A stretch of 64,000 bases of DNA from a virus: the IMG/VR virus record IMGVR_UViG_3300032308_002092, positions 64,001 through 128,000 of that record; one strand, written 5' to 3'. Both the position numbers and the translations under genes were made by a program. This document shows positions 1 to 64,000 of this stretch, piece by piece; positions within the stretch are counted from its first letter, which is position 1, and the number at the start of each line of letters is the position of its first letter. Below the pieces are notes generated by a model that did not search any database, had not been told where the DNA came from, and worked only from the letters and a program-made list of their open reading frames with translations.

Positions 1-540
1 CGGCTGAGACCAATAAACAAAAACCCACTAATCCCAGACCACCTACGATTAAAACAGTTACAGGATGAACATTGAGAATGCATCCGTCAATAAAGTTATG
101 GACAGTACAGCCTACGTTTTCCATACACCCACCTCTGATGTGATTCTAATCTTGCTCATTTCTTTTTTCTTCCTATCTAGTTCTTCAATTTTTCTTTCCA
201 GAAATTTAACTTTACGCCTGGGCTCGATAACGCCGGTAATCAGTAGCACGATTGTTAGTGTTCTAATTCATCGACCTCCCCTTGTTTCACCGCACGCCGG
301 TAGCCTGGTGCCTATCACCCGCCACTCTCCCTGACCATCCGCCCAATTACCAGCGTAAAACTCTTCTATTGAGACGTAGTAGTCCAACCAGACCCACCAC
401 CCAGCGACTCGGGTTGGGAGGTAGGCGAACCGCTCAACCTCTCGCACACCCCTATTCTCGTACTGCTTAGCGGCCTTCCATTTCATTTCCTAAACACCTT
501 TCTAGTTTCTGTAAAATCAATAGGGCCAACATACCCACTC

Positions 541-1634
541 CTATTTGTGGAATTTCTCAACGACGCTGCGTATCAGCAGCTCTCTCGTTTTACGTGGTAG
601 ATTTTGTACAAACAGTATCTCTATCGCGTAGTTGATCAACTCTTTCTCACAGCCTTTAACCCTGCTGCGGGTTCTAGTCATCTTGGTTGTCTTAGGGTCA
701 CCTAGAACATCCAGTAGTTGGTTGGTCATCACGTGTGCTATTAGCTCTATGGTAAGAGAGTAGTCGATTTGGGAAGGAGCATTTATCCCAGGGTGGGAGC
801 ATCGTATACAGTTTGTTATCAAGTCATTTAGCATCTCGTACTCAAACTCTTGTATCGGCTGTATTGCTATGTTTTGATGTGGTGCGTTGTAGGTTCTTTT
901 GCTCGCACCTAGCTTAAACACCTTGATGTGTGGGTGGTGGGTATTGTTGCTGTTGAGTGCAGAGATGATTCTGTCGTAGTGGTTCATACTAACTCCATCG
1001 AGTAGATAGGTTCTTTGTCGTTGGCTCTAGCTTTGAGTACCTTGAGCCAAACTATAGATTCTGAGTTGCCCCTTAGCGCTTCCTCGACGTGATCTCTGAA
1101 GTCTTCCACGAAGTCAATCGCCCTTATGTCTTGATTAATGATCCAACTTTGGCAAATGCCCATGACTTCACTCTTTACGCGGTCGCTTCTTCTAGCGCGT
1201 ATCTTCCTATCGCTGAAGATTCCAGCTATATTCTTAAGGTGATTACTCTCTTTGTTGGTGTAGACTTCTTTGCACATCAGGTGCCTGGCGTGTCTCTGAA
1301 TCGCATCTTGGTCTGTTACCAAGCGGATCCTAAAACTAAGGGTATCTACACTCAGCTTGCCGGTAGTGAGATCGAGCCTTATCTCGCTCGGCGTATCTAC
1401 GAACTCCACTTCCGCGTGGGTTAAGTGGGTTCTGCGTATCTTCTTTGCCAAGAGGTCCTTGGCATCGAGCACGTAGTCCCACCCGCCAAAAACCATATCC
1501 TTGGTCTCTAGCGTAACAACTTCTAGGTCGCCTAAAACCTCTAGCGTATGTCTGTTAGGGATGTAGGGTAGGATTCGCTTGGATATCTCATCCATCTCTT
1601 CGTAAACTGGATCGCGCCAAAGTGATCTGGTCAT
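541..1634 (-). CDS. Two hypothetical phage proteins (984..1634, 216 aa; 541..987, 148 aa)
   Basis: ATGA-coupled ORFs; AAGGAGG SD upstream of 1634; no recognisable motif. Confidence 0.7.
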
Positions 1635-1679
1635 AACAACCTCCTTGGTATTTTTATATATTCGGGAATCAAAACAGAG

Positions 1680-3086
1680 TTACTTGCCTGGGATCTTTAC
1701 TGTTTTAGACCAGGTGCGTTCTACGAACGGATGTTTTTCAGTACCGTCCTTCTCGATAACCCAAAGCACTTCTGGGAATCTTTGGTTTGGTCTTAGCCAG
1801 CTTTCTACACCTACGTCGCTGAAGTGTCCGTCAGTAAAAACTAGTGTCAAATCCGGGCTAGTCTTCAACACGTTCTTGAGTGTGTCTTCTAAGTCTGTGC
1901 CGCCCATCTTAACGTTGTTTCGTATGGTCTCTTGCCCTACTCGATCGCCCATCTTGTACGGTTGACTGTGGTACTCTTTATCAGAGAAGAGGTGTAGCGA
2001 GCACTTACGCGCGCCTGCTTTTAGGAACTCATCTACCACTTGTAGGAAGTTATTGAGCGTCTCTACGCTGATACTGCCGCTCGTATCGCACACTATGCGC
2101 AGCTTCGGCAACGGACCTTCCTTACTACCAGGGATCAGGTTTGGAAACCGCCTGCTCTTCCTAGTCCACGAATACCTACGGTCCTGCCCAGAAGCAGATT
2201 TCTTGATCGCAGCAAGTATGAGGGCTTTGTAGTTTAGTTCTGCTCGCCTAGACTTGATCTCTTCTAGCAGCTTGCTGACCATAGCGGGTAGTCTGTCATG
2301 ACCAGTAGATGACTTGATCATGGCTCGCTTCACCAGATCTTCCATGGCATCCAGCATCTCGTCTTCTTCTGCGTTGGCTTCCCAGCCGTGGCTGTCGAAC
2401 TCTTTTGGTATGCCCTTACCTTTACCCTTACCTTTGCTTTGGCCATCCCCATCACCATCTTCGCCGTCTTCGCCATCTTCTGGCTCTTTGTAGCGATCTT
2501 TTAGGCGTAGGAAGTACTGCTCCATGGTCTCGTTCTCTGGCCAAGGTGTCTTTTTGCCTTTGTCGTCTTCGTCGTGGAAGTTCTTGGCCAGCATGGCGTG
2601 ACCGGGACATAGTTCGTTTTGGCAAGCAGCGCCTTGCTGTAATTCTTCTATTGGCGGGCATTCCTTGCAGCCAGCCGGTAAGTCTCTGATGTAGTTGTTT
2701 ATTGCGAGATCTGCAGCGATATTTAGCAACTTACGGTTGTGGTTAGATATCTTGAAGAACGGCACACGTGTCAAATGTTTGTGCACTAAGTGAAACAACT
2801 CATGAAGTAGAACAGCTCTTCTATTTTCTTGACTTAGTTTCTTCACAAAAAACATAGGGTTAATGAGAAGCATATACTTCTTCTGATCAGCGCTAAAAGT
2901 AACACCAGCTGTATCTAGTTGAAAACTATAGGTAATGTCCATGCTTTGTAGCATAGAGCAATAGAAGGTGTTGTCCTTATAAATTTCATACAAAGCAGTC
3001 GCCAAAGCCTGAGAGCGTTCAGCCTCAGTTGTCGTGTCTTTAGCGGCTTTATCTGTAGATTTAAAAATAGTAGCAGGTGCGTTCAT
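1680..3086 (-). CDS. vWA domain protein with N-terminal HExxH putative metallopeptidase (DUF2201-like), partner of MoxR-type ATPase
   Basis: LLHELFH motif; MIDAS DTSGS, GGTD and FTDG motifs; acidic Gly linker; AAGGAGG SD. Confidence 0.85.
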   Translation of the reverse strand: MNAPATIFKSTDKAAKDTTTEAERSQALATALYEIYKDNTFYCSMLQSMDITYSFQLDTAGVTFSADQKKYMLLINPMFFVKKLSQENRRAVLLHELFHLVHKHLTRVPFFKISNHNRKLLNIAADLAINNYIRDLPAGCKECPPIEELQQGAACQNELCPGHAMLAKNFHDEDDKGKKTPWPENETMEQYFLRLKDRYKEPEDGEDGEDGDGDGQSKGKGKGKGIPKEFDSHGWEANAEEDEMLDAMEDLVKRAMIKSSTGHDRLPAMVSKLLEEIKSRRAELNYKALILAAIKKSASGQDRRYSWTRKSRRFPNLIPGSKEGPLPKLRIVCDTSGSISVETLNNFLQVVDEFLKAGARKCSLHLFSDKEYHSQPYKMGDRVGQETIRNNVKMGGTDLEDTLKNVLKTSPDLTLVFTDGHFSDVGVESWLRPNQRFPEVLWVIEKDGTEKHPFVERTWSKTVKIPGK

Positions 3087-3142
3087 GCTATCCTCCTTGT
3101 TGTTTATATTAGGATCGGGATATTACCTTGGACCGGTAGGGA

Positions 3143-3881
3143 CTATTGTCTTTCCCAAGGCTTTTCTGTCATGCACTCTGCGTGCCTAGGTGTGTCGCCA
3201 AATAACGCTCTGCAGAACGCAAAGGAGTGTTCGTACGTAGCTCGCACTCTACCTAGGTAGTATGAAGCAACTATGAGCATTATCAGTATAGATATGACGA
3301 ATATCATGTCTTTGTCGCTTCTTCGACTATCTATCACTCTGTTGCTCATAGGAACGTCCTCTTGAGCATGGCAGTCACATCCATGCCTTTCTCTCTACTA
3401 GCGGCTTCAGCAGCAGCCTTAAAGCGGTTCAGCAGTATGGCGGCAACTGCAACTGGGTCTGAGCCGTCTTGTATGGCGTTGGTTACCATTATATCGATGC
3501 TGTCGCTGAATAGCTTTAATCTAAGCGTCTCTGGATCCCGCTTGATCTTCTCCATGCCTAGATCTATTACGTCGGACATGTTTCTTCCTTGTCCTTTTCT
3601 GACCTTCTATAGGATCGGGATGGGGTCATTGCGAGCTTCTTCTCGTACCAAGTGGGAGGCGTTGGTGGTCTTTCTTGTGCGACTTTAGCGTGGGGCTCTA
3701 GGGGTGTTTCGTCGAACTTTTGGGGAAAGAGGGTCTTTTCTATGGCGTCCTCTTGGGCCTCTAACTGCTTCTCTTCTTGCTTCTTCTGTTTCGGAGTCTT
3801 TCGGTTAGATTTAATTTCCTTGTCTTTATCGTGTCTTCCGCGTTGCCTATGCCCAACTGGTATCCTGGGACCTGCGACCAT
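3143..3881 (-). CDS. Three small hypothetical proteins (3143..3349 with TM segment; 3346..3579; 3567..3881)
   Basis: Overlapping, co-oriented ORFs. Confidence 0.55.
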
Positions 3882-3950
3882 CCAGCACCCCTTATAGTAG
3901 TTACGCTTTAAATGTAACTACTATCATTATAATACGTGATGCTTGTAGGT

Positions 3951-4793
3951 CTATTTGGAGAGATCTTCTATTATTTTAGCGAGTAAGCTAGGATCTCTGT
4001 CTGAGATCCACCTAAGGTTCTTCCATGAGAAGAAATTATAGTAGTTCTGGCCTATCCCCGGGGTAGCCTGGTGCTCCAGCGGGGACGAGTGGGCTGGCTT
4101 AGAGGAAGTCAGCTGGGTAAATATGCGAATGTCGTTCGCTAGATCAGAGGAACCACCCTCTACGCGATCGTAGCTTACTCGGGCACATCTCGCTGCAGAT
4201 CGAATCAAGTTTGCGCCTAGGTCAGAGTTAGAGCGCTCCTCATCGGTGACGAAAGGTAAGTGCCACTCGTCCTCGCTCAGAGGCTTAGCGACACTGCTAC
4301 GTAGCGCCTCCTTCATGCACCTAGCCAGCTCTCTGATCTCTGGTTGGGCATCTGGGTGATCTCGTAGTCCGAAGAAGTTCTCGTAGGAGGTTCCGGTGCA
4401 GATAACCTTGATGTTGAGGTACGGTTCTAGTACGCGGTTAGAAATTTGTTTGTGCACCATCATGGAGCTCAGCATCTTGGCCGACTCCACGGCTCTATCT
4501 CTAGCTATAAGCCATACTATCTTCGCGTAGTGGATCTGGTCTTCGGTGAGTTCTTCGTTGGCCTGCATACCCTTCTGGTTCTTACCCCAGTGAACTGGCA
4601 TAGCTGGGTCGTCCATGACTTTTTGTATCATCTTCTCGATGGGTATGGCACGAGACGAGGCAGCGTTCCTGGAGAATACGCGGTGCGTCATAAATTCGGC
4701 ATGGATAAACCGCGGATATTCAAGAACAAACGTGGTGACTCTCTCGTTGAGGTCGTTTACAGAATCCTCTATTACGTTAGCGCTTATCGTCAT
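3951..4793 (-). CDS. thyX: FAD-dependent thymidylate synthase
   Basis: IHAEFMTHRVFSRNAASSRAIP, HKQISNR, AQPEI, ARCARVSY and HSSPLEHQA motifs; start moved to ATG 4793 behind GGAG. Confidence 0.9.
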   Translation of the reverse strand: MTISANVIEDSVNDLNERVTTFVLEYPRFIHAEFMTHRVFSRNAASSRAIPIEKMIQKVMDDPAMPVHWGKNQKGMQANEELTEDQIHYAKIVWLIARDRAVESAKMLSSMMVHKQISNRVLEPYLNIKVICTGTSYENFFGLRDHPDAQPEIRELARCMKEALRSSVAKPLSEDEWHLPFVTDEERSNSDLGANLIRSAARCARVSYDRVEGGSSDLANDIRIFTQLTSSKPAHSSPLEHQATPGIGQNYYNFFSWKNLRWISDRDPSLLAKIIEDLSK

Positions 4794-5073
4794 TGAATGC
4801 TCCATCATTGAAAGTGTCTCTGAGTCTGTCGAACGCGTGTGCCTTAAGGATGGTAATGGGGTCTGCACCTAGCACTGACAGTAGTTCGTCGATGGCTTTG
4901 TGCTCGTCACCGGGACTGTAGTCGGCAGAGTCTACCCACTCTATGTCATGCATAACATTTGCGAGTGCGTCGATAACTTTCTGCACGGCCAACCTGCGCA
5001 CATCTCTATCTCTGTTCTCGATAGCTAGGTCTTGCAGCTTGTGATAGAAGTAATCGTATGCTCCGCCGCTCAT
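4777..5073 (-). CDS. Hypothetical phage protein (MSGG.YDY...HDIEW..S.DY type)
   Basis: Clean 98-aa ORF in operon. Confidence 0.7.
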   Translation of the reverse strand: MSGGAYDYFYHKLQDLAIENRDRDVRRLAVQKVIDALANVMHDIEWVDSADYSPGDEHKAIDELLSVLGADPITILKAHAFDRLRDTFNDGAFNDDKR

Positions 5074-5079
5074 AGTCGC

Positions 5080-5382
5080 TTACTCCTTGTACTCTTTGAT
5101 CTTGGCCTTAATCTCTTCTACGGCTTCTTCAGCATCCTTCAGGGAGTCCTTGACATCTACGTCATCAGGGTACTTGCGTGCTTGTTGGCGCCAGAAGATG
5201 AGCTCTTCCTGCGCTGCGCGTAGCTGGGCCTTAAGCTCGTTTAGCGAGACCCTCTTCTCTAGAGCGTCGACTTGCGCCGCCTTAGCGTACCTGCTATCCA
5301 CCCAAGTGATTCCGCCAAACACAGTACCTGCCACTGCTACAATCGCAGTGAATAGCGTTAAGTATCCTTTTGCCTTGTCCAT
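5080..5382 (-). CDS. Membrane-anchored coiled-coil protein
   Basis: N-terminal hydrophobic helix followed by heptad-rich region; AAGGAG SD. Confidence 0.65.
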   Translation of the reverse strand: MDKAKGYLTLFTAIVAVAGTVFGGITWVDSRYAKAAQVDALEKRVSLNELKAQLRAAQEELIFWRQQARKYPDDVDVKDSLKDAEEAVEEIKAKIKEYKE

Positions 5383-5398
5383 AACGTATCTCCTTTAG

Positions 5399-5722
5399 TT
5401 AAAATTCTGAAGGCGTACCAACTGCGGTGCCGATACCATCGCCTTCGTCTTCGTTAAAAGTGTTGTCGCCATCGCCGTTCTCGTAGCCGTACATACTTCC
5501 AAAACCTTCTCCGTCGCCATCAGTAGAGCCAGTTAAGGGTCGTTTTGGAGATAATCTGATGATTGGGGAATCGTACTGATGGCCGCTACCCAACCCACCG
5601 CCAAAGACATACCCATATCGCTCTCCGTAGCCAGCGCCGTTGCCGTCTTGTGGGTATCCGTACTGACGATACCCATACCCGTTTATGGGTAGCACCTTCT
5701 CATTATCTTCGGTTTTACTCAT
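5399..5722 (-). CDS. Gly/Asp-rich small protein family member 1
   Basis: LPINGYG ... PSEF; start uncertain. Confidence 0.75.
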   Translation of the reverse strand: MSKTEDNEKVLPINGYGYRQYGYPQDGNGAGYGERYGYVFGGGLGSGHQYDSPIIRLSPKRPLTGSTDGDGEGFGSMYGYENGDGDNTFNEDEGDGIGTAVGTPSEF

Positions 5723-5736
5723 ATATTTATACTCAC

Positions 5737-6003
5737 TCACCAATCCGATGGGTTAAAATCGTCTCCATCGCCGCCACCATCCCCATCACCATCACCGCCG
5801 TCTCCGTCACCGAAGCCGTTTCCAAACGGATTGCCGTGCCCGTAGCCACAGTCATCGAAGCCGCGATTGCCATGGCCACAACCGTCACCACTCATGCTTC
5901 CATAGTCGTGGCCATAGCCGCAGCCAATGCCGTCACCCCCTATGTTTCCATAGGCTCCATCACCATAGCCATCTATATCGAACTCTTCCGTTAATACTTC
6001 CAT
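5737..6003 (-). CDS. Gly/Asp-rich family member 2
   Basis: FDIDGYG ... PSDW. Confidence 0.85.
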   Translation of the reverse strand: MEVLTEEFDIDGYGDGAYGNIGGDGIGCGYGHDYGSMSGDGCGHGNRGFDDCGYGHGNPFGNGFGDGDGGDGDGDGGGDGDDFNPSDW

Positions 6004-6006
6004 TAC

Positions 6007-6231
6007 TCACCACTCTGATGGCGGTATTTCTTCATCGCCGATACCGAAGCCATCTCCGTCGAATAGTCCATATACATCGCTACCGCTACCGTCCCCACCA
6101 CCAATGACATCCCCATATCGCGCTCCGTACCCATCGCCGTCGCCACGGCCATGGCCTGTACCGCCGCCGCGTTTATTGGTGTAAGGGTCTGCGTAACCGT
6201 AACCAATGCCATCTATCTCCAACTTATCCAT
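6007..6231 (-). CDS. Gly/Asp-rich family member 3
   Basis: LEIDGIG ... PSEW. Confidence 0.85.
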   Translation of the reverse strand: MDKLEIDGIGYGYADPYTNKRGGGTGHGRGDGDGYGARYGDVIGGGDGSGSDVYGLFDGDGFGIGDEEIPPSEW

Positions 6232-6237
6232 GTCACC

Positions 6238-6483
6238 TCACCAGTCCGATGGAGAGTAACCGTTGCCATCGCTATAACCATGCCCATCGCCGTCGCTTTC
6301 TCCGATATCGCCCCATCCTTCTCCGTCGCCGTTGCTATAACCGCATCCGTAGCCGTTGCCGTAACCTTCATCGTCAAAGGCGTCATACCATTCATGGTTG
6401 AGTTCTCCGTAACCGATGCCGTCGCCGTATGCGCCACTATCGCCATGGCCAAAACCGTCTATTGCCAACAGATATACTTCCAT
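6238..6483 (-). CDS. Gly/Asp-rich family member 4
   Basis: LAIDGFG ... PSDW. Confidence 0.85.
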   Translation of the reverse strand: MEVYLLAIDGFGHGDSGAYGDGIGYGELNHEWYDAFDDEGYGNGYGCGYSNGDGEGWGDIGESDGDGHGYSDGNGYSPSDW

Positions 6484-6487
6484 CTAC

Positions 6488-6733
6488 TTACCGCTCCGAG
6501 GGGTTGGTATTGAAATGGAGGTTACTGGCTGCGCCTTGGTAGCCGTATTCTTTATCGTACCCTCCGCCATCTAGCGCATGCTTCCAGTACGCGTCATCGT
6601 GGTAAGGGTGGCCACAACCGTCGCCATTGGATGCGAGAATATATCCTTCACCGTCTCCTCTGTTGTCACCGTTGTGCCAGCCATCGACTCCATCACCGTA
6701 CCCATCTATTTTTATCTCGTCTATTGTGGTCAT
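6488..6733 (-). CDS. Gly/Asp-rich family member 5
   Basis: IKIDGYG ... PSER. Confidence 0.85.
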   Translation of the reverse strand: MTTIDEIKIDGYGDGVDGWHNGDNRGDGEGYILASNGDGCGHPYHDDAYWKHALDGGGYDKEYGYQGAASNLHFNTNPSER

Positions 6734-6737
6734 CTGC

Positions 6738-6977
6738 TCACCGGTCTGAGGGGTTTAAGTGGGTGTGGTCTTCATCGTCTTCTATCCCCACACCATCGCA
6801 CCAACCTCCGTAGCTATCTCCATATCCCAAACTGTAGCCGGCATGAATCCGTATGCCGCAGCCGTGGCCGTCGCCATTAAAATCACCACCTTCTCTACAC
6901 GTGCCAAAGCCTTCGCCATTCAAGCGGTTATCTTCCGTACCCCAACCATTTATGTCTATCTTCTCTGCTACGATCAT
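6738..6977 (-). CDS. Gly/Asp-rich family member 6
   Basis: IDINGWG ... PSDR. Confidence 0.85.
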   Translation of the reverse strand: MIVAEKIDINGWGTEDNRLNGEGFGTCREGGDFNGDGHGCGIRIHAGYSLGYGDSYGGWCDGVGIEDDEDHTHLNPSDR

Positions 6978-6980
6978 TGC

Positions 6981-7199
6981 TCACCAGTCCGACGGGTCGT
7001 TAAGGAAGTAGTCTATCTCGCCAGAAGGCTCCAAATGACCGCTGTCTTGGCTGCCATCTTTGTACATAAAGTAGTAACCGAAGCCATCTCCGTTGAATAG
7101 TCCGTATATATCGCCGTAGCCAACGCCGTCGCCCACTTCGATCGTAGAAGACCAGCCGTCACCATAGCCATCTATTTCTAGGGTGTGCGTAGTTACCAA
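6981..7199 (-). CDS. Gly/Asp-rich family member 7
   Basis: LEIDGYG ... PSDW. Confidence 0.8.
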   Translation of the reverse strand: MVTTHTLEIDGYGDGWSSTIEVGDGVGYGDIYGLFNGDGFGYYFMYKDGSQDSGHLEPSGEIDYFLNDPSDW

Positions 7200-7462
7200 T
7201 CTGAGGGGTATCCTTCTGTTGAGCAGTAGCCTGTTATCTTTATAGGTGAACCGCTCCCGTCTCCAGTATGACTACCCCAACCATTAGAATAATCGTGGCC
7301 GCCACCATCGCCGTCGTCGTCTGTGTCAAAGTTAGTTGAGAACTGACCATAGTAGTGGCAGTACCCTTGTCCGTTGCCATTTTCAAACAACTTGTATCCG
7401 ATAAAGGATGCTGCGTCCTCTGATCCAATGCCAGTTATGGTTAGCGGTTCTGCCAACTCCAT
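7193..7462 (-). CDS. Gly/Asp-rich family member 8
   Basis: LTITGIG ... PSDW. Confidence 0.8.
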   Translation of the reverse strand: MELAEPLTITGIGSEDAASFIGYKLFENGNGQGYCHYYGQFSTNFDTDDDGDGGGHDYSNGWGSHTGDGSGSPIKITGYCSTEGYPSDW

Positions 7463-8277
7463 CTACTCAGCTTCCTGGTCCTTGGGTTGAGACTTCTTGG
7501 CGTGCTTGTTGCAAGTGTGTCTGATCCAGTAGCCTTCGTCTGGACCCACGTCCTCGCCAGTGCCGCACACTGAACATATGTTTCCAGTGATGATCTCGTA
7601 GGTGTCGGTTATACTGGTTATAACTTTGTCTACGTTGTCGCCATAGTCGTGCGTGTAGTAACACCGCAGTGTTCCAAACTTCTCTTTGATCTGAGAGAAC
7701 CTGATCCTGGGGAATAGCGAGACTAGTGTACCCACGTAGTTCTCGATTACTTGGTCCCAACCCTCAGGGGTCTCGATTGTCCTACCGCGTAGGTATTGAG
7801 AGAACTGCTCTGGGTACTTGTCGAATAGTTTTTTAGTAATGTCTTGGCTGCTCATTTTATCCTCACTCATACTCGTTGTGGAAACGGACTTCTTTGAGAA
7901 GAGGTCCCTGACCAAAGGCGTGGCCAAACTCGTCCACCTTGGTCACATTGATCGAGTCTGTATCCATGTGTTGCCAAACGACTACGTAAGCATGGAACGA
8001 CTCTGTCTGCGTAGGGTCTTGGAACAAGCCCAGGACCTTGTGCTTGCCATCAATCAGATAAGTCTTGCTTGCGTCGATTCTCTGTGATCTCTTTGATGAT
8101 GCGTACATTCTCTCTCCTTTTCTCGTCTTCGTTGATTATCTCTAACACTCTTTTGTTGTACTCTTCGGCCATAGACCTTATCTTTCGTATCCTATTTATA
8201 AGGTCTTCAGCTTCCTTATCCAAGGGAGATTTCCCTTTTGACTCTCGGTATGCCCTTAGGTCTATTACTTTAGTCAC
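7463..8277 (-). CDS. Three hypothetical proteins (7463..~7855 with QIKEKFGxLRxY and CxxC; 7863..8108; 8050..8277)
   Basis: Contiguous ORFs; QIKEKFG motif recalled as common in phage hypotheticals. Confidence 0.65.
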
Positions 8278-8939
8278 TTGCTTTCTTCTTTATCGATCTC
8301 TATGTTGGTCTTCTCTTTTAGGAATAGCCACTTAGAGATGTAGCTACTAGTTTCGACCGTGGATAGGTTGCGCAGCTCTTGGAGTTGCTTGATCTGGTTG
8401 CTACTTGCACCGGCGTTGTAGGCTACCAGAGCAAGGCTGGTTTGGCCATTGAAGATCTCGAGTAGGTGTCTGAATCTACAAGCGCCGATCAACAGGTTAA
8501 TCTCAGCTATATCGAGATCGCTTGGGTCTAGCTTTTCGATGCCGCAAGCTTTAGCGAACTCAGGGGCATACTGAGGCATGAGTTGTGTCAACCCGGTAGC
8601 ACCTACGTGTGACTTGGCTTTAGAGTCGAACTTAGACTCGATAGCGATAAGCGTCACGAACTGCTTCCTTGCTTCTTGGTTGTCGAAGATCTCCATAGCC
8701 ACAGATACGATCTGCCTAGCGATCACTTGCCGCCTAACGTCAGTCATCTGCGCGTTGACTATCTTCATCTGCATTAGAACGTAGTTGCCCAACTCCACAG
8801 AGTTAGCTTCTGCGCCAGGCTGTGGTGAAGCCTGAGGTTCATTTATTTCAACGACACCTTGCACTTTGTTGTTTGAGCAAGCCGTGCTCAAAAGTACTGC
8901 GGCTACAAACATGCCGACTTTAGATCTATAGTTCTTCAT
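8274..8939 (-). CDS. Lytic transglycosylase (SLT domain), probable lipoprotein
   Basis: IAIESKF (catalytic Glu), GATGLTQLMP, ALVAYNAG; LSTAC lipobox-like signal. Confidence 0.88.
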   Translation of the reverse strand: MKNYRSKVGMFVAAVLLSTACSNNKVQGVVEINEPQASPQPGAEANSVELGNYVLMQMKIVNAQMTDVRRQVIARQIVSVAMEIFDNQEARKQFVTLIAIESKFDSKAKSHVGATGLTQLMPQYAPEFAKACGIEKLDPSDLDIAEINLLIGACRFRHLLEIFNGQTSLALVAYNAGASSNQIKQLQELRNLSTVETSSYISKWLFLKEKTNIEIDKEESK

Positions 8940-8960
8940 ATACTCTCCTAGTAGTAACAT

Positions 8961-9455
8961 CTACTGTTTATTATCGGATCGGGATTTCCCGCCTAGATGT
9001 AGTAGCTGCCTTTCAATCATGTTTGTTTCCATCTTTTTATGGTCTAACGATAGGTTTCTAAGGTTGCGAATATCCACATACAAGATCTGCTTCTCGCCTA
9101 CGTTTGAGGGGTGTCCATACTTTATATGGACCGCTAAGTAAGTCTTTGTGCGTGGTATTTTTGTTATGAAGTTCATCTGGCCTATGGTTAAAGACCTGGT
9201 TCTGCGCTTGCCCTTTTTAGCCTTATCTATTTGATTAGATAGGTATTTAGTGAAACCACGATGCATTTCACATAACCACTCTTCAATCTTCACTGGGTCT
9301 TTGTGAAGAGATAGCGACAGCATGTCAAAAACAAAGTCTCGCATAACTACGTCTGTTGGTATTTCCTTGATGTCGTACTCTTTTAACCCAATGCTTACGT
9401 ACGAGAAACCCATGAACCTATGGATAGATTTTTCTATGTAGTTTGAGTTACTCAT
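8961..9455 (-). CDS. Hypothetical protein
   Basis: 164-aa ORF in operon. Confidence 0.6.
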   Translation of the reverse strand: MSNSNYIEKSIHRFMGFSYVSIGLKEYDIKEIPTDVVMRDFVFDMLSLSLHKDPVKIEEWLCEMHRGFTKYLSNQIDKAKKGKRRTRSLTIGQMNFITKIPRTKTYLAVHIKYGHPSNVGEKQILYVDIRNLRNLSLDHKKMETNMIERQLLHLGGKSRSDNKQ

Positions 9456-9471
9456 AGCTACACTCGCTTAG

Positions 9472-10596
9472 TTACTTGGCCTTGTTGAGCTTGATGTTAG
9501 CTTTCAGAACTTCTACGAGCTGAGGGTGCTTGGCTGCGAGGTCTTTGAAGAAGGTAGCTACGTTAGTTCCCTTACCGCTTTGGCCGCAGCTTCGAAGTAG
9601 GTCGATCGCCAAATCGCTTGGGATGATGCTGGCTACTTCGACCATCAAGTCTTCGCTGATCTCATTCTCTTTAGGCTCGCGTCCACCGTAGTTCTTGGAG
9701 ATAGACTCAATGGTTACTGAGATGTAGTCGCCCTTGTAGTTACTTGGGTTGCTCTGCTCTTTCAGCTTCTTGAGCGAAGCGGATTTGCTAGTGAGCAGAT
9801 CTTGCGCTGTAACTGGAGCTTCAGTGTGAACATACTTCCAGAACTCGCTGCCAATGCCTTTACCCAAGATGCTGATGCACAGCTGTCGGTGCATGGTTCT
9901 ATCTTCTAGACCACCCGACTTGTGAGCTGCGTTCAGCCTACTCCATGTACGAGGAGAGATGTATACTGAGTCCTTGCCCAAGGAGCTAGGCTCTTTGTAG
10001 ATCCAAGCGCCAGACTTCACGAAGTTTTGGATATGGTCGCAGAACTTGTTTGTCTCCATGAAATCAACGAAGCCGTTGTGATCATAGTCGATATCGAAGT
10101 GAACGAATCTGTCTTTAAGCGCTGTGTCTGCGGAGTTCGTATCGTACTCTGAGGACTCTGGGTTGTTAGATGTAGCGATTACCCAACCACTCGGTAGCTT
10201 ATAGTTAGGGCCGACGCCTCGACTAGCGTCAGTGAGCTGCATCAAGCAGTTCATTACCGCAGACGTAGATCTGAGCGACTCGTCGAGAAAGATGAGTCCC
10301 TCTGAGTCTTTACCTCGTGGCCAGAACTCCGGAACATAGTGCGTCGTGACCTTACTACCATCTTCCAGTCTTTCCTGTTGCGGTAAGCCGATGAAGTCAG
10401 GTGCTTCCAAGAACGCACAGCGAAGCATCAAGAAACCGAAGTCAGGGTTTCGCTTTCTTTGCTTCTCAACCCACTGCATGACCTGCTCAGTCTTGGAAAG
10501 ACCGGCATGGCCAATGAAGGATGGGTTCAAGGTGTATCCTTGCTTGCGGGCATTGAGGGCTAGATCGAGAACATCTGAAATTTTACTAGGTTTCAT
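9472..10596 (-). CDS. MoxR-like AAA+ ATPase
   Basis: Walker A GHAGLSKT, DFIGLP, Walker B LIFLDE, sensor SNN, ALKDRF, SPRTW. Confidence 0.85.
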   Translation of the reverse strand: MKPSKISDVLDLALNARKQGYTLNPSFIGHAGLSKTEQVMQWVEKQRKRNPDFGFLMLRCAFLEAPDFIGLPQQERLEDGSKVTTHYVPEFWPRGKDSEGLIFLDESLRSTSAVMNCLMQLTDASRGVGPNYKLPSGWVIATSNNPESSEYDTNSADTALKDRFVHFDIDYDHNGFVDFMETNKFCDHIQNFVKSGAWIYKEPSSLGKDSVYISPRTWSRLNAAHKSGGLEDRTMHRQLCISILGKGIGSEFWKYVHTEAPVTAQDLLTSKSASLKKLKEQSNPSNYKGDYISVTIESISKNYGGREPKENEISEDLMVEVASIIPSDLAIDLLRSCGQSGKGTNVATFFKDLAAKHPQLVEVLKANIKLNKAK

Positions 10597-10636
10597 TTAA
10601 ACTCCTATTGTTGTTATGGTCGATATTATTTCGGGA

Positions 10637-10915
10637 TCACATGAACTCTATGGAACTCTCGGGGTAACCTGGATCTGCGTCCATAGTTATTTTGTTTGCC
10701 ATGTCCATGGCCATATCTGCACTTTGTTTTGCAACATCTGCTTCTTTTTCATGACCTTGTTCTCTCATAATCTTTTCCGTAAGTTTGTACATCCTGTAGG
10801 CGTACTGCAAACTAGTTATGAGCGCTATGACTTCGTTATCGGTTAGGTTTAACGAGATGTATCCCTTGCTAAACTCATCATCATTAAAAAGTGAAGGCCT
10901 ACCTTTTTCGTCCAT
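10637..10915 (-). CDS. Hypothetical protein
   Basis: GGAGG SD; 92 aa. Confidence 0.65.
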   Translation of the reverse strand: MDEKGRPSLFNDDEFSKGYISLNLTDNEVIALITSLQYAYRMYKLTEKIMREQGHEKEADVAKQSADMAMDMANKITMDADPGYPESSIEFM

Positions 10916-10932
10916 GATTCCTCCACGGTTGC

Positions 10933-11178
10933 TTAATCTTCTTTTACCATCGTCTTCAGGAAATCAGGTAGTGCTGATACGTCTAGTTTTTTCTTACTTT
11001 TGGTTTTCTTAGGCTTGAACTCAGAGAAGAAGTGGGCACCCTCGTCTAGATCCATAAGTGAGACCTGCTTAGTCATGTAAGATATTTTCTGCTTAAAGTC
11101 GGGCTTAATAGCCTCTAGTTTCTCTACCTTACCGCCTCTGGCCAGGTATTGCTCTATGGTCTCTTTCATTCGTTCCAT
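10933..11178 (-). CDS. Small protein with SutA-like RNAP-binding motif
   Basis: ETIEQYLARGGKVEKL resembles the SutA (E)FLxRGGKV motif; recognised by eye only. Confidence 0.5.
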   Translation of the reverse strand: MERMKETIEQYLARGGKVEKLEAIKPDFKQKISYMTKQVSLMDLDEGAHFFSEFKPKKTKSKKKLDVSALPDFLKTMVKED

Positions 11179-11238
11179 CCTTGTCTGTTGGGTATAAGAA
11201 CCTTGTCATCGTTCATCAGAAATAAGATCGGAGATTAT

Positions 11239-12015
11239 ATGGCAGCTGATAAGTCAGAATCACTAGAAGTGGTAAACTCTGGAATAGATTGGCAACTTAG
11301 GCGCATATACTGGGGGTCGTTAGACAAATCAGACTCCGAAGATAAAAGTGAGTTCTGCTGGGCTACAGTAGAGCACATGGTTAGAGCCATGCACAAGATG
11401 TATCAGATCAACAACAAGCCTATCGAGCTCCACTTCAACTCACCCGGTGGCGATGTCTATGATATGCTTAGGCTTATGGATGAGATTGAATCCGCTCCCT
11501 GTCAGATAAGGTTCATAGGATCGGGGATCATCGCTTCGGCCGCTACGTGGATCATGTGCGTAAGCGACCACAGATCACTGCACAAGAACACCGTAGTTAT
11601 GCTACACGACGGCCACGAAGGCTTCATCGGTAGCCATACCGACACGCAGATCGCCGCTAGCCACAACCGCCAACTGCAAGACCGACTGTATGAAGTTTTT
11701 GCAGCCAACTCTAGGATGCCTACCGTGTTCTGGCAAGACCTCATGCAGCGCGATTTATACCTTAGAGCAGACGAAGCCAAGATGCTAGGGCTGTGCGACG
11801 AAGTCATTGAGCCACGTAAGCGTGGTGGTGTTCGCAAATCCAGACAAGCGATCCTATCTAACCACCCTGATCCTTCTGAGTTGCAGAAGCTCACCAAAGA
11901 GCTGTATAAGCGCATTGATCGCAGGAAGCCATCTAAGTTGGATATCTCGTACAAGCAAGAAGAAGTGGAAGAAGCTCTGGTTGAGACCCACGTCGATGCG
12001 CCCGTAGAAGGCTGA
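11239..12015 (+). CDS. ClpP-like protease
   Basis: LHFNSPGGDV, ASAATWI (Ser), VMLHD (His), RDLYLRADEAKMLGLCD; start at ATG 11239 after GGAG. Confidence 0.85.
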   Translation: MAADKSESLEVVNSGIDWQLRRIYWGSLDKSDSEDKSEFCWATVEHMVRAMHKMYQINNKPIELHFNSPGGDVYDMLRLMDEIESAPCQIRFIGSGIIASAATWIMCVSDHRSLHKNTVVMLHDGHEGFIGSHTDTQIAASHNRQLQDRLYEVFAANSRMPTVFWQDLMQRDLYLRADEAKMLGLCDEVIEPRKRGGVRKSRQAILSNHPDPSELQKLTKELYKRIDRRKPSKLDISYKQEEVEEALVETHVDAPVEG

Positions 12016-12189
12016 TCAGCCTATTTCTTGGTTTCTTTATTGATGTGGTGTAAGGTTTTAGCCTTTTCTTCGTTCCATTGCGTAGTGAACATCGTACGCT
12101 CGATCTCAACTATCCTGGCTGTTAGACCGTCTATCTTCTTTTGCAGATCTTCTACAGTTGGTTTTTTAACCTTACTAGCCTTAGTTTTA

Positions 12190-13164
12190 TCAGTCATCGA
12201 AGCCGACTTTGCTTGGCTTAGTGAAGTTGTTTTTAACTTTCTTGTTGTGCTCGACAATATCTTTGACAATCTTTGCGACTGATTCGTCCTTGATTCTATG
12301 TCTGATTACGATTTCAGTTATGTGGGCTGCTGATAGGAAGTTCGCATTGCTGTCCAGTATAGCTTTCTTCTCTTCATCTGAGGCTTCTCTCTTGGCCACG
12401 AATTCAAATAGTCTAAGTCTTTCTTCTGCTTTGGGTGGTTGAAGTTCTAGCATGAGGTCGAAGCGACCAGGTCTGTCACTTAGGCTTGCCAACAGCCTTT
12501 CTGGGGTGTTGGTTGTGGCGACTATGAACGTAGGTAGCTTGAAGGTGTCGCCCATGCCATCGAGTAGGTTCAGCAACCCCGCGTCGACTGACCTAGCTCC
12601 TTCAGAGTCAGTGTTTCCGCCACCGATGTCTTCCATCACGAAGATAAGCCTAGTAGCAGACGCTGAATACTTAGAGTCTGTAGCAAGGAACTCCTGCATA
12701 TCATCTGCGTCTATCTTAGATGTAGGCCATATGATCACCACAGTGCCCTTGTCTTCTTCCACGGCTTGCTCACAGAACATGGAGATAGTTGCGGTCTTGC
12801 CATATCCAGGAGCGGAGTAAAGTAGCACACCTCTTTTGGGCTTTATGTTAAGTTCTTCGTACACAGCTAACTTAGAGAAGAAGCTGTTCGCCTCCTTCAG
12901 GATAGAGCTCGTGTTGACCAGATCTACCAGAAGTCGCTTACTGATGAGGTCGATCTGAGACAGCTCTACCTTGCCGCCTTTGTTAACGGCTTGCCAAATG
13001 CCTGGTTTTATCGAGTACTTTGGCGCTGCGCTCTTCTTTTGGTACTTGAATTGCCATAGTTTATCTTGGTATTGTAGCGCTAGGTCTGATTCACCTATAG
13101 CGTCGCCTTCACTTAGGGAATTGAGGTCTACTACTCTATGGACCTTAAATGCCTTTTTTCTCAT
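12190..13164 (-). CDS. AAA ATPase
   Basis: RGVLLYSAPGYGKT, VMEDI, LLNLLDG, ATTN, DRPGRFD. Confidence 0.88.
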   Translation of the reverse strand: MRKKAFKVHRVVDLNSLSEGDAIGESDLALQYQDKLWQFKYQKKSAAPKYSIKPGIWQAVNKGGKVELSQIDLISKRLLVDLVNTSSILKEANSFFSKLAVYEELNIKPKRGVLLYSAPGYGKTATISMFCEQAVEEDKGTVVIIWPTSKIDADDMQEFLATDSKYSASATRLIFVMEDIGGGNTDSEGARSVDAGLLNLLDGMGDTFKLPTFIVATTNTPERLLASLSDRPGRFDLMLELQPPKAEERLRLFEFVAKREASDEEKKAILDSNANFLSAAHITEIVIRHRIKDESVAKIVKDIVEHNKKVKNNFTKPSKVGFDD

Positions 13165-14011
13165 CTGTAATCACCTTTTTCCCTATTTATGTGCTTAGTT
13201 TTAGACTTAGCCCTGTATATGTATTTGTTTGTTTGATCTCTCTTGTCGTCGTGTCTAATCACTTCCCAGCCTTCTCCATCGCTGCTGAATATATGGAGGC
13301 TGTCTGAGTCTGGCTTTGTGATGGCTATCGAAGATCTGCTTAAGACGGTGTCGTTTACGTTTAGCTCGCCGACTGGTTCGAAGCCGAGATCGAAGCCGAA
13401 GCTGTTGGTGAGCTTACGGTCGCCGTTCTCTAGGGTGTGCGCATGGTTCGGCTTATCATCGCTGTGTCTAGAGCGAACATTGACTCTGATGAATCTATTG
13501 TTTCCTTTTTGCTTCACCCTTATCCAATTATTCGACATACTCAAACTCCCTCATCCCGGCTGGAGTTAGGACAGATATCTTGGCTTTTAGATCGGGCAGG
13601 ATAGCCCACTCGTAGTGTAGGAGGCCTATGGTGCCACCTTCTTTAGAGGCGTTTTCTATGGCTATTAGGAACGCGTCTTCGTGCTCAGAGTCGCGCTTGC
13701 CGTGTAGCTTCTCGTCCATTGCTTTCTTTGTGAACACACCATCTTCTATTAAGCGAAGTATGATGCTCTCAAGGGGTACTGTCCTCGTCACTAGGCGCAG
13801 GCACTCTAGCTTCCTCAGAATCAGTGGGGATGTTACACTCACTTGGAACCTCCAGATCTACATATAGATATGCGAAAGAAGATAGCCAATTCTCTGCGAA
13901 CCTTACGGCCTCTATCTGGTCTAGGACCGAGAACTCTACCAAGAGTAGCTTCTCGTGCTTAAGCCGCCAGACGTTGCCTATCTTTCTCTCTAATTTAAGC
14001 TTCTTACGCAT
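13161..14011 (-). CDS. Three small hypothetical proteins (13161..13544; 13528..13842; 13769..14011)
   Basis: Overlapping co-oriented ORFs. Confidence 0.55.
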
Positions 14012-14077
14012 TGGTTACCATGGTCCTAAGTTTAGATCACTAAGTCTATAGTACCACTTGTTTGACCAATCAGTCAA

Positions 14078-14965
14078 TTACATGTCGTCTGGGTGTCTTA
14101 TACCTAGAAAGGACTGAAAAACAGGGAACCTAGGCTTGTCTTTCTTGCCTGCTTCTTGACTTTTAACCTTGGCTATCTGGCCGAGGTACTTGTCGCGGTT
14201 GCTCCATATCTGTTTGCGTAGGGCGTCGTCGAAACCGGTCCCACATTTGAAGATAACGCCATCCTCGGATTGTAGGATCAGACTCCCTAATGTCTCCATC
14301 GGTACCATATTCTCTTTGTGGGAGGATCTCTTCGTGTGACCTAGCTCATCTAAAGTAGCCTCATTCGCGTTGTGTAATCTCTCTTCAAAGCCGATGATCT
14401 TAGCCTCGAAGTCCGTGAACTGCTTGACCTTACCCAGCAGACCTTCCTTAAGGGTAGACCTACCGTTCTTGTATCGACCACTTGGTTTTCTAACCATGAC
14501 GCCTTCGTAGCCCTCAGATAAGGACTTGGCCTCATACTCTAGCAGCTCATCTACGGAGTGTATCAGCTTATGCTCGACTATCTTGATCCTGGGTAACCCT
14601 AGTCGCCTAACGAACTCGCTGGCTTTGTGATATCTGCTCTCGAAGGGTTCGTTCAGGTCGTTGCCGATGAGGTCGAAGATATGGTAGCTGAAGTCCGGGA
14701 TACCAGACTCTGACATGACTCCAGATGAAGATGAGTGGAAGGTGTTGCCAACGGTTAGCTCACCGTCGAAGTTCAGATCATACTCACAGATCTCTTCTAG
14801 GAATTGTCTGATGTATCCGTTTGGAATAGGTTTGAACTTACGAGATAGTACTTGCTTGTTTAGGACTAGGCACCTTATGCCGTCCAATTTAGGAGATGCG
14901 AGAACAGGGAAGAGTAGAGAACTTACGTCCTCTACTGTATCTGCTAACATAGGTTTTGTTATCAT
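14078..14965 (-). CDS. ATP-dependent DNA ligase
   Basis: KPMLA, motif I SPKLDGIR, FDGEL, YEGVMVR, KVK, CGTGF, PRFPVF. Confidence 0.93.
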   Translation of the reverse strand: MITKPMLADTVEDVSSLLFPVLASPKLDGIRCLVLNKQVLSRKFKPIPNGYIRQFLEEICEYDLNFDGELTVGNTFHSSSSGVMSESGIPDFSYHIFDLIGNDLNEPFESRYHKASEFVRRLGLPRIKIVEHKLIHSVDELLEYEAKSLSEGYEGVMVRKPSGRYKNGRSTLKEGLLGKVKQFTDFEAKIIGFEERLHNANEATLDELGHTKRSSHKENMVPMETLGSLILQSEDGVIFKCGTGFDDALRKQIWSNRDKYLGQIAKVKSQEAGKKDKPRFPVFQSFLGIRHPDDM

Positions 14966-15006
14966 TAGACACCTCGTTTGATATACGAGATGGGATCGGA
15001 AAGATC

Positions 15007-15735
15007 TTACTTAGTCTCTTCTTGAATTACTTCTAGTGGCACCATAGAACCAAAACCAGGGGTTCTGGTGTCAAGGTAGGAAACTACACCAGTGACTTCG
15101 CCCTTGGCGTTGATCATCGGCGACCCTGAACTACCGGGTGCTACGCCGATAGTAGTGTCAGTACTTACGCCGCTGAATACGCATGCCTCTACATCGCCGA
15201 AGATGGTCTCAATGGTTTTCCAAGAGAACACTTCTCCTTTGCAGTCTTCTTTGCTTTTCTGCATCGGTATCTCTACTTTACCCTTACCCACGATCATTCC
15301 GCTAGTGACGGACAAAGCGCGTCCAGCTGGGAACCCTACGACCCATGCTTCTTCTCTGGCTTGCTTATCTTGGGATAGCTTAAACGCTGGAGCATCACTC
15401 GGTAGCTTGTCCATGATGCAGAGATCACCCTTACCAGATAGCTTAAACTCTGAGAGAGTAAAGCCAACGCCATCGCTGTTGACAGCGGACTTACCCAGGG
15501 GAACCACTTGCTTGATCTTAAAGACGTCGCAGATATGTCCAGCGGTAACCAAGGTTGGCTCGCCGCCAATTTCCATGGCAAAAGCACTGCCAACGAATTG
15601 TCCGTTGATCTCAACTCGGTAAACTTTGTCTTCTGATCTCTCAGCGATTGAGATTGGGTCTAGCTTAGCAGAGCTAACCGATAGTGCCGTGATAGCTGCG
15701 ATAAACGCGCCCACTAGTAGGGAGATTGGGTCCAT
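15007..15735 (-). CDS. Secreted trypsin-like serine protease
   Basis: Signal peptide; VTAGH, GDLC, PGSSGSP catalytic motifs. Confidence 0.85.
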   Translation of the reverse strand: MDPISLLVGAFIAAITALSVSSAKLDPISIAERSEDKVYRVEINGQFVGSAFAMEIGGEPTLVTAGHICDVFKIKQVVPLGKSAVNSDGVGFTLSEFKLSGKGDLCIMDKLPSDAPAFKLSQDKQAREEAWVVGFPAGRALSVTSGMIVGKGKVEIPMQKSKEDCKGEVFSWKTIETIFGDVEACVFSGVSTDTTIGVAPGSSGSPMINAKGEVTGVVSYLDTRTPGFGSMVPLEVIQEETK

Positions 15736-15902
15736 GAATCACTCCTTTAGAGGGAGCACCACTTACCTACGAACGTGTAGCTGGGTCCTGCCCTTAGTTT
15801 ATAGACCATTGCCTCAGCCACAGCCATACTTAATTATACTACGTATTTTGTCCGACTGGTCAATAAGCTGATGAATAGAGTGGCTAAATAGATAAACACT
15901 TA

Positions 15903-16250
15903 TTATCGCTCACCTATTTGGTCTTCTAGCTGCTCTAGGAATTGATAGTTGAATAGGACTTTGTCTGAGTTTTGCCTTATGGCCTTAAAAAGGTCATCTT
16001 GGAAGACATCTTCTTTTCCTTCGTGGAGGGCTTTACAAAGTGCACCCCTGAACGTGTCTTGGGTGTCTACGTTGGGGTTTTGCTCGAAGTTATCTGCTGC
16101 TTTTTGTAGGTAGTCTGGTAGATGTAGGTCAAAATGTAGCCAAAAGTCAAGAACACCCTTGGCATCAGATGGGTCGATCTTCAGGTTCGTAAGCTTGTGT
16201 ACATTTACTTCGCTGCTCATTTCTTGATCTCCATTCTTTATTCTCATCAA
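15903..16250 (-). CDS. Hypothetical protein
   Basis: Clean ORF of ~105-115 aa. Confidence 0.6.
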   Translation of the reverse strand: MMRIKNGDQEMSSEVNVHKLTNLKIDPSDAKGVLDFWLHFDLHLPDYLQKAADNFEQNPNVDTQDTFRGALCKALHEGKEDVFQDDLFKAIRQNSDKVLFNYQFLEQLEDQIGER

Positions 16251-16496
16251 GGGTTATACGATGATTGACCGTCCAGACAGTCGAACGTAGTTGCATCAAA
16301 TACTTACGCAAAGCCCCTTGCTTGAGGTACAATTATCCTTACCACTGCTCATCAACGGAGGCTGCAATGAATTTCTGTATTCCACAATCCAATCAGCATA
16401 TTGGCGTTCGCCTTACATATATTATGGGCTACTACCAAGCCACCTCTGTTTAGTACAAATTAACATCTCCCATGAGAACAAAGGACGCGGAAAGCT

Positions 16497-17486
16497 ATGC
16501 TTACCGATAAGCGACTTGTCTATAGACCGTTTCACTACCCACAGGCCTTCGAGTACTTCACGAAGCAGCAACAGGCACACTGGCTACCTACTGAAGTCAA
16601 GATGTCGGGCGACATAAAAGACTACAACGAGAATCTAACTGAAGCCGAGAAATCAGTGGTCATCAAGATCCTTCGTTTATTCACCAGCATTGAAGTGGAT
16701 GCTGAAGACTATTGGAACCAGGTATCCAAGTGGTTTGGCGGTCACCCAGAGATAGCTCAGATGGCAGCCTCGAACGCTTCGATGGAGGCAATTCATATTT
16801 GGGCCTATGACTACTTGAACACGAGCCTTAACTTGCCTCTGTCAGAGTACGAAGCATTCCTCAAAGATCCAGCGATGATGGCCAAGAAGGAGCGTCTGGG
16901 GCAAGTTTTGGGCAAGGTCAAGACACTTGAGGATAAGGCTGTTAGTTTAGCTGTCTTCTCTGCCTTCACTGAAGGGGTGTCTCTGTTCTCAAGCTTCGCG
17001 GTGCTTATGAGCTTCTCCAAGGCCAACAAGCTAAAGGGCGTAGCTAACGTCGTGGCATGGTCCGTGCGTGATGAGTCGCTCCATAGCGATGCTGGCTGCT
17101 GGCTGTTTCGTACCTTGGTAGAAGAGAGGCCACATCTGCTCACGGACGACGTCAAAGAGCGCGTCATCGACGCCGCTCGTGTAGCAGTGTCGTTAGAGGA
17201 CGACTACATTGATGCCGTGTTCTCTAATGGCGAGATAGAGCACATCTCTAGCAAAGACCTCAAAGCCTACATTAGGTTTAGGGCCAACACGAAGCTGAAT
17301 GACCTTGGCCTCAAGAAGAACTGGAAATCAATTGATATGGAAGCCGTCAAGCGCATCACATCTTGGTTTGATGTAATGGTTTCCGGTAACGAGCACGCAG
17401 ACTTTTTCGCTGTTAAAAGCACTGCGTACTCCAAGGGCAACGTAAACTGGGATACTCTGGACTTCGACGCGGAGAAATACAAATGA
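16497..17486 (+). CDS. nrdB: Ribonucleotide reductase class Ia beta subunit
   Basis: YRPFHYP, HWLPTEV, EAIHIWAY, EGVSLFSSFA, RDESLH, HADFFA. Confidence 0.95.
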   Translation: MLTDKRLVYRPFHYPQAFEYFTKQQQAHWLPTEVKMSGDIKDYNENLTEAEKSVVIKILRLFTSIEVDAEDYWNQVSKWFGGHPEIAQMAASNASMEAIHIWAYDYLNTSLNLPLSEYEAFLKDPAMMAKKERLGQVLGKVKTLEDKAVSLAVFSAFTEGVSLFSSFAVLMSFSKANKLKGVANVVAWSVRDESLHSDAGCWLFRTLVEERPHLLTDDVKERVIDAARVAVSLEDDYIDAVFSNGEIEHISSKDLKAYIRFRANTKLNDLGLKKNWKSIDMEAVKRITSWFDVMVSGNEHADFFAVKSTAYSKGNVNWDTLDFDAEKYK

Positions 17487-19174
17487 AAACCCTAGAAGAA
17501 CTTAAAGCAGAAGGTTCCGCCCCAAGCTGGCTCAATGACCCAGGGCTTCAGACTTTGCGTGGCGGGTATCTACAGAAAGATGAGACGCCAAAGGAAATGT
17601 GGCTCAGAGTGTCTAACGCCTCTGCCGACAGACTAGGTAAGCCTGAGCTTGCTCCTCGATTCTTTGAGCTGTTCTGGAATGGATGGCTTTGTGGTAGCAC
17701 CCCCGTCCTGGCTAATATGGGGACCCAACGTGGTCTACCCATCTCTTGCTTCGCGAACCACGTACCAGACACCACTACAGGTATCTGGCAAGGCGCCCAT
17801 GAGATCGCTATGTTGAGTAAGTTCGGCGGAGGCGTAGCTTCGTACTGGGGCGACGTCAGAGCTAAAGGCTCGCCTATATCTACTGGTGGTACTACGGAAG
17901 GCATAGTCCCCTTCCTAAAGGTATACGACTCTACTATCGTGGGTGTCAGCCAAGGCTCTACTAGACGTGGCAGCATGGCGGTTTACCTACCATGGGACCA
18001 CGGCGACGCCCTGGACTTCCTCAGGATTCGCCGCCCAGAGGGAGACGTCAATCGTCAGTGCTTGAACCTACACCATGGTATTTGCTTAGACGACAACTTC
18101 TTTGACCTGCTAGCAGCAGGGGATAAGAAGGCGCGTGAGTTTGCCTCAGAACTATACAAAGCTCGTTTAGAAACCGGTGAGCCTTACGTCTTCTTCACCG
18201 ACAACGTGGCTAGGAACAGACCACAAGCCTACAAAGATCTAGGGCTAGAGGTTAAGACCAGTAATTTGTGCTCAGAGATAATGCTCTATACCGATCCAGA
18301 GCACACCTTCGTATGCTGCTTGTCGTCCATGAACCTCACCAGATGGGAAGAATGGAAGAACACCGACGCGGTCTACTTGGCTACGTGGTTCCTAGAAGGC
18401 GTCATGTCGGAGTTCATCGCTAAGGCAGAAGGTCTTCCAGGCATGGAAGCTGCGGTTAGGCACGCCAAGAAGGGCAGAGCTTTAGGTCTTGGCGTACTAG
18501 GCTTTCACTCTATGCTGCAAGACAAAGGACTAGCGTTCGGCGACTTCGGAGCTAATATCTTGAACAAAGCTATCTTCAAGAAGATGCGTGAGGAAGCCAC
18601 TAGAGCAAGTCAAGAAATGGCCAAGGAGTACGGTAAGCCAGAGTGGTGCAAGACTACGGACCAAAGGCACACTCACCTACTTGCAGTCGCGCCAACTGCG
18701 TCGAACAGCGTAATTTCTGGCGACTGCAGCCCTGGGATAGAGCCGTTCAACGCCAACGTGTTCGTGAAGAAGACTGCCAAAGGTACGTTCATCACCTACA
18801 ACCATAGTCTAAAGAAGCTACTGGCAGACAAAGGTAAGGACACCGAAGAAGTATGGCGACAGATATCTGGGGACTCTGGTTCCGTTAGGAGTTTGGAGTT
18901 CTTATCTGAGCAAGAGAAGGCTACGTTTCATACCGCTTTTGAGATCGACCAAAGAGATGTAGTAGATCTAGCAGCGGACAGACAGAAGTATATCGATCAA
19001 GGTGCTTCGAATAACTTATTCTTTGCAGCAGACGTAGATCCAAACTACTTCCACGCGGTTCACTTGAGAGCATACAAGAAAGGTATAAACACCTTGTATT
19101 ATTGCAGAAGCAGCTCGGTTCTGAGAGCGGATATCAGCTCAAGAGATGGAGATTGTAAGGCCTGTGAGGGATGA
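17483..19174 (+). CDS. nrdA: Ribonucleotide reductase class Ia alpha subunit (short form, no ATP cone)
   Basis: STPVLAN, GLPISCF, SNLCSEI, FVCCLSS, AVAPTAS, TLYY, C-terminal CKACEG. Confidence 0.95.
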   Translation: MKTLEELKAEGSAPSWLNDPGLQTLRGGYLQKDETPKEMWLRVSNASADRLGKPELAPRFFELFWNGWLCGSTPVLANMGTQRGLPISCFANHVPDTTTGIWQGAHEIAMLSKFGGGVASYWGDVRAKGSPISTGGTTEGIVPFLKVYDSTIVGVSQGSTRRGSMAVYLPWDHGDALDFLRIRRPEGDVNRQCLNLHHGICLDDNFFDLLAAGDKKAREFASELYKARLETGEPYVFFTDNVARNRPQAYKDLGLEVKTSNLCSEIMLYTDPEHTFVCCLSSMNLTRWEEWKNTDAVYLATWFLEGVMSEFIAKAEGLPGMEAAVRHAKKGRALGLGVLGFHSMLQDKGLAFGDFGANILNKAIFKKMREEATRASQEMAKEYGKPEWCKTTDQRHTHLLAVAPTASNSVISGDCSPGIEPFNANVFVKKTAKGTFITYNHSLKKLLADKGKDTEEVWRQISGDSGSVRSLEFLSEQEKATFHTAFEIDQRDVVDLAADRQKYIDQGASNNLFFAADVDPNYFHAVHLRAYKKGINTLYYCRSSSVLRADISSRDGDCKACEG

Positions 19175-19928
19175 AATAAAAGTTAAAATTTGCACAAAAT
19201 GTAATCAAAGCAAGTCTGTTTCTATGTTTTCTAAAAATAACGTAAAGCAAGATAATTTAATGCCTTCTTGCAAGGACTGCAATAGGAAGTATTATGTTGA
19301 TAACAAAGAAAAAATTAAAGAAAGAGTTGCTAATTATTACGAAAAGAACAAAAAGGAAATAATTAACAAACAGAATGAGAAATTAAAACTAAATGAAAAT
19401 AGGCAGAAGTATAGAGATTATCAGCGAACATATCAGAGAGAATACCGTCGACTTAATAAAAAGACTCTCAAAAAGAAGCCACTAAGCGATCGACAAAAGG
19501 CGATGCGCCGCCAGAATTTTATAGAGTGGGCTATACGCAATAAGGATGCGCTACGCTCATATAAAAGAAAAAGGCTGTCTAGCAGCTTGTTATTTCAATT
19601 AAGAAACAGACTGTCTTCTAGACTAAGGCATATCCTATGTGGAAACACCCATAAGAGTAAAAGTACTGAAAAAATAATAGGATGTACAATGGATTTTTTA
19701 TTTCAGTATCTGGGTGTCGACAGTTTGGGAAATATTACAGATCTACATTTAGATCATATATGTCCTTGCTCACAAGCACAAGATCAAGAAGAATTACTTA
19801 AACTGCAACACTATTTAAACTTACGGCTAATTAAGGCTTCAGAAAATCTAAGTAAGTCTGATAAAAGAACCCCTGAAGCAGAAGAGAAGTGTCTTCAACT
19901 GCTAAGTAGGGAGTGGATAAACGCATAA
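19146..19928 (+). mobile_element. Free-standing HNH-type putative homing endonuclease
   Basis: N-terminal CTKC/CKDC zinc motif, LHLDHICP..HYLNLRLI..ENLSKS; visibly more AT-rich than flanks; overlaps the nrdA 3' end. Confidence 0.8.
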
Positions 19929-19994
19929 CACAATGGTGTTGACAATACCAAAACTCGCTTATATGACTCAGACTGCAAAGCGTGTGAGGGGTGA
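19929..19994 (+). pseudogene. Relic duplicate of the nrdA 3' end
   Basis: 19971-19994 GAC TGC AAA GCG TGT GAG GGG TGA = DCKACEG*, same peptide as the NrdA end but with different codons; no start codon in frame. Confidence 0.85.
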
Positions 19995-19995
19995 G

Positions 19996-20346
19996 CTACC
20001 CACCGTAGTAGAACGGTGAGTCGGGTAGGTAACTGAGTAGGTGTATGGTTTTATTGAGTCCAGTGTACGAATCGACTATAGTTTTTGTTCCCCATCGGTT
20101 TATATTACCTCTGTTGATAATAATCTTGCCAAGTTCTTTACCGTTAGAGTCGATGACTATCAGCAACACGTGTGTATCGAAATTAACAATACCGGGTAAA
20201 ATGAAGTTGATCTGACTTGAATCCAAAGATAGGTTGCCACTGTAAGCGTTTTCTTGTTTTACTACGTATTTTCCTAGATAAACTGTCTCTTTCATGCGTT
20301 CTCCTTTATTACTTCTTGGTTCTCTCGATATACGCTTCGATCTCAC
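19996..20346 (-). CDS. Hypothetical protein
   Basis: ORF, probable start at MKETVYL after AAGGAG. Confidence 0.55.
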   Translation of the reverse strand: MRSKRISREPRSNKGERMKETVYLGKYVVKQENAYSGNLSLDSSQINFILPGIVNFDTHVLLIVIDSNGKELGKIIINRGNINRWGTKTIVDSYTGLNKTIHLLSYLPDSPFYYGG

Positions 20347-20917
20347 TTAGTGGCACCGGGGTGAAGTTCCAGGCATCGACACCCACGTGGATCTGCTGTC
20401 CGCGGAATCTTTGTGCGTTGTGGGTATGTCCATGGATCAGATACTGCCCGTGCTGCTCTGGTCTACGGTCTAGGTACCTAAGGTCGTTCCTAGAGCTTGT
20501 CATCCTAAAGAGCTGTTTGAACCAGCCCACCGCTTTCTGCTTCTTACTGGGGGCGAACGGGTAGTGCTTGATCTGTACGTCTTCGCCTGCTATGTTTAGC
20601 CATAGGTCCTCAAGCACATACTCAAAGCCGAAGCTGAGCATCTTTCGAGGTGAGAAGTCGTGGTTACCACGAACTAGTATCTTCCTGCCGTTTAGCCTAT
20701 CCATTATCTTAGTGCAAGAGATTATGTTCTTTACGAAGAAGCAGTCTCCGACCCACACGCAGATGTCTTCTGGTCCGACTACGGAATTGTAGTTCTTGAT
20801 CAGAGTCTCGTGCATCTCAGTGAGATCCGCAAACGGTCGGTTGCAGAGTCGAATCACGTTCTTGTGGAAGAAGTGTGGGTCTGACCAGAAGAATACTCTA
20901 GCATTTCCAAGATTCAT
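20309..20917 (-). CDS. Calcineurin-like metallophosphoesterase
   Basis: SDPHFFH, VGD, RGNHD, HYP, HGHTH, VGVD. Confidence 0.9.
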   Translation of the reverse strand: MNLGNARVFFWSDPHFFHKNVIRLCNRPFADLTEMHETLIKNYNSVVGPEDICVWVGDCFFVKNIISCTKIMDRLNGRKILVRGNHDFSPRKMLSFGFEYVLEDLWLNIAGEDVQIKHYPFAPSKKQKAVGWFKQLFRMTSSRNDLRYLDRRPEQHGQYLIHGHTHNAQRFRGQQIHVGVDAWNFTPVPLSEIEAYIERTKK

Positions 20918-20982
20918 GTGACCCTCCGTATTTTGTTATTATGATCGGGTATAACTACCTAGTAACCCAAGGAGGATATACT

Positions 20983-21249
20983 ATGCCTATCGTAGCTGCT
21001 AGTCTTAAAGCCAAGATGGAAACTAGGATTCTAAACGAATTGAAGAAAGCATTCTCAGCCGATGGCGCAGCTAGTCCAGATGCGCAGAAGAACTGGGCAG
21101 CTATCGCTAAAGCGGTATCCGCTAGTGCAGAGGACATCTGCGCTATGTTGCTCACAGAGGCTCAGGTTGCGCCGGGTATCCCGGTCGCGACTGCAGGCTC
21201 ACCGGCTGCCCAAACTGGAGCAACAACTTCCCCGGGAAAGCTACTTTAG
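20983..21249 (+). CDS. Small probable virion/baseplate-associated protein
   Basis: C-terminal VAPGIPVATAGSPAAQTGATT motif; AAGGAGG SD; GTATAAC upstream. Confidence 0.5.
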   Translation: MPIVAASLKAKMETRILNELKKAFSADGAASPDAQKNWAAIAKAVSASAEDICAMLLTEAQVAPGIPVATAGSPAAQTGATTSPGKLL

Positions 21250-21849
21250 TCTATAAGACCTAATCACGTTCTTGTTGTTCTTCTTTCTCTCTTCTTCGAC
21301 CTTCTTGCGAGTATCTTGGTTCTTCTGTTCGATCTCATCGAACGCGGTTACCTCTATCTTAGGCTTGTTCTTTAGCTTCTCTTGAGTTAGGTTCTTGAAT
21401 ATAGAGACAACGTTCTCTTCAGGTGCTTGCTCTGTGGTCTCTTCGCTAAGGTCTTCTACTAGTTCTTTTTCGTTCATCTCTGTCTCCTAAGTCTTATCTA
21501 TTATAAGCCAGCCCCTCAGTTACTTCCAGTTCCTTCCTTGAAAGGAGTTGGTCTGACGTTGCTCATCTAAATCAGTAGGTTGCGCGTAAATGGCCGCAAT
21601 GTAGTGGCTTAGATCGCCATGCTCTTGCACACTAGTGTACCACTTAGATACCGAGTAGTCTAGTAAATGAGCCGTGATATCATCAGCTTTTGAGTCAATG
21701 CTGTACCAGTGATGGCCATCTTTGATATACCTAGTGGACTCTGTGACCCTAGAGTTACGGTCAGTAAAGAATAGCACCACGCAGGTACTAGACTTCACAT
21801 GGGAAGAGATCTCTTGGTTGCCTATAGTAATAAGACTCTTGATCATCAT
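21241..21849 (-). CDS. Two hypothetical proteins (21241..21477; 21520..21849)
   Basis: Good SD sequences. Confidence 0.6.
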
Positions 21850-21889
21850 GTCTAACCCTCCCGTTTCATAAGATATATTATATCGGGAA

Positions 21890-22186
21890 TTACGCTTCGG
21901 ATGGATACTCACTATCGTCGCCGTCACCGCGACCATCGCTATTTCCGGTATTGCCATCGCCGTCGGTGTGGCCATAATTAGTGCCAAAGCCGTAGCCATC
22001 CCCGTGGGTAAGTATGAACTGCTCGTCTGCATCTCTGTGACCAGACGCATACCCATCCCCTTCTAGGCAGAAGAAGTAGAAACAATGGTGCTGATCATTT
22101 CCATAGCCGTTTCCACTCATATATTTACTCATATACATAGAGTGGGGTGATCCGCTACCATCTATTTCTAGCTTGCCTGTGATCAT
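21890..22186 (-). CDS. Gly/Asp-rich family member 9 (isolated)
   Basis: LEIDGSG ... PSEA. Confidence 0.8.
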   Translation of the reverse strand: MITGKLEIDGSGSPHSMYMSKYMSGNGYGNDQHHCFYFFCLEGDGYASGHRDADEQFILTHGDGYGFGTNYGHTDGDGNTGNSDGRGDGDDSEYPSEA

Positions 22187-22677
22187 TTATCATACTTCCT
22201 AAACCTAGGTTTAGTGAATAATTCTTTGACACAGTAGTCCCATTTGTCTTTTGCCATATTGATCTTGTTTCGATCGATGTAGGTGCTGATCAAACAACTA
22301 TCGTCATCGTGGTCCTGGTCTATAGCGTGGCCTAGCTCGTGGTACATGGTCATCCTAAGATCGGGCGTCTGCGGGTCGATCACTATAGATCTGATCACGC
22401 CATACTGTGGGGTAGCTTTGTCTTTGAATGAGTTAGATTCCCTCATCCACCCCCACCTACTACGGTGGACACCGATAGTGTTGTCTTCTAAGTCGCCCCA
22501 TCGAATACTAGTTATGGTCTCTTTGGCTACGTTGCACTCTTTGCGGTAGTCGGTATTCTCGCAATCTGCAAAGAACTGCTCTACGTATGGTCTGAGATCA
22601 GGGTCTATGTCCATGTCGTCGACCAACGTAGAGCCGCAAGAGGATAGTAGTGGCAGCAAAACAAGTAGCTTTTTCAC
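22183..22677 (-). CDS. Lipoprotein zinc metallopeptidase
   Basis: MKKLLVLLPLLSSC lipobox; HELGHAIDQDH. Confidence 0.75.
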   Translation of the reverse strand: MKKLLVLLPLLSSCGSTLVDDMDIDPDLRPYVEQFFADCENTDYRKECNVAKETITSIRWGDLEDNTIGVHRSRWGWMRESNSFKDKATPQYGVIRSIVIDPQTPDLRMTMYHELGHAIDQDHDDDSCLISTYIDRNKINMAKDKWDYCVKELFTKPRFRKYDK

Positions 22678-22700
22678 GCGAACACCTCACTGACACTGCT

Positions 22701-23819
22701 TCACTTTACTTGGAACTTATACTCATCTTGAGTTACAAGTCGGAACGTAGACCCGCCGTCTACAGAGATCTCAAGAGCGAGAGCGATCTGTGTTGCTGGG
22801 CCTTGGAAGTAATCGATCGAGAAGGAATGCCATCCTGGTAATGCCCATGCGGTACCGTTCTTGGATTGCGGAGGATGTAGACCGTCGTTGTCGATGATCG
22901 TGATCTCGCAATCGCCAAGGCGGAATCTTGCACCGTCGTCGCTGGTCAATCTGAAAACACACTTGTCGTCTTTGCAAGCAGGTAGCTCGATGAATCCTCG
23001 GTATTGGATGCCGTACCATGTTGTCTTCGTAAATGCCGGCGTAAAGGTGCCTGGGTAGCCCAAGCTTGACTGCCTGTTGAATATAGACAGATCGTTGACC
23101 TTAACCGAGGAGACGGGCGTCATGGAGCTGTAGTTGGGTATCGAAGGCGTGTTGACTGCAAGGTCGTATACGTTGCCCTTGAGACCGAATGACCAGCAGC
23201 CGCCAGCGCAGCCATCGTTGATCACAGTCGTGCCGTTAGCGCAAGTGATAGTGGTCTGACCCAGCGAGTTAGTGCCTAGCGTACAGCCGACGCCATCTTT
23301 TCCGTCTTTACCATCCTTACCAGCAACACCTGTGTTACCAGTATCGCCTTTGTCACCCTTAGGGCCTTGGAGGAGTTTGTAAGCAGTCGAGTCGGTACAG
23401 CGAACCCATCCGTCTGACGTGACTGTGCAAGACGTTCCGTTAGTTCCATTGGTTCCGTTAGTTCCATTAGCACCCTTGTCGCCTTTATCTCCCTTATCTC
23501 CTTTGTCACCCTTAACGGAGACAAACTCAAATGCCAATCCATTAGGACACTTAACCTTAACCATGCCGCTCTCTACTTTGGAGATGCACTGGTTACAGTC
23601 TTTTGAGTTAGGAAAGGCAGGTGGCAGAGCAACTGTTTGACCGCCAGTACATGTAAGCGATGCGCCATCTGGTGTGACTGTGCAAAGCCCGAGTTCTTGG
23701 TCCTGCATGTCTACTGAGCCTTGTGGTGCTTCCTCACCCGGAAGAGGGACAGTCATTGTGGGCTCGCCACCACATGCGGAAATCAACAACGGAACTATAA
23801 AAACAAACCTCTTAAGCAT
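22701..23819 (-). CDS. Lipoprotein with collagen-like repeats and C-terminal PA14 domain
   Basis: ISAC lipobox; GDK/GTN/GKD triplets; FRLTSDDGARF, IIDNDGLH, IDYFQG. Confidence 0.85.
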   Translation of the reverse strand: MLKRFVFIVPLLISACGGEPTMTVPLPGEEAPQGSVDMQDQELGLCTVTPDGASLTCTGGQTVALPPAFPNSKDCNQCISKVESGMVKVKCPNGLAFEFVSVKGDKGDKGDKGDKGANGTNGTNGTNGTSCTVTSDGWVRCTDSTAYKLLQGPKGDKGDTGNTGVAGKDGKDGKDGVGCTLGTNSLGQTTITCANGTTVINDGCAGGCWSFGLKGNVYDLAVNTPSIPNYSSMTPVSSVKVNDLSIFNRQSSLGYPGTFTPAFTKTTWYGIQYRGFIELPACKDDKCVFRLTSDDGARFRLGDCEITIIDNDGLHPPQSKNGTAWALPGWHSFSIDYFQGPATQIALALEISVDGGSTFRLVTQDEYKFQVK

Positions 23820-23832
23820 ACTCTCTCCTTGT

Positions 23833-24414
23833 TTAGAAATTAAATCCACCGGTTACATAGAAGCTTTGTTGTAAAGTAAAAGCAGCACCAAGCGACAAAG
23901 AACTGAAGTCCCTGATATACATAAGCCCGACATCTGGCTCGTACTTGGCTTTAGCGGTTGCGGTACAGCACGAGTCAACCGTGGCATATGGTTGAGTCTT
24001 AGACATACCGAGCAAGAACATCAGTCTGTTTGGGTCAGACACAGTTACCTTCTTGATCTCGGTGCGGATGCGGACGCGTTCGATGTAACGCACTGGAGCT
24101 TCCTTCCTAGATCCAGAAGTATCGCCAACGTTGATATTGAAACGGTTCACGTTGATGTTGTTAACATCTGTTTGAACACCGTCTTTGTCACAGCAAGGAT
24201 CTACCTTATCTACGACCTTAATCTCAGGCTTAGCAACCACTGGCTTGACAACCGCAGGCTTAGTAACTACAATGGTCTTCTTTGGCTTAGGCTTTGTCGC
24301 TTTTTTAAGCGGACACGGAGCCTCTGTTTTAGCTTTCTGCTCTGTTGCTTCGCAGACAGAACCCAAAGCAATACTGGGTAAAACCATTAGATACAAAATA
24401 CCAAGACGCTTCAT
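23833..24414 (-). CDS. Exported Cys-rich protein with C-terminal amphipathic beta strands ending in Phe
   Basis: Signal peptide; terminal FYVTGGFNF resembles an outer-membrane beta-signal. Confidence 0.55.
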   Translation of the reverse strand: MKRLGILYLMVLPSIALGSVCEATEQKAKTEAPCPLKKATKPKPKKTIVVTKPAVVKPVVAKPEIKVVDKVDPCCDKDGVQTDVNNINVNRFNINVGDTSGSRKEAPVRYIERVRIRTEIKKVTVSDPNRLMFLLGMSKTQPYATVDSCCTATAKAKYEPDVGLMYIRDFSSLSLGAAFTLQQSFYVTGGFNF

Positions 24415-24424
24415 ACTATCTCCT

Positions 24425-24700
24425 TTACTTGATTTTCCTAAGACGCAACCTAGTACCTGATGGATTGATTCTCTCGTCTTTCGTTAGCGCACTAGACACA
24501 GCAGAGCTGCAGTACTGTGCAAGCTCTTCCTCGCTAGAGTTCTTCTTCGTTGTCAGCTCGCCTGACTTAAAGACATCAAACAGCTTTTGTGCCACTTGGC
24601 TTTTAAAGCTCTTGTTCTTTAAGAGCTCTTCGTCAATACTAAGCTTGAGCTCTTCTGCTAGCTGGCATACGATTTGATAAATAGCTTCTTTTTGCGACAT
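24425..24700 (-). CDS. Short distant relative of the ribozyme-associated paralog family
   Basis: MSQKEAI...FKSGEL...ELAQYCSSAVSSALTKDERIN aligns by eye with ISGEV...LRSYASSVVANWFNKAPQIN. Confidence 0.55.
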   Translation of the reverse strand: MSQKEAIYQIVCQLAEELKLSIDEELLKNKSFKSQVAQKLFDVFKSGELTTKKNSSEEELAQYCSSAVSSALTKDERINPSGTRLRLRKIK

Positions 24701-24733
24701 GGCAATCTCCTTTGAGGAATGATAAGATCGGAA

Positions 24734-26028
24734 TCATTCGATGTTGTACCCTAGTTCCTTCGCTCGCTTTACGGAAAGGGTTCCTCTCTCTTCTCCAGGT
24801 CGCTTGGTTCGATCTACGCCGTAGCGTTCGAAGTTAACCCACTTGCCATCTAGCTCAGCTAACTGATAAACGATCTGCTGATCGTCGATGAACGAGTGGC
24901 CAACGCCATGCTGTTTAACCAGAGCCTCTACGGTTTCTTTGTATTCCTCGAAGAACCGCTTAACCTCTGCTTTCTTGCGGTCTAGCTCGACTAATTTAAG
25001 ATGCAGTTGTGTTAGTGACATGATCTTCTCCTTTTAGTAGTGTTTCTATAGCTTTCTCGGTCTCGTAGATGTCTATGAACTTCTGGAAGTCTTTTCTGTA
25101 GATTGCAGAGTCGTGCAAGATGAACCAGGAGTATCCCATTGAGCGATCCGAGGATAGCTTGAAAGGACTACCCAAGCACTTGCGTGCGATTCTAACTGTG
25201 CTCAACCAATCTGCGGTAATATTCCTGCACATCCTACCAGCATCTGAGTACTCGCGAAGGGTACAGTTAGATCTAGATCTAATAGTGTTTCTTTTAGCCG
25301 AGGCCTTGTTCTTGACAACTGCATAGCGAAGCATGGTGATGATGTGTTCGCATGTTGTGTCATTATAGAGATTACGCAGATTACAGGGCTGCAAACCGCA
25401 AGACTTGTGCATAACACCTCCGATAGATACTGATGTCTATCGGATCGGGATCTTAATCTTTGATTACTGAGAGGTGTCGTGGCTTGGCTAGCTTGGTGGG
25501 CTCTGGCTTCACTTTGGCTTTAGTGGGTTCTTGCTTTGGCTTGGGCTGAACACGTGGCTTAGTTCCATCCATCACGGACATCGCTTGCTTTAGCTGTGCA
25601 GCTATGACCTCTGACATCTTGGTTGGCTCGCCGTTGAACTGAATCATTGGGTTGTACCCGGAATCGACTGCACGCTGAAGGTGCTCTAATCTCTCTACGT
25701 TAAGATTCATCAGCCTATCTCTAAGGTCGTTCTTATAGAGCGCATGCGAAGCATTTTTGTTAGGTTGCTCTATCTGAGCTAAAAGTTCTTTCATCTCGCT
25801 GTGGCTCTTGTTGGCTGCCTTCATATGTATCTGTGCAGCCTTGGGAACCTCTAGCTCTGCTAGGTGCTCTTTGTAAAAAGCTAGGATGTTGGTCATCATC
25901 CTTAGTACGTATCTGTGCTTGCTTATCTTGCTAGATAGGTAGTACCAGGCTGTGAGAAAACCTAAAGCAAATGAACCAGAGATTAGTAGTGTAACGGCTA
26001 CGGCGGTCTTATCCATGGTTGTGTCCAA
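24734..26028 (-). CDS. Three hypothetical proteins (24734..25021; 24996..25412; 25453..26028 with N-terminal TM)
   Basis: Co-oriented ORFs with SDs. Confidence 0.6.
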
Positions 26029-26036
26029 TCACAACT

Positions 26037-26561
26037 TCAATCGTTGTTCTGCTCATCTTCTTGAACCTTAGAGTACACTAGTGCTGCTAACTCAGCTGTT
26101 GTTAAGCCTGTTTTCTTAAGTCTATCCCTGAATTCTTTTAGCTTCTTGGGGTCGGCATTGTGGCGACCTCTGTTCGCCTTCTCTGGGATATGTCTTGTGT
26201 TATCAGCAGCGTACCCATTTGAGTTTTTCTTACGATCTGGGCTCAGCTTTTCTCCCGCTTTCTTCTCTGCGTTCTCGAAGCTACTTGCCAACTTAGCATT
26301 AGACTCTGATTTGCCTTTGGACTTTGGCGTCGCGGTGCCGTTGCCGTGGTTCTCACGGCGGCGCGCCTGTTGCGCCTTATTCTGGGCCCTTTCCGGGTGT
26401 CCCACTGTCTGCCTGGCTGAGTTGAGCTTCTTCCTACATGCCCCGCATCTGACACCAGGTCCACCACCTGGGACGTCGGTATTGCATCTAACGCACTTAG
26501 ATTTCTCAAGTATTTCGTTTGCCATCTTGTTTATTTTCTCTGAGAGATCTAAGTCGTCCAC
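26037..26561 (-). CDS. Basic protein with CxxC-CxxC, possibly virion-internal
   Basis: GGTATAAT late-type motif upstream; ILEKS and LKKT motifs. Confidence 0.55.
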   Translation of the reverse strand: MDDLDLSEKINKMANEILEKSKCVRCNTDVPGGGPGVRCGACRKKLNSARQTVGHPERAQNKAQQARRRENHGNGTATPKSKGKSESNAKLASSFENAEKKAGEKLSPDRKKNSNGYAADNTRHIPEKANRGRHNADPKKLKEFRDRLKKTGLTTAELAALVYSKVQEDEQNND

Positions 26562-26610
26562 GTGAAACCTCCGATAATAGCTATACTATTATACCACCGA
26601 CACTGCCTCG

Positions 26611-27419
26611 TCAGTCTTGCTCTAAATGCTTGTATTTATTGAGAGTATAAGTTAGGCGCTTCATGATCTCTGTTATCACGGTCTTGAACTCTGAACTAGA
26701 AGATACATCCGCCAATACGTCATAGTATAGGTCAGATTGGTTCTCTATGTGCTTCATCGCTTCTTTCTTTAGTTCTTGCTTTGTTGCGTTCATTCATTAT
26801 CCTCGCGTATAGGTAGTACTCTAAGTATAGAACTCTGTCGAAGTTGTAGCCAAAGGTGTTCTCAAATATCGTCTCTGGCTCTATCAGCTCGAGATCTTTT
26901 AGCATGATGATTAGGGCCATTAATAGGCTTCTGGGTTCGTCTCTATTTAGAACCATTGGTTATCCAAGTTTCATGGACAGATCATCTACTGACTTAAATG
27001 GGATTATACTTCTCTGATCTTGGTCCCAGGTGCATTCGTACACGCGACCGTTGCGAGTCACTACGCCCACCATGAAGCCATTGTCCTCTATATCGGTTAC
27101 TATAGCAATTCGATCGTCTTTCGTGTACCACATGCCTAGCAAATCAAACTCGTCAGGCTCGGTCGGCATGTCTTCAATCACTACATCTAATTCGACTAAC
27201 TTCAGGTGTGAGTACTTCGTGTCTCTCAGATTCATCTAAAACTCCTAGTGGTTTACAAACGTCTTCTAGGAGAAACAACCCACGATACAACATCGACCAT
27301 CCGGTCTCGGTACGGAACTTAAACCAGACGAAGTCATTGACCTCTCCGCCTAGTGGTAGCACTATCTGCTTACCATTCAACTCATAGAGAGACATCGGCT
27401 CCAACATTAAGCCGCTCAT
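26611..27419 (-). CDS. Four small hypothetical proteins
   Basis: Overlapping ORFs 26611..26793, 26732..26956, 26960..27235, 27174..27419. Confidence 0.55.
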
Positions 27420-27870
27420 ACTCCCTCCTCTTCCTCTCGTTGACTATAGCCATGGTTGCTAACTTGTCTGCCATCTCGTTGTACTGGTCACCAGAGTGAC
27501 CCTTAACCCACTTAAACACCAGATCTCTTTGATCTATCATCGATAGGATTTTTACCCAGATATCTTTATGGGCTATTGGATTTCCGTTGGCGGTCTTCCA
27601 GTTTCTCTTGATCCACCCGTCGGTCCAACCTTTGTTTATAGAGTTCACGATGTACTGCGAGTCGGTGTAGACCGTAGTTTTAGTCTTAGGGTCGACACGC
27701 TTTAGGCCTTCGTGTACCGCAGAAAGTTCGCAAAAGTTGTTGGTAGTGTTCTCTGAAACGTATCCGCAGTGTTGAGCCACTTGCCCACTAGGGTAGATTA
27801 TTACACAACCCCACGAGCCCTCTCCGGGATTCGGAGAGCAGGCGCCGTCGGTGTAAAGCAGTATCGTCAT
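27382..27870 (-). CDS. rnhA: Ribonuclease HI
   Basis: YTDGAC..NPG, TTNN.CEL, YTDSQY, WVKGHSG...NEMADKLA. Confidence 0.93.
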   Translation of the reverse strand: MTILLYTDGACSPNPGEGSWGCVIIYPSGQVAQHCGYVSENTTNNFCELSAVHEGLKRVDPKTKTTVYTDSQYIVNSINKGWTDGWIKRNWKTANGNPIAHKDIWVKILSMIDQRDLVFKWVKGHSGDQYNEMADKLATMAIVNERKRREYERLNVGADVSL

Positions 27871-29174
27871 ACTTGTTTTGCTTTGATGTAACCTAAGAGC
27901 ATCTTGTCATACTCGCTTAGGTTAAAGGTTACCTTGATCTTTTGAGAGATGAGCATTAACTCGTACGCTAATCTCTCTTGCTCTCTTTGTCTTTGCAGTC
28001 TTTCGCCACTGTACTCGTTGTCGTAGTTACCATAATACTCAGGCTCTTCGTACGTGCCGTAGCCTTGGTAAGTACTATACATTTTGCTTAGCCAGTGGTT
28101 TGTAAGAGAACTTATCTTTCCACGCTAGTCGTTGAGCTTCCGACCATGGTCCGCCACCTTCTTCGATGATCTTGGCTCTTTGCGCAAGCCATCGATCGCC
28201 ATCCGAGGACTTATTGACTTGCTTTATGAACGGAGAGTCCTCAATTGGGACTAGGTAACCTTCCTTACCCTTCCTTAGAGTGATCTCTAGCGATTCGCTT
28301 GTTTCCACGAAGAGCCTTAGATCTTCTAGACTGCACTCATAGTAGGTACTGCCACCAGCTTGGTGACCTAGTCTGATCTTAGTCACAGAGGCGTTCTCGT
28401 CTGCAATCTCTTCGATGTCATCCATGCACAGAAAAAGAGTATTCTTGGTTGTATGTAACTTAGATGTCATAAATAGAATGTTACCGGTAACTTCGTATCC
28501 GCTTTTCAAAACTTTCTCCAATGCTGTTACTATTCGGTCTGGATGATATGATATCGGAATCGATACTAATCTGGTGGTAGTTTGACTTTATACGCCGTAT
28601 ATGTGATCGTTGGGAACCTGTAGGGGAACAAGAAACTCGAGAAGAAAGGATCTTGAGAATGGTCGCGGACTTTAAACGGTACTGGCTCGACAATGAAGCC
28701 ATTGTCATTGAGGTCTTCTAAGCAACCGTCGTAGTAAGACAGACCCTCTTTTCCTGACCATGTTAGAGACTTGTCCCGGGGAAATATTACTGGTGTCTTG
28801 CCCTCCAATAGGACAGTCTCTACGTCTTTGAGTAGCTTCTCTCTAACTTCTTTATTTCGCTCTAACCTATTATTTTCAATCTGACTTTTAATCTTCTGAG
28901 CAAGATTCATATTTACCTCCTTCTTTCTTGCTGTAGGTAAAATAAGCTACCTATGAATTTGTAAACCCCCACCTTAATCTTTTGTATCTTTGCCTCTGAA
29001 GATATCTCTGTAGTACTTAATGTCCTGCAGCTGACGCATGCGGTTAATATCATCTGCCATCCTGCGTCTGTCTTGCTCTTCGGAAGAGCCGTAGCTGCCG
29101 CGACCTAGGAATATAGGTATCATGCCAATCAATATAAAAACTGCCAACAATATAAAAAATACGTCCGTGCTCAT
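27867..29174 (-). CDS. Four small hypothetical proteins (27867..28082; 28075..28521; 28566..28910; 28974..29174 TM)
   Basis: Co-oriented ORFs. Confidence 0.55.
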
Positions 29175-29194
29175 TAATCCTCTAATTGAGATGG

Positions 29195-29344
29195 GTGAAG
29201 GGTGGGAACCGCGTAGCCCAAGCTTCGAACTTGAAGGTACCGTTCCCTCTACGCAACTTAGGCGCGCGTAGCCTATCTAAGAACAACCCGGGGTTTTAAG
29301 TCCTTCGATTCTTAGGGACAGCCTATGCTTTCTTCTCCCCTCAC
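29195..29344 (-). ncRNA. Candidate structured ncRNA (two pseudoknots plus T-loop hairpin)
   Basis: Intergenic; closing stem GUGAGGGG/CCCUUCAC; GUCC/GGAC with CUAAGAA/UUCUUAG; UAGGC/GCCUA with UACGC/GCGUA; CAAG-UUCGAAG-CUUG inside GGGAAC/GUUCCC. Confidence 0.45.
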
Positions 29345-29372
29345 ATATTTGGGGCTTGCACGGACGCATCCG

Positions 29373-29879
29373 TCAAAGAGTCTTAAAGAGATTCTTATTG
29401 GATTTATACTCGTAAAAGAAATCATTAAGTAATTTCTCAACACCCCCTGCTTCACGTATTTCACTTAGTGTTAGTGTATATGTTCTCATTATGTGAGGTG
29501 CTGGACCTTCATTATGGTCTATGAAGAAGTAACAATGTATTAACTCATGATAAACTATTTGTTTAACCTCCTCCTCAGAGAGGTTTAGAGCATCAACAAA
29601 GCTTACTATTATTAACGGCATTATGTATATGCCCATCACGCCTATGGCTTGACACGTGCCTACTGCGGTTTTGTCCGGCATATTTCCAAAGACTATTTGC
29701 GGTCTCTCTTTAGTAGAGCAGCTTAAGCCGTGACTATCGCATGTGGTGATAAAGCGGTCTACCAAGTCTTCTAGAAAGACATCAGATTTTCTTGGCCCAT
29801 CATACCTAGTGGTGCAGCAAGATGCTAAGATAGAGTAGAGTATGATAAGTATTTTTATTCGATAGTGCAGTCTATACAA
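29373..29879 (-). CDS. Lipoprotein zinc metallopeptidase (second copy)
   Basis: ILASC lipobox; HELIHCYFFIDH; downstream HIM Met-turn-like. Confidence 0.7.
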   Translation of the reverse strand: MYRLHYRIKILIILYSILASCCTTRYDGPRKSDVFLEDLVDRFITTCDSHGLSCSTKERPQIVFGNMPDKTAVGTCQAIGVMGIYIMPLIIVSFVDALNLSEEEVKQIVYHELIHCYFFIDHNEGPAPHIMRTYTLTLSEIREAGGVEKLLNDFFYEYKSNKNLFKTL

Positions 29880-31183
29880 GGAGCGTCCTTCTTATTATCT
29901 CGTCTGTTATTAGTTTTGCTGCCTCTTTGTGTATCACAGAGTTGTCGCGTGGCACAGTGGTTACCCTATCTATGGACCCACTGGAACTCAATAGCAACAC
30001 ATTCACCTGATCTCCATTGGAGCTTAGTTGTATTACTTTAGCGTAATGGTTTCCGTAGCTGCAGTAAACAAACGGAGAATCTCCATAGCCTTCGCACAAC
30101 CAGAAGTGCCAGTCGTCGCGAAGAAGAGAATTAGGAGGCATAGACACGTCAGGTTTGGTCTTAGGACGAGTGAACACTATTGTGTCTTCACCGTCTAGTC
30201 CTTTGATTGTCTTAATCGATGAATTTGCCATCTTTTATACAATGCCCCCTGAAGTAGTAGCCTTGTTTATCTAGGCACTCTTTTCTGTCTTGATCGATAC
30301 ACGACTTCACCATAAATAGAAACATCACAGAAACTAAGATCGTCAGCGCCAAGCTGTATGCAAACCTTGTCACGTAATTGTCCTTATCCATAGCCTACTC
30401 TTGTTGTGCTTTATTGAGATGGTCGGCAGCTGCTCTAGTCCACTCCACGTAGATTTGATCAGGGTACAGTCTGCCGAACCACGTTATGTCGCAGCCCGGA
30501 GTCCAGAAGTACCAGTTCCAGGTAGGGTGGTCGTTTAGCGCGTTGTTCCTAGCTGCTTTAGATCTGTTTGCTTCTTCTTGTAGCTTTTGCAGATCACCTT
30601 TTAGGTAGTAAAGTACTGCGTCTTCCATGCCTCTTATTGTTTCAAAGGCTTTGAGAACGTGTTTCTCCCATAGTTTACCAACGCCGTGTTGTCTATTGAG
30701 CATCAGCGTAGCATAAACTAAGTTCAACTGGTAGTGCTTGTAGACTGTAAGTGCCTCAATCAAAGCAAGTGGGCCTCTCAACCAATTGAGCAAGAAGTAC
30801 CATATGATGCGCCAGCCAGCAAAGTGCATCTTTAGCTTAAGGGTTGGGATACAGGCTATCAGCTGAGCAAACCCCAGTACTCCCAGCTTGTTTCGGCCAT
30901 CTGTGGACGACGGTGTTATCAGCCCACCAGTTTTAACTACGTATCTAAGCATAAGGATGTGGTCGATGGTTGACCCGCCAAGCATAGCACCTAGGAACAT
31001 GTCCCTGCTAGATGAGTTTGGGTAATCCTTTTGCGCTATTGCCGCTTCTGGGTTGCGCCAGACTCTGCCGTCTCGGTCAATGCACTGAGACACGTATAGA
31101 GATGCTTCGTAGTCGCCAACATGAGAAAACATCCCTGCGTATAGGGTGCTGTCGCCATGTACTTCTTTGTATTTTGGGTTCAT
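29872..31183 (-). CDS. Hypothetical proteins (29872..30231; 30395..31183, 262 aa)
   Basis: Clean ORFs; AGGAGG SD before 31183. Confidence 0.6.
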
Positions 31184-31252
31184 ATATCCTCCTACTCAGG
31201 GTTATACCGAGAGGGTGGGGTGGTGTGGGCGCGCCGTAGCAGTGTCAGGTGT

Positions 31253-31312
31253 AGACTCGTCAGTCGCGTATACAACGCGAGACCAAGAGCGTGGCTACTC
31301 TTGGTTTCGTCT
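31253..31312 (-). ncRNA. Type II hammerhead ribozyme HH-a
   Basis: AGAC-GAAA-CCAAGAG(8)CUCUUGG-UC/-UCGCGU(5)ACGCGA-CUGACGA-GUCU; GUC cleavage between 31281 and 31280. Confidence 0.92.
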
Positions 31313-31819
31313 TTAGCCAACCAAAGCCCTAAGGTGCTCTGGGATTGAGGAGAGGTCGAGTTGCTTTGCTTTGTTTTGGCGAGGGGTCTTAGCTGGCTTG
31401 CTAGCTACCATCTCAGCCCTAACATTAGCAATGAAGTTTTTCACTTCAACGATCTTAGTTTCTTCTGCGCCTGAAGCAATAAGATTCTTGAGTACCTCAG
31501 TTGCTTGCTTGATCTGTGGGTTAGTACGGCTACCAGGGTTTTTAGCTTCATACTTGCCGCCGCCGTTGATCTGAGGTGCCTTATTGAACCAGTTAGCTAC
31601 GACGCTAGAAGCGTAAGACCTGAGTGCTTTGTCGTCATCTAGCTTACCAGCCGAGCGCTGTGCCAAGACGACTTCGCCAGAAATGAAGCCTTCAAGCATA
31701 AGGCTAACGATCTCACGACGTTGCTCTTCAGTTACGTACGAAGAAATGGGGGCACTACTATTAAAACTAGAACCAAGGACCTGCTTAGTATACGTTACGA
31801 CCGCTTCATTTTGTTTCAT
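31313..31819 (-). CDS. Ribozyme-flanked paralog A (168 aa, unknown function)
   Basis: Shares RSY..S...NW..K.P..NGG.K...KNPGSR and C-terminal DLS.[IL]PEHL..LVG with 40126 and 43512. Confidence 0.85.
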   Translation of the reverse strand: MKQNEAVVTYTKQVLGSSFNSSAPISSYVTEEQRREIVSLMLEGFISGEVVLAQRSAGKLDDDKALRSYASSVVANWFNKAPQINGGGKYEAKNPGSRTNPQIKQATEVLKNLIASGAEETKIVEVKNFIANVRAEMVASKPAKTPRQNKAKQLDLSSIPEHLRALVG

Positions 31820-31843
31820 GGTAAAACTCCTATATAGAAACAT

Positions 31844-31900
31844 TGACTCATCAGTGCTGGAACCTACCAGCAGATACCCTTGGTATCGGGTATTTCGTCA
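31844..31900 (-). ncRNA. Type II hammerhead ribozyme HH-b
   Basis: UGAC-GAAA-UACCC(8)GGGUA-UC/-UGCUGG(6)CCAGCA-CUGAUGA-GUCA; AUC cleavage between 31873 and 31872. Confidence 0.92.
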
Positions 31901-33936
31901 TTAGTCTATTGCTGCGTAGTCATCTGGGAAGAAGGTTTCTTCTTCCATCTGACGGCTATTGAAGTCTAGCTGCTCATACACATCGTCTTCATAGTCGGAC
32001 AAATAGATATAATCTTGGTTGATTTGCACCGTGTTCACGACCATACCATCGGGCATAACCACGGTTGAATTAGGATCTTGTTGCGAAAGAATCTTAATGA
32101 GTTCTGAAACCAGCATATCAAACCTCCTTTATTTACTTGTGCATATTGATTCGGGAATCATGACCTGAGTGTTAGTCTAGTTCCATCTGGCATCGTCGTA
32201 TAGCTTACGTCGGATGGTAAGGCACTGGTCACTCTAGTGAAGGTTTCTAGTTGCTTGCCTTTACCATCGAACGATCGCGCGCAGCCTGTGCCATCACACA
32301 AGATGAATGAGTCTTGGTTGTAAGTCTGAGCCATGCTCTTCATCAAGTCAAACAACGACCAGCCTATGGTGTTAGGCGAACCACTTACAAGCCAAACATT
32401 CTCCATCTGATCTTTGTAAGATCCTCTGACGTACGTAGTTTTAAACCCATTCATCCTAATGAAGAAGCCTAGCTGCTCATGATCCTGCATATTTCTAATG
32501 TCGTCTTTGTCGCTTTTGTCTGCGGAGATCAGAGCGAAGATAGTATCTAAATCTAGTTTCATGTTAACCCCACTTTCGTTTGTTTGCTAAAACACAAAGT
32601 ACACCAAAGAATAAAGATATTAAGAACTTGAAAAAAGCATACTCAAGATTGCCGTTAATCAAATCAAACCATCCAAATACCTGTAGGAAGATACTTACGA
32701 TAAACAGCGCGATGGCTAAGTTCACTTGCCTCTCCTTACGATCAGGAGGATCGCGGTAATTATTTTCTTAAAAAAGTCAATCATCTTTCTCTCCTTCTTT
32801 TTCTGGGTGAAATTTATCGAGCACCTTAGCGAAGATCATCAGCAGCAGTACTGTTACTGCGAGCCCACCGATTATTGATATCGGTATCGCGACTCCAATA
32901 GCTATAACGTAAAGCAATATACTCATTAGCTAACTTCCTCGCTTTCCTCGTAGATGTACCAGTCATTGGGCTTAAGACTAGCTGTCTTCTGCTCATACTC
33001 GTGTTTGCCGTATGAATACGCGAAGGCTCTGCCGTTCCAAACTATGAACGGAGCTGGGTGATCTTTGTGTGAGATCTTAGCTCCCTTGAGGGCCTCAATC
33101 AATGCTTCTTCTAGAGTCATGATCAGCTCCAATCGTTAGGGTCTTTGTTTTTGCCCTTGACTTCTTCGTAGAAGATAATACAAAGCAATCCCACCATGAA
33201 GATGCCACCAAAGAAACCCGCTATAGAAATTGCAGCCATGAATCCTGTTAATGCTGAGTCCACGATATTACTCTCCTAGTATTTGTTGCTCTATTTGTTG
33301 CGTCATATATTTGTCTAACGTGAACTGAATAACATGGTTGTGAACATCTTTTACCTTTAGATAAACCGAATGAGGTGTTAGATCGCCTCTTGAATTCAGA
33401 TAGCAGTTCGCTACTAGCTTAAAGGAATAAGGGGTTTTTGGATGTTTTATGGTCTTAGATACTGTGGTGTACGACTTACCTTTTCGCTTAGCACACTCTT
33501 TAACAGCATAATGGTAGTGAGAGATAAGGGCGTCTAGGGTAAATTCGCTGCCTTCTACTGGACCCAGGCTTAGGTCTATGATTGTTCTATGCTCTCCAGT
33601 AACCGTAAATAAACACATGTTGCTAACCCCTACTCGTTATCGTTGAATAGTATTGGTTTCGGATACTCACTTAAGGTCTTGTGTCTCTGAGTAGAGAAGG
33701 TGTGACATAGAGTCCATCACCACAAGAGTACTCTGCTTGCCATACTTAGACACCATGTCTGCCTTGAGGGAGCGAAACTCAGCTCTACACTTCTCTCGCT
33801 CTGCGACTTCTCTGAAGTATTGTCTACCCTCGGCGGCCTCGTAGTAAGAGAGATCAGCTATGGATACTATAAATTTTTTGATTAGCTCGCAATTGTAGTT
33901 CATGCAACCTCCAATAAGATATTGGATCGGGATCAC
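31901..33936 (-). CDS. Run of small hypothetical early genes (31901..32116, 32158..32562, 32926..33132, 33268..33618, 33667..~33903 and several <60-aa TM peptides)
   Basis: Co-oriented ORFs, several preceded by the CCGA motif and SD. Confidence 0.55.
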
Positions 33937-34163
33937 CTATCGGATGGGTTGCCGTGGCCGTTATCGCATAAGTCTTCTCCACAGCCAGCGCCACCGCCAC
34001 ACCCATCACCATAACCGTTGCCATCGCCATAGCCATCACCACTAGGGCTGCAATTACTTAAACCACAGCCATAACCATCGCCGCTTTTCTTAATATAGTT
34101 GTCACCATTGGGTCTACCGTAATGGTAACCGTAGCTAAAACCATCTATTTCTAGAGATTCCAC
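33933..34163 (-). CDS. Gly/Asp-rich family member 10
   Basis: LEIDGFS ... PSDR. Confidence 0.82.
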   Translation of the reverse strand: MESLEIDGFSYGYHYGRPNGDNYIKKSGDGYGCGLSNCSPSGDGYGDGNGYGDGCGGGAGCGEDLCDNGHGNPSDR

Positions 34164-34169
34164 GATAGC

Positions 34170-34388
34170 TCACCAATCAGATGGGTAGTGATCGAACCGA
34201 TCTTCGGTGCCACTACCGCAACCATCACCATACTCATCGCTATGTCCATCACCTCTGCCATAACCGTCGCCGTCAGCAGTGCCACCACTTAAACCCCAAC
34301 CATCACCATCGCTGTAAGTATGACTATCGCCGTTGGCCATGCCGTAACGATCGCCGTAACCAAAAGCATCTATTTTTAGAGATTTCAT
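34170..34388 (-). CDS. Gly/Asp-rich family member 11
   Basis: LKIDAFG ... PSDW. Confidence 0.85.
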   Translation of the reverse strand: MKSLKIDAFGYGDRYGMANGDSHTYSDGDGWGLSGGTADGDGYGRGDGHSDEYGDGCGSGTEDRFDHYPSDW

Positions 34389-34408
34389 GGTTTATTCTCA
34401 GTCTGAGA

Positions 34409-34744
34409 TTAAAGCCACTTATTCAAGTCAGCTTTCATCACAAAGATATCCTTACCGAAGATCGTACCAGCTTCGTTTAGCACAGTCTCAGCCTGAGGAC
34501 CTTCGACGCACAGCTGGCCGAGACCCTTGGTCGTACCCCATCGGTGGATGTTGTAGGCGTTGTCAAGCCTGATTCTCTCGCTGGAGAGGCGAGTAACGAA
34601 GCCGATGAATACCCAACCGCGATCCATGACTGCGATGACTAGATCGCCGTTCTCATAGTCAAGCTTAGGCTGAGGTGCGCCTCGCAAAGACTCCTCAACC
34701 TGACTGTTGATTACATAATTACCGAATAACTTACTCTTAGCCAT
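34409..34744 (-). CDS. DUF6948-like phage protein
   Basis: VMDRGWVFIG...LDNAYNIHRWGTTKGLGQL..EGP, recognised from memory; own CCGATA motif and AAGGAGG SD. Confidence 0.7.
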   Translation of the reverse strand: MAKSKLFGNYVINSQVEESLRGAPQPKLDYENGDLVIAVMDRGWVFIGFVTRLSSERIRLDNAYNIHRWGTTKGLGQLCVEGPQAETVLNEAGTIFGKDIFVMKADLNKWL

Positions 34745-34881
34745 AATAAACCTCCTTTGTTTCTGTCTATATTTATATCGGAAATGATACTCTGTGGACC
34801 GTTACAATCCTCTTTCGCTGTTATACATCAGAAATACAATCGCAACAGTGAAACCAAGTATAAGTAGCGCAAATACACTCA

Positions 34882-35097
34882 TTAAGAAATCTCGCTTGCT
34901 TCTACGTATTGGCTGAAGATTTCTGGGTATCTTTGTACGTAACCGTTGTCTTCTAGGAAGTAGTACAGAGCTACACCAGGTGGTACTTCGTCATCGAAGT
35001 TGCTCCGCCAAGCGTAGTCTTCGAAGTCACTCGTAGTTAATCCCGTGACCTTAACACACAGCTTATCTACTTTGTTCATGTAAGACTTGAAAGACAT
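34882..35097 (-). CDS. Hypothetical protein
   Basis: 71-aa ORF. Confidence 0.55.
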   Translation of the reverse strand: MSFKSYMNKVDKLCVKVTGLTTSDFEDYAWRSNFDDEVPPGVALYYFLEDNGYVQRYPEIFSQYVEASEIS

Positions 35098-35155
35098 ACA
35101 AACCCCTTATTGAAGACACCCCATCGTTGGGATATATAATCTGGTTTCGGGATTC

Positions 35156-35350
35156 TCACCAGTCTGATAGATCATCGTAGCCATAACAGTCACCGTAGCT
35201 CTCTCCATCACCATTTCCATAGCCGTATCCGCTACCACTACCGTCGTATTCTGTAATGATGATGATATTAGGGCCTTCAGAGCCGCTGTCGCCGTCACCG
35301 TTATAGTGGCCGTCACCACAACCCCAGCCATCTATTTCTAGCTTGTCCAT
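35156..35350 (-). CDS. Gly/Asp-rich family member 12
   Basis: LEIDGWG ... LSDW. Confidence 0.82.
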   Translation of the reverse strand: MDKLEIDGWGCGDGHYNGDGDSGSEGPNIIIITEYDGSGSGYGYGNGDGESYGDCYGYDDLSDW

Positions 35351-35356
35351 TGCTCT

Positions 35357-35596
35357 TCACTTATCTGACGGGCCGTGATGGCCCTTGCCACTGCCATCTC
35401 CAACAACGAGATCTTGCCCCAGACAATTTAGATCATAACCATAGCCATCGCCATTAGGGAGGCTGTCTCCGTAGCCACAGCCATACCTCTCTCCATCGTA
35501 GCCATAACCATAGTTCCCATGGACACCACTGCCATCGCCGCAGAAGTAACCGTGAAAGCGTCCATAACCTAAGCCGTCTATGTCTAGCTTGTCCAT
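35357..35596 (-). CDS. Gly/Asp-rich family member 13
   Basis: LDIDGLG ... PSDK. Confidence 0.85.
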   Translation of the reverse strand: MDKLDIDGLGYGRFHGYFCGDGSGVHGNYGYGYDGERYGCGYGDSLPNGDGYGYDLNCLGQDLVVGDGSGKGHHGPSDK

Positions 35597-35599
35597 GGT

Positions 35600-35896
35600 T
35601 TATGCTTTACGCTTCTTCTTTTGGCCGTCTTTGATGGCCTGAACCTCTGCTTGGTCAAGCGGGACACCGTGGCGGTACCAGCTATCACCCCACACCGCGC
35701 CGTCTTCCCAGTAGGTTATAGCAGGGCTACCCTCACGATGTAACCTACCTTGGCAATACCAATACTCGGTGTCTACCTTGCCGTCTTCGCTATAGTAGAC
35801 AATGGCAGGGCCATCCACACGATGTGGAACACCCTCCTCCAGGTATCGCTCGGACTCTACCTTACCGTTTTCGTAGTGTTTCTTAACGCACTCCAT
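35600..35896 (-). CDS. MORN-variant / HRxDGPA repeat protein
   Basis: YENGKVESERY..G.PHRVDGPAIVYY and LHREGSPAITYW repeats. Confidence 0.75.
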   Translation of the reverse strand: MECVKKHYENGKVESERYLEEGVPHRVDGPAIVYYSEDGKVDTEYWYCQGRLHREGSPAITYWEDGAVWGDSWYRHGVPLDQAEVQAIKDGQKKKRKA

Positions 35897-35908
35897 AAAT
35901 CTCCTTGA

Positions 35909-36148
35909 TTACCAATCTGAAGGCATGTCATGATCATCACCTGAACCCCAGCCGTTGCCGTGGTTGTAGGACGTATCACCATAGCCAACACCATCGCGAT
36001 AAATTGGGTGATAGCCACGACCATGGAGATCACTGCCACCATTGCCCCAGCCATCCCCACTCGCCATGGAGTATTCACCTTCTCCCTCGCCGTTACCATC
36101 CCACCAACAGTCTGGTGAGCCGTCGCCATCTATGTCTAGCTTTTCCAT
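35909..36148 (-). CDS. Gly/Asp-rich family member 14
   Basis: LDIDGDG ... PSDW. Confidence 0.85.
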   Translation of the reverse strand: MEKLDIDGDGSPDCWWDGNGEGEGEYSMASGDGWGNGGSDLHGRGYHPIYRDGVGYGDTSYNHGNGWGSGDDHDMPSDW

Positions 36149-36155
36149 AAGTTAG

Positions 36156-36422
36156 TTACCAATCTGAGGGTTCTAAATCTTCCCCATCACCAGCACCATC
36201 TCCACCGGTGTCGCCACCAGAACCGTCGCAATAACCATCACCGCCGAGGGTGGTATAACCGCTGCCTCTTCCGTCGCCGGTTCCAGTGCCGCAGTCGCCG
36301 TCGCCATAGCGATCGTCTGGTATAGAGGGGCTATAGCAACCTATACCGCCGTCCCCATTAGGGGACGTTCTGTCTACACCACAACCAAATCCATCCACAG
36401 CGAGCTTGCTTTCTAATATCAC
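36156..36422 (-). CDS. Gly/Asp-rich family member 15
   Basis: LAVDGFG ... PSDW. Confidence 0.82.
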   Translation of the reverse strand: MILESKLAVDGFGCGVDRTSPNGDGGIGCYSPSIPDDRYGDGDCGTGTGDGRGSGYTTLGGDGYCDGSGGDTGGDGAGDGEDLEPSDW

Positions 36423-36434
36423 TTAATATGTCCT

Positions 36435-36668
36435 CTACCAGTCAGAAGGGTCACCCTCAGGCTGTATCTCATGGAATTGGATGAATGTCATAGAATCGGA
36501 TTTTGTGAGTTCGTGTTCGCCGTAGCCATAGCCGTCACCATTTGGTTTGGTTCTGCCTATGAAGCTATCTGGCGTTTTTACGCCCTCTCCAAAGCCGTCG
36601 CCATGTATCCTACCGTATTGACCATAGCCGTAGCCAACTCCGTCTACGATCGTCTCGCCTATCTTCAT
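36435..36668 (-). CDS. Gly/Asp-rich family member 16
   Basis: TIVDGVG ... GDPSDW. Confidence 0.82.
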   Translation of the reverse strand: MKIGETIVDGVGYGYGQYGRIHGDGFGEGVKTPDSFIGRTKPNGDGYGYGEHELTKSDSMTFIQFHEIQPEGDPSDW

Positions 36669-37134
36669 GGGTCCTCATATCCATTAAAGCTGCCCGCCAA
36701 GAAAAGCCGCCCGCCAAGAACGCTATTGAGCTTAACGTAGTTAAACTCTTCTTTTGAGGTTCGCTTAAGTGTTTCAAGCATAAATAGCTTCTTGGCTTCC
36801 TCTGATTCCATCACTTTGATACCATCTACCCAGATGCTGCATTCCGGACTACATATCTCTTCATACCCAGCCTTATATCCAGCAGCGGACACCTCTTCTA
36901 AAGTGAGAGGCTGGTCTTTGATGGCCTCATACATTTCTCGCACCTGTTCATACGACACTTCTGTTTTGCGATGAGGACCCCCAGTTTGTTGAGAGCCGTT
37001 CTCACTACCTCCTTGACCATTATGGGAAACCATTAGGCCCATCACTATAAACGCCGCCGCCGCACCCATTACTTACCCTCCTCTTTCTTACACAACACCT
37101 ATCTTCATAGGTCCTCATATCCATTAAAGCTGCC
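36658..37134. repeat. 37-bp direct repeat (36658..36694 and 37098..37134) flanking ORF 36665..37069
   Basis: cctatcttcatRggtcctcatatccattaaagctgcc, one mismatch. Confidence 0.9.
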
Positions 37135-37405
37135 ACCATTTACGTGGGGTGCGTGGGACACTTGCATGAGGATGCGGCTTTTCTATCTCAAGGTGCCGAA
37201 TGGCTACAACATCAAATAGCTCTATCCCATTCGTGTTGCGACCCTCTTTATCAACGTAAACACAGGAAGCAACCCCCGGAGCAAACAGCACCATTAAATA
37301 AAACGCCGGTGACCAATCAGCGCGTTCGTTGAATTCAACAAACGAACCCACTAGTCCGTTTCTAAGTGTGATCTCGTCCCAAGCCTTTAGTTTTGTAATA
37401 TCCAT
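36665..37405 (-). CDS. Two hypothetical proteins (36665..37069 with N-terminal hydrophobic segment; 37124..37405)
   Basis: GGAGG SDs. Confidence 0.6.
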
Positions 37406-37445
37406 AATGGCCTCCTTTTTATAGTAATTTTAATACACTAATCAT

Positions 37446-37755
37446 TCCCAAACTTCAATCTCACCAGTCAGCTCAACTACCTGAACCGGCTCACCTTAGG
37501 TATCTCAAATACAGAAACATCCTCGTCCCTTAGATTTTCAGTCTTGCCTATGGGAATTCTTATCTCATACAAAACCCCATCGCTACCTGTCACGCGAGTG
37601 TATCCACGTTCTTTCAAGCTTGAGAGCTGCTCCCTCGTGAGGTCCTCAAAGATTTCTATGGGCACAGGTCCTTTGTCTGTCAAGAACCCTTCTTCAATTA
37701 ACCGGTCAATTACTTTAGACATATTACAAACTACTCCCAAACTTCAATCTCACCA
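37446..37755. repeat. 21-bp direct repeat (37446..37466 and 37735..37755) flanking ORF 37477..~37722
   Basis: tcccaaacttcaatctcacca exact in both copies. Confidence 0.85.
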
Positions 37756-37951
37756 CTCCGAAGGGGTCTCCCTTAGTATCCCTGTCTCTTGTACCTGCAA
37801 AATGGGCACCGAACAACAGTCTAACATTACCTTGAGAACCGAAGTCCTCATCAAAGACTGGCAGGCTTCGTCCCATGCCTCACACTCCAACTACATACAG
37901 AACGAAGATCCCTATCAGGATGGCAGCCCAAACCCCAATTAGTATCTCCAT
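37750..37951 (-). pseudogene. Possible decayed 17th Gly/Asp-family gene
   Basis: Ends CCT TCG GAG TGG TGA (PSEW*), preceded by GGA GAC one base out of frame; no intact frame. Confidence 0.35.
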
Positions 37952-37964
37952 AGTCCCTATCCCC

Positions 37965-38440
37965 TTAAAGCAGGCTCAGTATGAAGCCTAGCACCACCAA
38001 GAACACCCAAAGCACCACAGAGTACAAAACAACAGTCAAGTACCATAGCCACAAAGCGGTCATCCCGACTATCTCTCTGAAGCCGGGGATAGACATCAAA
38101 CCGCATACTGCAGCTATAGCCAACACCAGTACGACCACCCTTGCCAGTAAGCGCCGCATAACCCCTCCCCATATCGTGATTCATATACCTTCGGAATATA
38201 ACTCAAGGGTCTGATGCCCACTTCCCACCCCTACTTAAACTTACAGCTCAAACCAGCTTTATTCAGGCCGTTATATCTATAGCAAATCACTTCGCTATTC
38301 TCTAGTCTGTACACACCAAAACCAACCGCCTTAGCTTCGCTAAAGCCATACTCACCGTCAACACCTCCATCAACGTTAGGCTCAGATACCCTAAAAGTAC
38401 ATCCGCTCAATACAATCAATCCAACCACTAGCACCTTCAT
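37965..38440 (-). CDS. Small membrane protein (37965..38159) and small lipoprotein (38231..38440, LSGC)
   Basis: Hydrophobic segments / lipobox; GGAGG SDs. Confidence 0.6.
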
Positions 38441-39470
38441 AAACCCCTCCCCACAATTACCCTACAACTATCCATTATCAATTCGGAATCCCATACCTTA
38501 CCTTCCCCAAACCCTGGGTGGAAGATATAGTAACCGCCGTAACTAACTTATAAACCCCTAAAATAACCTCTTATAACAACCTATACCCACCTATACCCAG
38601 TTATAACTACCTACTAATCCCTATACCCTCAAATACCCTAATCCCCTACGTAACTACTACTATTAGATACACTTAAGTGCCAAAACCTACCGTAACTAAC
38701 ACGTACGTATCACCTTAACCCCATACCATTCCCAACCAACCACCTATACCAGTTAGTAGCACGAAAGGGATAGGGAGTGGACTGGTAGAGTTATAGTGAT
38801 AATGATCCTCACCATTACTATAGGAAAGACATAAAAACTATAGTGATTTAACTAGCCTAGGGCGAGCCTATAGGCAGGTTGTTTCCGCCCACAACTATCC
38901 CTACTCTCGCAACAACATCTCTCACTTGTGGCCACGCCGCGGTAACCTATAGGGTTACAAATCACCACGGTTTTGCCCACCTATAGGTTTACAGGTCGGG
39001 TATCCTGCTCCCTCCTACCCTATCCCTACAGATACCTCCCGGGTGGTTTGCGTGTTGTCCTAGGGGTAAATCGGGTGTCGAGGAAATCATTAGGCTTTTT
39101 GGTAGTTGGGTTGGGAATGGTGCTTTCCCCTAGGGGTAAAATGAGATAGGTGGGTGGCTTTGTTGATATTGCTAGAGATTTTAGTTTCGGGATGATAGGA
39201 GTGAGAGAAGTCCTAGGGAGTTTTGCTCGTTTTAGGGCTTCGGGTGTGGGGCGTAGCAGTGTCAGGTGGTTTGGTGGGGTTGTTGGGCTACGGGGTGGGA
39301 TAATGATATCAGTGAGTTACGGGTGTTTTGGTGGCGCGAGTTGGTGCGCTTAGGGCTGGGGGTTTATATACACTTTTATTTTGTGGTCTTGAGTTGTAGT
39401 TGGGAGAGTAGGATAAGTAGGGTGCGAATTCAAGTTGTTTGGGGGTGGCTATGATAAGCCCGTAGCCCAA
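38441..39470. other. Largest non-coding region, with C-rich to G-rich skew switch; candidate replication origin
   Basis: C/A-rich 38441-38760, G/T-rich 39060-39460; repeated cctata, cgtaacta and cctaggggtaaa. Confidence 0.5.
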
Positions 39471-40012
39471 TCAGACTATATACTCTTCGTCTAGTGGCTC
39501 ATCGTATAGGTGAGCTATGGAGTGCCATGGTCCTGGGACTGTGAAGAGGTCTAAGTTGCCAGAGCGTATAGCGTGAGCCTTAGCCATAGCTTCGTCCATG
39601 TCAGAGTGAGAGGAAACTACCCACGTCACTAGGTTGTGGACTTCGGAATCCACCTTCACGATAGTGTCGAAAGTAGAGTGGTCGTACATCACGAAGTACC
39701 TAATAGGTTGCATAACATAGTCTCCTTACTTAATGGACAAGTTAATGAAGATGAGAGTCATTATCAACAAGAATATAGCCGCTGTGCCTGGATCCATCAC
39801 TCTGTCTCTTCCACGGTTATGGTGTAGGACTTGTCGTACTGGTCCTTCACTATGATGGTGCGCTTAGGTGACCTAAAGCTACCGTCTTCGTTTAAGTCCA
39901 TCTTTATCTCTACGTTCCTGAGCTTTATCTCAGTCGCCTTAGGTATGGCCGCAGTGATCACATGAGTGATATAGTCGCAGTATGCTAATCTCAACCCGCT
40001 TGACTTAAACAT
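39471..40012 (-). CDS. Small hypothetical proteins (39471..39713; 39797..40012)
   Basis: AAGGAG SDs. Confidence 0.6.
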
Positions 40013-40050
40013 AGTCGTTCCTCCTTATATAGGGGATGGTATCGGAAACC

Positions 40051-40113
40051 GGACTCATCAGCATGGCTATCAGCCATGGACCTAGGATCTCGAGCGAGTC
40101 CTAGGTTTCGTCC
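40051..40113 (-). ncRNA. Type II hammerhead ribozyme HH-c
   Basis: GGAC-GAAA-CCUAGGA...UCCUAGG-UC/-CAUGGCU(3)AGCCAUG-CUGAUGA-GUCC; GUC cleavage between 40079 and 40078. Confidence 0.92.
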
Positions 40114-40125
40114 TCGGTTACGGAC

Positions 40126-40572
40126 TTATCCCACCAGGGATCTCAAGTGCTCGGGTAGTGCGGAGAGGTCCACAGTCTTGGCAGCAGACTTAGGCTGTGG
40201 GCGGTTAGCTTCAATGAACGCTTCGAGCTCAGCTGTAACTTCAGATCCCTTAGCGATCAGAGCCGCTTTGAGAGCTAGAGCTTGCTTGAACTCTGGGCTA
40301 CCAGATCGGCTACCAGGGTTCTTGACTTCGTGCTTGACCCCACCGTTGAGGGCAGGTGACTTACGGAGCCAGTTGCTGAGCAGACCTGAAGCGTAGCTTC
40401 GCGCCTTAGCTTCGCTGTACTCCTTGCTCAAGCTGATCTCTCCGTTCATGAGTCCCGCTACGAGCATACCGATTGCTTCCTTGCGTTGCTCACTAGTTAG
40501 GGTGACTGCTTCCGCAGTTACTCCAACGATTGACTGTACGATCTCTACGACTGCCTTTGATTGTGACTTCAT
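40126..40572 (-). CDS. Ribozyme-flanked paralog B (148 aa)
   Basis: RSYASGLLSNWLRKSPALNGGVKHEVKNPGSR; VDLSALPEHLRSLVG. Confidence 0.85.
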   Translation of the reverse strand: MKSQSKAVVEIVQSIVGVTAEAVTLTSEQRKEAIGMLVAGLMNGEISLSKEYSEAKARSYASGLLSNWLRKSPALNGGVKHEVKNPGSRSGSPEFKQALALKAALIAKGSEVTAELEAFIEANRPQPKSAAKTVDLSALPEHLRSLVG

Positions 40573-40590
40573 ATGTAACACTCCTTAATT

Positions 40591-40647
40591 AGACTCATCA
40601 GTGCCAGAACCTACTGGCAGATACCCTTGCTATCGGGTATTTCGTCT
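40591..40647 (-). ncRNA. Type II hammerhead ribozyme HH-d
   Basis: AGAC-GAAA-UACCC(8)GGGUA-UC/-UGCCAG(6)CUGGCA-CUGAUGA-GUCU; AUC cleavage between 40620 and 40619. Confidence 0.92.
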
Positions 40648-40651
40648 TAAG

Positions 40652-40801
40652 TTACCGACAGTAGTGATCGGCGTAGTTGCAGTAGAAGTCATAGACTTCG
40701 TCGTCAGTCCACGAGTCACAAGAGTAGTCTACGTCATCGTTTCCCGCTGCGATCATCTGAGCGAGGATGATGTTCACCGTAGTGCGAAGCGAACCTCTCA
40801 T
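40652..40801 (-). CDS. Unlisted 49-aa acidic peptide (MRGSLRTTVN...DHYCR)
   Basis: AAGGAG SD and CCGATA motif upstream; stop 4 nt before HH-d. Confidence 0.6.
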   Translation of the reverse strand: MRGSLRTTVNIILAQMIAAGNDDVDYSCDSWTDDEVYDFYCNYADHYCR

Positions 40802-40948
40802 ATGAAGCACTCCTTGGTTAATCAACCTTGGTTGGTTGATAGTTATATATGGTATCGGGAAACTGGGGCTGCATCGGATCGTGGGGCCGAGGTGTGGGTT
40901 CGGGTGCTGGGCGTAGCAGTGTCGGGCTTCACGCAGACACCCTCGGTA

Positions 40949-42139
40949 TCACTCCAGACCCTTGCAGGAGCTAGCGTCGTTGCTCTCGTTGGCCTGACAA
41001 GCCACGTACTTCTCGCTGCTTTCCTTGGAGTTAGCCACCGAGATCTCACCTACTACGTTGATGGAGGTGTTGACTACAACTCCGCCCACGATAGCGTACA
41101 CACAGTACAAGACCACTAGTTCGATGCCCATTATAATGCCCCTTATAAACCTTAAAGCCCACTTAAACTGCCATTCTAATAGCTAGAATGGTATTCTAAA
41201 ATCTAGTATGTTATACTTTGCCCTTACCCCGGCAAGTTCTGCTTGTAGTACAAGTCACCCCAGTCGATGTAGAAGTCCTCGACCTTAGCGTGATCCCAAG
41301 CGTCGGACCACAGCTTGATATCCTCGTAGCTATCCATGCTCATCTCCCTGCCAGTCACCAACTTAAAGGCATCGTTCATGAACATATTAGCGTCTACGTA
41401 GTCATGCGAAGCGCACTCATGCTTATGGTTGTGCTTGTTAGCTTCGCATATATCAACCATAGTGGCTAGACCAAGCTCAGCCATCAGTAACTCGGAGAAC
41501 TTTTCTGCTATCTGTTCGTGTAGCTCTACTTCGAAATCCATCGTTCACCCCGGTAAGTTGTCTAGTATAAAGTTAAGCTCTTCTACTACTTCGTCGGAAA
41601 CAGGTTGATCTAGTGCCTCATCAGGTACATCTGGGTAGTATTCCAGCTTGAATTCGTCCCAAGCGAACTGCATTAACTGTCTAAGCGTAAGTTCGTTCAT
41701 TGTCCACCTCTTTCTTCTAAGGCTTGATACACTCGCTTCAGTAGCTCTGTGGGTTCGGTATAGAAATCATCCTTATCTAACTGCACCATATCCAGGTTTA
41801 TCAGCGCCTGACTGAACCTCATATCGGGATAGGTCCTCAAGTAGGTCTCTAGTATCCGTAGTAGCTCCAAGTTAGCATGTAGTCGGACGCTCGTTGGTTG
41901 ACTCATAATAACCTCCTAGTTACATATAGATATAGATTCGGATACGACTATCAGAACCACTCACCCTTTCTTACAATCACCACTCTACTCGCTGTATTGA
42001 CTATCATCGCTCTTCTCCTTCTGCCATCGGAGAAGTATCTCATAGCCTCTTGTAAAGCAGAGAATGAGTGTATAGTCATGAAAGACCGTGCATCAGTTGA
42101 GCCGTGCCAAACCTGAACTTGATACATAATAAACTCCAA
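40949..42139 (-). CDS. Small hypothetical early genes (40949..41131, 41224..41541, 41697..41906, 41951..42139)
   Basis: Co-oriented short ORFs. Confidence 0.5.
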
Positions 42140-42254
42140 TGTGTAAGAGAACTTTGTTATTCTCTTATTAATAATATATAGTTACGGGAATTAAATTCCC
42201 CTGGGCGTAGCAGTGTCAGATAGTGGTATAATACCCTTAGGTTAAGGAGAACAC

Positions 42255-42731
42255 ATGGAAAAGCTAATCAAGCATAGCAACGGGCAGTGGACACTAGTTA
42301 AGGCCAAGGACACTAGTAAGCACGGCAACTTCGGTGGTGGTAACTCCTTTGACGGAGGAGACCAGTATGTCCCCTCTAAAGAGGGTATTGCAGCAAACGC
42401 GGCTAGAGCAGCGGAGCAGAAACGCCTAGAAGCAGAAGCGAGCGCAGTATCGGCTGCACACAAAGATGTAGCCGACAGAGGCGAAGTTCGCCGACGCACC
42501 GAGCCGCCGAAAACCGTAGAAGATCACCCACTACACGGCGAGTTAGTTAATCACTTCAAGAACAAGCATGGGTTGGACCATCACGCTGCGTTTGCTGCGG
42601 CTACTCATGTCATGACTTCGGGCCTCGGCGAAAAGACTCATGAAAGTGACTCAGATAAAGCAGCTACTGGTTCTGGAGCAGCCGAGGCCAAGAAGATCCT
42701 GGCTGGTAAGGTTAAGACCAAGATCTCTTAG
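42255..42731 (+). CDS. Isolated late-type gene, possibly head-internal protein
   Basis: GGTATAAT and AAGGAG upstream; N-terminal MEKLIKHSNGQWTLVKA; Ala/Lys/His-rich. Confidence 0.6.
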   Translation: MEKLIKHSNGQWTLVKAKDTSKHGNFGGGNSFDGGDQYVPSKEGIAANAARAAEQKRLEAEASAVSAAHKDVADRGEVRRRTEPPKTVEDHPLHGELVNHFKNKHGLDHHAAFAAATHVMTSGLGEKTHESDSDKAATGSGAAEAKKILAGKVKTKIS

Positions 42732-42736
42732 TCGTC

Positions 42737-43003
42737 TTATATAAGACCTTGTTCACTCAGTTGCTTCATCAGTGAATCATCATTCTTAGACCCAAAGACT
42801 CTCACTACATCCTCATAATCACATAGTTCATCGGGGTCGTCGTGACATACGAACGCTAGTCCTTCGACTGTCTTCCACACTGAGAACTCATATATGCAGT
42901 GAACTCCTGTCTCTACGTAACCATCAGGTTCAGTGATTGAGCCATCGAACATCTTCCCCGCTTCTAACTCTGCAACAAGTTGATCGACTGTGAACTTACT
43001 CAT
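42737..43003 (-). CDS. Acidic 88-aa protein, paralog of 43080..43346
   Basis: TGVH.IY.F.VW.T.EGL.F.C..DPDE shared. Confidence 0.8.
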   Translation of the reverse strand: MSKFTVDQLVAELEAGKMFDGSITEPDGYVETGVHCIYEFSVWKTVEGLAFVCHDDPDELCDYEDVVRVFGSKNDDSLMKQLSEQGLI

Positions 43004-43020
43004 AGTGACTCCTTAAAGTT

Positions 43021-43080
43021 AGACTCATCAGTGTGACTCTTAGTCACAGACTATCTTCGTTTCGGAAGATAGTTTCGTCT
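43021..43080 (-). ncRNA. Type II hammerhead ribozyme HH-e
   Basis: AGAC-GAAA-CUAUCUUC(6)GAAGAUAG-UC/-UGUGACU(3)AGUCACA-CUGAUGA-GUCU; GUC cleavage between 43049 and 43048. Confidence 0.92.
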
Positions 43081-43346
43081 TATGCGAGACCTACTGCACT
43101 CAGCTGCTGATCAAGAGTGTCGTCTTCCTTATCCTCCTCGAAGAACCGCTTGACATCGTCGTAAGTTAGTATCTCATCGGGGTCTTCAGTGCATATGAAC
43201 CTCAAACCTTCGTCAGTGTCCCACACCTCGAAGTCGTATATGGAGTGAACACCGGTGCTCACGCCTCCGTGTGACAGGAACTCACCTGCAGTTAGTCTAC
43301 CATCGGCGATCGCTTCTTCTAACTCTCTGACTGTGATCTTACTCAT
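43080..43346 (-). CDS. Acidic 88-aa protein, paralog of 42737..43003
   Basis: Shared motif with 42737..43003; GAGGAG SD. Confidence 0.8.
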   Translation of the reverse strand: MSKITVRELEEAIADGRLTAGEFLSHGGVSTGVHSIYDFEVWDTDEGLRFICTEDPDEILTYDDVKRFFEEDKEDDTLDQQLSAVGLA

Positions 43347-43511
43347 GACTTCTCCTCATGTTGTTCACACATTAATAGAATCGGAAAACACACTAATAAA
43401 TATTTAAGTTTTTCAACTCATTTATTTATTAATAATATATAGTTTCGGAAACTATATCCCTGGGCGTAGCAGTGTCAGTGGGTACGGGCACCACGCCCGC
43501 ACCCAACTCAC

Positions 43512-43961
43512 TTAGCCAACCAACTTCTGGAGGTGCTCGGGAAGCGCTGAGATATCCACGGTCTTCTCGGTCTTCACCGGAGCGTTGGCTGCGATGAACA
43601 TCAGGAGCCCAGTAGGAATCTCCTTGCCTTGCTCAGCCAAGTACTTCTTAAGCGCGATCGCTTGCTTGTACTCATTGCTCCCACTTCGTGAGCCTGGGTT
43701 CTTAGCTACGTACTTCACTCCGCCATTCAACTCGGGCGACTTACGTACCCAGTTGTCCAGCAGTCCCACCGAGTAACTCCTCATCTTCTCGGGAGTGTCG
43801 TGCTTAGCCCGAGCACCCGCGCTCATATCAATCTCACCATCAACCAAGCCTTGTGTGATCAGAGTCAAGCACTCTTCTTTCTGCTCCTTGGTCAACTTAA
43901 CTCCGGGAGTAAATCCCTCGATCCCACTCACGATCGCTACGACTGCATCTACTTGCTTCAT
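43512..43961 (-). CDS. Ribozyme-preceded paralog C (149 aa)
   Basis: RSYSVGLLDNWVRKSPELNGGVKYVAKNPGSR; VDISALPEHLQKLVG. Confidence 0.85.
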   Translation of the reverse strand: MKQVDAVVAIVSGIEGFTPGVKLTKEQKEECLTLITQGLVDGEIDMSAGARAKHDTPEKMRSYSVGLLDNWVRKSPELNGGVKYVAKNPGSRSGSNEYKQAIALKKYLAEQGKEIPTGLLMFIAANAPVKTEKTVDISALPEHLQKLVG

Positions 43962-43979
43962 GTAACACTCCTTAAAGTT

Positions 43980-44036
43980 AGACTCATCAGTGCAACCACT
44001 TAGTTGCAGATACCCTTGCTATCGGGTATTTCGTCC
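43980..44036 (-). ncRNA. Type II hammerhead ribozyme HH-f
   Basis: GGAC-GAAA-UACCC(8)GGGUA-UC/-UGCAAC(6)GUUGCA-CUGAUGA-GUCU; AUC cleavage between 44009 and 44008. Confidence 0.92.
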
Positions 44037-44162
44037 TCACTTCTTCTTGAACACTAGTTCCTTAATCACATCGGATACAGTCAGAACTGCGAATCCCCCG
44101 ACTAGAACAACCATCAACATCCACGAGAGTTGCCAGAGATAGATCAGGTAAATCAATTCCAT
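44037..44162 (-). CDS. Unlisted 41-aa membrane peptide
   Basis: AAGGAGG SD; MELIYLIYLWQLSWMLMVVLVGGF...; TGA abuts HH-f. Confidence 0.55.
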   Translation of the reverse strand: MELIYLIYLWQLSWMLMVVLVGGFAVLTVSDVIKELVFKKK

Positions 44163-44380
44163 CGGATCCTCCTTGTAGAGATAGTTAGAATCGGGGAGGT
44201 TATTCTCACCCGTTTCCTTCAGTAAGGGGAGGTAATATCGGGAAGTATACCCGCTAGCCTCTGCTTACAGGGAACCCCTTGTTTCGGAAGTACCGATGAG
44301 GGTGCCTAAACACTCTCTACATACTACTTTTACAACTATTGCCATAAGGGATAAACAACCATACCCACCGCCCTTACCCT

Positions 44381-45043
44381 CTATAGACGCCCACTAGCCT
44401 TAAAACGACTCTTGGGTACTGGTACCCCAAGCTCCTTACATGCCTTCTCAGTTATCTCCCGCTTCCTGAGCCACTCCTTAAGCCTTGCCTTCTCCGCTTC
44501 CACTTCTAGCGCTACCTCACGAGCTTCCCTCTCCCTCGCCTCTCTGTACTTAGCCTCGCCCTTAGCACGAGCCACGGCTATCATCTTAGCCTTTGCCTCT
44601 TCTCTCGTCATCCCGCTGTAGTCGGGTCTAGGCTCGGCCGGCTTAGGCGGCACCGCGTTTGCCACAACGGCGACACCGGATATCTCCGCATCTAGGTAAC
44701 GAGCCTTGGCCCAGATCGCATCGATCTTGTCTTGGCTCAGCCATACCGATGCAGGCTTCTGGTTCTTGTCACGGTTGCAGGTCATGCACAAAGGAACCAC
44801 GTTTAGGCGCTTGGTGCCGGTAGTCTCGACGAGGACGAAGTCACCGCCGTTGCACTTCGGCACGAAGAAGTGGTCTAGCTCCATGCCGTTGTCGTTGGCA
44901 CCGCAGTTGGCACAGGCGCAGTCAAAGGCCTTTAGCAGCTTTAGGGTGTAGCTGCGGCGGAAGCCTTGCTCCCTAGCCGAGTAGCGCTTGTACGAGTTCT
45001 GATCTGTTTTGTATAGGGATGGGTCTTCACTTGGTCTTGTCAC
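44381..45043 (-). CDS. HNH endonuclease with basic C-terminal extension
   Basis: CANCG, LDHFFVP..GG, NVVPLCMTCNRDK. Confidence 0.8.
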   Translation of the reverse strand: MTRPSEDPSLYKTDQNSYKRYSAREQGFRRSYTLKLLKAFDCACANCGANDNGMELDHFFVPKCNGGDFVLVETTGTKRLNVVPLCMTCNRDKNQKPASVWLSQDKIDAIWAKARYLDAEISGVAVVANAVPPKPAEPRPDYSGMTREEAKAKMIAVARAKGEAKYREAREREAREVALEVEAEKARLKEWLRKREITEKACKELGVPVPKSRFKASGRL

Positions 45044-45114
45044 GATTGTCTCCTCATATCACGTAGACGAGGAGGGTATGGGATCGGGGAATATTGGGGG
45101 TAGGGCCGATCGAC

Positions 45115-45714
45115 TTACTTCAGGAACAAGGCTCTTTCTGCTTGGCGGCGCCTAGTTAGGCCAGCCATCACTTGGCCTTTTGCTTTATCCCACTTTAAGA
45201 ACTCATCTGCGGCTTCTTGGAACTTACCCTCGTTGACTCGCTTAAGTAGGGTGGATCCACTTAAGTTACCGACGCCGCAATTGTATGCGAAGCTAACTAG
45301 CGCGGAGAACTGGTTGTCGTTTATGTTCGAGGTGACTAGATCATTTACTTGTTTGCAGAACCTCTCTAGGTCTGTTGTCTTTCTCTGGTCCGCTTGGACT
45401 TGGGTCCACTGCGTGTTTGGTCCGATCTTCGTGGGCTTGCCCTGCGCATCTAGGTTGAAGTAGTCTAAGCCGGTTGATCCCCAGCCGACTGTCCAAGGGT
45501 CGCCTGACATATTTTCCCAACCCTTGACCCTCTTACTTAAAATCTTTCTTAGTTGTTGGGCTAGGGCTGAGGCCGGGTCCGCATAGGCCTTTAGGACGCA
45601 AGACTCGTAGGACTTTATCAAGTCCATGCCTTCTTTAGTTATAGTTCTCACTTTGTCGTCTCCTTCTTTTGGAGGTTCAGGGATAATATTCTTCACCATA
45701 TCGAATACGTTCAT
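45115..45714 (-). CDS. Phage lysozyme (GH24-like endolysin)
   Basis: LIKSYES...AYAD, WTVGWG, NQFSALVSFAYNCG, STLLK, GLTRRRQAE. Confidence 0.9.
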   Translation of the reverse strand: MNVFDMVKNIIPEPPKEGDDKVRTITKEGMDLIKSYESCVLKAYADPASALAQQLRKILSKRVKGWENMSGDPWTVGWGSTGLDYFNLDAQGKPTKIGPNTQWTQVQADQRKTTDLERFCKQVNDLVTSNINDNQFSALVSFAYNCGVGNLSGSTLLKRVNEGKFQEAADEFLKWDKAKGQVMAGLTRRRQAERALFLK

Positions 45715-45929
45715 CTTTGCTCAACCTCTATTAGCTTATCTATTATGGCAGATACTGCGGCCCTAGAGTAGGAGCCATCCCCGGTTCGCTTAAAACCAAC
45801 CGCGTCTGCGCAGCTAGTATAAGTTCCGTCTGCCCTCTTCTTCATCTTTGCTAGAGGGCAGGTTTCACAAACCGACTGTGAAAAACTGTTGCATGAGTCC
45901 GTGTCTGCTATGATATATAAGTGTTCCAT
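45711..45929 (-). CDS. Small Cys-containing hypothetical protein
   Basis: Likely start MEHLYII; coupled to lysozyme by ATGA. Confidence 0.5.
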   Translation of the reverse strand: MEHLYIIADTDSCNSFSQSVCETCPLAKMKKRADGTYTSCADAVGFKRTGDGSYSRAAVSAIIDKLIEVEQR

Positions 45930-45953
45930 GTTTGTATTATAACAGGAAATGAG

Positions 45954-46736
45954 ATGACGAACCCAATAGATAAGCCAAACGCCCCTACTCCTGTATCGCC
46001 CCAATCCTATAATAGTTATATGCCACCCAATATACACGACTTTAGTGTAAAGAGGGATTCCTTTAATGAGCTTATACAGAACAGAGGGATCAGGTTCCTT
46101 CACTCTAAGGCTTACCCGTGCTCAAACATGAAGAGCCTGAGTGACAACAACCACGATCCGCTTTGTCCCCACTGCGATGGAAGCGGCATACTATACTACG
46201 ATACAAAAGAGATATTTGGTTTCTTCTCGTCTAATTCAATCGAACGTCAGTTCGAGAAACAAGGCGTCTGGGAGATCGGTACCGTAGTGGTCACGTTCCC
46301 AACTGAGTATCCAGATGGCGTCGAAGCAGACTTTTCTATGTTCGATAAGGTACAAGTTACTGATTTTACAGTAAGATTATGGGAACTAAAGGAGTTTGAG
46401 ACTAGGGTCGGGCTTATACAAAAACTAAGATATCCAATAGTTAAAACAGCTAGGATTGAAGCCGCCAATAACTCCACTAGAAAAGAATACATTGAGGGAC
46501 AAGACTTTAATATAGTTGATGGAAGTATAGCCTGGATTCAAGGAAGACAGCCTCCCGAAGGACAGGTGTACTCTGCTAATTATTACTGTAAGCCAGTGTA
46601 TATAGTGCTGAATCCGATGAGAGAACTAAGGGTGACACAAGAGATGTCAGGAACGGAGAAGACAGCTAGGAGAATGCCGCAGCAGGTTGTTCTTCGTAGG
46701 GACTTCTTTGTTAATGGCCCAGAAACACTGAAGTAA
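45954..46736 (+). CDS. Probable neck/head-completion protein
   Basis: First gene of late block; YPC..CPHCDGSG motif; position. Confidence 0.55.
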   Translation: MTNPIDKPNAPTPVSPQSYNSYMPPNIHDFSVKRDSFNELIQNRGIRFLHSKAYPCSNMKSLSDNNHDPLCPHCDGSGILYYDTKEIFGFFSSNSIERQFEKQGVWEIGTVVVTFPTEYPDGVEADFSMFDKVQVTDFTVRLWELKEFETRVGLIQKLRYPIVKTARIEAANNSTRKEYIEGQDFNIVDGSIAWIQGRQPPEGQVYSANYYCKPVYIVLNPMRELRVTQEMSGTEKTARRMPQQVVLRRDFFVNGPETLK

Positions 46737-46784
46737 GCCCCTTGAGACCGTATAATGGTCTATAGGGAATACGGAGATTAGCCA

Positions 46785-48248
46785 ATGCCACAGTTCGCGT
46801 CTAAGAAGCAGTACAGGATGATGATGGCTATCATGCACGGTGGCAAGGGCAAAACATCGCGTGGCGATAGTGGTCCACCAAAATCTGTAGCTGAGAAATA
46901 CTCTGGGGGCGGCAAAGATCTGACCGAGTCTAAGGGTAAAGAAGACAGGGGTGGACGATGGGACAAAGAAAAGAAGGCCAAGCACTCCGAGAAGGCTAAG
47001 TTTAAAAAAGCAGACATCAAGGGTGTTGGAGTCATCGTTCAGAACGACGAAGGTGCTATCCTTATAGGCACCAACCCCGAAAACGGCCAGAAGATGCTTC
47101 CAGGTGGCGGTGTCGACGATGGCGAGCTTCCGATGGAAGCAGCTATTAGAGAGCTATCTGAAGAGTCTGGCTTAGAGGCTCAAGAGGCCAAAGAATTAGA
47201 CGCTGACGAATATGGCGCGGTGTTTCTGGTTAGGAAGTTTTCTGGTTCACTAAAAGATACTAAAGAGATGGTTGATGCCAAGTTCGTATCCGTTAAGGAT
47301 ATCCCCTGGCACAAACTAAGGGAATGCTGTATCCCTGGGCTTAGCAGATTTGTGTCAGAGCAAATGAAGAAGTCTAAGAAGCTCGACGACATGCTTTATC
47401 TAGAGAAGCTAGAGAAGAATATTATTCGCTCATCTCAAGTAGCTCATGCTGTGTACGAGATGACTCATGGCGATGCCTTAAAGCTGATTGGCAATAAAAC
47501 ATTTCGCATACTTCGAGATGGCATCAAGGGCATGGGCGACGATGAAGTCAAAGAGATCGAGATGGGACCATATACGATGGTCGTCAGAAAGCACGTCAAC
47601 GACGTGTACTCTGGGCACATACGCGACGGACACAAAACAATCCATAATTTTGTAAACAGATCTCTCCCTGCTCTCACAGGTGAGCTGATGAGCGTGTTCG
47701 AGTGGTACCTACCAGAAGATATCCCAGATCTAGAGATAGAAGAAGACGACAAGCTTTCTGACGATACCCTAGATAGTGGTATCGAAAAAATGATCCACAA
47801 CTATAGAAACTACAATTTAGCAGATGTCTACGATGAGATGGAGTCAATCAGGCAAGAAGTCAGGCACGGCGTTGCGGTTGACCTACAGCAGATCGAAGAT
47901 AGGGTTGGCAAGCTCATAGATAAGCTCGAGTCTAAGTTGGATGACATGTCTGATAAGCACAACTCTCTAGCGCGAGAGCTTGGCTCTGACATAGACGAGT
48001 TGGAATCTAAGTTAAGGGAACTTAGAAGCAAAGTGCCCGATAAAGACGATAAGACGGTTGTCAACGCTGTTTCTCAAGAAACACCTAATGTAGGTAGGGT
48101 TCTAGACACGTTTTACAACTATCTGTCAAAACCAACTGTGACGATAGAACCCAATGGAAGGATTCAGATATCCTTTTCTTCAGACTGGTCAACCCTGGAT
48201 CAGGGTAATTTCTTAACCGATCTGAAGGCGAAAGTTGCTAAAAAATGA
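46785..48248 (+). CDS. NUDIX hydrolase domain plus coiled-coil protein in virion gene block
   Basis: Nudix box GGVDDGELPMEAAIRELSEESGL. Confidence 0.8.
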   Translation: MPQFASKKQYRMMMAIMHGGKGKTSRGDSGPPKSVAEKYSGGGKDLTESKGKEDRGGRWDKEKKAKHSEKAKFKKADIKGVGVIVQNDEGAILIGTNPENGQKMLPGGGVDDGELPMEAAIRELSEESGLEAQEAKELDADEYGAVFLVRKFSGSLKDTKEMVDAKFVSVKDIPWHKLRECCIPGLSRFVSEQMKKSKKLDDMLYLEKLEKNIIRSSQVAHAVYEMTHGDALKLIGNKTFRILRDGIKGMGDDEVKEIEMGPYTMVVRKHVNDVYSGHIRDGHKTIHNFVNRSLPALTGELMSVFEWYLPEDIPDLEIEEDDKLSDDTLDSGIEKMIHNYRNYNLADVYDEMESIRQEVRHGVAVDLQQIEDRVGKLIDKLESKLDDMSDKHNSLARELGSDIDELESKLRELRSKVPDKDDKTVVNAVSQETPNVGRVLDTFYNYLSKPTVTIEPNGRIQISFSSDWSTLDQGNFLTDLKAKVAKK

Positions 48249-49875
48249 TAGACTACAAGGTGAGTCAACTCAGACTCTACTTGTCGAGTAGAGGTGTCTC
48301 TCAAGATACGATCGAGACCATAATCGATAGTATTAACTCCTCAGCTCAAAGTCAGATAGCCTCAATACTTGAGAACAATGTATTCGCCGCCTCTCAAAGA
48401 GCAGAGGAGATGAGGGCAAAAGGCTTTATATCCGAGATCGTCGTCAGACCTACCGGGAGTGGTCTGGAGATAACGACCGATAGTGGTAATCATGATTTTA
48501 GTAAACAACCCTTTCCAATGCTAGATAGGTTGCTCGCTAAGGGTAAGGTCTCTAAAGACGGATCTATGTATAAGACCATACCTATCGGCTCCAATAATAA
48601 AAATATGACAACTGTGGTTAAGGATGTTGCTGCGGGTGTGAGTTCTATAAGGGACTCCAATGACAAGCCAAGATCTTTGACTGAAGCGGTTAATAGCATG
48701 GCCCAATCTTTTGGACTGGGTGCTAGACCTATGATTAAGACGTCGGAGTCAAAACCCCAATCTCAAGTACAATTTAGAACAGCGAGCAGTAAGCAGGATA
48801 GAAACACCCAGTGGGTTCAACCTGGCATAGATGCTGATATGACTCCTATCTTGAATGAGATAAATGCAACGATGGCAGCCGATATAGAAAACGCAATAGA
48901 CTCTGCTATTAGAGAGCACCAGATGGAGATAGACTATGCCATTCGCAATGCCTGAGATAGCTGTCTCTAAGTTAATAAGCCATGGATTACAACAACTTAG
49001 GGCGGACGAAGAATCCTTTAGAGATCTTTTTTGCTACTTAAGTCACGACCCATTTATGATCGATGCTTACGGACCAGCCTACGTAGATAGGTTGTGGGAA
49101 TGGTTTAACACCGATAAAATAAGGGTTATTCAGGGCTGGTCTCTAAATATGCAGAGCGTGCCATGCTACTCTATAACTCTATCTTCTGAGGTTGAAGATG
49201 AGTCTACGGCAGCTCTGAGCGACTACTATGGTGACGCTGAGTGCAGCGAGCTACTTGTATACCCAAAGATAGTGAATCTTGATATAGGGTGTCACGCAAG
49301 TAAATCCCCAGATCAAGTACTTTGGCTTTACTACATACTTTCATACCTTCTGTTTAAAAATAAAAGGTATGCAGAATCAATGGGTTTGGAGCTACAGACA
49401 GCTACAGCATCAGACTGGGCTAGGGAAAACGGCAAGACCCCAGAGAACATCTACACTAGATGGGTAAGAATGCGAGTAAAATCATGGGATACACTAATAG
49501 GAGATAGGTTCTCAGGACCTTACGATTTGGAAATAGAATTAGACGTAGAAAGGCTTAACAATGAGCAAGAAAACACAGAAGAATAACCCGCAACCTGCAC
49601 CAGTGAGTCCAGAGCCTGCAGTGGTTGATTGGGCTGCTATTGCCGCTCTAGAGAAGCAGGCTCTAGAAGCCGCTAGAAAGATTGAGCCAATCGTAAGCAG
49701 TGAGCCAGAGGCTTTATCGTTTGAAGACTGGTGGTTACTCCGCGAAGTCCTCATCAATAAGCCCGGCCATTATAAAGAGATACTCAAGGCTGACTTCAAT
49801 GCCCGCGGCCTGAGTAAGAAAGAGCCGCTTGAGCGGTGGGACTGGGCTGGTAAGCAGTTTGGACTTAAGTGGTGA
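48245..49875 (+). CDS. Three putative neck/tail-completion proteins (48245..48955; 48936..49586; 49561..49875)
   Basis: Overlapping ORFs directly before the sheath gene. Confidence 0.5.
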
Positions 49876-49969
49876 GCTAAGTAGGGTTTTTGAGTTAGAT
49901 AATCCTCAACTACCCACATAGGTTATAATGAAGAGTGATCTTTTAGGACTAGGATTGGAGGTCAAATAA

Positions 49970-52528
49970 ATGGCTATTAGTGTAAGTTTCAACGGTGCGA
50001 CGATTTTTAAGCCGGGCGCATATTCTCGTCGTTTCATCGACTTAGGCGGAAACCTGCCACTCGGACCTGCTGGTCTTATCGCTATCCTCGGGGAAGCAGA
50101 TGCTGGTACGCCAGGTGATGCAGAGGTTGACATCAAGGACAATTTCTTCACCGCAGACTCTATCTCTGTTGCTCGCGACAAGTATAGGTCGGGTCCGATT
50201 CTCGACGCTCTCAACTTCTTGTTCTCGCCTGCATCTGACGGCGCCATCCCAAATGGTGCCCAGGTAGTTTGGGTTTACAAGACGAACTCCTCTAGCAGAG
50301 CATCGCTTGCTTTAGCAAATAGCTACGGCACAGCAAGGGCTCGCGAATGGGGCGTTGGTGGTAACAGGGTTACTGCTCGCGTAACGCTCTCTGGTGCAGG
50401 TCAGGCAGAAGCGGCAAGCGCAGCACTCAACTTTAACGCTGAAGAGCTCCAACTCGGCGGCGGCACGCCAGTCGACGGATCTGTTCTTGCAGTTCCTCCT
50501 ACTGGTTACTACTTCGACGTTTCTTCTGCAACCACCAACTACAGAGTGTGGTTCGATGCTGGTTCACAGACCGCTCCTGCTGCTGCGAGTAAGACTCTTG
50601 TTCAAGTTGTTGTTGGGCCATCTGATACAACTGCTCAAGTTCTTACTGCACTTAAGGCTGCTCTTGAAGGCTTAAGTGGAAATCCATTCTGGGCAACCAT
50701 CAATGGGACCCATATCTTCATCAAGATTAGGTCGTTCGGTGCAGCTCTGCTTCCATCGAGTATCGGCACCATCCCAGCTACAGCAAGTATCTCTACTGAT
50801 TCTGGCAGCGGTCATTGGCTCAACTCTAGGTCTTTCTCTTTCAGAGCAAACGGCGGATCAGTCGTAGGACCAGTAACGCTTTCTGGTGCAGAAGCGAACC
50901 ATGACACACTCGCTGAGATCGCAAGTGAACTAAATGCTCTTCCAGCATTTAACGGCGACTTGGTTGCATCCGTATCTGGTCAAACAATCGTATTTAAGTC
51001 AATCGCTGTTGCCAACAAGCATCGCGACGGTTTCTCTGAGACCTTCGAGCTCGTTGACTCTACTGCTGGTGATTTGGCTGCTCTTGGTCAAACTGCTGGT
51101 CTCAAGCTTCCTTCTGCTGAGCCACGCGCTAGCATCAAGATCGACCAGAAGCGCGACCTGCTCGTCGAAGAGTCTACTCTCGGCGGAAACGCAGTTCTTA
51201 CTTTTGGTCACGACGGCTCTGGCGGTGTAACTTCTGCAAGCGTGTCTGTGACAGCAAGCCAGGTTACTATCACTACGAACCTTGGATCTGAGTCTTTTGA
51301 CAAGGCTGCATTCACAACCGTTAAGCAGCTAGCTGATGCAGTTGAGCTTCTTCCTGGTTGGGAAGCTGCTGTTTCGAACACTGTGTACAACTCCCTACCT
51401 CTTTCCGTACTTGACGTAGTTTCTACTGTCGGCGCTCTTAAGACAGCTGCTGGCGCTAAGCCTGCTCGTATCAAGAAAGATGCGTTTGAAGTTGCTCAGT
51501 TCTTCGCTCAATCCCAAAGCGTTGAAGCCGTCGGACAATCCGTAACTGGTCTTCCAGAGGCTCTGATTGAAACATTCCTTGCTGGCGGAGCAAAGGGCGC
51601 ATCGCTCTCTAGCGACATCGTTGACGGTCTAGCTAAGTTCGAGAAGTTCCACGTTAACTTCGTTGTTCCTCTCTTTAGCCGCGACGCTACTGCTGATATT
51701 GCTGACAGCCTTACTGACGCTGGATCTACATACACGATCGACGGTATTCACCAAGCGGTTAAGACACACATCTCTTTGATGAAGACAACTAAGAGACGCA
51801 GTGAGCGCCAAGGCGTTCTCTCACTCAAGAAGAGCTACGATGACTGTAAGACTTCTGCTGGGACACTTGCAGATGCCAGACTCCAGTTGGTAATCCAAGA
51901 TGCTCGTCAGATCGATGCAGCTGGTAACATCAAGTGGTTCCAACCATGGGCTCTTGCCTGCTTGGTCGCTGGCGCTCGTGGTGGAGCTCCTATCGGTCTA
52001 CCTCTGACGTTCAAGTTCTTGAACCTCTCTGGTATCCGTCAGACAGCTCAACCTATGACGACTGCAGAAGCAGATATCGTAGTCGACTTCGATCCAGATG
52101 TCCAGTATGATGACGCAATCCAAAGCGGTATCACCTTCTTGGAAGCTCCTCAGACTGGCGGATTCCGCGTAGTTGTTGATAACACAACTTACGGCATCGA
52201 CAACAACTGGGTATACAATCGTGCCAACGTTCTGTATGCTGCTGACATCATTGAGTTCAACTTCCGTAATGCGATGGAATCGCGCTACGTAGGTGTTAAG
52301 AATACTGTTAGGGCTTCTGAAGTCAAATCGACTGCTGAATCCGTAATGGCTACGTTCTTGGCTCAAGGGATCACAGTTAGTACGAATGATGCCCCTCAAG
52401 GCTTCCGCGATATGAGCGTACGTATTGAAGGCAATACGATCTACATCACGGTAACCGTGAAGTTGGTCGAAGGAATTGACTTCGTACTCAACGACATCAC
52501 TCTCCAGAGAGCTACTCAGCAAGCCTAA
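49970..52528 (+). CDS. Contractile tail sheath protein
   Basis: N-terminal FNGATIFKPGAYS, ILGEADAG; C-terminal RVVVDNTTY...VEGIDFV; 852 aa; precedes tube genes. Confidence 0.88.
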   Translation: MAISVSFNGATIFKPGAYSRRFIDLGGNLPLGPAGLIAILGEADAGTPGDAEVDIKDNFFTADSISVARDKYRSGPILDALNFLFSPASDGAIPNGAQVVWVYKTNSSSRASLALANSYGTARAREWGVGGNRVTARVTLSGAGQAEAASAALNFNAEELQLGGGTPVDGSVLAVPPTGYYFDVSSATTNYRVWFDAGSQTAPAAASKTLVQVVVGPSDTTAQVLTALKAALEGLSGNPFWATINGTHIFIKIRSFGAALLPSSIGTIPATASISTDSGSGHWLNSRSFSFRANGGSVVGPVTLSGAEANHDTLAEIASELNALPAFNGDLVASVSGQTIVFKSIAVANKHRDGFSETFELVDSTAGDLAALGQTAGLKLPSAEPRASIKIDQKRDLLVEESTLGGNAVLTFGHDGSGGVTSASVSVTASQVTITTNLGSESFDKAAFTTVKQLADAVELLPGWEAAVSNTVYNSLPLSVLDVVSTVGALKTAAGAKPARIKKDAFEVAQFFAQSQSVEAVGQSVTGLPEALIETFLAGGAKGASLSSDIVDGLAKFEKFHVNFVVPLFSRDATADIADSLTDAGSTYTIDGIHQAVKTHISLMKTTKRRSERQGVLSLKKSYDDCKTSAGTLADARLQLVIQDARQIDAAGNIKWFQPWALACLVAGARGGAPIGLPLTFKFLNLSGIRQTAQPMTTAEADIVVDFDPDVQYDDAIQSGITFLEAPQTGGFRVVVDNTTYGIDNNWVYNRANVLYAADIIEFNFRNAMESRYVGVKNTVRASEVKSTAESVMATFLAQGITVSTNDAPQGFRDMSVRIEGNTIYITVTVKLVEGIDFVLNDITLQRATQQA

Positions 52529-52554
52529 TAGCCAACCTAAACAGTAGGTGAGTT

Positions 52555-52590
52555 AAACCCCATATCCTAGGATATGGGGTTTTACTTTAT
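52555..52590 (+). terminator. Intrinsic terminator after sheath
   Basis: Perfect palindrome aaaccccatatcctaggatatggggttt followed by T-rich tract. Confidence 0.8.
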
Positions 52591-52674
52591 GCGTGATACA
52601 ATATGAAAGTGATGTGCCATTGTGGCCTTCACTCTAAGTATTATGGGTTCTAGAGTCCCAAGGGAGATTATACA

Positions 52675-53253
52675 ATGGCAGGGAAGAAAACCTCTTTAAT
52701 TACAGGCAGTAACGCCAAGATCAAGATCAATGGCGTTACGTTGGCTTATGCAACCGATGTGAGTTTTGACGTAACAGTCCAAACCATCCCAGTAGAGACA
52801 ATGGGTCGCTACGAAGTTCTGAGCAATGAGCCAATTGCTACTACAGTTCAGGGTTCTTTCTCGGTGGTTCGATACACTAATCGCGCTAAGGCAAACAACA
52901 TCTCAGGTGCTGCTGCAAACGGGAACGGTATTGGTCGCTGGGGAACTCGAGCTGGTGGCGAAGGCGGTGCAATTGCTGGTCAAAACAGCGGTATGTCTAC
53001 GCATGTAAACCCTGGTGACATCTTGACATCGACAACTGTAGATATCGAGATCTATCAGAAGTTTGTAAACGATCCTAACGACCCAACTGGTCAGACTAGA
53101 TTTAAGCGTCTTACGGACTGCCGAGTAACCAGACAGTCTGGCTCTGTAAACAAGCGCGGAATCCTTACAGAATCCTATCAGTTTGTTGGCGAGCTCGCGG
53201 ATGACGACAGCTTCACACAGAAGATCTCTGGTGAGGAAGACCTCAGTAACTAA
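52675..53253 (+). CDS. Tail tube protein 1
   Basis: ITGSNAKIKINGVTLAYAT..., position after sheath. Confidence 0.75.
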   Translation: MAGKKTSLITGSNAKIKINGVTLAYATDVSFDVTVQTIPVETMGRYEVLSNEPIATTVQGSFSVVRYTNRAKANNISGAAANGNGIGRWGTRAGGEGGAIAGQNSGMSTHVNPGDILTSTTVDIEIYQKFVNDPNDPTGQTRFKRLTDCRVTRQSGSVNKRGILTESYQFVGELADDDSFTQKISGEEDLSN

Positions 53254-53265
53254 GTTCGCTTACAG

Positions 53266-53311
53266 CCCAATATAGCCTATCACTACGTAGAGTAGAATAG
53301 GCTATATTGGG
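53266..53311 (+). promoter_or_regulatory. 15-bp perfect hairpin overlapping the SD of tube 2
   Basis: cccaatatagcctat / ataggctatattggg; SD GGGAGG at 53309-53314. Confidence 0.7.
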
Positions 53312-53318
53312 AGGTTTC

Positions 53319-53909
53319 ATGGCCAACAAAGCTCCATTCTTCATTAGTGGTGGAAATGCGAAGTTACGCGTAAACGGCGTAACCTTAGCGTATGTTACCG
53401 ATTTCAAATACTCTATTAAGATCAATCATACAGATGTCAGAATACTCGGCGTGTACGAACATGACACAGCAGAACCTATGTCTTACGACGTAGACGGAAG
53501 CTTTACTATAATCCGTTACGTAGAGGGCATGGTCAAGAGAGCCAAAGACAAACGTCAAGCAGTACCCAACGGTGCCAGCAATGCCGGTAACGGTGTTGGC
53601 AGCTGGACTAGGGGTTCGAGCACAGCTATTGGTAGACTTAAGGCGGGTCAGTTCAATGACGGTCGCGCCAATGAAGCTTTAGATCCGAGCACATTCCAAA
53701 ACTCTACGTGGTTCGATATAGAGTTCTATCAGAAGATCGGCAACGGCCAAACCGGCGTGGCTCGCATACGCAACTGTAAAATTACCAGTGCCGAGTCCCA
53801 AGTGGGTAAGCGAGGTCTCATGACCCAGACCTTCACGTTTATCGCGAATGCAGTAGATGAAGACTCCTTTATTGCAAACTCATCGGGCGTTGGTCAAACT
53901 ACGGCGTAA
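53319..53909 (+). CDS. Tail tube-like protein 2
   Basis: ISGGNAKLRVNGVTLAYVT, paralog of tube 1. Confidence 0.7.
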   Translation: MANKAPFFISGGNAKLRVNGVTLAYVTDFKYSIKINHTDVRILGVYEHDTAEPMSYDVDGSFTIIRYVEGMVKRAKDKRQAVPNGASNAGNGVGSWTRGSSTAIGRLKAGQFNDGRANEALDPSTFQNSTWFDIEFYQKIGNGQTGVARIRNCKITSAESQVGKRGLMTQTFTFIANAVDEDSFIANSSGVGQTTA

Positions 53910-53918
53910 GGATATCTA

Positions 53919-54500
53919 ATGTCTAGATCTGGTTTTGATAGAAGCGGCGGCAAAATAGTAGATAGGGTTGCCAATAACCTACTCTCTAATATAGGCAACA
54001 TATCAACCAAGCCTGAAGCTAAGTACCACACGGGTGCGCGGTGTGTAGTTAAGGTGAATGGTGTACTAGTCGGTTTTGCATTCTCAGTATCCTGGTCTAT
54101 CCAAACAGAGAACCAAGAGATACGCACCATAGATGAGTATCTACCAGTAGAGCTAGCGCCCAGCATGGTCTCTGTAAGTGGGACAATGGGGACGTTTGTT
54201 ATACCGGGCCGTAGTGCTACTTCAGAGCGACTACAGTCTAACGCGTTGTCTTTTATGCAAAACAAATACATCACCATAGAGATCTCAGACTCTGCTACTG
54301 GCACCCTGTTATTCAAGACTAACAAGGCGGTCATAACTGGACAGTCGACCAGCATTCAGTCAGAGCAGATGTCTGTGACACAGCTAACCTGGAAGGCAAT
54401 CGGTTGGCAACATGAGTTTGCCCCAGAAGAGCCCACCGAATCCGGTGGCGATAGACTAGTCTCTGGTGTTAAGAATTTCGCTAAAACTTTGGGCTTTTAG
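53919..54500 (+). CDS. Tail tube-like protein 3
   Basis: TGARCVVKVNGVLVGFA, same pattern. Confidence 0.6.
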   Translation: MSRSGFDRSGGKIVDRVANNLLSNIGNISTKPEAKYHTGARCVVKVNGVLVGFAFSVSWSIQTENQEIRTIDEYLPVELAPSMVSVSGTMGTFVIPGRSATSERLQSNALSFMQNKYITIEISDSATGTLLFKTNKAVITGQSTSIQSEQMSVTQLTWKAIGWQHEFAPEEPTESGGDRLVSGVKNFAKTLGF

Positions 54501-54525
54501 TATAATCCATTGATGGAGGATAATC

Positions 54526-54906
54526 ATGGAACTACCATCACGCGAGAAGACTTTCTACTTTGATCACACAGGTGAATCTGGCTTTAGGTATGAGGGTCAC
54601 TTCACTATTAAGTGTAGGCTGAATACAGCAGAGAAAATTTCTAGAGAGAACGAGATCTCTAGGCTACTTGGGGATTCAACCAACCCAACCAGGGAACTAC
54701 AGTCCCTGGCACTATGCCTTGCGACGTGCCGCGTACATGTTATCGATGCCCCCGAGTGGTTTAAGCAGACTAGAGGTCTTTTAGAAGACGACTCTGCACT
54801 TGCTGAACTATATATTAAGATTATGGACACCACCGACGAGTGGCGCAAAGAGGTGTCTAAGAACGCCTCTAAGACAGATAAAAAAGAAGAGCAAGTGGGA
54901 AACTAG
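54526..54906 (+). CDS. Tail assembly chaperone (gpG-like)
   Basis: Between tube and tape measure genes; ends in G GGA AAC TAG. Confidence 0.75.
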   Translation: MELPSREKTFYFDHTGESGFRYEGHFTIKCRLNTAEKISRENEISRLLGDSTNPTRELQSLALCLATCRVHVIDAPEWFKQTRGLLEDDSALAELYIKIMDTTDEWRKEVSKNASKTDKKEEQVGN

Positions 54907-55367
54907 ACGCGGATAGGGAAGATGATTCCCTCTCCGCTTTAGAAGCCATAGATAAACTCACCTACAACATAGCTCGTGCTGCTCTAAGCACCGAGCAATC
55001 ACAACTATTATTCCTACGCTCCTGGTGGTCTAAGTACTATAATCGTCCATTAAAAGATCCGCTATTACAAGAGTATACGCTAGAAGACCTGTATTACGAG
55101 TACAGGGACAAGGTTGAGCGCGAAGAGGCTGCTCAAGAAGCCTCTGAAGAAGCTACTGATAATATAGAACAGAAGAAGATAGACGAAGCCATGGCTTGGG
55201 CGGAAGAGGAAGAGCTGAGAGAGCAAGAAGCGCTAGCTCAGGAGCCAACTGACACCGACACCTTATCTGAGGACGACAAGGCCTGGATGGAGGACCAGCT
55301 CGAGCAGGCTAAGGCTATCTACGGTGAAGACTTTGGCGAAGATATAGTAGAGGACTTCGATGGCTGA
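54897..55367 (+). CDS. -1 frameshift extension of tail chaperone (gpGT-like)
   Basis: Slippery GGGAAAC 54897-54903; -1 frame open for 154 codons to TGA 55365-55367. Confidence 0.85.
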   Translation, partial: GKLDADREDDSLSALEAIDKLTYNIARAALSTEQSQLLFLRSWWSKYYNRPLKDPLLQEYTLEDLYYEYRDKVEREEAAQEASEEATDNIEQKKIDEAMAWAEEEELREQEALAQEPTDTDTLSEDDKAWMEDQLEQAKAIYGEDFGEDIVEDFDG

Positions 55368-58245
55368 CAACGACGATATCAATAGCCGTAAAGACAAGAA
55401 GCATATCAACGAGCGCACCGACAGCTTCATGAAGCCGTATGTAGAGGCTGTCGATAAGTTCAATAGATTGAAAAATCTAGAAACCAAAGGACTTAGAGAC
55501 CAAGAGCGCGACTGGCACGAAGAGCAGGAATATTACGATACACTTCAAAAACGCTATGGCCACATATACGAAGACGCACTAGGCACTCCAGAAGGCTCTA
55601 AAGAAAGAGTCGCTCTAAATAGGATGGAGAATCGTCTAACTCAAACAAAAGAGAGAGTGTCTACTCTTGGCGATAATTATGTTCAAAATCTAACTGAACA
55701 CGACCTGATGCTTCGCGAGCGTATGGCTAACCAGGTGCGCGAGCATGCCAATAAGGACATGTCGCTAAAGTCCTTGCCTTTCGCTGCAAGAGCTCACGCC
55801 ATGCATCGAGCAAAAATCCTGGTCGAGAGCGGTGGTATTAATGAATCAAGGATACAAGAGGGTAAGGAACAGCTAGCAGCTAAAGCAGATACTCAGCGAG
55901 CTTCGTTGTTTGAAACCATCAGCAATATGAGCAATACCGATGAGCTTGATAAGGAGTTTCTAGGCAAGGCAAAAAAGTTAGAGACAACTAAGAGAAGAGC
56001 TGTAACGCTAGAGGCCGCAGAGCAAGTAATAAAGAGCAAGGGCTTAGATACCGAGAGCGTACTAAAGTCAAGCGAAGCCAAGAGAGAAAAGATACTCGCC
56101 CAGAGAGACAATCTAGCTCTACAATACAAGGTCTCGCAGGGTAAGACTGGTACCATGGACGAAGAGTCTAGTAAGCTTAATGATTTAACCAATAAGTTTC
56201 TAGATGCTCAGCAGAAATTTATCGACGCGCTCGACGAGTCACCAGAGGCCCTGGAAGATTTCAAGAAATCAGTGGTCGATGCTGGCAAAGCCATGGATGA
56301 TCAGAATAAGATCGTCAAGGAGATGAATAGGCAAGGCAAGGATAGCGGGAATCGTGGAAGCATGATTTCTGTCCTTGACGCGGCATCTGCTGGGATACAA
56401 GCAGCGGGTAAGTTGTATACTTACGGAGCAGTTACTTCTGAGAATCAACAGATGGCGCAAAGAGCGCAGTTTGCTAGAATACAAAACCAGACATTCATGG
56501 AGCACTATGGTGCATCCCAAGGCGACATGATGGCGTTGGCAATGGTACAGTCGCAAGCCGCAGGTCGATCTACAGAGAAGGGCAACGAACAAGGCAAAGA
56601 CATGTTAATCGGTCAGACTATAGACGCAGCAGGTGCGGGTATTAGTGCTGGCCTAGATATATCTGCTGCGTCTGGTAGTACTTTAAATCCAGTAGGTATT
56701 GCTGCTAAGGCCGCAAAAGAAGCCGCAAGGCATGCAGAAGCGCTTGGTATGCGAGGCATAGATGTGACTCGAGGCATTTCTGTAAACCAAGCAAGCATAG
56801 AAGGCTACCAAAACCGATACGATTTATCTAGAGCTACAAATGAGATCAAGGGCTCTGCGATGCAAGAGTTCTACAATCAGTCCGCAACCAACTTTGCTGC
56901 GTCTTCTGGTTTTGGCCAAAGAAGAAGCGACGTTTTCTCTGAGATGCAGAAGAGCAGACTAGGGATGGCAGGTCTAGGAGTTAGCACCGAAGAACAAGCA
57001 GCGATGTACCAGACTGCGGCTCGCTCAATGGGTGACGTGTTCACGAAACGCGGCGCAGCAGGCATGCAGGCTGCGGTCAGTAGAGCTGCTGAGGTTGGAG
57101 TCTCTGGCGTAACTTCTGGACAAGATTACCTCGCTAGAATCGGCCAAGTAGCTCAGGTTGGTGGTAGCGATAAGCAGATAGAAGACATCTTGGCCAACGC
57201 TGTCGCAAGAGGCGTAGATGATGCTAAGTCATTTGGCGACATGGTAGACTCCCTAACTCAACTATCTGGATCGTCAGCTGCATCTGGTATAGATGTTACC
57301 GGAGCCACTAACGCAGGCATGCTTCGTAGTTTGGACTCTACTAGAGGCAATGGTCTCGATCAGAGATTGAACTTAAATGCGGTAGAGAAAGGCATGCAAG
57401 CTGTAAAAGCAATGTCCTCCGATACTGGGCTGACATTTGCATCTCTGATAGAGCAGGCTGACCTGTCCAATAAGTTCTCAGATATGTCTATGCCTGGTAG
57501 GGCTAACGCAGCTGCTGTGAGTACAGAGGAAGCAAGGACCGTTCAAGGACTATTGAAGGCCGGCGAAACGAAGCTAGCGAAGACCACTGCAGAGAGACTC
57601 GGTATCTCAGAGATGTTCTTTGATCAATCTGGGGAGCTGCGCGAAGACGCACAGAAAAGAGCTTCTGATTTTGTAGAGACGAAACGCTCTAAGATCATGT
57701 CGAATTTGTCAGCGCTGACGACCGATAAAGATCAAATTGAAAGAATAAAGAGCGGTAATCTAATACCGGGCGACGATGCGATAGTAAAGGCCAGTGGTTT
57801 AAATAGAGAGGGGCTTGCTTCACTTGGTAATGGCGAATTCTCTAAAGAGGAATTGAAACAAATAACAGGTGACGCAGCCGCAGCTCAGATGAGCACTAAA
57901 GTAGCTCCAGCTACCGGTAAGGCTAGGATGTCTGGTGCCGGGGAGGAAGTTGGTGGTGGTCTAGGCAAGATAGCAGCGGAGATGAGCAGGATAGCTACGT
58001 CACTCGAGCCACTAAAGGCAATGACTAAAGCTACTACAGCCGCAGGCGAGATGAAGTTGGATACAGGAGCATTCGATGGCTCTGTCGCCAACTTTACCGC
58101 AGCAGTGGATAAATTTATCGCAGCTATAGGCGAAAAAGGCGGACCTGGTTCTTCAGTAAAACCGGCAACATCGACGACCACAGTACAACCAGCTAGTGAT
58201 ATTCGGCCGAATATGAGGAAAAGCTCACCTAAGGCTTTACAATAA
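55360..58245 (+). CDS. Tape measure protein
   Basis: 961 aa, helical Ala/Gln/Ser-rich; follows frameshifted chaperone. Confidence 0.8.
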   Translation: MADNDDINSRKDKKHINERTDSFMKPYVEAVDKFNRLKNLETKGLRDQERDWHEEQEYYDTLQKRYGHIYEDALGTPEGSKERVALNRMENRLTQTKERVSTLGDNYVQNLTEHDLMLRERMANQVREHANKDMSLKSLPFAARAHAMHRAKILVESGGINESRIQEGKEQLAAKADTQRASLFETISNMSNTDELDKEFLGKAKKLETTKRRAVTLEAAEQVIKSKGLDTESVLKSSEAKREKILAQRDNLALQYKVSQGKTGTMDEESSKLNDLTNKFLDAQQKFIDALDESPEALEDFKKSVVDAGKAMDDQNKIVKEMNRQGKDSGNRGSMISVLDAASAGIQAAGKLYTYGAVTSENQQMAQRAQFARIQNQTFMEHYGASQGDMMALAMVQSQAAGRSTEKGNEQGKDMLIGQTIDAAGAGISAGLDISAASGSTLNPVGIAAKAAKEAARHAEALGMRGIDVTRGISVNQASIEGYQNRYDLSRATNEIKGSAMQEFYNQSATNFAASSGFGQRRSDVFSEMQKSRLGMAGLGVSTEEQAAMYQTAARSMGDVFTKRGAAGMQAAVSRAAEVGVSGVTSGQDYLARIGQVAQVGGSDKQIEDILANAVARGVDDAKSFGDMVDSLTQLSGSSAASGIDVTGATNAGMLRSLDSTRGNGLDQRLNLNAVEKGMQAVKAMSSDTGLTFASLIEQADLSNKFSDMSMPGRANAAAVSTEEARTVQGLLKAGETKLAKTTAERLGISEMFFDQSGELREDAQKRASDFVETKRSKIMSNLSALTTDKDQIERIKSGNLIPGDDAIVKASGLNREGLASLGNGEFSKEELKQITGDAAAAQMSTKVAPATGKARMSGAGEEVGGGLGKIAAEMSRIATSLEPLKAMTKATTAAGEMKLDTGAFDGSVANFTAAVDKFIAAIGEKGGPGSSVKPATSTTTVQPASDIRPNMRKSSPKALQ

Positions 58246-58258
58246 GATGGGTCCATGA

Positions 58259-59986
58259 ATGACTATTAAACAACCAGACTGTAGAGTTATAGTTTTTAAT
58301 CTCGATGAGAGAGAGGGCTCTAATTTAAAAAATTCTGCAGTAGCGCCAATCGGGTCTACCGAGATAGATATCAGTTCTAATGTGATATCTGTAAAAACAA
58401 GTAAAGCCAAGTCTTCCGCATCCGGCACATTTGCCATACAACTCGACTCATCCAGCAACTGGGTATCGCTGATAAGCGTCGGTAGCTGGATCTCTATTTT
58501 TATTGACGAGAAACAAATCCCAGACCTCTCTCTTGTCCAATGGGAGCAAGACTCACTTAAATGGATTGGGCGCATAGATACGGTTAGAGCAACTCGTCAA
58601 GTCGATCAAACCACGGGTGCGTGGATAACGACCTACACCATATCTGGTAGAGACTGGGCTTCTGCCTTAGAAGCAATGATATACATCGATACTATTGCCT
58701 CAGAGTCTCCAAAGGCATTGGCGGCTGCACCGGGCAACTCTGGTGTTGGTCAGGCTACTCGTTTTGTTTTTGACGATAAGGTTAGAGGTCTGTACAACAA
58801 GGGCGTCGTAAGTTCAAGCGACATCGCAGAGATGCTGTTGGATATATGGGGCAAGCAAGGAAGCGCTTTCAATATAACATCTAGCCTAAGCGCAGAGATG
58901 GCAGAGCGCTTTATGCCATTCGCCCCATTTTACCTACCGGGTAGCATCCCACTATACATGGGTAAGACACCAGAGTTTCGCCTGTCATCTATTGTTGAGC
59001 GCAAGTACGGTAAGCTCGTTAGAGAAGGTGAGTACGAGAATAATGTGGAAGCGGCTGGGGCATTTGACTACACGACCATATTAGGCGTGAACTCCATATG
59101 GCAGGTTCTTAACGCTACCACTACTGTTGGCGGTATCAACGAAATACTCGCTGATCTTGATTTTTCAGATGGGTCACCAAACATGACCATATTTAAGCGG
59201 ATCAGGCCGTTCTCTCTGAAAAGAGAAGGGTTGTCGCTTTCTTCTTTGCTGCCTTTTTCTTCGCCATCTGTGTCTGTGCTTGGATCTGATCACAAATCTG
59301 AAATAACATCCTCCTTCTTCCTACTGCCTAAGACCTACATAGATACCGCGAACATCCTTTACGTTGACGTCGGCGGCAACTGGGGTGATGTGATTAACTT
59401 TATTGAGGTAATGCCGGTTCTATCGCTGTGGCCAAGCTTAGAAGTACCTAAGGCGGTATTCAAGGGCAATAACGCTATCTACAGTATACCCAGCTATACA
59501 ATCAGTGGTTTTAAACCTATACGCATAGAAGTCACTATGTTCCCACTAAAGAGCGACGGAGCTCCTGACATAGTAGGAATCAGAGATTGGCTCGAAGTGC
59601 TACAAGAGTGGTACTTCGACACGCATAAAATGTTAAATGGTACTGTTGTATTCTCTGGTCAGAGTGGCTACATATCCGTTGGAAACAACATCTTGTTTTC
59701 AGCAAACTCTATATCGGATGCTAGCTTCGTATCGACTAGTGGGATACCTAATTTTGGAAGCGGTAATGATCCGCACATCTTGGCCCACGTAGAGAGCGTT
59801 TCCCACTCAGTAGAAAAGAACCCAAATGGTGCACTAAACTACACAACTACGGTTCAGTTCGTTAGAGGTATTATTGTCGACAATGAAGGGTCTTCTAAGA
59901 TAGCGAGCGGAAACAGTGGTTTTGGAGTTGATTCAAAGGCGCCGAGCGATCCTAAAAACAACAAAAATGTCTTGGTGACTAAGTGA
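58259..59986 (+). CDS. Baseplate hub-like protein
   Basis: Position; SGTFAIQL, ISGRDW, HVESVSHS..TTTVQFVRG. Confidence 0.6.
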   Translation: MTIKQPDCRVIVFNLDEREGSNLKNSAVAPIGSTEIDISSNVISVKTSKAKSSASGTFAIQLDSSSNWVSLISVGSWISIFIDEKQIPDLSLVQWEQDSLKWIGRIDTVRATRQVDQTTGAWITTYTISGRDWASALEAMIYIDTIASESPKALAAAPGNSGVGQATRFVFDDKVRGLYNKGVVSSSDIAEMLLDIWGKQGSAFNITSSLSAEMAERFMPFAPFYLPGSIPLYMGKTPEFRLSSIVERKYGKLVREGEYENNVEAAGAFDYTTILGVNSIWQVLNATTTVGGINEILADLDFSDGSPNMTIFKRIRPFSLKREGLSLSSLLPFSSPSVSVLGSDHKSEITSSFFLLPKTYIDTANILYVDVGGNWGDVINFIEVMPVLSLWPSLEVPKAVFKGNNAIYSIPSYTISGFKPIRIEVTMFPLKSDGAPDIVGIRDWLEVLQEWYFDTHKMLNGTVVFSGQSGYISVGNNILFSANSISDASFVSTSGIPNFGSGNDPHILAHVESVSHSVEKNPNGALNYTTTVQFVRGIIVDNEGSSKIASGNSGFGVDSKAPSDPKNNKNVLVTK

Positions 59987-60981
59987 TAAAAGACTCCTCC
60001 ATATGGCGTGATATAAGCAGTATCGCAGTAGTGCCGAACAACCCTATTGTTACTGGGGTTGTAGTGGATAAAACGGACGATAAAGAGCTCGGTAGCGTCA
60101 GATACTTTGTCGATGTGGCATCTAATGGTAGACGCTATCAGATACAATGCATTCAAATGGTTCGCTTCGGTAGCCCGTACAACTACGAGCAGTACACTTA
60201 CACCAAGATGGAGAACATAATCCCTCCGGCTTTGCCTGATGTCAACCCACTAGACTACGGTTTAAAATCTGGGGACACAGTTATAGTTGCTCAGTTGTCT
60301 GGCTCTGAGGGGGTGATACTCGGCGCTGTCAAACACCCTAAGCGTAAAAGCCAAGTGCCAGCCGATGACGTTGGCTACGAGTCTTGCTACAATGGCATTA
60401 AGACCCAGATAAAGAAAGATGGTAGCTACAAAATTACCTTTCAAGGCAAGCCGTTGCCCACAGTTGATGCGCAACTAAAGCTACCAATCATGACGCCAAC
60501 CCTACCAGACGCATTAGCATATAACCCGCTCATATCGGGTAGTAGCTTTGGTTTCGACGAGAAGGGTGGCTACGAGGTTACTGATGCCTCCGTCGTCTTG
60601 CCGCAGAGCATCAAGATCGACAAAGCTGGCGGCACAACTACTATCACCTCTGGCTTGGTGACTATAGCGATCGACAAGAAGACTCAGAAGATAGATGTGT
60701 CTTGTATCGACGCTGCAATATCTGCGAAGAAGTCAGTGAAGATAGATACAACTCAGCTCGAGATGTCTGGCCTTGCTGGAGTAAAGATCAAGGGTGCCAA
60801 GATAGCCATTGGCTTCGGTGGCGTCGAGCTCATCGACTCTATCATACAACTAATCGACAACATTGGCCTTTTGGTCATACCACACCACTTGGGTCCCTGC
60901 TCACCTGTGTCTGCCTCTCCTACGTGGGCGCAGATACTGGCACTGAAGGTTAAACTATCCCTGATCAAAGGCAGTCTATAA
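59983..60981 (+). CDS. Baseplate central spike-like protein
   Basis: OB-fold-like N-terminus (GDTVIV..GVILG) and beta-helix-like C-terminus. Confidence 0.6.
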   Translation: MIKDSSIWRDISSIAVVPNNPIVTGVVVDKTDDKELGSVRYFVDVASNGRRYQIQCIQMVRFGSPYNYEQYTYTKMENIIPPALPDVNPLDYGLKSGDTVIVAQLSGSEGVILGAVKHPKRKSQVPADDVGYESCYNGIKTQIKKDGSYKITFQGKPLPTVDAQLKLPIMTPTLPDALAYNPLISGSSFGFDEKGGYEVTDASVVLPQSIKIDKAGGTTTITSGLVTIAIDKKTQKIDVSCIDAAISAKKSVKIDTTQLEMSGLAGVKIKGAKIAIGFGGVELIDSIIQLIDNIGLLVIPHHLGPCSPVSASPTWAQILALKVKLSLIKGSL

Positions 60982-61001
60982 TAGTCGAGGGGGTGTTGTA
61001 G

Positions 61002-61943
61002 ATGCCAATAAGAGAAGCAAGTAAAGCCGTAAATGATGCTGCACAAGCACAATTAGGAGGGCTAGTAACTTCTATTGCAAAATCTATTAATTCCAGAAAA
61101 AGCCCATACGAGCCAATAGTAGAGAACTGGTATAAGTCGCTCCCGTATGCCTTTATTGCTACTGACTCTAGTGGCGCACAAAAATCATTCAACCTCCCAC
61201 TAAACCCCAACAACATCAGTATAACTACGCATTTTGCCACCAACGTTATTGCAACCATCGGTGGGACCGTAGAAGAGCATGCGCCACAGCGCTACTTCGA
61301 TATCTCGATATCTGGCACGACCGGTATAGCTCCTCAGCACATCGAGGAGTCGCCGGTAGTGTCTAGGCCTAACACGGCGATCGATGGCAGAACAGCCTAT
61401 ACGCCAGAGTTCAATCTAGGTGCGCTAACTGGTGGGTTCTTCGCCAAGACTACTGGACAGTTGGATAACGCTCTAAATAAAGCACGTGACATTCTTGGCG
61501 GATCTAAGAAGCACGAGTCTGGAGTTGCAGCTGCGTCTAGTGGGTACGCAGCGTTCCACAATTTCTATAAATTCTTACTAGCAAACAAGAACCAGCTGTC
61601 AGGCGGCGGCTCTTCTATTGCTGGGTTTGGCTCATCTAGCAAGGCGCAACCACTTAGGTTCCTTTCGTACAAAGACAACCAAGAGTATAAGTGTGCAATT
61701 TTGCGCTTTGAGCTGATTCGCTCAGCGGACAACCCAATGCTCTACAACTACAATATACAGCTTAGGGCTTACAGCCTTAGCAGCACTGGTTTTAGCGATT
61801 TTAAGGAGCTGGGAAACTTGCGTCTACAAGTACTTGGCTTGGGTGGTGACTCTTCTACGCTCTCTAGTTTTAAGAACAAAATATCGGGTGCGAAGGCAGG
61901 AATAGCTGCAGTGTCTGGCGCCTTTAAATCGTTTGGTAGGTAA
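61002..61943 (+). CDS. Baseplate/tube-initiator-like protein
   Basis: FNLPLNPNNISI..TIGG..ISISGTTG..LYNYNIQL pattern; position. Confidence 0.5.
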   Translation: MPIREASKAVNDAAQAQLGGLVTSIAKSINSRKSPYEPIVENWYKSLPYAFIATDSSGAQKSFNLPLNPNNISITTHFATNVIATIGGTVEEHAPQRYFDISISGTTGIAPQHIEESPVVSRPNTAIDGRTAYTPEFNLGALTGGFFAKTTGQLDNALNKARDILGGSKKHESGVAAASSGYAAFHNFYKFLLANKNQLSGGGSSIAGFGSSSKAQPLRFLSYKDNQEYKCAILRFELIRSADNPMLYNYNIQLRAYSLSSTGFSDFKELGNLRLQVLGLGGDSSTLSSFKNKISGAKAGIAAVSGAFKSFGR

Positions 61944-61946
61944 CCG

Positions 61947-63542
61947 ATGACTAGTGCGATCGAGACTGGCTTCTCACAGATGTCAGACCTAAACCTCTGG
62001 CTGAAGAACAAGCTGAGTGAGACCTTCACGCTCGCCGACATCCCTGCCATCATCAAGATACGCTACCCGTATATCGTTGAGAACTGGGGTATAGTCAAAG
62101 ACTCACTACTACAGCGTCTAGACAGTTATCAGGACCCATACCGTTTACAGCGTGAGATCGGCACCTTTGACTCACTGGTCAAGGCTCAGCTGGCTGGCGC
62201 AACCACTACTCCATCTGAGACCAGGCTTCTATCCAGATATTACTCGGTGTTCGACGCGCTGACAATAGAAGAAGTAGTTCTCACGAAGCCAGAGTCAGTA
62301 ATCGTTGACTCCGAGACCAAGCGAGTAGAGACCTTCACGAAAACTACGTTTCTCAAGATCCGAGCGGATCTCGTTGTGGCTAGGGATCAAGTCGCCGACA
62401 ACATCGGAGGCACTGACCCAGACTACAACCGCGTGTACAACAGAAGTCCAGTGCGCCAGACTCTAAACAAGGGCATAGACGAGATACAGCTGTCGTCACA
62501 GTTTCAGCAAGGTGTCTACCTAGTCGACACTATCCTGGCCAACGAGCAGATCATCAAGGGTGATGCAGCTATTGATCCCTTCGCGTTTGCTCGTTCTAAC
62601 GCAAACAACCCAGACTTCAATATCGGTCAGTATGCCTCAGGCAGGTTGGTTCGCATGCAGTACGGCGAGACTCTGCAGCAGCTGGCACAGCGCACCTTGG
62701 GTAACCCGGATCTTTGGTACGACATCGCTATCGCCAACGGGCTGAAACCACCGTACGTAGATGAGATCGGAGTCCAAGTGTCTCTGATCAGCAACGGTAA
62801 CGGCAACCGAGTCAACATCGCCCAGATCGGCCCCAACAACGTACTCAATCGTGACAGATTCTATTTGAATCAAATCATACTATTACAGTCCAACACTGAG
62901 CGAGTCCCAGACCAAAGGGTCATAAGGTCCATCACCGAGATCCCAGTATCTGGGGAGTTGGTGCTAGAGCTCTCTGGAGACGAGGATCTGGACAAATACG
63001 CTTTGGCGGACTCTGCGTACATACGGGTGTTTGCAGCGCAGACGATCAACTCTAGCTTCTTCGTCTTGATTCCATCTGGGACACCTCCGGATCCAAACCA
63101 GATCCAGAAGACAACACCTTGGTTTCTCAGGAGTAAGAGCGAGGACGAGCGCCAGGCAGGCGTGGATCTCTATATTGGCGACGACGGAGATCTGTCGTTC
63201 ACGCCGGCCGGCGATGTTCAGCTGAGCTACGGCGCAGCCAACGGTATGCAGGCATTACTGATACTTCTGAGCACTGAGGCAGCCTCGCTCGCTAGACACC
63301 CAGAGTATGGTGTGGCCTACAACATCGGCGACAAGAATACCAACGCAGCAATTACCCGCCAGAAGTTGGCAGAAGCCGTGGGAGATCAGATACTTCGTGA
63401 CAGAAGGTTCGACCGCCTTAAGACTTTGACAGTAGAATTACTAGATGGGGCAAGTGGATACAAGGTGTTCGTAGAGGTGGTCTTGGCTGGTGGTCAGTCT
63501 GTTATACCGATCTCATTCTCCGTCAACACCCAAGTAGATTGA
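61947..63542 (+). CDS. Baseplate wedge protein with LysM-like and C-terminal gp25-like domains
   Basis: GETLQQLAQRTLGNPDLWYDIAIANGL; HPEYG...ILRDRRF. Confidence 0.65.
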   Translation: MTSAIETGFSQMSDLNLWLKNKLSETFTLADIPAIIKIRYPYIVENWGIVKDSLLQRLDSYQDPYRLQREIGTFDSLVKAQLAGATTTPSETRLLSRYYSVFDALTIEEVVLTKPESVIVDSETKRVETFTKTTFLKIRADLVVARDQVADNIGGTDPDYNRVYNRSPVRQTLNKGIDEIQLSSQFQQGVYLVDTILANEQIIKGDAAIDPFAFARSNANNPDFNIGQYASGRLVRMQYGETLQQLAQRTLGNPDLWYDIAIANGLKPPYVDEIGVQVSLISNGNGNRVNIAQIGPNNVLNRDRFYLNQIILLQSNTERVPDQRVIRSITEIPVSGELVLELSGDEDLDKYALADSAYIRVFAAQTINSSFFVLIPSGTPPDPNQIQKTTPWFLRSKSEDERQAGVDLYIGDDGDLSFTPAGDVQLSYGAANGMQALLILLSTEAASLARHPEYGVAYNIGDKNTNAAITRQKLAEAVGDQILRDRRFDRLKTLTVELLDGASGYKVFVEVVLAGGQSVIPISFSVNTQVD

Positions 63543-63549
63543 GGCAAAA

Positions 63550-64000
63550 ATGGCAGTAGAATTAAAGACGTACAACGAAATTTTGGGCCAACTGGTCCGT
63601 AAGATCATTGCCGACACCTCGGTCAACGACCTCGCTACGGGTTCCGTGTTGCTTACCCTGCTTGAAGCAGTAGCAGCTAATGACTTCGACAACTCTACTT
63701 CCATACTGAGCGTCCTAGAGACCCTCAACATCGACGCTATCCGCAACCAAGACTTGGACTCCAGAGCTGCAGACTACGGTCTGACGAGAAAGCCTTCCCA
63801 GAGGGCAACTGGCTTCATACAAATCTCTGACTCCGCGATCACCAAGAGAGCCACTTCGCTGTACGCGGTAAAGCCGCCACCGATCGCGGGCTCTAGCATC
63901 ATCTACGTAAATAACGCAGCAGGATGGAGTCCCACTGGGACTTTGTTTATCGGCCGCGGCACTCAGCAGTTCGAAGGTCCAGTATCGTACACCTCTATCG
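63550..64000 (+). CDS. Baseplate J-like protein, N-terminus (runs off the window)
   Basis: MAVELKTYNEIL...GSVLLTLLEAVA...DLDSRAADYGLTRK...ATG. Confidence 0.8.
   Translation, partial: MAVELKTYNEILGQLVRKIIADTSVNDLATGSVLLTLLEAVAANDFDNSTSILSVLETLNIDAIRNQDLDSRAADYGLTRKPSQRATGFIQISDSAITKRATSLYAVKPPPIAGSSIIYVNNAAGWSPTGTLFIGRGTQQFEGPVSYTSI

Follow-up and report, generated by a model that had tools for sequence, protein, structure and literature searches.

Acidic Gly-X mini-proteins in a phage genome and their candidate partner, a predicted Sm-like small barrel

Why should a phage carry a row of small genes whose products share both ends and differ in between? The minus strand at positions 5399-7462 of the window (the 64,000-nucleotide stretch analysed here, positions 64,001 to 128,000 of IMG/VR virus record IMGVR_UViG_3300032308_002092) holds eight consecutive, tightly packed open reading frames (ORFs), spaced at -7 to +6 nt. 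The original prediction, made from the letters alone, took them for coupled genes with fixed ends and hypervariable cores, and this arrangement was confirmed: all eight encode a start motif hxI[DNT]GxG (h, hydrophobic) and an end motif PS[DE][WRF]. The mini-protein genes lie in a setting of early and nucleotide-metabolism genes.

A family of sixteen small genes

Member 1 of the array (7193-7462; 89 amino acids (aa), ending PSDW) has an orthologue with 49-51% identity at 1769-2044 of contig L001, in which a nine-member array occupies the same place. Member 2 (6981-7199; 72 aa) begins at a TTG within the final codons of member 1, and member 3 (6738-6977; 79 aa, ending PSDR) carries GGTGAG immediately 5′ of its ATG. 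Then come member 4 (6488-6733; 81 aa, ending PSER; orthologue L001:2755-3000), member 5 (6238-6483; 81 aa, ending PSDW; orthologue L001:3005-3250, dN/dS 0.42), member 6 (6007-6231; 74 aa, ending PSEW) and member 7 (5737-6003; 88 aa, ending PSDW; orthologue L001:3254-3487, dN/dS 0.20), each of these seven being both an ORF and a profile match. The ORF of the last member, member 8 (5399-5743), is open up to a TTG at 5743; the ATG at 5722 is the likelier start, because the orthologue L001:3749-4069, 61% identical, begins at the same methionine, giving a protein of 107 aa (5399-5722) that ends PSEF. A Shine-Dalgarno-like GGTGAG precedes most internal starts, and no internal minus-strand promoter or terminator was found in the array.

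The window contains eight further members, all on the minus strand, so that the earlier count of sixteen intact copies proved exact. One is solitary (21890-22186; 98 aa, ending PSEA; profile match) and lies near a metallophosphatase gene (20309-20917); in contig L006, two members ending PSEA and PTEA likewise adjoin a Metallophos gene. The other seven form a second array at 33933-36668: 36435-36668 (77 aa), 36156-36422 (88 aa) and 35357-35596 (79 aa, ending PSDK), each an ORF with a profile match; 35909-36148 (79 aa), the best match to the family profile, with orthologues P0012 and P0021 and a dN/dS of 0.44 against contig L007; and three more profile matches at 35156-35350 (64 aa, ending LSDW), 34170-34388 (72 aa) and 33933-34163 (76 aa, GTG start, ending PSDR), the last of the array. 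This array is interrupted by a gene outside the family (35600-35896, minus strand), a MORN-variant repeat gene with a weak Pfam MORN_2 match that is syntenic in L007. A profile search of the whole 151-kb genome, in which members matched at E values of 1e-7 to 1e-20, revealed no member outside the window, and the repeated motifs and arrays are far beyond chance.

Several lines of evidence bear on coding status. Differences fall most often at the third codon position (0.25, 0.22 and 0.39 at positions 1, 2 and 3), all sixteen members keep an open frame, as do more than 18 homologues, and three related phages carry syntenic arrays. Identity between orthologues of the arrays is 48-63%, as against 77-91% for flanking genes (64-88% over full length), and two members of the first array have no clear orthologue in the L001 comparison. 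The dN/dS values of members (0.19-0.44) exceed those of flanking genes (0.08-0.15), with dN 3-5 times that of the flanks. By the measure of comparative sequence analysis, the eight ORFs are thus protein-coding genes of a fast-evolving, sixteen-member paralogous family; the codon-position pattern, the dN/dS below 1 and the synteny in relatives uphold the earlier view that the small proteins are real and diversified and share conserved motifs at their ends.

The family is barely represented in reference collections. When 1.84 billion representatives were searched exhaustively with HMMER, 27 matched, and every short match belongs to this phage lineage; Pfam and PHROGs scans of ten members returned no family, only sub-threshold low-complexity matches (TrAA12 and SGP). 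Neither megablast with 12 kb nor tblastn with a 575-aa ORF of the structural region found a match in 50,697 phage records, a set that contains no cultured relative of this lineage.

Conserved ends and recurrent cores

All sixteen proteins combine an N-terminal motif of LxIDGxG type, GDGxG repeats and a C-terminal PS[DE]x (variant LSDW at 35156-35350), and the terminal motifs are conserved in homologues from four other phage contigs. The contrast between fixed ends and variable core held in direction, although the ends are only moderately more conserved: identities at N-terminus, core and C-terminus are 65, 50 and 63% among orthologues and 36, 31 and 51% among paralogues. The cores are also not unalignable, as had been thought, since four to five GDGxG units recur in each, and autocorrelation of GG on the sense strand peaks at 6, 12 and 18 nt, a glycine period of two residues. 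The distance between GDG units is irregular among members.

Glycine makes up 25% of residues (range 19-35%), aspartate 14%, tyrosine 8% and serine 7%; among GxG triplets, those with a central D lead (56), followed by Y (32), S, C and N. Glycine thus alternates with a residue X, usually Asp, Tyr, Ser or Asn, and the proteins are very acidic (pI about 4.05-4.6, net charge -7 to -19), which places them in the class that we call Gly-X. An AF2 model of member 34170-34388, built from 35 sequences, has a pLDDT of 46.1 and no DSSP elements, the ten N-terminal residues scoring highest (64), and the ESM Atlas model of member 35909-36148 has a pLDDT of 0.36; structure neighbours of the latter were disregarded on account of that value. 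From these models, the mini-proteins are predicted to be intrinsically disordered.

TRF detected almost no tandem repeats in the window array, in contrast to the homologues in contig L010, which contain 24-29 copies of 6-12 nt units. Sequence comparison indicates that the usual hexanucleotide-repeat core is replaced in this lineage by non-repetitive, diverged cores. A DGR as the source of variation was rejected: no RVT_1 match exists in the 151-kb genome, and the array of a relative is letter-identical across five sequencing runs.

A predicted Sm-like barrel as candidate partner

Within the second array, on the same strand, lies a single-copy gene of a different kind (34409-34744; 111 aa, dN/dS 0.09), which we infer to be the family's partner; member 34170-34388 starts 21 nt past its stop codon. 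Its product matches Pfam DUF6948 (PF22253) at E 8.5e-5, below the cut-off, and no other Pfam family, and its ESM Atlas clusters are likewise DUF6948. The AF2 model (pLDDT 84.7) comprises a helix (residues 4-21), strands at 35-40, 45-52, 57-68 and 88-104, and an extra helix between strands 3 and 4, and fits the Sm fold, in which an N-terminal helix leads into five sharply bent strands. In Foldseek searches against the PDB, the top 50 matches of the model are all Sm, LSm or SmAP proteins, and VIA comparison of this predicted model with Sm folds gives middling Z scores of 6.7-8.2 (rmsd 1.7-3.4 Å over 56-78 residues). At the sequence level, phmmer and profile searches against all PDB sequences return nothing at E up to 10, and thus no detectable similarity to Hfq or Sm. 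The product is therefore a predicted Sm-like small barrel, a shared fold from which neither RNA binding nor ring formation follows. DUF6948 proteins lack basic character (pI 4.9-7.8, one at 10.0), so that a simple electrostatic or nucleic-acid-mimic model is not obviously favoured.

The link between barrel and mini-proteins emerges from other phages. The family alignment itself offered no conserved stretch that could serve to find related loci. With a DUF6948 alignment as query (the window protein as sole query retrieved no loci), independent phage and prophage loci were collected by DUF6948 alone, and in 40 of 43 a Gly-X ORF follows immediately. The two genes are usually translationally coupled, start overlapping stop: the Gly-X start codon falls within or beside the final DUF6948 codons, and 41 of 44 loci have the Gly-X ORF in the +2 frame. 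Such pairs occur in phages or prophages of at least a dozen bacterial phyla, and some planctomycete proteins fuse both parts in one chain (P0054 and P0055), the repeat N-terminal to the barrel. A family member lies directly 3′ of the barrel gene in the window and in L007, L010 and L011; the eight genes of the first array stand apart from the barrel gene, at a distance of 27 kb, and are linked to it through their paralogy with the barrel-adjacent members. An HMM from the window lineage matches the L010 members (E 2e-10 and 3e-10) and, at E 1e-5 to 1e-9, the Gly-X ORFs from L012-L018, scores that low complexity inflates; a more specific link is the hxh[DN]GxG motif that they have in common at the N-terminus. 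This motif differs by clade, about a quarter of 68 Gly-X ORFs having the hxh[DNT]G type and others an LGEDSQ type.

The comparison lends strong support to one part of the original prediction, a shared partner, in the form of the DUF6948 Sm-like protein, and none to the partners that it had proposed, a MoxR ATPase and a vWA protein. Their linkage to the arrays is synteny within this lineage and is absent from distant module-bearing loci; both were rejected as partners, since across 46 loci no neighbour is conserved except the DUF6948/Gly-X pair itself. In other phages the module adjoins genes for RecT, a PD-(D/E)XK exonuclease or DNA polymerase. The prevalence of the +2 frame prompted us to consider a programmed -1 frameshift from DUF6948 into Gly-X, which was rejected as a general explanation because that frame follows from start codons placed in A-TGG or NTGA at the gene end, because the Gly frame of the window opens only after the DUF6948 stop, and because 15 members have no barrel gene upstream.

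On sequence grounds, the window holds a lineage-specific expansion (one barrel to sixteen partners) of a widespread, unannotated (Gly-X)n phage module. Contig L015 shows an independent expansion, with at least 13 genes behind its own DUF6948 gene, and fast divergence together with independent expansion elsewhere suggests diversification driven by conflict or by targets.

Candidate functions and known systems

Our best guess, to which we assign a probability of about 0.5, is that the mini-proteins are exchangeable, acidic, disordered tails supplied in trans to the Sm-like protein. Each would dock on the barrel through its N-terminal hydrophobic strand motif, LxIDGxG, and so provide an acidic, Tyr-rich tail, by analogy with the disordered acidic C-terminal domain through which Hfq tunes RNA binding; the PS[DE]-aromatic tip might form a second contact point, and sixteen tails could vary what the barrel binds or releases, be it RNA, DNA or a host factor. 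A stoichiometry of 1:16 is odd for obligate partners and counts against tails in trans. A more speculative extension, which we consider unlikely, is a phylum-spanning phage system, not recognised before, in which a small-barrel hub is reprogrammed by its tails, sixteen of them affording many specificities (for example, for RNAs of host or rivals, or for defence proteins) in combinatorial counter-defence or RNA control.

Several other explanations have to be weighed, the first of which includes the anti-defence decoy or sponge of the original prediction. The mini-proteins may be free-standing decoys in anti-defence or host takeover, mimics of nucleic acid or of SSB tails that sponge defence or replication proteins, with the Sm-like gene a mere co-expressed neighbour or chaperone. 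Their charge and pI would suit this role, as would their location among early and nucleotide-metabolism genes here and beside recombination, exonuclease and polymerase genes elsewhere, their elevated dN and gene turnover, and the independent expansion of the family in two phage lineages; the acidic aromatic C-termini PSDW, PSEW and PSEF resemble the tails of SSB and T7 gp2.5. We nevertheless regard decoys as unlikely: the near-universal coupling to DUF6948 and the occasional fusion are left unexplained, distant homologues are plain low-complexity repeats without a specific surface, and neither PADLOC nor anti-defence evidence supports the role. Less likely again is a scaffold for condensates or gels, in which Tyr-rich, Gly-spaced chains of FUS type ([G/S]Y[G/S]) would join a multivalent Sm-like protein in an RNA or replication compartment of early infection. 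The composition given above, with GYG the second commonest GxG triplet, the predicted disorder, a partner whose predicted fold is that of ring-forming Sm proteins, and the dose that many paralogues would raise are consistent with such a scaffold, but chains so strongly negative would be poorly disposed to self-associate unless cations or a basic partner were present, the barrel is not basic, and the argument is one of composition alone. Folded repeat proteins that bind Ca2+ or another metal (a beta-roll or polyglycine-II bundle acting as ion sponge or structural element) are more improbable still, even though GDGxG recurs four to five times per protein, Asp, His and Cys are frequent and AF2 can miss metal-dependent folds. 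The original prediction had raised Ca2+ binding and a polyglycine-II fold, and neither gained support: RTX-type Ca2+ binding finds no HemolysinCabind or other repeat-family match in Pfam at E up to 1 among ten members, the glycine period is 2 residues (6 nt) as against 3 for polyglycine-II and 9 for RTX, unit spacing is not conserved, and the AF2 (pLDDT 46, without secondary structure) and ESM (0.36) models, which as predictions do not exclude a fold, show none. In RTX beta-rolls the unit is the nonapeptide GGxGxDxUx, in tandem, to which HemolysinCabind responds, and in polyglycine-II proteins such as snow-flea antifreeze and the gp38 adhesin tip a glycine at each third position gives stacked helices.

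Two further readings seem to us very improbable. The tandem copies with conserved ends and variable middle resemble the precursor arrays of cyanobactins and prochlorosins, and had suggested RiPP-like precursors whose conserved leader and follower would direct processing, cyclisation or export by a shared enzyme. The evidence runs the other way: of the maturase classes, Radical_SAM and YcaO were searched for individually and neither occurs in the 151-kb genome, neighbours of the arrays have no protease or modifying-enzyme domain, the cores run to 50-90 aa, signal and export motifs are absent, and the conserved partner is a 105-aa small barrel without an enzyme-like match. No more credible is a DNA or RNA element with incidental ORFs, whether a GGN-NAY repeat prone to slippage, an attachment site (once proposed for phage phiPLPE) or a guide-RNA array. 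The strong 6-nt GG periodicity of the sense strand and the pure hexanucleotide repeat of other phages, published only as a "GC-rich repeat" (PMC3391216), would fit, but the third-position excess and dN/dS below 1 in the Gly frame, the retention of start codons, stop codons and amino-acid motifs in spite of DNA divergence, the near absence of DNA-level tandem repeats from the window array, the lack of YNNGG runs anywhere in the window and the lack of any Rfam family at gathering score all speak for proteins. VIPR vrRNA arrays, for instance, consist of 9-16 tandem YNNGG units and a conserved tail beside a Vipr RAMP gene (bioRxiv 10.64898/2026.04.26.720920), a reading that was rejected since neither window strand has a run of four or more YNNGG and the GG period is 6 nt, not 5.

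If the barrel is indeed a hub for RNA or host factors tuned by tails, the module would add a new principle to phage gene regulation or counter-defence, and would be a natural case of a disordered tail provided in trans. Most Gly-X genes in phages and prophages carry no annotation, and a literature search on DUF6948 and GYGDG-type strings found nothing relevant and no functional study; even if the proteins were inert fillers, the annotation of many phage genomes would be corrected. Sixteen copies freed of simple repeats are individually distinguishable and thus open to deletion and assay, the conserved motifs at either end are concrete peptides for binding tests, and the second, independent expansion makes multiplication a recurrent outcome.

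A published parallel is Hfq, which in Escherichia coli joins an Sm core to a disordered C-terminal domain with an acidic tip, a tail that tunes RNA binding and release (PMC5606850), and in Acinetobacter baumannii has a (GGFGGQ)n C-terminal domain (PMC11617691). In common with Hfq, the phage module pairs an Sm-type barrel (by predicted fold) with a disordered segment that is rich in Gly, contains aromatic residues and has an acidic end, and its natural fusions unite the two parts. Unlike Hfq, the phage module mostly divides its parts between two genes, its Gly-Asp/Tyr repeat is strongly acidic over the whole length, and in the fusions this repeat is N-terminal to the barrel; the barrel, moreover, has no detectable Hfq or Sm sequence similarity and has the extra helix between strands 3 and 4. 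SmB, SmD1, SmD3 and LSm4 bear basic Arg-Gly dipeptide tails in cis, which are methylated and read by Tudor domains; here too a small Sm barrel goes with a long, disordered Gly-dipeptide tail, the phage repeats differing in being acidic and mostly in trans. T4-type internal-protein loci, in which a conserved N-terminal capsid-targeting sequence precedes unrelated, fast-changing bodies, are alike in encoding small early or injected phage proteins with a short conserved N-terminal address and rapid divergence otherwise. They differ in that there is no homology, the conserved partner of the present family is a small barrel protein, and no prohead-protease motif here points to a virion role.

Among phages, Iodobacter phage phiPLPE has a "(KMGCCG)35 GC-rich repeat", described in print as a DNA repeat and possible attachment site (Comeau et al. 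2012, PMC3391216). Read on its opposite strand, this repeat is an unannotated 81-aa Gly-[D/Y/S] ORF, overlapping the end of a small gene, gp84, and thus appears to be the same kind of gene pair; compared with the window it is single-copy and purely repetitive, and the likeness of gp84 to DUF6948 was judged by eye only. The cultured Rheinheimera phage vB_RspM_Barba1A (MK719701) has the same barrel in gp018 (40% identity; BFVD fold match, E 1e-9), with gp017 directly downstream, which like the window family is small, acidic, rich in Gly, Tyr and Asp, and begins with hydrophobic-x-hydrophobic-[DNT]-G; both are recorded merely as "hypothetical protein". DUF6948 systems usually have one Gly-X copy, sometimes two or three, with a pure low-complexity hexanucleotide-repeat core, whereas the sixteen copies of the window are spread over three places, their cores are diverged and non-repetitive, and their PS[DE]-aromatic C-terminus is specific to the lineage.

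Sixteen Gly/Asp-rich mini-proteins and their surroundings

Positions 5399-7462 of the window, which spans bases 64001-128000 of a 151,207-bp IMG/VR phage record (∼91% complete), hold on the minus strand eight ORFs of 72-107 amino acids, separated by intergenic gaps of -7 to +6 nt. Every ORF begins with a hydrophobic-x-Ile-[Asp/Asn/Thr]-Gly-x-Gly motif, carries a core of four or five GDGxG-type units, and ends with Pro-Ser-[Asp/Glu] plus one residue, mostly Trp. Eight further paralogues exist, a solitary one at 21890-22186 (minus strand) and the others forming a second array (33933-36668), and a profile of the 16 members found no additional member outside these places in the whole genome. ORF inspection and this search thus show the coordinates, motifs and count of sixteen in the original prediction to be correct. 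The cores, which it had described as unalignable, can be aligned via their GDGxG units. Its contrast between fixed ends and a variable core survives in weaker form: the ends are better conserved, but only moderately (N-terminus, core and C-terminus are 65, 50 and 63% identical between orthologues, and 36, 31 and 51% between paralogues). The observation as a whole is confirmed, and its interpretation, a shared partner recognizing the termini of a diversified library, is borne out in part.

The members are acidic proteins for which disorder is predicted. Their composition is 25% Gly, 14% Asp, 8% Tyr and 7% Ser, with a pI of 4.05-4.6, a net charge of -7 to -19, and neither a hydrophobic segment nor a signal peptide. 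An AlphaFold2 model of one member, based on a 35-sequence alignment, has a pLDDT of 46 (64 over the N-terminal ten residues) and no secondary structure, and the ESM Atlas model of another has a pLDDT of 0.36. Neither Pfam nor PHROG gave a family match for the ten members scanned, and an exhaustive HMMER search against 1.84 billion cluster representatives returned only 27 matches, the short ones all from this phage lineage.

Directly upstream of the first array lies a 154-aa gene (7463-7927, minus strand) whose product has a zinc-ribbon-like C-terminus (Cys-x2-Cys ... His-x-Cys) and no Pfam match; it and its orthologue on L001, a contig of the closest relative, share 64% identity along the whole protein and 77% when only aligned codons are counted, with a dN/dS of 0.15, the top of the range for the array-1 flanking genes compared (0.08-0.15). 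Genes for a DUF2201 metallopeptidase/vWA-like protein (1680-3086, minus strand) and a MoxR-like AAA+ protein (9472-10596, minus strand) flank this array at a distance. L001 and a second phage contig, L002, keep the order SLT, MoxR-like, array, ThyX, DUF2201, and the distant contig L010 keeps SLT, ThyX, DUF2201, member. Between array and ThyX, L001 (4396-4977) has a SIR2-family gene and two ORFs that are missing from the window (4868-5080), indicating an accessory-gene indel beside the array. The solitary member adjoins two predicted lipoproteins (22183-23849, minus strand), one with an HExxH-like motif, the other (382 aa) with GDK/GTN triplets repeated as in collagen and a weak match to PA14. 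No Rfam family matches the window at gathering score; a type II hammerhead ribozyme match at 40584-40647 (minus strand) covers the full model length at 29.4 bits (gathering score 37; E = 0.014).

Coding status and divergence of the arrays

Several independent lines of evidence establish the array ORFs as real coding genes. L001, a 29-kb Logan contig, carries nine members between the same flanking genes as the window, with ThyX and a DUF2201 vWA-like gene downstream, and another contig, L007, reproduces the second array, including its MORN-variant and DUF6948 genes. Differences between orthologues amount to 0.25, 0.22 and 0.39 at codon positions 1, 2 and 3 of the Gly frame. The dN/dS of members is 0.19-0.44, compared with 0.08-0.15 for flanking genes, and their dN is 3-5 times that of the flanks; array orthologues are 48-63% identical, whereas flank proteins reach 77-91% where codons align and 64-88% along the whole protein. 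A recognizable orthologue is missing for two window members, so the array has undergone gene turnover.

At six of ten internal junctions the final Trp codon and stop (TGG TGA G) supply a Shine-Dalgarno-like GGTGAG 5-9 nt ahead of the next start, so that the ‘fixed’ last residue is partly a nucleotide-level constraint. Pro-Ser-[Asp/Glu] is retained even where no family member follows, and its constraint is therefore at the protein level. At 5533-7428 other frames are also open across nearly every member, giving Ala/Val/Thr/Met-rich ORFs on the same strand and His/Arg/Ile-rich ORFs on the opposite one; they result from the 6-nt GGN-NNN periodicity, and a length-greedy gene caller chooses several of them in place of the real genes. 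A purely nucleic-acid-level element is poorly supported as an account of the array. One such reading, a VIPR guide RNA, was rejected: these RNAs consist of alternating GGY/NN pentamers, sometimes with interspersed hammerheads (bioRxiv 10.64898/2026.04.26.720920), whereas here the period is 6 nt, and YNNGG runs are absent from the window. The variability of the array is evolutionary and does not reflect a hypermutation mechanism, since the array in a related phage is letter-identical across five sequencing runs and no reverse transcriptase was found in the genome.

A widespread module of Gly-X protein and predicted Sm-like barrel

The gene at 34409-34744 (minus strand; 111 aa) is the sole DUF6948 gene of the genome, and the member at 34170-34388 begins 21 nt after it. 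DUF6948 homologues on L007, L010 and a further contig, L011, each have a family member directly downstream; in the more distant L010, members keep a KLxIDGxG start and a GNPSD end around cores that are plain hexanucleotide repeats. Of the loci found by DUF6948 alone, 10 came from IMG/VR and 33 from GTDB genomes; most of the GTDB loci are on MAG contigs, with labels that include Cyanobacteria, Planctomycetota, Bacteroidota, Alphaproteobacteria, Actinomycetota, Chloroflexota and CPR groups. In 40 of the 43, DUF6948 is immediately followed by a (Gly-X)n ORF; of the remainder, one locus ends too close to the contig edge for such an ORF and another has Gly-X ORFs at a different point. The Gly-X ORF occupies the +2 frame relative to DUF6948 in 41 of 44 loci, and its start codon falls within or next to the final codons of DUF6948, as ATG within AAA-TGG (the conserved terminal Lys-Trp) or in an ATGA/GTGA overlap, the textbook arrangement for translational coupling. 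In two database proteins (P0054 and P0055; planctomycete, JGI metagenome), a TIGR02996-type N-domain and a GYGDG repeat are joined to the DUF6948 barrel within a single chain; the two differ mainly in repeat length. Among 46 loci the module has no other conserved neighbor, and occasional RecT, PD-(D/E)XK nuclease and DNA polymerase genes place it in an early replication-recombination region. A cultured example is provided by gp018 and gp017 of Rheinheimera phage Barba1A, both annotated as hypothetical, and Rhodobacter capsulatus phages are culturable carriers as well. The array members belong to a Gly-X partner family that adjacency, coupling and fusion link tightly, at the genetic level, to an Sm-like barrel.

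The Sm-like fold is assigned from a predicted structure. The AlphaFold2 model of the 34409-34744 product (pLDDT 84.7) comprises an N-terminal helix and five strands, the third and fourth of which are separated by a short helix, and its best 50 Foldseek matches in the PDB are all Sm, LSm or archaeal SmAP chains (E ∼1e-3, target TM 0.5-0.68; VIA-align Z 6.7-8.2, 1.7-3.4 Å over 56-78 residues). In BFVD, DUF6948 proteins and the Barba protein come out nearest, and lower ranks include a cyanophage ‘Sm-like domain’ protein and an ‘RNA binding protein’ from a Gordonia phage. Sequence comparison detected no resemblance to solved Sm proteins, and DUF6948 proteins lack basic character: their pI is 4.9-7.8, apart from one at 10.0.

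Usually the module pairs a single barrel gene with one Gly-X gene (in some cases two or three), and a slippage-prone repeat makes up the Gly-X core; in L010, TRF reports 24-29 copies of 6-12 nt units. The window lineage has 16 partner copies to one barrel gene, its DNA-level repeats are essentially lost, and its cores differ through substitutions. An unrelated AT-rich phage (L015; IMGVR_UViG_3300021180_000001) has, at 2042-6236, an independently evolved array of at least 13 mini-genes rich in Gly, Asp, Tyr and Phe (59-100 aa; mostly with an MRLxxLD start and CD end), which lie around and after the DUF6948 gene of that phage (2992-3270). Expansion with fixed ends has thus recurred in evolution. 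The arrays of the window are a striking, lineage-specific case in which a widespread but undescribed phage module has expanded and diversified. In Iodobacter phage phiPLPE, the published ‘(KMGCCG)35 GC-rich repeat’ (PMC3391216) corresponds, read on the opposite strand, to an unannotated 81-aa Gly-[Asp/Tyr/Ser] ORF (1046-1291, minus strand, of locus L056; EU876853 46045-46290). This ORF overlaps the end of gp84, which is 125 aa long and, by eye, resembles DUF6948 in its middle part.

Possible roles of the diversified partners

The conserved N-terminal strand-like motif might dock on the barrel, leaving the acidic, Tyr-rich chain to act as a tail supplied in trans that would tune binding and release, and sixteen variants could confer many behaviors on one hub; we regard this combined scheme as tentative, with a probability of roughly 0.3. 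Its rivals are that the members are free-standing polyanionic decoys or sponges directed at host defence or replication proteins, as the original prediction had in part proposed, or that they are scaffolds for condensates driven by their tyrosines. That the repeats fold around metal ions, or that the ORFs encode RiPP precursors, both raised from the sequence at the outset, are poorly supported readings. The analogue for such a tail is Hfq, whose disordered acidic C-terminal domain tunes binding and release (PMC5606850), and which in Acinetobacter carries a (GGFGGQ)n domain with a tuning role (PMC11617691); the acidic, Tyr-rich members may resemble such a tail, here provided in trans.

Follow-up and report, generated by a model that had tools for sequence, protein, structure and literature searches.

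The DNA described here belongs to an uncultured freshwater phage that is represented by a 151-kb record, and the window, i.e., the whole stretch that was analysed, is 64,000 nucleotides long. The window encodes three paralogs of a small helical protein plus a stub that consists of the N-terminal domain only, all on the minus strand. Paralog A (31313..31819, 168 aa) begins with an ATG at 31819 behind AGGAG, paralog B (40126..40572, 148 aa) begins with an ATG at 40572 behind AAGGAG and paralog C (43512..43961) has 149 aa. An earlier sequence-only reading of this DNA had called these three open reading frames paralogs, and they align over their full length with 37-55% identity. The sequence motifs listed at that time are common to all three proteins, except that paralog A deviates from them at a few positions (NW.NK, QINGG). 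The same reading took the 91-aa ORF at 24425..24700 to be a truncated member, and this ORF is indeed a genuine relative; it matches positions 1-81 of the family profile in the genome search (E 1.4e-5) and scores 36.5 bits against a 100-sequence family profile. It has neither the conserved loop nor the C-terminal tail of the others, and neither a ribozyme nor a 3' hairpin was found at 24425..24700. The paralogs are mildly basic (pI 8.6-9.6), and their genes sit among small genes on the strand opposite to the tail and baseplate genes. Myxococcus phage Mx1 has the most similar tail sheath (27.6% identity).

The family had been described as unknown, and searches of Pfam, PHROGs, NCBIfam and PADLOC gave no match that reached or approached a curated cut-off. 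It is a phage-only, unnamed group of proteins of about 150 aa, which comprises 744 clusters at 50% identity in a profile search and 15 clusters in a word-indexed search. The nearest ESM Atlas clusters are 98-100% viral and consist of hypothetical proteins; tblastn against 50,697 phage records did not find a family member, nor is the family present in any isolate. Myovirus-like relatives of this phage (165-177 kb) have three to four copies per genome plus a shortened one, and each of the five complete relatives has four copies, one of the four being shortened. Searches for fused or longer forms of the protein, and for a neighbor gene conserved across the loci, found none. Two possible similarities were considered and dropped. 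One source calls P0002, a relative with 87% identity, ribosomal protein S18, a name that was not reproduced because P0002 and the paralogs have no S18 match in Pfam or NCBIfam, even at E values up to 10. A resemblance to the TFIIS N-terminal domain (E 0.2 with a 17-sequence profile) disappeared with the 100-sequence profile.

The family protein has four parts, namely an acidic N-terminal helical domain, a basic loop that is flexible and almost invariant (K-N-P-G-S-R-x-G), a helical hairpin and a C-terminal helix with the sequence LD[LV]SALPEHLRKLVG. The AF2 model of paralog C is all-helical (pLDDT 85). Foldseek found no match in the PDB at E 0.001 or better, the best Z of a wide VIA-align search was 5.3, which is the noise level for helical proteins, and the sole return from BFVD was an uncharacterised member of the family itself.

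Each of the three paralogs has a type II hammerhead ribozyme in its 5' leader, as had been reported from the sequence, and paralogs A and B have an additional one, which the earlier reading does not mention, at the stop codon or just behind it. The six hammerheads, all on the minus strand, are all that were found in the 151-kb record, and all of them bound the three family units. The order at every one is stop codon, ribozyme, 5-8 nt, AAGGAG and ATG, and those in the 5' leaders end 19-25 nt upstream of the ATG. For paralog A, the 5' hammerhead (31844..31900, predicted cut after 31873) would leave a 53-nt leader, and the 3' hammerhead (31253..31312), which has a CUGACGA core, abuts the stop codon and has its predicted cut after 31281, so that unit A is 592 nt long. 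For paralog B, the 5' hammerhead (40591..40647, predicted cut after 40620) would leave a 47-nt leader, and the predicted cut of the 3' hammerhead (40051..40113) after 40079 makes unit B 541 nt long. The hammerhead 5' of paralog C (43980..44036, predicted cut after 44009) would leave a 47-nt leader that starts with the stem I hairpin. It directly adjoins the stop codon of a gene (44037..44162, minus strand) that encodes a hydrophobic peptide of 41 aa, and relatives have ORFs of 39-48 aa at the equivalent position. The sixth hammerhead (43021..43080, predicted cut after 43049) lies between two 88-aa genes and marks the far end of an interval of exactly 960 nt. The arrangement is thus a hammerhead-punctuated operon, in which six minus-strand ribozymes flank units of 592, 541 and 960 nt.

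Several lines of evidence indicate that these elements are genuine hammerheads. A strict pattern matched 5 times where 0.31 matches were expected by chance, and a structural descriptor matched 6 times against 0.05 expected per 151 kb. The catalytic core CUGANGA ... GAAA and the UH cleavage site are present in all six copies and in 15 copies from relatives, with a C at the free position N7 in one copy of this phage and in several relatives. Among these 21 hammerheads, 99.4% of the cells pair in the three-stem fold with stems I and III closed and stem II open, 13 of the 16 stem pairs display compensatory changes and the covariation score is 0.947, as compared with 0.226 for shuffled and at most 0.107 for slid alignments. 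They share with Rfam RF02276 (Hammerhead_II) both the topology and the core, i.e., CUGANGA, GAAA and the UH cleavage site. However, there were no matches at the gathering level in the window or in the loci of 40 relatives, and the best score, 29.4 bits for the hammerhead 5' of paralog B, is under the gathering cut-off of 37. The shortfall lies in the score of a curated model that is over-strict for these copies and does not concern a structural feature. The pseudoknot between loop I and the 3' tail that is typical of RF02276 amounts at best to 3-5 bp here; it was sought by eye, was inconsistent among the copies and is not claimed.

The surroundings of paralog C display a different pattern. The GC-rich hairpin noted earlier behind its stop codon (43479..43505, minus strand) was confirmed (-27.5 kcal/mol, z -2.9, no U tract). 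It is followed directly by a promoter-like box, CTGACACTGCTACG (43465..43478, minus strand; CTGACA, 16 nt, TATAGT), which recurs after the 3' hammerhead of paralog A at 31235-31248. The remainder of the 960-nt interval holds a gene for an 88-aa acidic protein (43080..43346, minus strand, pI 4.1), and a paralog of this gene (42737-43003, minus strand) lies behind the hammerhead at 43021-43080. The sequence-only reading envisaged a two-gene unit of 960 nt, and the predicted cuts after 44009 and 43049 fit that length exactly. However, a family-typical hairpin and a promoter-like box between paralog C and the next gene favour a shorter paralog C message of about 530 nt.

The hairpin of paralog C occupies the same position as the 3' hairpin of distant family members, and the trait that characterises the family as a whole is a very stable hairpin directly behind the stop codon. 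For the 60 nt that follow the stop codon, the median folding energy is -23.05 kcal/mol for 54 family genes and -10.95 kcal/mol for 196 conserved neighbor genes (p 3.6e-17); 69% of the family genes, versus 14% of the neighbors, reach -20 kcal/mol or lower. The 3' hammerheads occupy the slot of this hairpin.

The ribozymes themselves are distributed quite differently. The family had been proposed to be tied to them, and a strong enrichment does exist beside the family genes of this phage and its close relatives, but it is not family-wide. Relatives L052-L060 all have a hammerhead just before and/or just after a family gene. However, a convincing hammerhead is present in only four loci of the distant sample, which consisted of 51 IMG/VR loci, and absent from the other 47; the vast majority of the family lacks a ribozyme within 3 kb. 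Two loci (L013 and L019) were scored as negative because the hammerhead-like element that lies just 5' of their family gene has a broken core (GAGA, CGGAUGA). A genome search with our own RNA model missed hammerheads that cmsearch detected in those very records, and so it was not used as evidence of absence. The tie is therefore real but local, a local variant of known ribozyme punctuation.

These observations might imply that the link has no functional meaning for the protein and that the arrangement was either inherited or copied as a portable leader made of a ribozyme and a Shine-Dalgarno sequence, with the ribozymes ending up beside family genes by coincidence; many phage operons are punctuated by hammerheads. 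Part of the link may indeed be an inherited arrangement, since the greater part of the family lacks ribozymes and phage hammerheads mostly flank other genes. The 122 hammerheads sampled in 72 other viral loci, 27 of which hold at least two, include none near a family gene. Within this phage, the gene behind the hammerhead at 43021-43080 is unrelated, and the tail sequence of this hammerhead is identical to that of the one leading paralog C. However, every hammerhead found in three phage records adjoins or bounds a family unit, and two of these records, a complete 172.6-kb relative and an 81-kb fragment, have exactly one each, located 0-4 nt after the stop codon of a family gene. In the family tree, the hammerhead-positive genes fill the clade of this phage and two separate tips, i.e., at least three separate places, and the 3' ribozymes take the slot that a hairpin has elsewhere in the family. 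We consider a link devoid of functional meaning to be unlikely as the whole explanation.

The reading that we prefer, to which we assign a probability of about 0.55, is that the family genes form independent expression units with hairpin caps, which encode a modular early protein, and that in this lineage the ends of the units are made by ribozymes. The type II hammerheads are placed exactly between the preceding stop codon and the Shine-Dalgarno sequence of the family gene, and often also at the gene's own stop codon, so that self-cleavage would free each paralog as a separate short message. Because a type II hammerhead has closed stems I and III, the cut ends would bear hairpins: the 5' end would have a 5'-OH directly on the stem I hairpin, and the 3' end would have the stem III hairpin with a 2',3'-cyclic phosphate. 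By analogy, such ends may escape both 5'-end-dependent and 3'-exonucleolytic decay, a gain in stability that we deduce from how RNA generally decays in bacteria and from RiboJ, a synthetic insulator of bacterial circuits that combines a hammerhead with a hairpin. The gene would also be uncoupled from its neighbors, which might lead to high, context-independent expression of the RiboJ kind. The earlier suggestion of a high-dose product fits with this, as an AAGGAG Shine-Dalgarno sequence and hairpin-capped ends in each unit make high and insulated expression plausible.

Gene ends made by ribozymes are a pattern that was already described in 2011, when Perreault et al. reported ribozyme-flanked genes in prophages and demonstrated cleavage (PMC3088659). 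As in those systems, clustered type II hammerheads occupy intergenic positions on the coding strand here, with one gene or a few genes enclosed between them, and the role proposed here, the processing of long phage transcripts into gene-length messages, is the one that these authors proposed. However, the identities of the flanked genes were not constant in their study, whereas one protein family is flanked here in every close relative examined, the sole hammerhead of two distant phages abuts a family gene and the 3' ribozyme replaces a family-wide hairpin; cleavage, demonstrated there, is predicted from sequence here. The other comparison is with RiboJ, which increases protein output 2-10 fold and transcript levels about 2 fold (Clifton et al. 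2018, PMC6206723). Both have a hammerhead just upstream of the ribosome binding site, which removes the upstream context and leaves a leader headed by a hairpin. However, RiboJ was engineered from a plant satellite RNA ribozyme and an added hairpin, whereas here stem I of the ribozyme itself forms the terminal hairpin, a second ribozyme trims the 3' end and the effect on expression is predicted.

A further possibility is that the ribozyme-bounded units circularise by means of a chimeric hammerhead to form a very stable circular message, with the 5'-OH joined to the cyclic phosphate either by the reverse hammerhead reaction or by a host RtcB-type ligase. The identical stem II core (GAC/GUC) in all six hammerheads and in those of the relatives would permit the ends to pair, the cut ends are chemically suitable from what is established about hammerheads and the possibility was raised by Perreault et al. 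(PMC3088659). However, those authors searched comparable arrangements for circular or spliced products without success (PMC3088659). In addition, RtcB and RNA ligase were not found in the 151-kb record, the rebuilt stem II would have only 3-4 bp across at least 500 nt, the interval contains up to seven genes in relatives and paralog C is followed by its hairpin and promoter-like box and no ribozyme. We regard circularisation as quite improbable, and slightly more so the combined version, in which autonomous messages capped by hairpins at both ends are rejoined in this lineage via the chimeric hammerhead into a circular, translatable message. If this combined version were true, bacterial viruses would have a counterpart of the circular RNAs that ribozymes make, and phage hammerheads would have a defined job tied to one protein family.

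Returning to stand-alone units for a modular early protein, one clue to a partner of that protein is its C-terminal peptide. An unrelated 81-aa ORF (10933..11178, minus strand) carries nearly the same peptide (LDVSALPDFLKTMV), and the homologs of this ORF have LDVSALPEHLRKLVGK at the end; between the copies of the peptide there are synonymous differences. A match of the 81-aa ORF to the RNA-polymerase-binding domain of SutA (PF20661) covers 15 residues and scores below the Pfam cut-off (E 0.0033, 17.2 bits, cut-off 29.3; E 0.042 for the NCBIfam SutA model). A near-identical peptide on two unrelated proteins suggests a common docking site, an idea based on this one peptide. The C-terminal helix would dock on a hub that is also used by the 81-aa protein, with the activity residing in the N-domain and basic loop, and we weakly favor the view that the family protein is a modular early adaptor. 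The gp43, gp33 and gp55 proteins of phage T4 have clamp-binding C-terminal tails. The peptide described here resembles these tails in being a short conserved amphipathic C-terminus that follows a flexible basic linker and occurs on unrelated small proteins within one phage, but its sequence does not match known clamp-binding motifs.

The same peptide could instead be a packaging address, as the T4 internal proteins have a shared targeting sequence, and the family proteins would then be abundant internal or ejected virion cargo. This would agree with several small, mildly basic paralogs, with expression signals suggestive of a high dose and with the position of the 81-aa gene, which adjoins the head-maturation protease gene. 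However, the family genes lie among small genes and on the opposite strand to the tail and baseplate genes, as noted above, and no structural-protein family was matched, which makes virion cargo doubtful at best. The host-takeover and anti-defence roles put forward in the sequence-only reading would be guesses at this stage. An RNA-binding role, in which the target would be the protein's own ribozyme-processed transcript or the ribozymes, is very improbable in spite of the basic, invariant and flexible loop and the ribozymes adjacent to the gene in this lineage, because the tie does not extend to the family at large, the sampled hammerheads elsewhere come without the family and neither profile nor fold searches detected an RNA-binding domain or fold.

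The role of bacterial and phage hammerheads is an open question, and their associations with genes are known but await explanations (PMC6765202). The phage described here provides a clean case, in which a phage-only family that normally has hairpin-ended genes includes one lineage with ribozymes exactly at both message ends, and it raises the idea that type II hammerheads may serve as natural insulators and make message ends in place of terminator hairpins. The results also define a large, unnamed family of phage proteins with an invariant loop and a C-terminal peptide that is common to a second family, and this shared peptide offers a handle for finding the partner of the family protein.

The virus record spans 151,207 bases, with a completeness rated at 91%; the window, its bases 64001-128000, encodes a tail sheath, baseplate proteins, a ribonucleotide reductase, RNase H-like and lysozyme-like proteins and numerous small ORFs. 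Judged by the tail sheath, the closest isolated phage is Myxococcus phage Mx1 (27.6% identity), and the metagenomes in which the phage DNA occurs are freshwater and subsurface ones. Three minus strand ORFs, 31313-31819 (A), 40126-40572 (B) and 43512-43961 (C), encode the full-length paralogs that the sequence-only reading had described; they are 37-55% identical across their whole length and have no match in Pfam, PHROGs, NCBIfam or PADLOC. A genome-wide profile search recovered these three and a 91-aa ORF at 24425-24700 (minus strand), whose match is confined to the N-terminal half (E 1.4e-5) and which is indeed the truncated relative it had been taken for. The same search matched an 81-aa ORF (10933-11178, minus strand) through its C-terminal tail only.

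A word-indexed search for the family gave 15 clusters, and an exhaustive profile search gave 744, clustered at 50% identity; the E value is 1e-10 or better for 485 of the 744, nearly all of which are 150-170 aa long. There are 51 family loci in IMG/VR, and the closest Atlas clusters are 98-100% viral. Each of five complete relatives (165-177 kb) has four family copies, one of them shortened, and therefore the combination of three complete paralogs with a short one is of old standing in this group of phages. The shortened copies of the relatives (122-131 aa) retain the N-domain and the C-terminal tail and have no central loop, unlike the 91-aa protein, which is N-domain only. In many distant phages (the loci L014, L025, L031, L002 and L039) the copies within a genome are each other's closest relatives in the family tree, whereas in the window's clade the genes of the B type, and likewise those of the C type, have their orthologs in the other phages, a pattern that suggests repeated duplication or gene conversion.

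Fold searches against solved and predicted structures found no match either, and so the proposal that the family lacks a known counterpart is borne out; it is a new, uncharacterised phage protein family. The AlphaFold2 model of paralog C is all-helical (pLDDT 85). Residues 1-79 form a helical domain (pI 5.3), followed by a basic loop of lower confidence (residues 79-95) that contains the most conserved residues of the family, K87, N88, P89, G90, S91, R92 and G94. After the loop come two helices, a basic linker and a terminal helix with an invariant P141 and a nearly invariant L144.

The tail is the one concrete lead to the role of the protein. Its peptide, LD[LV]SALPEHLRKLVG, is also found on the 81-aa family, some homologs of which terminate in LDVSALPEHLRKLVGK. 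The tail copies of the two families use differing codons, and thus the peptide is what is conserved, which points to a putative common docking site. Conserved counterparts of the 81-aa ORF make up 10 related clusters; it has an N-terminal YLARGGK motif and an invariant stretch, MDLDEGAHFFSEFK, in addition to the shared C-terminal peptide, and it overlaps the start of a ClpP-like head protease gene on the opposite strand. The N-terminus of the 81-aa protein matches the RNA-polymerase-binding domain of SutA below threshold, which is a hint only as to its role.

The predicted self-cleaving RNAs beside these genes can be regarded as genuine hammerheads. A strict pattern found five type II hammerheads on the minus strand, with 0.31 expected, and a covariance model built from those five added a sixth that adjoins the stop of A. 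A purpose-built structural descriptor, run over all 151 kb of the record, returned the same six and no others (0.05 expected); Rfam reported one copy at 29.4 bits, under its cut-off of 37. When the six were aligned with 15 hammerheads from relatives, 99.4% of the cells were paired, 13 of 16 pairs had compensatory changes, and the covariation score was 0.947, compared with 0.226 for shuffled and at most 0.107 for slid controls. Each copy is preceded by a stop codon and followed, after 5-8 nt, by AAGGAG and then ATG; the claim of a hammerhead in the 5' leader of all three paralogs is upheld. With predicted cuts after 31873 and 31281, unit A would measure 592 nt; cuts after 40620 and 40079 would make unit B 541 nt, and cuts after 44009 and 43049 would make a unit of 960 nt from C and the gene for an 88-aa acidic protein. 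The predicted leaders are 47-53 nt long and start with the stem I hairpin.

The gene for this protein is one of two tandem paralogs, 43080-43346 and 42737-43003 (minus strand), both for acidic 88-aa proteins (pI 4.1), that have a hammerhead between them, and neither ORF matches any family. At the corresponding positions the related locus L060 has genes for 96-aa and 97-aa proteins. Next to the tandem pair, a 158-aa ORF that begins with MEKLIKHSNGQW (42255-42731, plus strand) lies opposite to the surrounding minus strand early genes; its relatives in nine loci likewise run counter to the family genes.

All of the close relatives, taken as contigs with family members 46-70% identical to C, have a hammerhead ahead of the family gene by 11-23 nt, at or just after its stop, or in both places. 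Four loci (L052-L054 and L055) have one before a C-type gene and one after a B-type gene, another four (L056-L059) have hammerheads on both sides of a single family gene, and L060 has the same layout as C. At orthologous positions the stems vary and the cores are fixed. Of the IMG/VR loci from distant relatives, 51 in all, only L002, L039/L040 and L022 have a convincing hammerhead within 3 kb. Those of L002 and L039 are located 0-4 nt past the stop of a family gene, and scans of the whole records, a 172.6-kb complete genome and an 81-kb fragment, found no other hammerhead in either. In the family tree the hammerhead-positive genes make up the window's clade and occur at two separate tips besides, a distribution that needs at least three changes. 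In the reverse direction, 120 IMG/VR loci (1.05 Mb) chosen by hammerhead pattern alone had 122 descriptor-valid hammerheads in 72 loci, 27 of them with two or more, and none contained a gene of the family even at E 1; with known loci as input, this pipeline picked out the family in all 60. Taken together, these results indicate that the tie is real and recurrent but local, and that it is a property neither of the whole family nor of phage hammerheads generally. Enrichment of hammerheads beside the family holds for this phage and its close relatives. Directly upstream of a family gene, two other loci (L013, 2840-2920, and L019, 2792-2872) have a hammerhead-shaped stretch with a broken core (GAGA for GAAA and CGGAUGA for CUGAUGA), which may be a decayed ribozyme.

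The position of the ribozymes is explained by a trait of the whole family, a hairpin after the stop codon. In ribozyme-free distant relatives, the 60 nt past the family stop form much stronger folds than the stretch past conserved neighbours on the same strand (median -23.05 kcal/mol, n=54, versus -10.95 kcal/mol, n=196; p 3.6e-17), and -20 kcal/mol or below is reached by 69% of family genes versus 14% of neighbours. These hairpins have 10-17 bp, some with a U run behind them, and many are followed by the box GACACTGCTACG, 33-110 nt from the stop. In the relatives' loci (297 kb) this box, often directly after a hairpin, occurs 128 times on the family (early-gene) strand versus five times on the other. 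In the window it lies past the hammerhead 3' of A and again past the GC hairpin (near 43479) that follows C, and so the 3' hammerhead occupies the slot of the family hairpin.

As a 14-nt box, CTGACACTGCTACG, the motif is exact on the minus strand at 31235-31248, 39252-39265, 42206-42219 and 43465-43478 and has one mismatch at 40912-40925 (same strand); allowing up to two mismatches there are eight matches versus 0.55 expected. The box is a candidate for an early promoter, or a regulatory element, in this group of phages, and the copy after C is also a sigma-70-type promoter match. Such matches are scarce in 30000-46500 (7 versus 21.5 expected from shuffles), which fits a region using a different promoter type. 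Behind the 3' hammerhead of B (40014-40050, minus strand) are CCGATACC, about 10 nt and TATATAAGGAGG, with the same motif at the same place in L059, and CCCGAT[AT] is seen again after the boxes of distant relatives. The 960-nt two-gene unit agrees with the predicted cuts, but the C message may instead stop at its own hairpin, after about 530 nt.

From hammerhead chemistry and the closed type II stems I and III, each cut would leave one product with a 5'-OH directly on a hairpin and another with a hairpin that carries a cyclic phosphate at its end, joined only by the 4-bp stem II. Such an arrangement would suit a separator, protecting the ends of the messages on either side. RiboJ, a synthetic insulator that raises protein 2-10 fold (PMC6206723), works on this principle. 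Prophage genes flanked by ribozymes were reported by Perreault et al., who demonstrated cleavage in three such arrangements and suggested that transcripts are processed into messages of gene length; according to these authors the flanked genes are not always the same, and no circular products were seen (PMC3088659).

In conclusion, what the sequence-only reading observed, the paralogs, the short relative and the hammerheads, is confirmed, and its interpretation is partly supported; the ribozyme tie is real and recurrent but local. Its suggestion that the protein acts on its own ribozyme-processed RNA is unlikely because most family members have no ribozymes. What is new here is a variant of a known ribozyme punctuation, attached to an uncharacterised phage protein family.

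Follow-up and report, generated by a model that had tools for sequence, protein, structure and literature searches.

Six elements on the minus strand of a phage genome are probably functional type II hammerhead ribozymes, which lie sense within minus-strand transcription units and would most likely split the phage transcripts into separate messages. They were located in a window of 64,000 nt (the whole stretch of DNA that was analysed) from the 151,207-bp virus record IMGVR_UViG_3300032308_002092. The source is an uncultivated, environmental tailed phage of ~151 kb, a myovirus that is free rather than a prophage, as identified from its tail sheath, ribonucleotide reductase (RNR), lysozyme and IMG/VR record. 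We infer that the sites are transcribed and cleaved in the cell, with an effect on message stability and translation.

Six hammerheads between genes of one strand

A structure-aware scan recovers exactly six type II hammerheads on the minus strand of the window (E1 to E6, see Table 1). The conserved hammerhead core consists of C3 U4 G5 A6 N7 G8 A9, G12 A13 A14 and the A15.1-U16.1 pair, with any base but G (H17) where cleavage takes place. Genome-wide the core pattern is found six times, always on the reverse strand of the record, against zero matches for a backwards control. Beyond the six, searches of the whole genome for hammerheads of types I and III, or of type II when a single core mismatch is allowed, yield only noise. 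Rfam at the gathering score has no hits in the window or the rest of the genome, neither tRNAs nor ribozymes of other classes.

All six elements show the order NGAC, GAAA, hairpin III, UC, hairpin I, CUGANGA and GUCN, in which loops cap stems I and III and stem II is left open. The core reads CUGA(U/C)GA, GAAA and (A/G)UC with A15.1-U16.1 in every case, and helix lengths are 4 bp for stem II, 6-7 bp for stem I and 5-8 bp for stem III. The three-way junction is the minimum free energy structure for five elements; E1 has a competing fold. A preliminary description of this DNA had listed six intergenic minus-strand elements with a type II hammerhead core and six differing, paired stem I sequences; all of these were recovered here, and its cut sites agree with C17 as counted from the sequences.

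Table 1. Features of the hammerhead region, in window coordinates (scores in bits from covariance model R1)
Feature	Coordinates	Strand	Predicted cut	Score	Remarks
E6 hammerhead	43980..44036	-	44009/44008	72.9	Stem II GGAC/GUCU, III 5 bp, I 7 bp; AUC site; SD AAGGAG and ATG of paralog A downstream, 19 nt past E6 end
Paralog A, 149 aa	43512..43961	-			Uncharacterised all-helical family; C-terminus LPEHLxxLVG
GC-rich 10-bp hairpin	43480..43504	-			Directly 3' of paralog A stop; read from sequence; no ribozyme at that spot
CTGACACTGCTACG + CCGAAAC-TATATA	43436..43478	-			Promoter-like pair; precedes AT-rich ~90-nt leader
88-aa gene	43080..43346	-			Stop overlaps first base of E5
E5 hammerhead	43021..43080	-	43049/43048	68.9	Stem II AGAC/GUCU, III 8 bp, I 7 bp; GUC site
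88-aa gene	42737..43003	-			Downstream of E5
E4 hammerhead	40591..40647	-	40620/40619	76.1	Stem II AGAC/GUCU, III 5 bp, I 6 bp; SD, then paralog B ATG at 40572 downstream
Paralog B, 148 aa	40126..40572	-			
E3 hammerhead	40051..40113	-	40079/40078	62.2	Stem II GGAC/GUCC, III 7 bp plus extension, I 7 bp
CCGATAC...TATATA	40026..40045	-			Motif in 3' tail of E3; runs into SD of gene 39797-40012
E2 hammerhead	31844..31900	-	31873/31872	72.0	Stem II UGAC/GUCA, III 5 bp, I 6 bp; stop of gene 31901-32116 directly 5'; SD and paralog C ATG at 31819 3'
Paralog C, 168 aa	31313..31819	-			
E1 hammerhead	31253..31312	-	31281/31280	63.1	Stem II AGAC/GUCU, III 8 bp, I 6 bp
CTGACACTGCTACG	31235..31248	-			Motif 5 nt past E1, ahead of gene 30395-31183

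All genes of the region share the strand of the ribozymes, which are sense to them and intergenic, with spacings of 960, 2429, 541, 8206 and 592 nt. Each element had been described as starting 0-12 nt past a stop codon. This holds for E1, E2 and E6 (0 nt), E4 (4 nt) and E3 (12 nt past the paralog B stop), E1 directly adjoining the stop of paralog C, but the first base of E5 is overlapped by a stop.

Five of the six hammerheads adjoin a member of a set of three paralogous genes. A hammerhead leads every paralog, and two of them (B and C) also have one right after the stop, while the third unit contains one extra gene before its closing hammerhead. The two 88-aa genes that flank E5 are tandem paralogs themselves (49% identity), and the tail and SD of E5 are nearly identical to those of E6. 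For the paralog family no Pfam or PHROG match was found. Its AlphaFold model is all-helical (pLDDT 88.5) and has no PDB match; the only match in the viral library is an uncharacterised protein.

Covariation, relatives and subclass

The core pattern is matched 0 times in 100 shuffles of the window, and even a lax two-hairpin layout appears in only 6-28 of 20,000 trials when just the interior of each element is shuffled. Syntenic relatives (L135/L136 and L139/L140) have hammerheads whose stems differ but which occupy the same gene borders, and three of these were aligned with the six elements. In this nine-sequence alignment every one of the 126 pair cells holds a base pair, and both sides change in 10 of the 14 pairs; none of 500 shuffles is as good, and slid alignments are 24-41% paired. 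Given stems that are fully paired with changes on both sides, the alignment shows that the six motifs are under selection.

Covariance model R1, built from the same nine sequences, scores the six elements at 62-76 bits against 13.5 bits for the next best match genome-wide. E2, E4 and E6 are 80-88% identical to each other, compared with 56-61% (DNA) for their downstream genes and 43-56% for the upstream 60 nt, and all stem I differences among them are compensatory. It might be argued that the elements are not catalytic but stabilising or terminator-like hairpins, or decayed relics in which the core match is incidental, as none of them reaches the Rfam gathering score. However, all 11 core positions and the A15.1-U16.1 pair are invariant in the nine sequences whereas the stems have fully diverged, the chance expectation is nil, and conservation of the hammerheads exceeds that of the coding DNA around them, which makes the absence of catalysis extremely improbable.

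The Rfam result deserves separate mention, since a search with Hammerhead_II had been put forward as a check in the preliminary description. It did not succeed: 0 of 6 elements are found at the gathering score (37 bits), with subthreshold matches to RF02276 for E4 (29.4 bits) and E2 (26.1 bits) only. E1, E3, E5 and E6 give no match to this model at E<=10, even in searches of 0.6-1 kb. The gathering score serves annotation and is no biochemical measure. A comparison set comprised 95 distinct hammerheads, mostly of the same subclass. Stem II is GAC/GUC (mostly GGAC/GUCC) in 86 of the 95, a set that was itself collected mainly with a GAC/GUC search pattern. An adenine is present just before stem II in 90% and just after it in 74%, and these conserved flanking adenines, rather than a pseudoknot, mark the subclass.

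A pseudoknot between loop I and the bases 3' of stem II, of at least 4 bp, is found in the majority of type II hammerheads, though not in all (PMC3088659). The loop I complementarities noted earlier for several elements do exist as written (3-4 nt), yet over the 95 hammerheads they do not exceed chance: the mean complementarity between loop I and tail is 2.48 nt against 2.40 +/- 0.06 for permuted tails. In terms of z the excess is 1.4 when 12 nt of tail are counted and 2.2-2.8 with just the first 8 nt. A loop I pseudoknot is consequently not clearly supported beyond chance by these sequences. With so weak a pseudoknot signal no clear tertiary contact is seen, and cleavage at the Mg2+ level of the cell may therefore not be fast.

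The wider distribution was explored from the paralogs. A search for related loci with single paralogs found none, and a 30-sequence family profile retrieved 50 loci of which only two (L142 and L182) have a hammerhead, each at the border of the family member, so that ribozymes are not a general companion of this gene family. No other ribozymes were found with Rfam in 15 loci of the paralog family. Among cultured phages, megablast with 15 kb gives no match. The nearest one by tail sheath is Myxococcus phage Mx1 (27.6% identity), in which model R1 finds no hammerhead. Other IMG/VR phages have 5-9 such ribozymes each, and hammerhead arrays are common in viral metagenomes.

Processing of the transcripts

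As local hairpins, stems III and I can form during RNA synthesis. The active junction would close last, when GUCN emerges and pairs with the NGAC made ~55 nt earlier. After a cut 3' of C17 the upstream message would have the stem III hairpin at its 3' end and terminate in a 2',3'-cyclic phosphate, and the downstream message would begin with a 5'-OH, the stem I hairpin and CUGAUGAGUCN, followed at four of the six sites by a leader of 10-20 nt with a strong ribosome-binding site. Cleavage that leaves such structured ends would thus uncouple neighbouring genes into separate RNAs, with exonuclease-resistant ends and a standard 5' leader.

The preliminary description had suggested that the phage self-processes its early polycistronic RNA. 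Processing is the standard and most likely reading, but there are repeated promoter-like motifs between the ribozymes (Table 1), which leave a single early RNA unproven; the substrates may instead be several shorter transcripts. The region also combines a gene for lysozyme, usually late, with one resembling S-AdoMet lyase, usually early. Within 29-47 kb there is no enrichment of sigma-70 promoter-like or intrinsic terminator-like sites. The stem III loop of E2, E4 and E6 (CCGATAVC) was also considered as a promoter piece and was rejected for lack of enrichment: on its own this motif has 8 matches against 4.0 +/- 2.2 expected.

The position relative to genes is shared by the comparison set: 75 of the 95 hammerheads start -1 to 13 nt past an open frame of at least 50 codons (8.9% for random sites), and 55 of the 95 have an SD and start codon 10-29 nt downstream. 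With the stop this close to the hammerhead, a ribosome that terminates there would lie over the 5' strand of stem II. Cleavage might then be conditional rather than constitutive, gated by that ribosome, by ions or by a phage protein, and serve to adjust how much of the paralogs is made, or when. The alternative fold of E1 would fit such gating, and regulated hammerheads have been raised as a possibility by Perreault et al. (PMC3088659). We nevertheless consider it unlikely: the elements conserve neither an alternative structure nor a ligand-binding extension, the active junction is the direct fold in five of the six elements, and the tight packing may merely reflect the compactness of phage genomes.

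A different fate for the processed RNA would be circularisation. An RNA excised between two hammerheads would carry the 3' strand of stem II (GUCN) towards its 5' end and the 5' strand (NGAC) towards its 3' end. Given the GAC/GUC common to all six elements (and to the relatives), the two could pair again into a hybrid hammerhead, bringing the 5'-OH next to the cyclic phosphate. Ligation by the reverse reaction or by host RtcB would then yield a circular, exonuclease-proof and translatable mRNA. Three hammerhead-bounded units (541, 592 and 960 nt) are present, and viroid-like RNAs and retrozymes do circularise when bounded by hammerheads (PMC6765202, PMC7761336). On the other hand, GAC/GUC is the consensus of the whole subclass, so that the shared stem II is no special adaptation here, and every segment between ribozymes is equally competent, including those of 2.4 kb and 8.2 kb. 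Moreover, searches of the phage for genes of RtcB and of Rnl2-type RNA ligases were negative, which together makes circles very unlikely. An exact search for two predicted back-splice junctions gave none in metagenome contigs, a result that carries no weight because these are mostly DNA assemblies and possibly do not contain this genome.

Relation to known systems

Clustered hammerheads that flank single genes or short blocks in prophages and phages were reported by Perreault et al. (2011, PLoS Comput Biol; PMC3088659), who also first described the type II topology and already proposed that ribozymes of this kind cut long phage transcripts into mRNAs of gene length. The present locus resembles these arrays in having several sense hammerheads between phage genes at single-gene spacing. 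It differs from the prophage arrays in that it belongs to a free ~151-kb myovirus and has a leading hammerhead at each of three paralogs of the same family, whereas the identities of the flanked genes were not constant in that study. Overall, phage hammerhead arrays have been known since 2011, and this locus leaves the knowledge of phage hammerheads unchanged.

The role of many bacterial and phage self-cleaving ribozymes is still largely elusive (PMC6765202). Because the design recurs at three paralogs and is kept in related phages, the locus could serve as a test case for the question whether ribozyme cuts determine message stability, insulate translation or produce circles.

With Rfam Hammerhead_II (RF02276, clan CL00010) the elements share the core, the element order, the capped stems I and III and the open stem II. 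The RF02276 consensus, however, has two modelled stem II pairs and a conserved 3' tail, against 4 bp (NGAC/GUCN) and no clear pseudoknot here. The type II subclass with a 4-bp GGAC/GUCC stem II, flanking adenines and a stem I of 6-7 bp escapes routine Rfam annotation.

In Desulfovibrio vulgaris three type II hammerheads near phage-like genes cleave in cells (Olzog et al. 2021, cyPhyRNA-seq, PMC8782182). Type, phage-like context and the expected size of the 5' part (28-35 nt, close in both) are alike, but those ribozymes are single or paired chromosomal loci with measured cleavage, as opposed to six predicted ones in one phage genome. The uniform short structured leader that the six elements would provide is also similar to that of RiboJ-type insulators. 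These are engineered: an element derived from a satellite-RNA hammerhead is placed before a ribosome-binding site and removes the upstream RNA. The phage elements, unlike RiboJ, are natural and of type II, and they would also shape the 3' end of the upstream message.

Six type II hammerheads and their conservation

A structure-aware scan of both strands yields exactly six type II hammerheads (E1-E6), all on the minus strand and at the positions proposed in the preliminary description (see the table). Each has the order NGAC-GAAA-hairpin III-UC-hairpin I-CUGANGA-GUCN, a complete hammerhead core (C3-A9, G12-A14, the A15.1-U16.1 pair and C17) and, as described before, type II topology with capped stems I and III and an open stem II. 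The stems measure 4 bp (II), 6-7 bp (I) and 5-8 bp (III). The six predicted cut sites could also be reproduced by counting along the sequences.

Chance does not explain these elements. In 100 shuffles of the window the core pattern never turns up, and in the whole genome it matches six times (all reverse) against zero for the backwards control. When only the interior of each element was shuffled, even a lax two-hairpin layout appeared in just 6-28 of 20,000 trials. The minimum free energy structure is a three-way junction in five of six, with a competing fold for E1. Beyond these six, the genome has neither hammerheads, whatever their topology, nor other Rfam ribozymes, and it lacks tRNAs.

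In syntenic contigs, located via the neighbouring gene family, type II hammerheads occupy the same borders between genes, and their stem sequences differ widely. Aligned with three of these relatives, the six show standard pairs in 126 of 126 pair cells and both-sided changes in 10 of the 14 pairs; none of 500 shuffles equals this pairing, and slid partners are only 24-41% paired. A covariance model from the nine sequences scores E1-E6 at 62-76 bits (next best in the genome: 13.5 bits). At the sequence level, the pairing together with the both-sided changes is evidence of selection on the hammerheads.

A hammerhead subclass in viral contigs

The GAC...GUC pattern has matches on at least 120 IMG/VR contigs (one scan), with nine, six and five model matches inside a few kilobases of single records. 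The comparison set comprises 95 distinct hammerheads, of which 86 have a GAC/GUC stem II. The subclass consensus is A-GGAC...GUCC-A (flanking A in 90% on the 5' side and 74% on the 3' side). Stem I measures 6-7 bp in 77 of 81 and has a loop of 3-6 nt; E1-E6 agree with this consensus. The Rfam Hammerhead_II model does not capture this consensus, as tested on the six window copies: the check proposed earlier gave two sub-threshold scores and four elements without match, and RF02276 at gathering score misses all six (the only copies tested).

The GGAC/GUCC subclass is abundant in viral contigs (IMG/VR loci L013-L132 and the window). One linear record of 125.7 kb (G001, holding locus L014) has nine model matches spread over its two ends (57-1163 and 121251-125603); should the record be circularly permuted, all nine would belong to a single dense array of ~6 kb.

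The preliminary description had also listed short complementarities between loop I and the bases just 3' of stem II, next to the loop-I pseudoknot known for type II. These complementarities are present, but across the 95 hammerheads such loop I/tail pairing is scarcely higher than when the tails are permuted (z of 1.4 over 12 nt, 2.2-2.8 over 8 nt). The conserved adenines flanking stem II may be a better candidate for a tertiary contact.

An open frame of at least 50 codons ends -1 to 13 nt before the hammerhead in 75 of the 95 (random positions: 8.9%), and a Shine-Dalgarno sequence plus start codon lies 10-29 nt downstream in 55. Gating of cleavage by the terminating ribosome is a side possibility.

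Genes and promoter-like motifs around the ribozymes

Features of the ribozyme region (window positions)
Feature	Position	Strand	Remarks
E1	31253-31312	minus	hammerhead
E2	31844-31900	minus	hammerhead
E3	40051-40113	minus	hammerhead
E4	40591-40647	minus	hammerhead
E5	43021-43080	minus	hammerhead
E6	43980-44036	minus	hammerhead
Paralog A	43512-43961	minus	preceded by E6
Paralog B	40126-40572	minus	preceded by E4
Paralog C	31313-31819	minus	preceded by E2
Tandem acidic 88-aa genes	43080-43346, 42737-43003	minus	49% identity; E5 between them
S-AdoMet lyase-like gene	32158-32562	minus	PF23780, 32.6 bits; directly upstream of E2 unit
CTGACACTGCTACG (14 nt)	31235-31248, 39252-39265, 40912-40925, 42206-42219, 43465-43478	minus	four exact, one with one mismatch
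(TTT)CCGWWAC-N0-9-TATAWA	35133-35150, 40026-40045, 40844-40858, 42175-42187, 43436-43448	minus	
(TTT)CCGWWAC-N0-9-TATAWA, sixth copy	38537-38554	plus	

Near-copies of one another (identity 80-88%, every stem I difference being compensatory), E2, E4 and E6 each lie 10-25 nt ahead of the start of one of three paralogous genes with 37-44% protein and 56-61% DNA identity. E1 and E3 follow a paralog stop at 0 and 12 nt, respectively, and the three ribozyme-bounded units measure 592, 541 and 960 nt. Downstream of paralog A come a GC hairpin, promoter-like motifs and an 88-aa gene, whose stop overlaps E5.

The three paralogs belong to an uncharacterised family of phage proteins that is large, with 674 homologs at E<=0.001, and has the conserved motifs NW.RK.P.LNGG.KY..KNPGSR and, C-terminally, LPE.LR.LVG. 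Pfam and PHROG give no match; the predicted structure is all-helical (pLDDT 88.5), and nothing in the PDB matches it. Because most members in other phages lack an adjacent ribozyme, the link between ribozyme and family is restricted to this lineage.

Between ~45.9 and 29 kb every gene is on the minus strand, and two motifs recur in this stretch alone. If up to two mismatches are allowed, CTGACACTGCTACG has 8 matches where 0.55 are expected, and all five copies with at most one mismatch lie inside the ribozyme region; this motif may be a promoter or a regulator site specific to the phage. For CCGWWAC-N0-9-TATAWA the 151-kb genome has six copies where shuffles give 0.32. The five minus-strand copies fall at 35-43.5 kb, and in three places the motif follows CTGACACTGCTACG by 16-60 nt. 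One CTGACACTGCTACG copy is found 5 nt past E1 and one CCGWWAC-TATAWA copy in the E3 tail. CCCGATTC is also present in the tail of the orthologous hammerhead of a syntenic relative (L135). If these motifs are promoters, the ribozymes would cut several shorter units and not one long RNA, and those behind the paralogs would occupy places expected for terminators.

The record (151,207 bp, IMG/VR; estimated completeness 91%), of which the window covers bases 64001-128000, encodes a tail sheath, ribonucleotide reductase, HNH endonuclease, NUDIX protein, lysozyme, RNase H and the S-AdoMet lyase-like protein, likely an anti-restriction early function. From this last gene and the many tiny genes, an "early" assignment of the region is plausible; close to its head, the block of minus-strand genes also has a lysozyme gene, usually late. 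A nucleotide comparison of 15 kb revealed no close relative among cultured phages. By tail sheath, Myxococcus phage Mx1 matches best (27.6% identity), and a search for such hammerheads in that phage found none.

Proposed transcript processing and known systems

Most probably, the ribozymes cleave themselves while the RNA is made or shortly afterwards, which would uncouple neighbouring genes into separate RNAs. The upstream product would have a 3' end consisting of a hairpin with cyclic phosphate, and the downstream product would start with a 5'-OH, a hairpin and a standard leader. Chemically, a hybrid hammerhead could also circularise the RNA, but nothing specific supports this reading. The stem II common to the six is the subclass consensus, and a search of the genome for an RtcB or Rnl2-type RNA ligase found none. 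That the elements are non-catalytic is very unlikely.

Overall, the earlier observation is confirmed and its interpretation, self-processing of an early polycistronic RNA, partly supported. The same transcript-processing reading was put forward by Perreault et al. 2011 (PMC3088659). The in-cell cleavage measured for type II hammerheads near phage-like genes of Desulfovibrio vulgaris (PMC8782182) is consistent with it. The six-hammerhead phage array belongs to a kind already known.

What the first reader, a model, noticed from the sequence alone, without database searches (positions are those of the whole stretch)
31281..31872. Gene bracketed by two ribozymes: candidate self-excising, circularisable mRNA (paralog A, 592 nt)
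Seen: ORF 31313..31819 has HH-b ending ~25 nt before its ATG and HH-a directly after its stop. Double cleavage releases 31872 to 31281 (592 nt), beginning with stem I-CUGAUGA-GUC and ending with GAC-GAAA-stem III-UC. Established: hammerhead cleavage leaves 5'-OH and 2',3'-cyclic phosphate ends, which are the substrates for RtcB and for hammerhead reverse ligation, as in retrozymes, viroid-like circles and engineered Tornado constructs. Inference: the two halves are complementary halves of one hammerhead, so GUC/GAC pairing (only 3 bp here) could rebuild a chimeric ribozyme with the whole gene as the loop of stem II. That would give an exonuclease-resistant circular mRNA encoded by a DNA phage. 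This is my best candidate for an undescribed system.
Basis: partly seen in the sequence, partly recalled or inferred. Interest (0 to 1): 0.95.

Follow-up and report, generated by a model that had tools for sequence, protein, structure and literature searches.

The report
Hammerhead ribozymes bracketing a phage gene
Two genuine self-cutting hammerhead RNA motifs sit on either side of a small early gene of unknown function in a 151-kb tailed phage. They most likely cut a long message into a single-gene, hairpin-capped linear mRNA, a layout known in phages since 2011, and nothing found here shows that the piece becomes a circle.

Summary
ORF 31313-31819 (minus strand, 168 aa) is flanked by two complete type II hammerheads, at 31845-31899 and 31254-31311. 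Their cleavage sites (31873|31872 and 31281|31280) would release exactly the 592-nt RNA described. The window, and the whole 151-kb phage genome, holds six such ribozymes, against 0.005 expected by chance. All six are on the coding strand and intergenic. All three stems covary, and both flanking ribozymes are kept in a 51%-identical ortholog contig.

Each ribozyme is complete on its own, and a 2-3 bp open stem II is normal for type II hammerheads. In other phage arrays it is each ribozyme's own stem II that stays paired, not the chimeric one. The ends of the excised RNA show no extra complementarity. The phage encodes no RtcB or RNA ligase. The paralogs were duplicated as whole ribozyme plus gene, not from cleavage site to cleavage site.

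Gene-flanking hammerheads in phages were described by Perreault et al. 2011, who looked for circular products and detected none. This scan has met the same layout in at least 31 other genomes.

Verdict: a clean new member of a known kind. Circular mRNA remains untested; RNA read data were unavailable.

The parts
31845..31899 (-). It cleaves between 31873 and 31872. Stem III carries the promoter-like motif CCCGATAC (31890-31883).
   Evidence: Sequence read. RF02276 scores 26.1 bits. MFE folding gives stems I and III. Two double compensatory changes in stem I relative to the ortholog L020.
31827..31831 (-). Shine-Dalgarno AGGAG, 7 nt before the ATG at 31819. It lies in the 53-nt leader that remains after cleavage.
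   Evidence: Sequence. The leader is identical in L020.
31313..31819 (-). ORF of 168 aa (P0001). It belongs to a phage-only family of unknown function that ends ..D[LI]S.[LI]PEHL..LVG. It is mostly helical.
   Evidence: No Pfam or PHROG hit. Homologs are viral hypothetical proteins only. The AF2 model has pLDDT 78.6 and no PDB match. The only BFVD hit is an uncharacterised phage protein.
31254..31311 (-). It cleaves between 31281 and 31280 and starts 1 nt after the stop codon. Loop I UGUA can pair with UACA directly after stem II.
   Evidence: The ortholog L020 has a ribozyme at the same place in which all three stems are changed compensatorily, including stem II GGC/GCC.
31201..31246 (-). GACACTGCTACG motif (31246-31235) plus a promoter-like CTCGGTATAAC (31211-31201), ahead of the next gene (30395-31183).
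   Evidence: The same 12-mer follows the homologous gene in unrelated phage contigs, where a terminator hairpin stands in the place of the 3' ribozyme.
40592..40646 (-). 5' hammerhead of the paralog B unit. It cleaves at 40620|40619.
   Evidence: RF02276 scores 29.4 bits.
40126..40572 (-). Paralog B (P0002, 148 aa).
40052..40112 (-). 3' hammerhead of the paralog B unit. It cleaves at 40079|40078. The promoter-like TCCGATAC follows at 40046.
43981..44035 (-). Hammerhead leading paralog C (P0003, 43512-43961). It cleaves at 44009|44008.
43022..43079 (-). Hammerhead after the 88-aa gene 43080-43346 and ahead of gene 42737-43003. It cleaves at 43049|43048.

Best explanation
The two elements are independent, self-sufficient type II hammerhead ribozymes. 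They belong to a set of six that punctuate the leftward early-gene cluster of this myophage. As the polycistronic transcript is made, each ribozyme folds locally: stem I and stem III hairpins, a 3-4 bp stem II, and possibly a short loop I-tail pseudoknot. It then cuts after C17.

For this gene the result is a linear 592-nt monocistronic mRNA. Its 5'-OH end sits at the base of the stem I hairpin, followed by a 53-nt leader with a strong Shine-Dalgarno. Its 2',3'-cyclic-phosphate 3' end sits at the base of the stem III hairpin. Cleavage therefore uncouples the gene from its neighbours, much as a natural RiboJ-type insulator would, and gives it defined, hairpin-protected ends.

The 3' ribozyme occupies the position where homologous loci in other phages have an intrinsic terminator hairpin. 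The 5' ribozyme carries in stem III the promoter-like CCGAWA motif used upstream of many genes of this cluster. Promoter-initiated and read-through transcripts may therefore converge on nearly the same 5' end.

Shown: the anatomy, the covariation, conservation in an ortholog, and the generality of the layout in phages. Inferred: cleavage in vivo, stabilisation or insulation as the benefit, and promoter activity of the embedded motif.
For: - The catalytic core is canonical and all stems are perfect. There are six hits against 0.005 expected by chance.
- RF02276 supports two of the six ribozymes.
- In nine ribozymes, 117 of 117 stem cells are paired, with compensatory changes in stems I, II and III.
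- The ortholog contig L020 (51% aa identity) keeps both ribozymes, with different stems and an own-matched stem II, GGC/GCC.
- All six ribozymes are on the coding strand. Each starts 0-5 nt after a stop codon, and five of six are followed by SD+ATG within about 25 nt.
- More than 119 IMG/VR stretches carry the same subtype. 33 loci hold two or more copies, most spaced 250-1400 nt apart. Half of those ribozymes are followed by SD+start within 35 nt.
- Each ribozyme's own stem II is fully paired in 61 of 70 cases. The chimeric stem II is fully paired in 7 of 35 adjacent unlike pairs.
- Literature: clustered hammerheads flanking single prophage genes cleave in vitro and in vivo, and processing into single-gene mRNAs was proposed (PMC3088659). 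Two type II hammerheads about 310 nt apart are active in vivo in D. vulgaris (PMC8782182).
- Homologous loci have a terminator hairpin followed by GACACTGCTACG at the place where this locus has the 3' ribozyme followed by GACACTGCTACG.
Against: - There are no RNA data for this phage, so cleavage in vivo and the fate of the products are unobserved.
- Rfam scores are below the gathering threshold, and the 3' ribozyme is not reported by Rfam at all.
- The pseudoknot that supports fast cleavage in many type II hammerheads is weak for the 5' ribozyme: 3 Watson-Crick pairs plus 1 G-U.
- About 43 loci with more distant homologs of the gene have no ribozyme, so the ribozymes are not required for this gene family.
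- A stabilising rather than destabilising effect of 5'-OH ends depends on the unknown host.
Confidence: 0.7

Rival explanations
1. Circular mRNA. After double cleavage the 592-nt RNA is closed, either by host RtcB or by the reverse hammerhead reaction on a chimeric ribozyme. That chimera would combine stem I + CUGAUGA + GUC from the 5' end with GAC + GAAA + stem III + UC from the 3' end. The product would be an exonuclease-resistant, translatable circle.
For: - The end chemistry is right for RtcB (established; restated in PMC8782182).
- All six ribozymes of this phage share GAC/GUC, so any chimera can form 3 bp.
- The L020 chimera GUC x GGC is still pairable through a G-U pair.
- The loop I-tail contact would stay within the excised RNA.
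- Perreault et al. 2011 raised the same possibility.
Against: - Perreault et al. could not detect circular or spliced products.
- The predicted probability of the chimeric stem II is 0.03 (linear) and 0.015 (circular).
- The ends are no more complementary than shuffles, z -0.24, unlike viroids, retrozymes or Tornado constructs.
- The phage genome has no RtcB, Rnl1 or Rnl2.
- In other phage arrays the chimeric stem II is fully paired in only 7 of 35 unlike neighbours, and some arrays alternate GAC/GUC with GUC/GAC.
- The homology between paralogs starts at the 5' edge of the whole ribozyme, not at the cleavage site.
- None of 64 cleavage-to-cleavage units has a stop-free circular reading frame.
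- A re-formed chimeric hammerhead would itself be cleavage-competent (own knowledge).
Confidence: 0.08
2. Regulated decay or timing switch. Cleavage mainly serves to inactivate or time expression. For example, 5'-OH-triggered degradation in a host with RNase J-type decay, or Mg2+- or factor-dependent cleavage that shuts off early genes. On this reading it does not stabilise the message.
For: - The ribozymes are confined to the early, anti-defence-like cluster. A SAM-lyase-like gene lies two genes upstream.
- glmS-type 5'-OH-dependent decay is known in Firmicutes (own knowledge).
- The function of phage hammerheads is openly unresolved (PMC6155905).
Against: - Cleavage sites lie outside the ORFs and leave the SD and ORF intact, flanked by terminal hairpins. 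This arrangement looks protective rather than destructive.
- No ligand-binding or switch element is apparent. The core is constitutive consensus.
Confidence: 0.12
3. Non-functional or selfish passengers. The hammerheads are inactive relics, or mobile intergenic elements with no benefit to the phage.
For: - They are distributed sporadically among homologous loci. About 43 of 47 loci lack them.
- They score below the Rfam threshold.
Against: - The cores are perfect and the stems are maintained by compensation across 51%-diverged orthologs.
- Their placement between stop codon and SD is precise in all six cases.
Confidence: 0.05

Closest known systems
Clustered hammerhead ribozymes flanking single genes or short gene blocks in prophages (Perreault et al. 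2011, PLoS Comput Biol, PMC3088659; restated in de la Pena et al. 2017, PMC6155905)
   Same: Several co-oriented hammerheads, including type II, lie in intergenic regions of phage DNA. They bracket small genes of unknown function. Processing into single-gene mRNAs was proposed and circular products were considered.
   Different: This is a new phage and a new flanked gene family. Three paralogous 'ribozyme + gene' cassettes lie in one genome. A promoter-like motif sits in stem III of the gene-leading ribozymes. None of this changes the kind of system.
Type II hammerhead family (Rfam RF02276, clan CL00010)
   Same: The core is CUGANGA...GAAA with a UC cleavage site. Stems I and III are hairpins. 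Stem II is open and very short, and a 3' tail can pair with loop I.
   Different: Scores are 26-29 bits, below the gathering score of 37, and only two of the six are reported. Stem II here is 3 bp GAC/GUC, and the pseudoknot is weak in several copies.
Desulfovibrio vulgaris type II hammerheads loc 2 and loc 3 (Olzog et al. 2021, cyPhyRNA-seq, PMC8782182)
   Same: Two type II hammerheads about 310 nt apart flank a small phage-like gene. Both were shown to cleave in vivo.
   Different: Those are in a bacterial chromosome (prophage-like region) and were verified experimentally. Here there are no RNA data.
Ribozyme-derived circular RNAs: viroids and satellites, retrozymes, Tornado constructs
   Same: A unit bounded by two self-cleaving ribozymes yields 5'-OH and 2',3'-cP ends that RtcB or tRNA ligase can join.
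   Different: Those systems have a rod-like or designed stem that juxtaposes the ends, and their repeat unit runs from cleavage site to cleavage site. Here there is no end-pairing beyond 3 bp, and the duplicated unit is the whole ribozyme plus the gene.
RiboJ-type synthetic ribozyme insulators
   Same: A hammerhead just upstream of the SD removes variable upstream RNA and leaves a hairpin plus a defined leader.
   Different: RiboJ is engineered from a type III satellite hammerhead. These are natural type II elements. They also sit at 3' ends of genes.

Membership tests
Hammerhead ribozyme, type II (RF02276) | Conserved catalytic core C3-U4-G5-A6-N7-G8-A9 and G12-A13-A14 | tested here: met
   CUGAUGA with GAAA in the 5' ribozyme, and CUGACGA with GAAA in the 3' ribozyme (N7 is free). 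The same holds in all six copies.
Hammerhead ribozyme, type II (RF02276) | A15.1-U16.1 pair followed by H17 (not G) at the cleavage site | tested here: met
   The last A of GAAA pairs with the U of UC| in both ribozymes. H17 is C.
Hammerhead ribozyme, type II (RF02276) | Three helices, with stems I and III closed by loops and stem II open, supported by covariation | tested here: met
   MFE folds give stems I and III. In nine ribozymes, 117 of 117 stem cells are paired, with compensatory changes in all three stems.
Hammerhead ribozyme, type II (RF02276) | Score at or above Rfam's curated gathering threshold (37 bits) | tested here: not met
   26.1 bits for the 5' ribozyme. The 3' ribozyme has no hit at E<=10. 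The covariance model deletes the stem II columns in its alignment. This is a sensitivity limit of the model and not a missing core feature.
Hammerhead ribozyme, type II (RF02276) | Pseudoknot between loop I and the tail 3' of stem II (present in most, not all, type II members) | tested here: inconclusive
   The 3' ribozyme has 4 Watson-Crick bp (UGUA/UACA) directly after stem II. The 5' ribozyme has only 3 Watson-Crick pairs plus 1 G-U, 6 nt downstream. Across 170 ribozymes, 15% have 4 or more bp, against 8% with permuted tails.
Hammerhead ribozyme, type II (RF02276) | Self-cleavage activity | not testable with these tools
   Needs in vitro transcription or end-specific RNA-seq.
Clustered gene-flanking hammerheads of phages (Perreault 2011) | Two or more co-oriented hammerheads in intergenic regions of phage DNA, bracketing single genes or short blocks | tested here: met
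   Six ribozymes lie on the coding strand of a myophage early cluster, and two pairs bracket single genes. The same layout occurs in 33 IMG/VR loci.
Ribozyme-generated circular RNA (viroid / retrozyme / Tornado-like) | Helix or rod that brings the two cleaved termini together | tested here: not met
   Only the 3-bp GUC/GAC is available. Duplex energy of the ends is -7.5 kcal/mol, against a shuffle mean of -6.9 (z -0.24). Pair probability is 0.03 for the linear RNA and 0.015 for the circle.
Ribozyme-generated circular RNA (viroid / retrozyme / Tornado-like) | A ligase for 5'-OH / 2',3'-cP ends is available | tested here: inconclusive
   The phage genome (91% complete) has no RtcB, Rnl2-type or T4 Rnl1-type domain. 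The host is unknown and may have RtcB.
Ribozyme-generated circular RNA (viroid / retrozyme / Tornado-like) | The repeat or propagation unit runs from cleavage site to cleavage site | tested here: not met
   Similarity between paralogs begins at the GAC of the complete 5' ribozyme and ends at the stop codon. The 3' ribozymes are unrelated to one another.
Ribozyme-generated circular RNA (viroid / retrozyme / Tornado-like) | Back-junction RNA molecules observed | not testable with these tools

The most novel reading that the evidence does not exclude
A fraction of the ribozyme-excised 592-nt (and 541-nt) mRNAs is circularised in the infected cell, by host RtcB acting on the 5'-OH / 2',3'-cP ends held together by the universal GUC/GAC stem II of this phage's six hammerheads. 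This would give translatable, exonuclease-resistant circular mRNAs from a DNA phage.
Probability: 0.07. Interest if true: 0.85.

Novelty: new member of a known kind. Interest (0 to 1): 0.3.

Why it matters
What bacterial and phage hammerheads are for is still an open question (de la Pena 2017, PMC6155905). This locus is a clean, compact test case.

- It has three paralogous 'ribozyme + gene' cassettes.
- An ortholog keeps both flanking ribozymes through compensatory change.
- A terminator-for-ribozyme substitution is visible by comparison with other phages.
- A candidate promoter sits inside stem III.

It offers concrete, cheap experiments to decide between processing or insulation and circularisation. 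As it stands it adds an example and some negative evidence against the chimeric-ribozyme circle. It does not add a new mechanism.

Tried and rejected
- **Rfam, whole window:** no hit at gathering thresholds. A 4-kb E-value scan also missed the hammerheads. Only a genome-scale RF02276 search and a 691-nt scan recovered two of the six.
- **blastn against the phage collection:** no match. Exact-pattern scans for the leader and for the stem III module in IMG/VR also found nothing. The only close relative in hand is therefore the ENA contig L020. The contig of the closest homolog, P0005, had no DNA available. Its intergenic gaps of 86 and 69 nt fit ribozymes, but that is only an inference.
- **RNA read evidence:** No junction or end data could be obtained.
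- **Protein function:** Pfam, PHROGs, the ESM Atlas, an AF2 model and Foldseek against PDB and BFVD gave nothing beyond 'phage hypothetical protein'.
- **Other ribozyme classes around homologs:** none at Rfam gathering thresholds in 20 loci.
- **Rolling-circle translation:** none of 64 units has a stop-free circular frame, and unit lengths are not enriched for multiples of 3.
- **Long-range helix in the MFE of the 592-nt RNA:** GUCAAU pairs with GUUGGC, which are the Val-Gly codons. I judged this to be chance, because end complementarity is not above shuffles.

Full report
**1. Observation.**

On the minus strand the region reads as follows.

- Stop codon of a 71-aa gene.
- GAC-GAAA-UACCC(GAUACCAA)GGGUA-UC|UGCUGG(UAGGUU)CCAGCA-CUGAUGA-GUC.
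- A 25-nt leader with AGGAG.
- The ORF from ATG 31819 to TAA 31313.
- One A.
- GAC-GAAA-CCAAGAG(UAGCCACG)CUCUUGG-UC|UCGCGU(UGUAU)ACGCGA-CUGACGA-GUC.

Both elements have the full hammerhead core (CUGANGA, GAAA, A15.1-U16.1, C17) in the type II permutation. Stems I and III are hairpins and stem II is open.

A descriptor requiring the core, the UH site and the stems finds six elements in the window. All six are on the minus strand. The mean over 200 dinucleotide shuffles is 0.005. The whole 151-kb phage genome contains no others.

The Rfam type II model reaches 29.4 bits (40584-40647) and 26.1 bits (31841-31898), below its gathering score of 37. It does not report the other four, including the 3' ribozyme of this finding. 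In nine ribozymes (six here, two in L020, one in L016) every one of 13 scored stem positions is paired in every copy. There are two to five pair types per varying position.

**2. Context.**

The contig is a tailed phage. It has a tail sheath, a baseplate protein, ribonucleotide reductase and an HNH endonuclease. The genome is 151,207 bp and 91% complete.

The ribozymes lie in a leftward cluster of small genes. A SAM-lyase-like gene, typical of an anti-restriction early region, lies two genes upstream.

The six ribozymes form three pairs. Two pairs tightly bracket paralogs of one protein: P0001 (168 aa) and P0002 (148 aa). The third pair brackets paralog P0003 plus an 88-aa gene.

The family has no Pfam or PHROG match, and its homologs are viral hypothetical proteins only. 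The AF2 model is helical (pLDDT 78.6) and has no PDB neighbour.

**3. Comparative evidence.**

- The ENA contig L020 encodes a 51%-identical ortholog in the same synteny: SAM-lyase-like gene, a 68-aa gene, then the ortholog. It has ribozymes at both flanks. The 5' one has a different stem III, a UA| cleavage site and two double compensatory changes in stem I. The 3' one differs in all three stems, including stem II GGC/GCC, and keeps the CUGACGA core.
- A 31%-identical homolog in L016 has one upstream hammerhead, with stem II GUC/GAC.
- About 43 other loci with 27-40%-identical homologs have no hammerhead and no other Rfam ribozyme. Several of them have a terminator hairpin after the gene, followed by the motif GACACTGCTACG. 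That same motif follows the 3' ribozyme here.
98 of these pass the structural descriptor, and 33 carry two to six ribozymes, most spaced 250-1400 nt apart. Half are followed by SD+start within 35 nt.

Gene-bracketing by this hammerhead subtype is therefore common in phages.

**4. Test of the 'two halves of one ribozyme / circle' idea.**

(a) A very short open stem II is the family norm. The Rfam consensus has 2 bp. Perreault et al. characterised an active type II ribozyme with a 1-bp stem II.

(b) I re-detected ribozymes with no stem II requirement. In adjacent pairs with unlike stem II, each ribozyme's own stem II is fully paired in 61 of 70 cases. The chimeric stem II (upstream 3' strand with downstream 5' strand) is fully paired in only 7 of 35. 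Several arrays alternate GAC/GUC with GUC/GAC, which precludes the chimera.

(c) For this unit, ViennaRNA gives the chimeric stem II a probability of 0.03 in the linear RNA and 0.015 in the circle. The 25-nt end regions are no more complementary than shuffles, z -0.24. The same holds for the other units and for L020.

(d) The phage has no RtcB, Rnl2-type or Rnl1-type ligase. The host is unknown.

(e) The three paralog cassettes are similar from the first base of the complete 5' ribozyme to the stop codon. Their 3' ribozymes are unrelated to one another. The unit was therefore copied as DNA 'ribozyme + gene', not as a cleavage-to-cleavage RNA unit.

(f) None of 64 units has a stop-free circular reading frame.

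(g) Perreault et al. [quoted passage not shown]

None of this excludes RtcB-mediated circles in vivo. Nothing specific supports them either. RNA reads could not be consulted.

**5. Most likely mechanism.**

The most likely mechanism is co-transcriptional self-cleavage at six intergenic sites, which converts a polycistronic early transcript into gene-length linear mRNAs. Each mRNA begins with 5'-OH + stem I hairpin + leader with SD. Each ends with stem III hairpin + 2',3'-cyclic phosphate.

The precise packing points to insulation and end definition rather than destruction. The ribozymes start 0-5 nt after a stop codon, the SD follows within about 25 nt, and the ORFs are left intact. A ribozyme also replaces a terminator found in homologous loci.

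One further inference comes from the octamer [CT]CCGA[AT]A[CGT]. It occurs 24 times on the minus strand of the window against 3 times on the plus strand. Many copies lie some 35-100 nt upstream of start codons. It also lies in stem III of the four gene-leading ribozymes, but in only 2 of 162 hammerheads from other phages. If it is a promoter element, transcripts would start close to the cleavage site. Promoter-derived and read-through-derived mRNAs would then share nearly the same 5' end. This is untested.

**6. Comparison, novelty and score.**

The element is a member of the type II hammerhead class by every structural criterion, although it scores below Rfam's threshold. The arrangement is the clustered, gene-flanking layout described in 2011 (PMC3088659). 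That layout was reviewed in 2017 (PMC6155905) and shown to be active in vivo in D. vulgaris (PMC8782182).

Earlier notes of this scan report the same layout in at least 31 other genomes, with the same verdict from follow-up agents. I did not rely on those notes as evidence.

It is a new member of a known kind. Interest is modest (0.3). The value lies in a well-defined test locus and in the negative comparative evidence against the chimeric-ribozyme circle.

Noticed in passing
window 43476, 42217, 40923, 39263, 31246 (minus strand) and 4290 (plus strand); also L001, L007, L009-L012, L015, L022: The 12-mer GACACTGCTACG (GACACCGCTACG in L001) recurs five times in the early cluster. It is usually followed 15-60 nt later by the CCGAWAC motif. 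It is also conserved downstream of the homologous gene in unrelated phage contigs, often right after a terminator hairpin. It is probably a shared regulatory or promoter-upstream element of this phage group. Its function is unknown.
   Followed up: partly
window, minus strand, e.g. 40859, 40046, 34782, 33663, 21887, 10635; inside hammerhead stem III at 44026, 43066, 40637, 31890: The promoter-like octamer [CT]CCGA[AT]A[CGT] occurs 24 times on the minus strand and 3 times on the plus strand. Many copies lie some 35-100 nt before a start codon, often followed by TATATA. It is embedded in stem III of the four gene-leading hammerheads, but in only 2 of 162 hammerheads from other phages. A variant, CCCGAAG, is kept in the L020 ortholog's stem III.
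   Followed up: partly
L075, L121, L060, L108 (IMG/VR hammerhead arrays): Neighbouring type II hammerheads in some arrays alternate stem II GAC/GUC with GUC/GAC. This would prevent cross-pairing between adjacent ribozymes and may be a selected anti-misfolding feature.
   Followed up: partly
window 32158-32562 (minus strand): A 134-aa protein matches the S-adenosylmethionine lyase family (PF23780, 32.6 bits). It is a likely anti-restriction early gene, two genes upstream of the ribozyme-flanked ORF. The synteny is kept in L020 and in the P0005 contig.
   Followed up: no
whole window; L016, L020: Rfam RF02276 at its gathering threshold misses all six hammerheads here, and those in L020 and L016. 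Type II hammerheads with a 3-bp GAC/GUC stem II are systematically under-called by the curated model.
   Followed up: yes
L002:1584-2639 (minus strand): A phage contig carrying a distant homolog of the flanked gene has an array of nine tRNA genes next to it. One of them is scored as tRNA-Sec-like.
   Followed up: no
L016:2753-2818: A 31%-identical homolog in another phage is also preceded by a type II hammerhead, with stem II GUC/GAC. It is followed by a terminator-like hairpin rather than a second ribozyme.
   Followed up: partly
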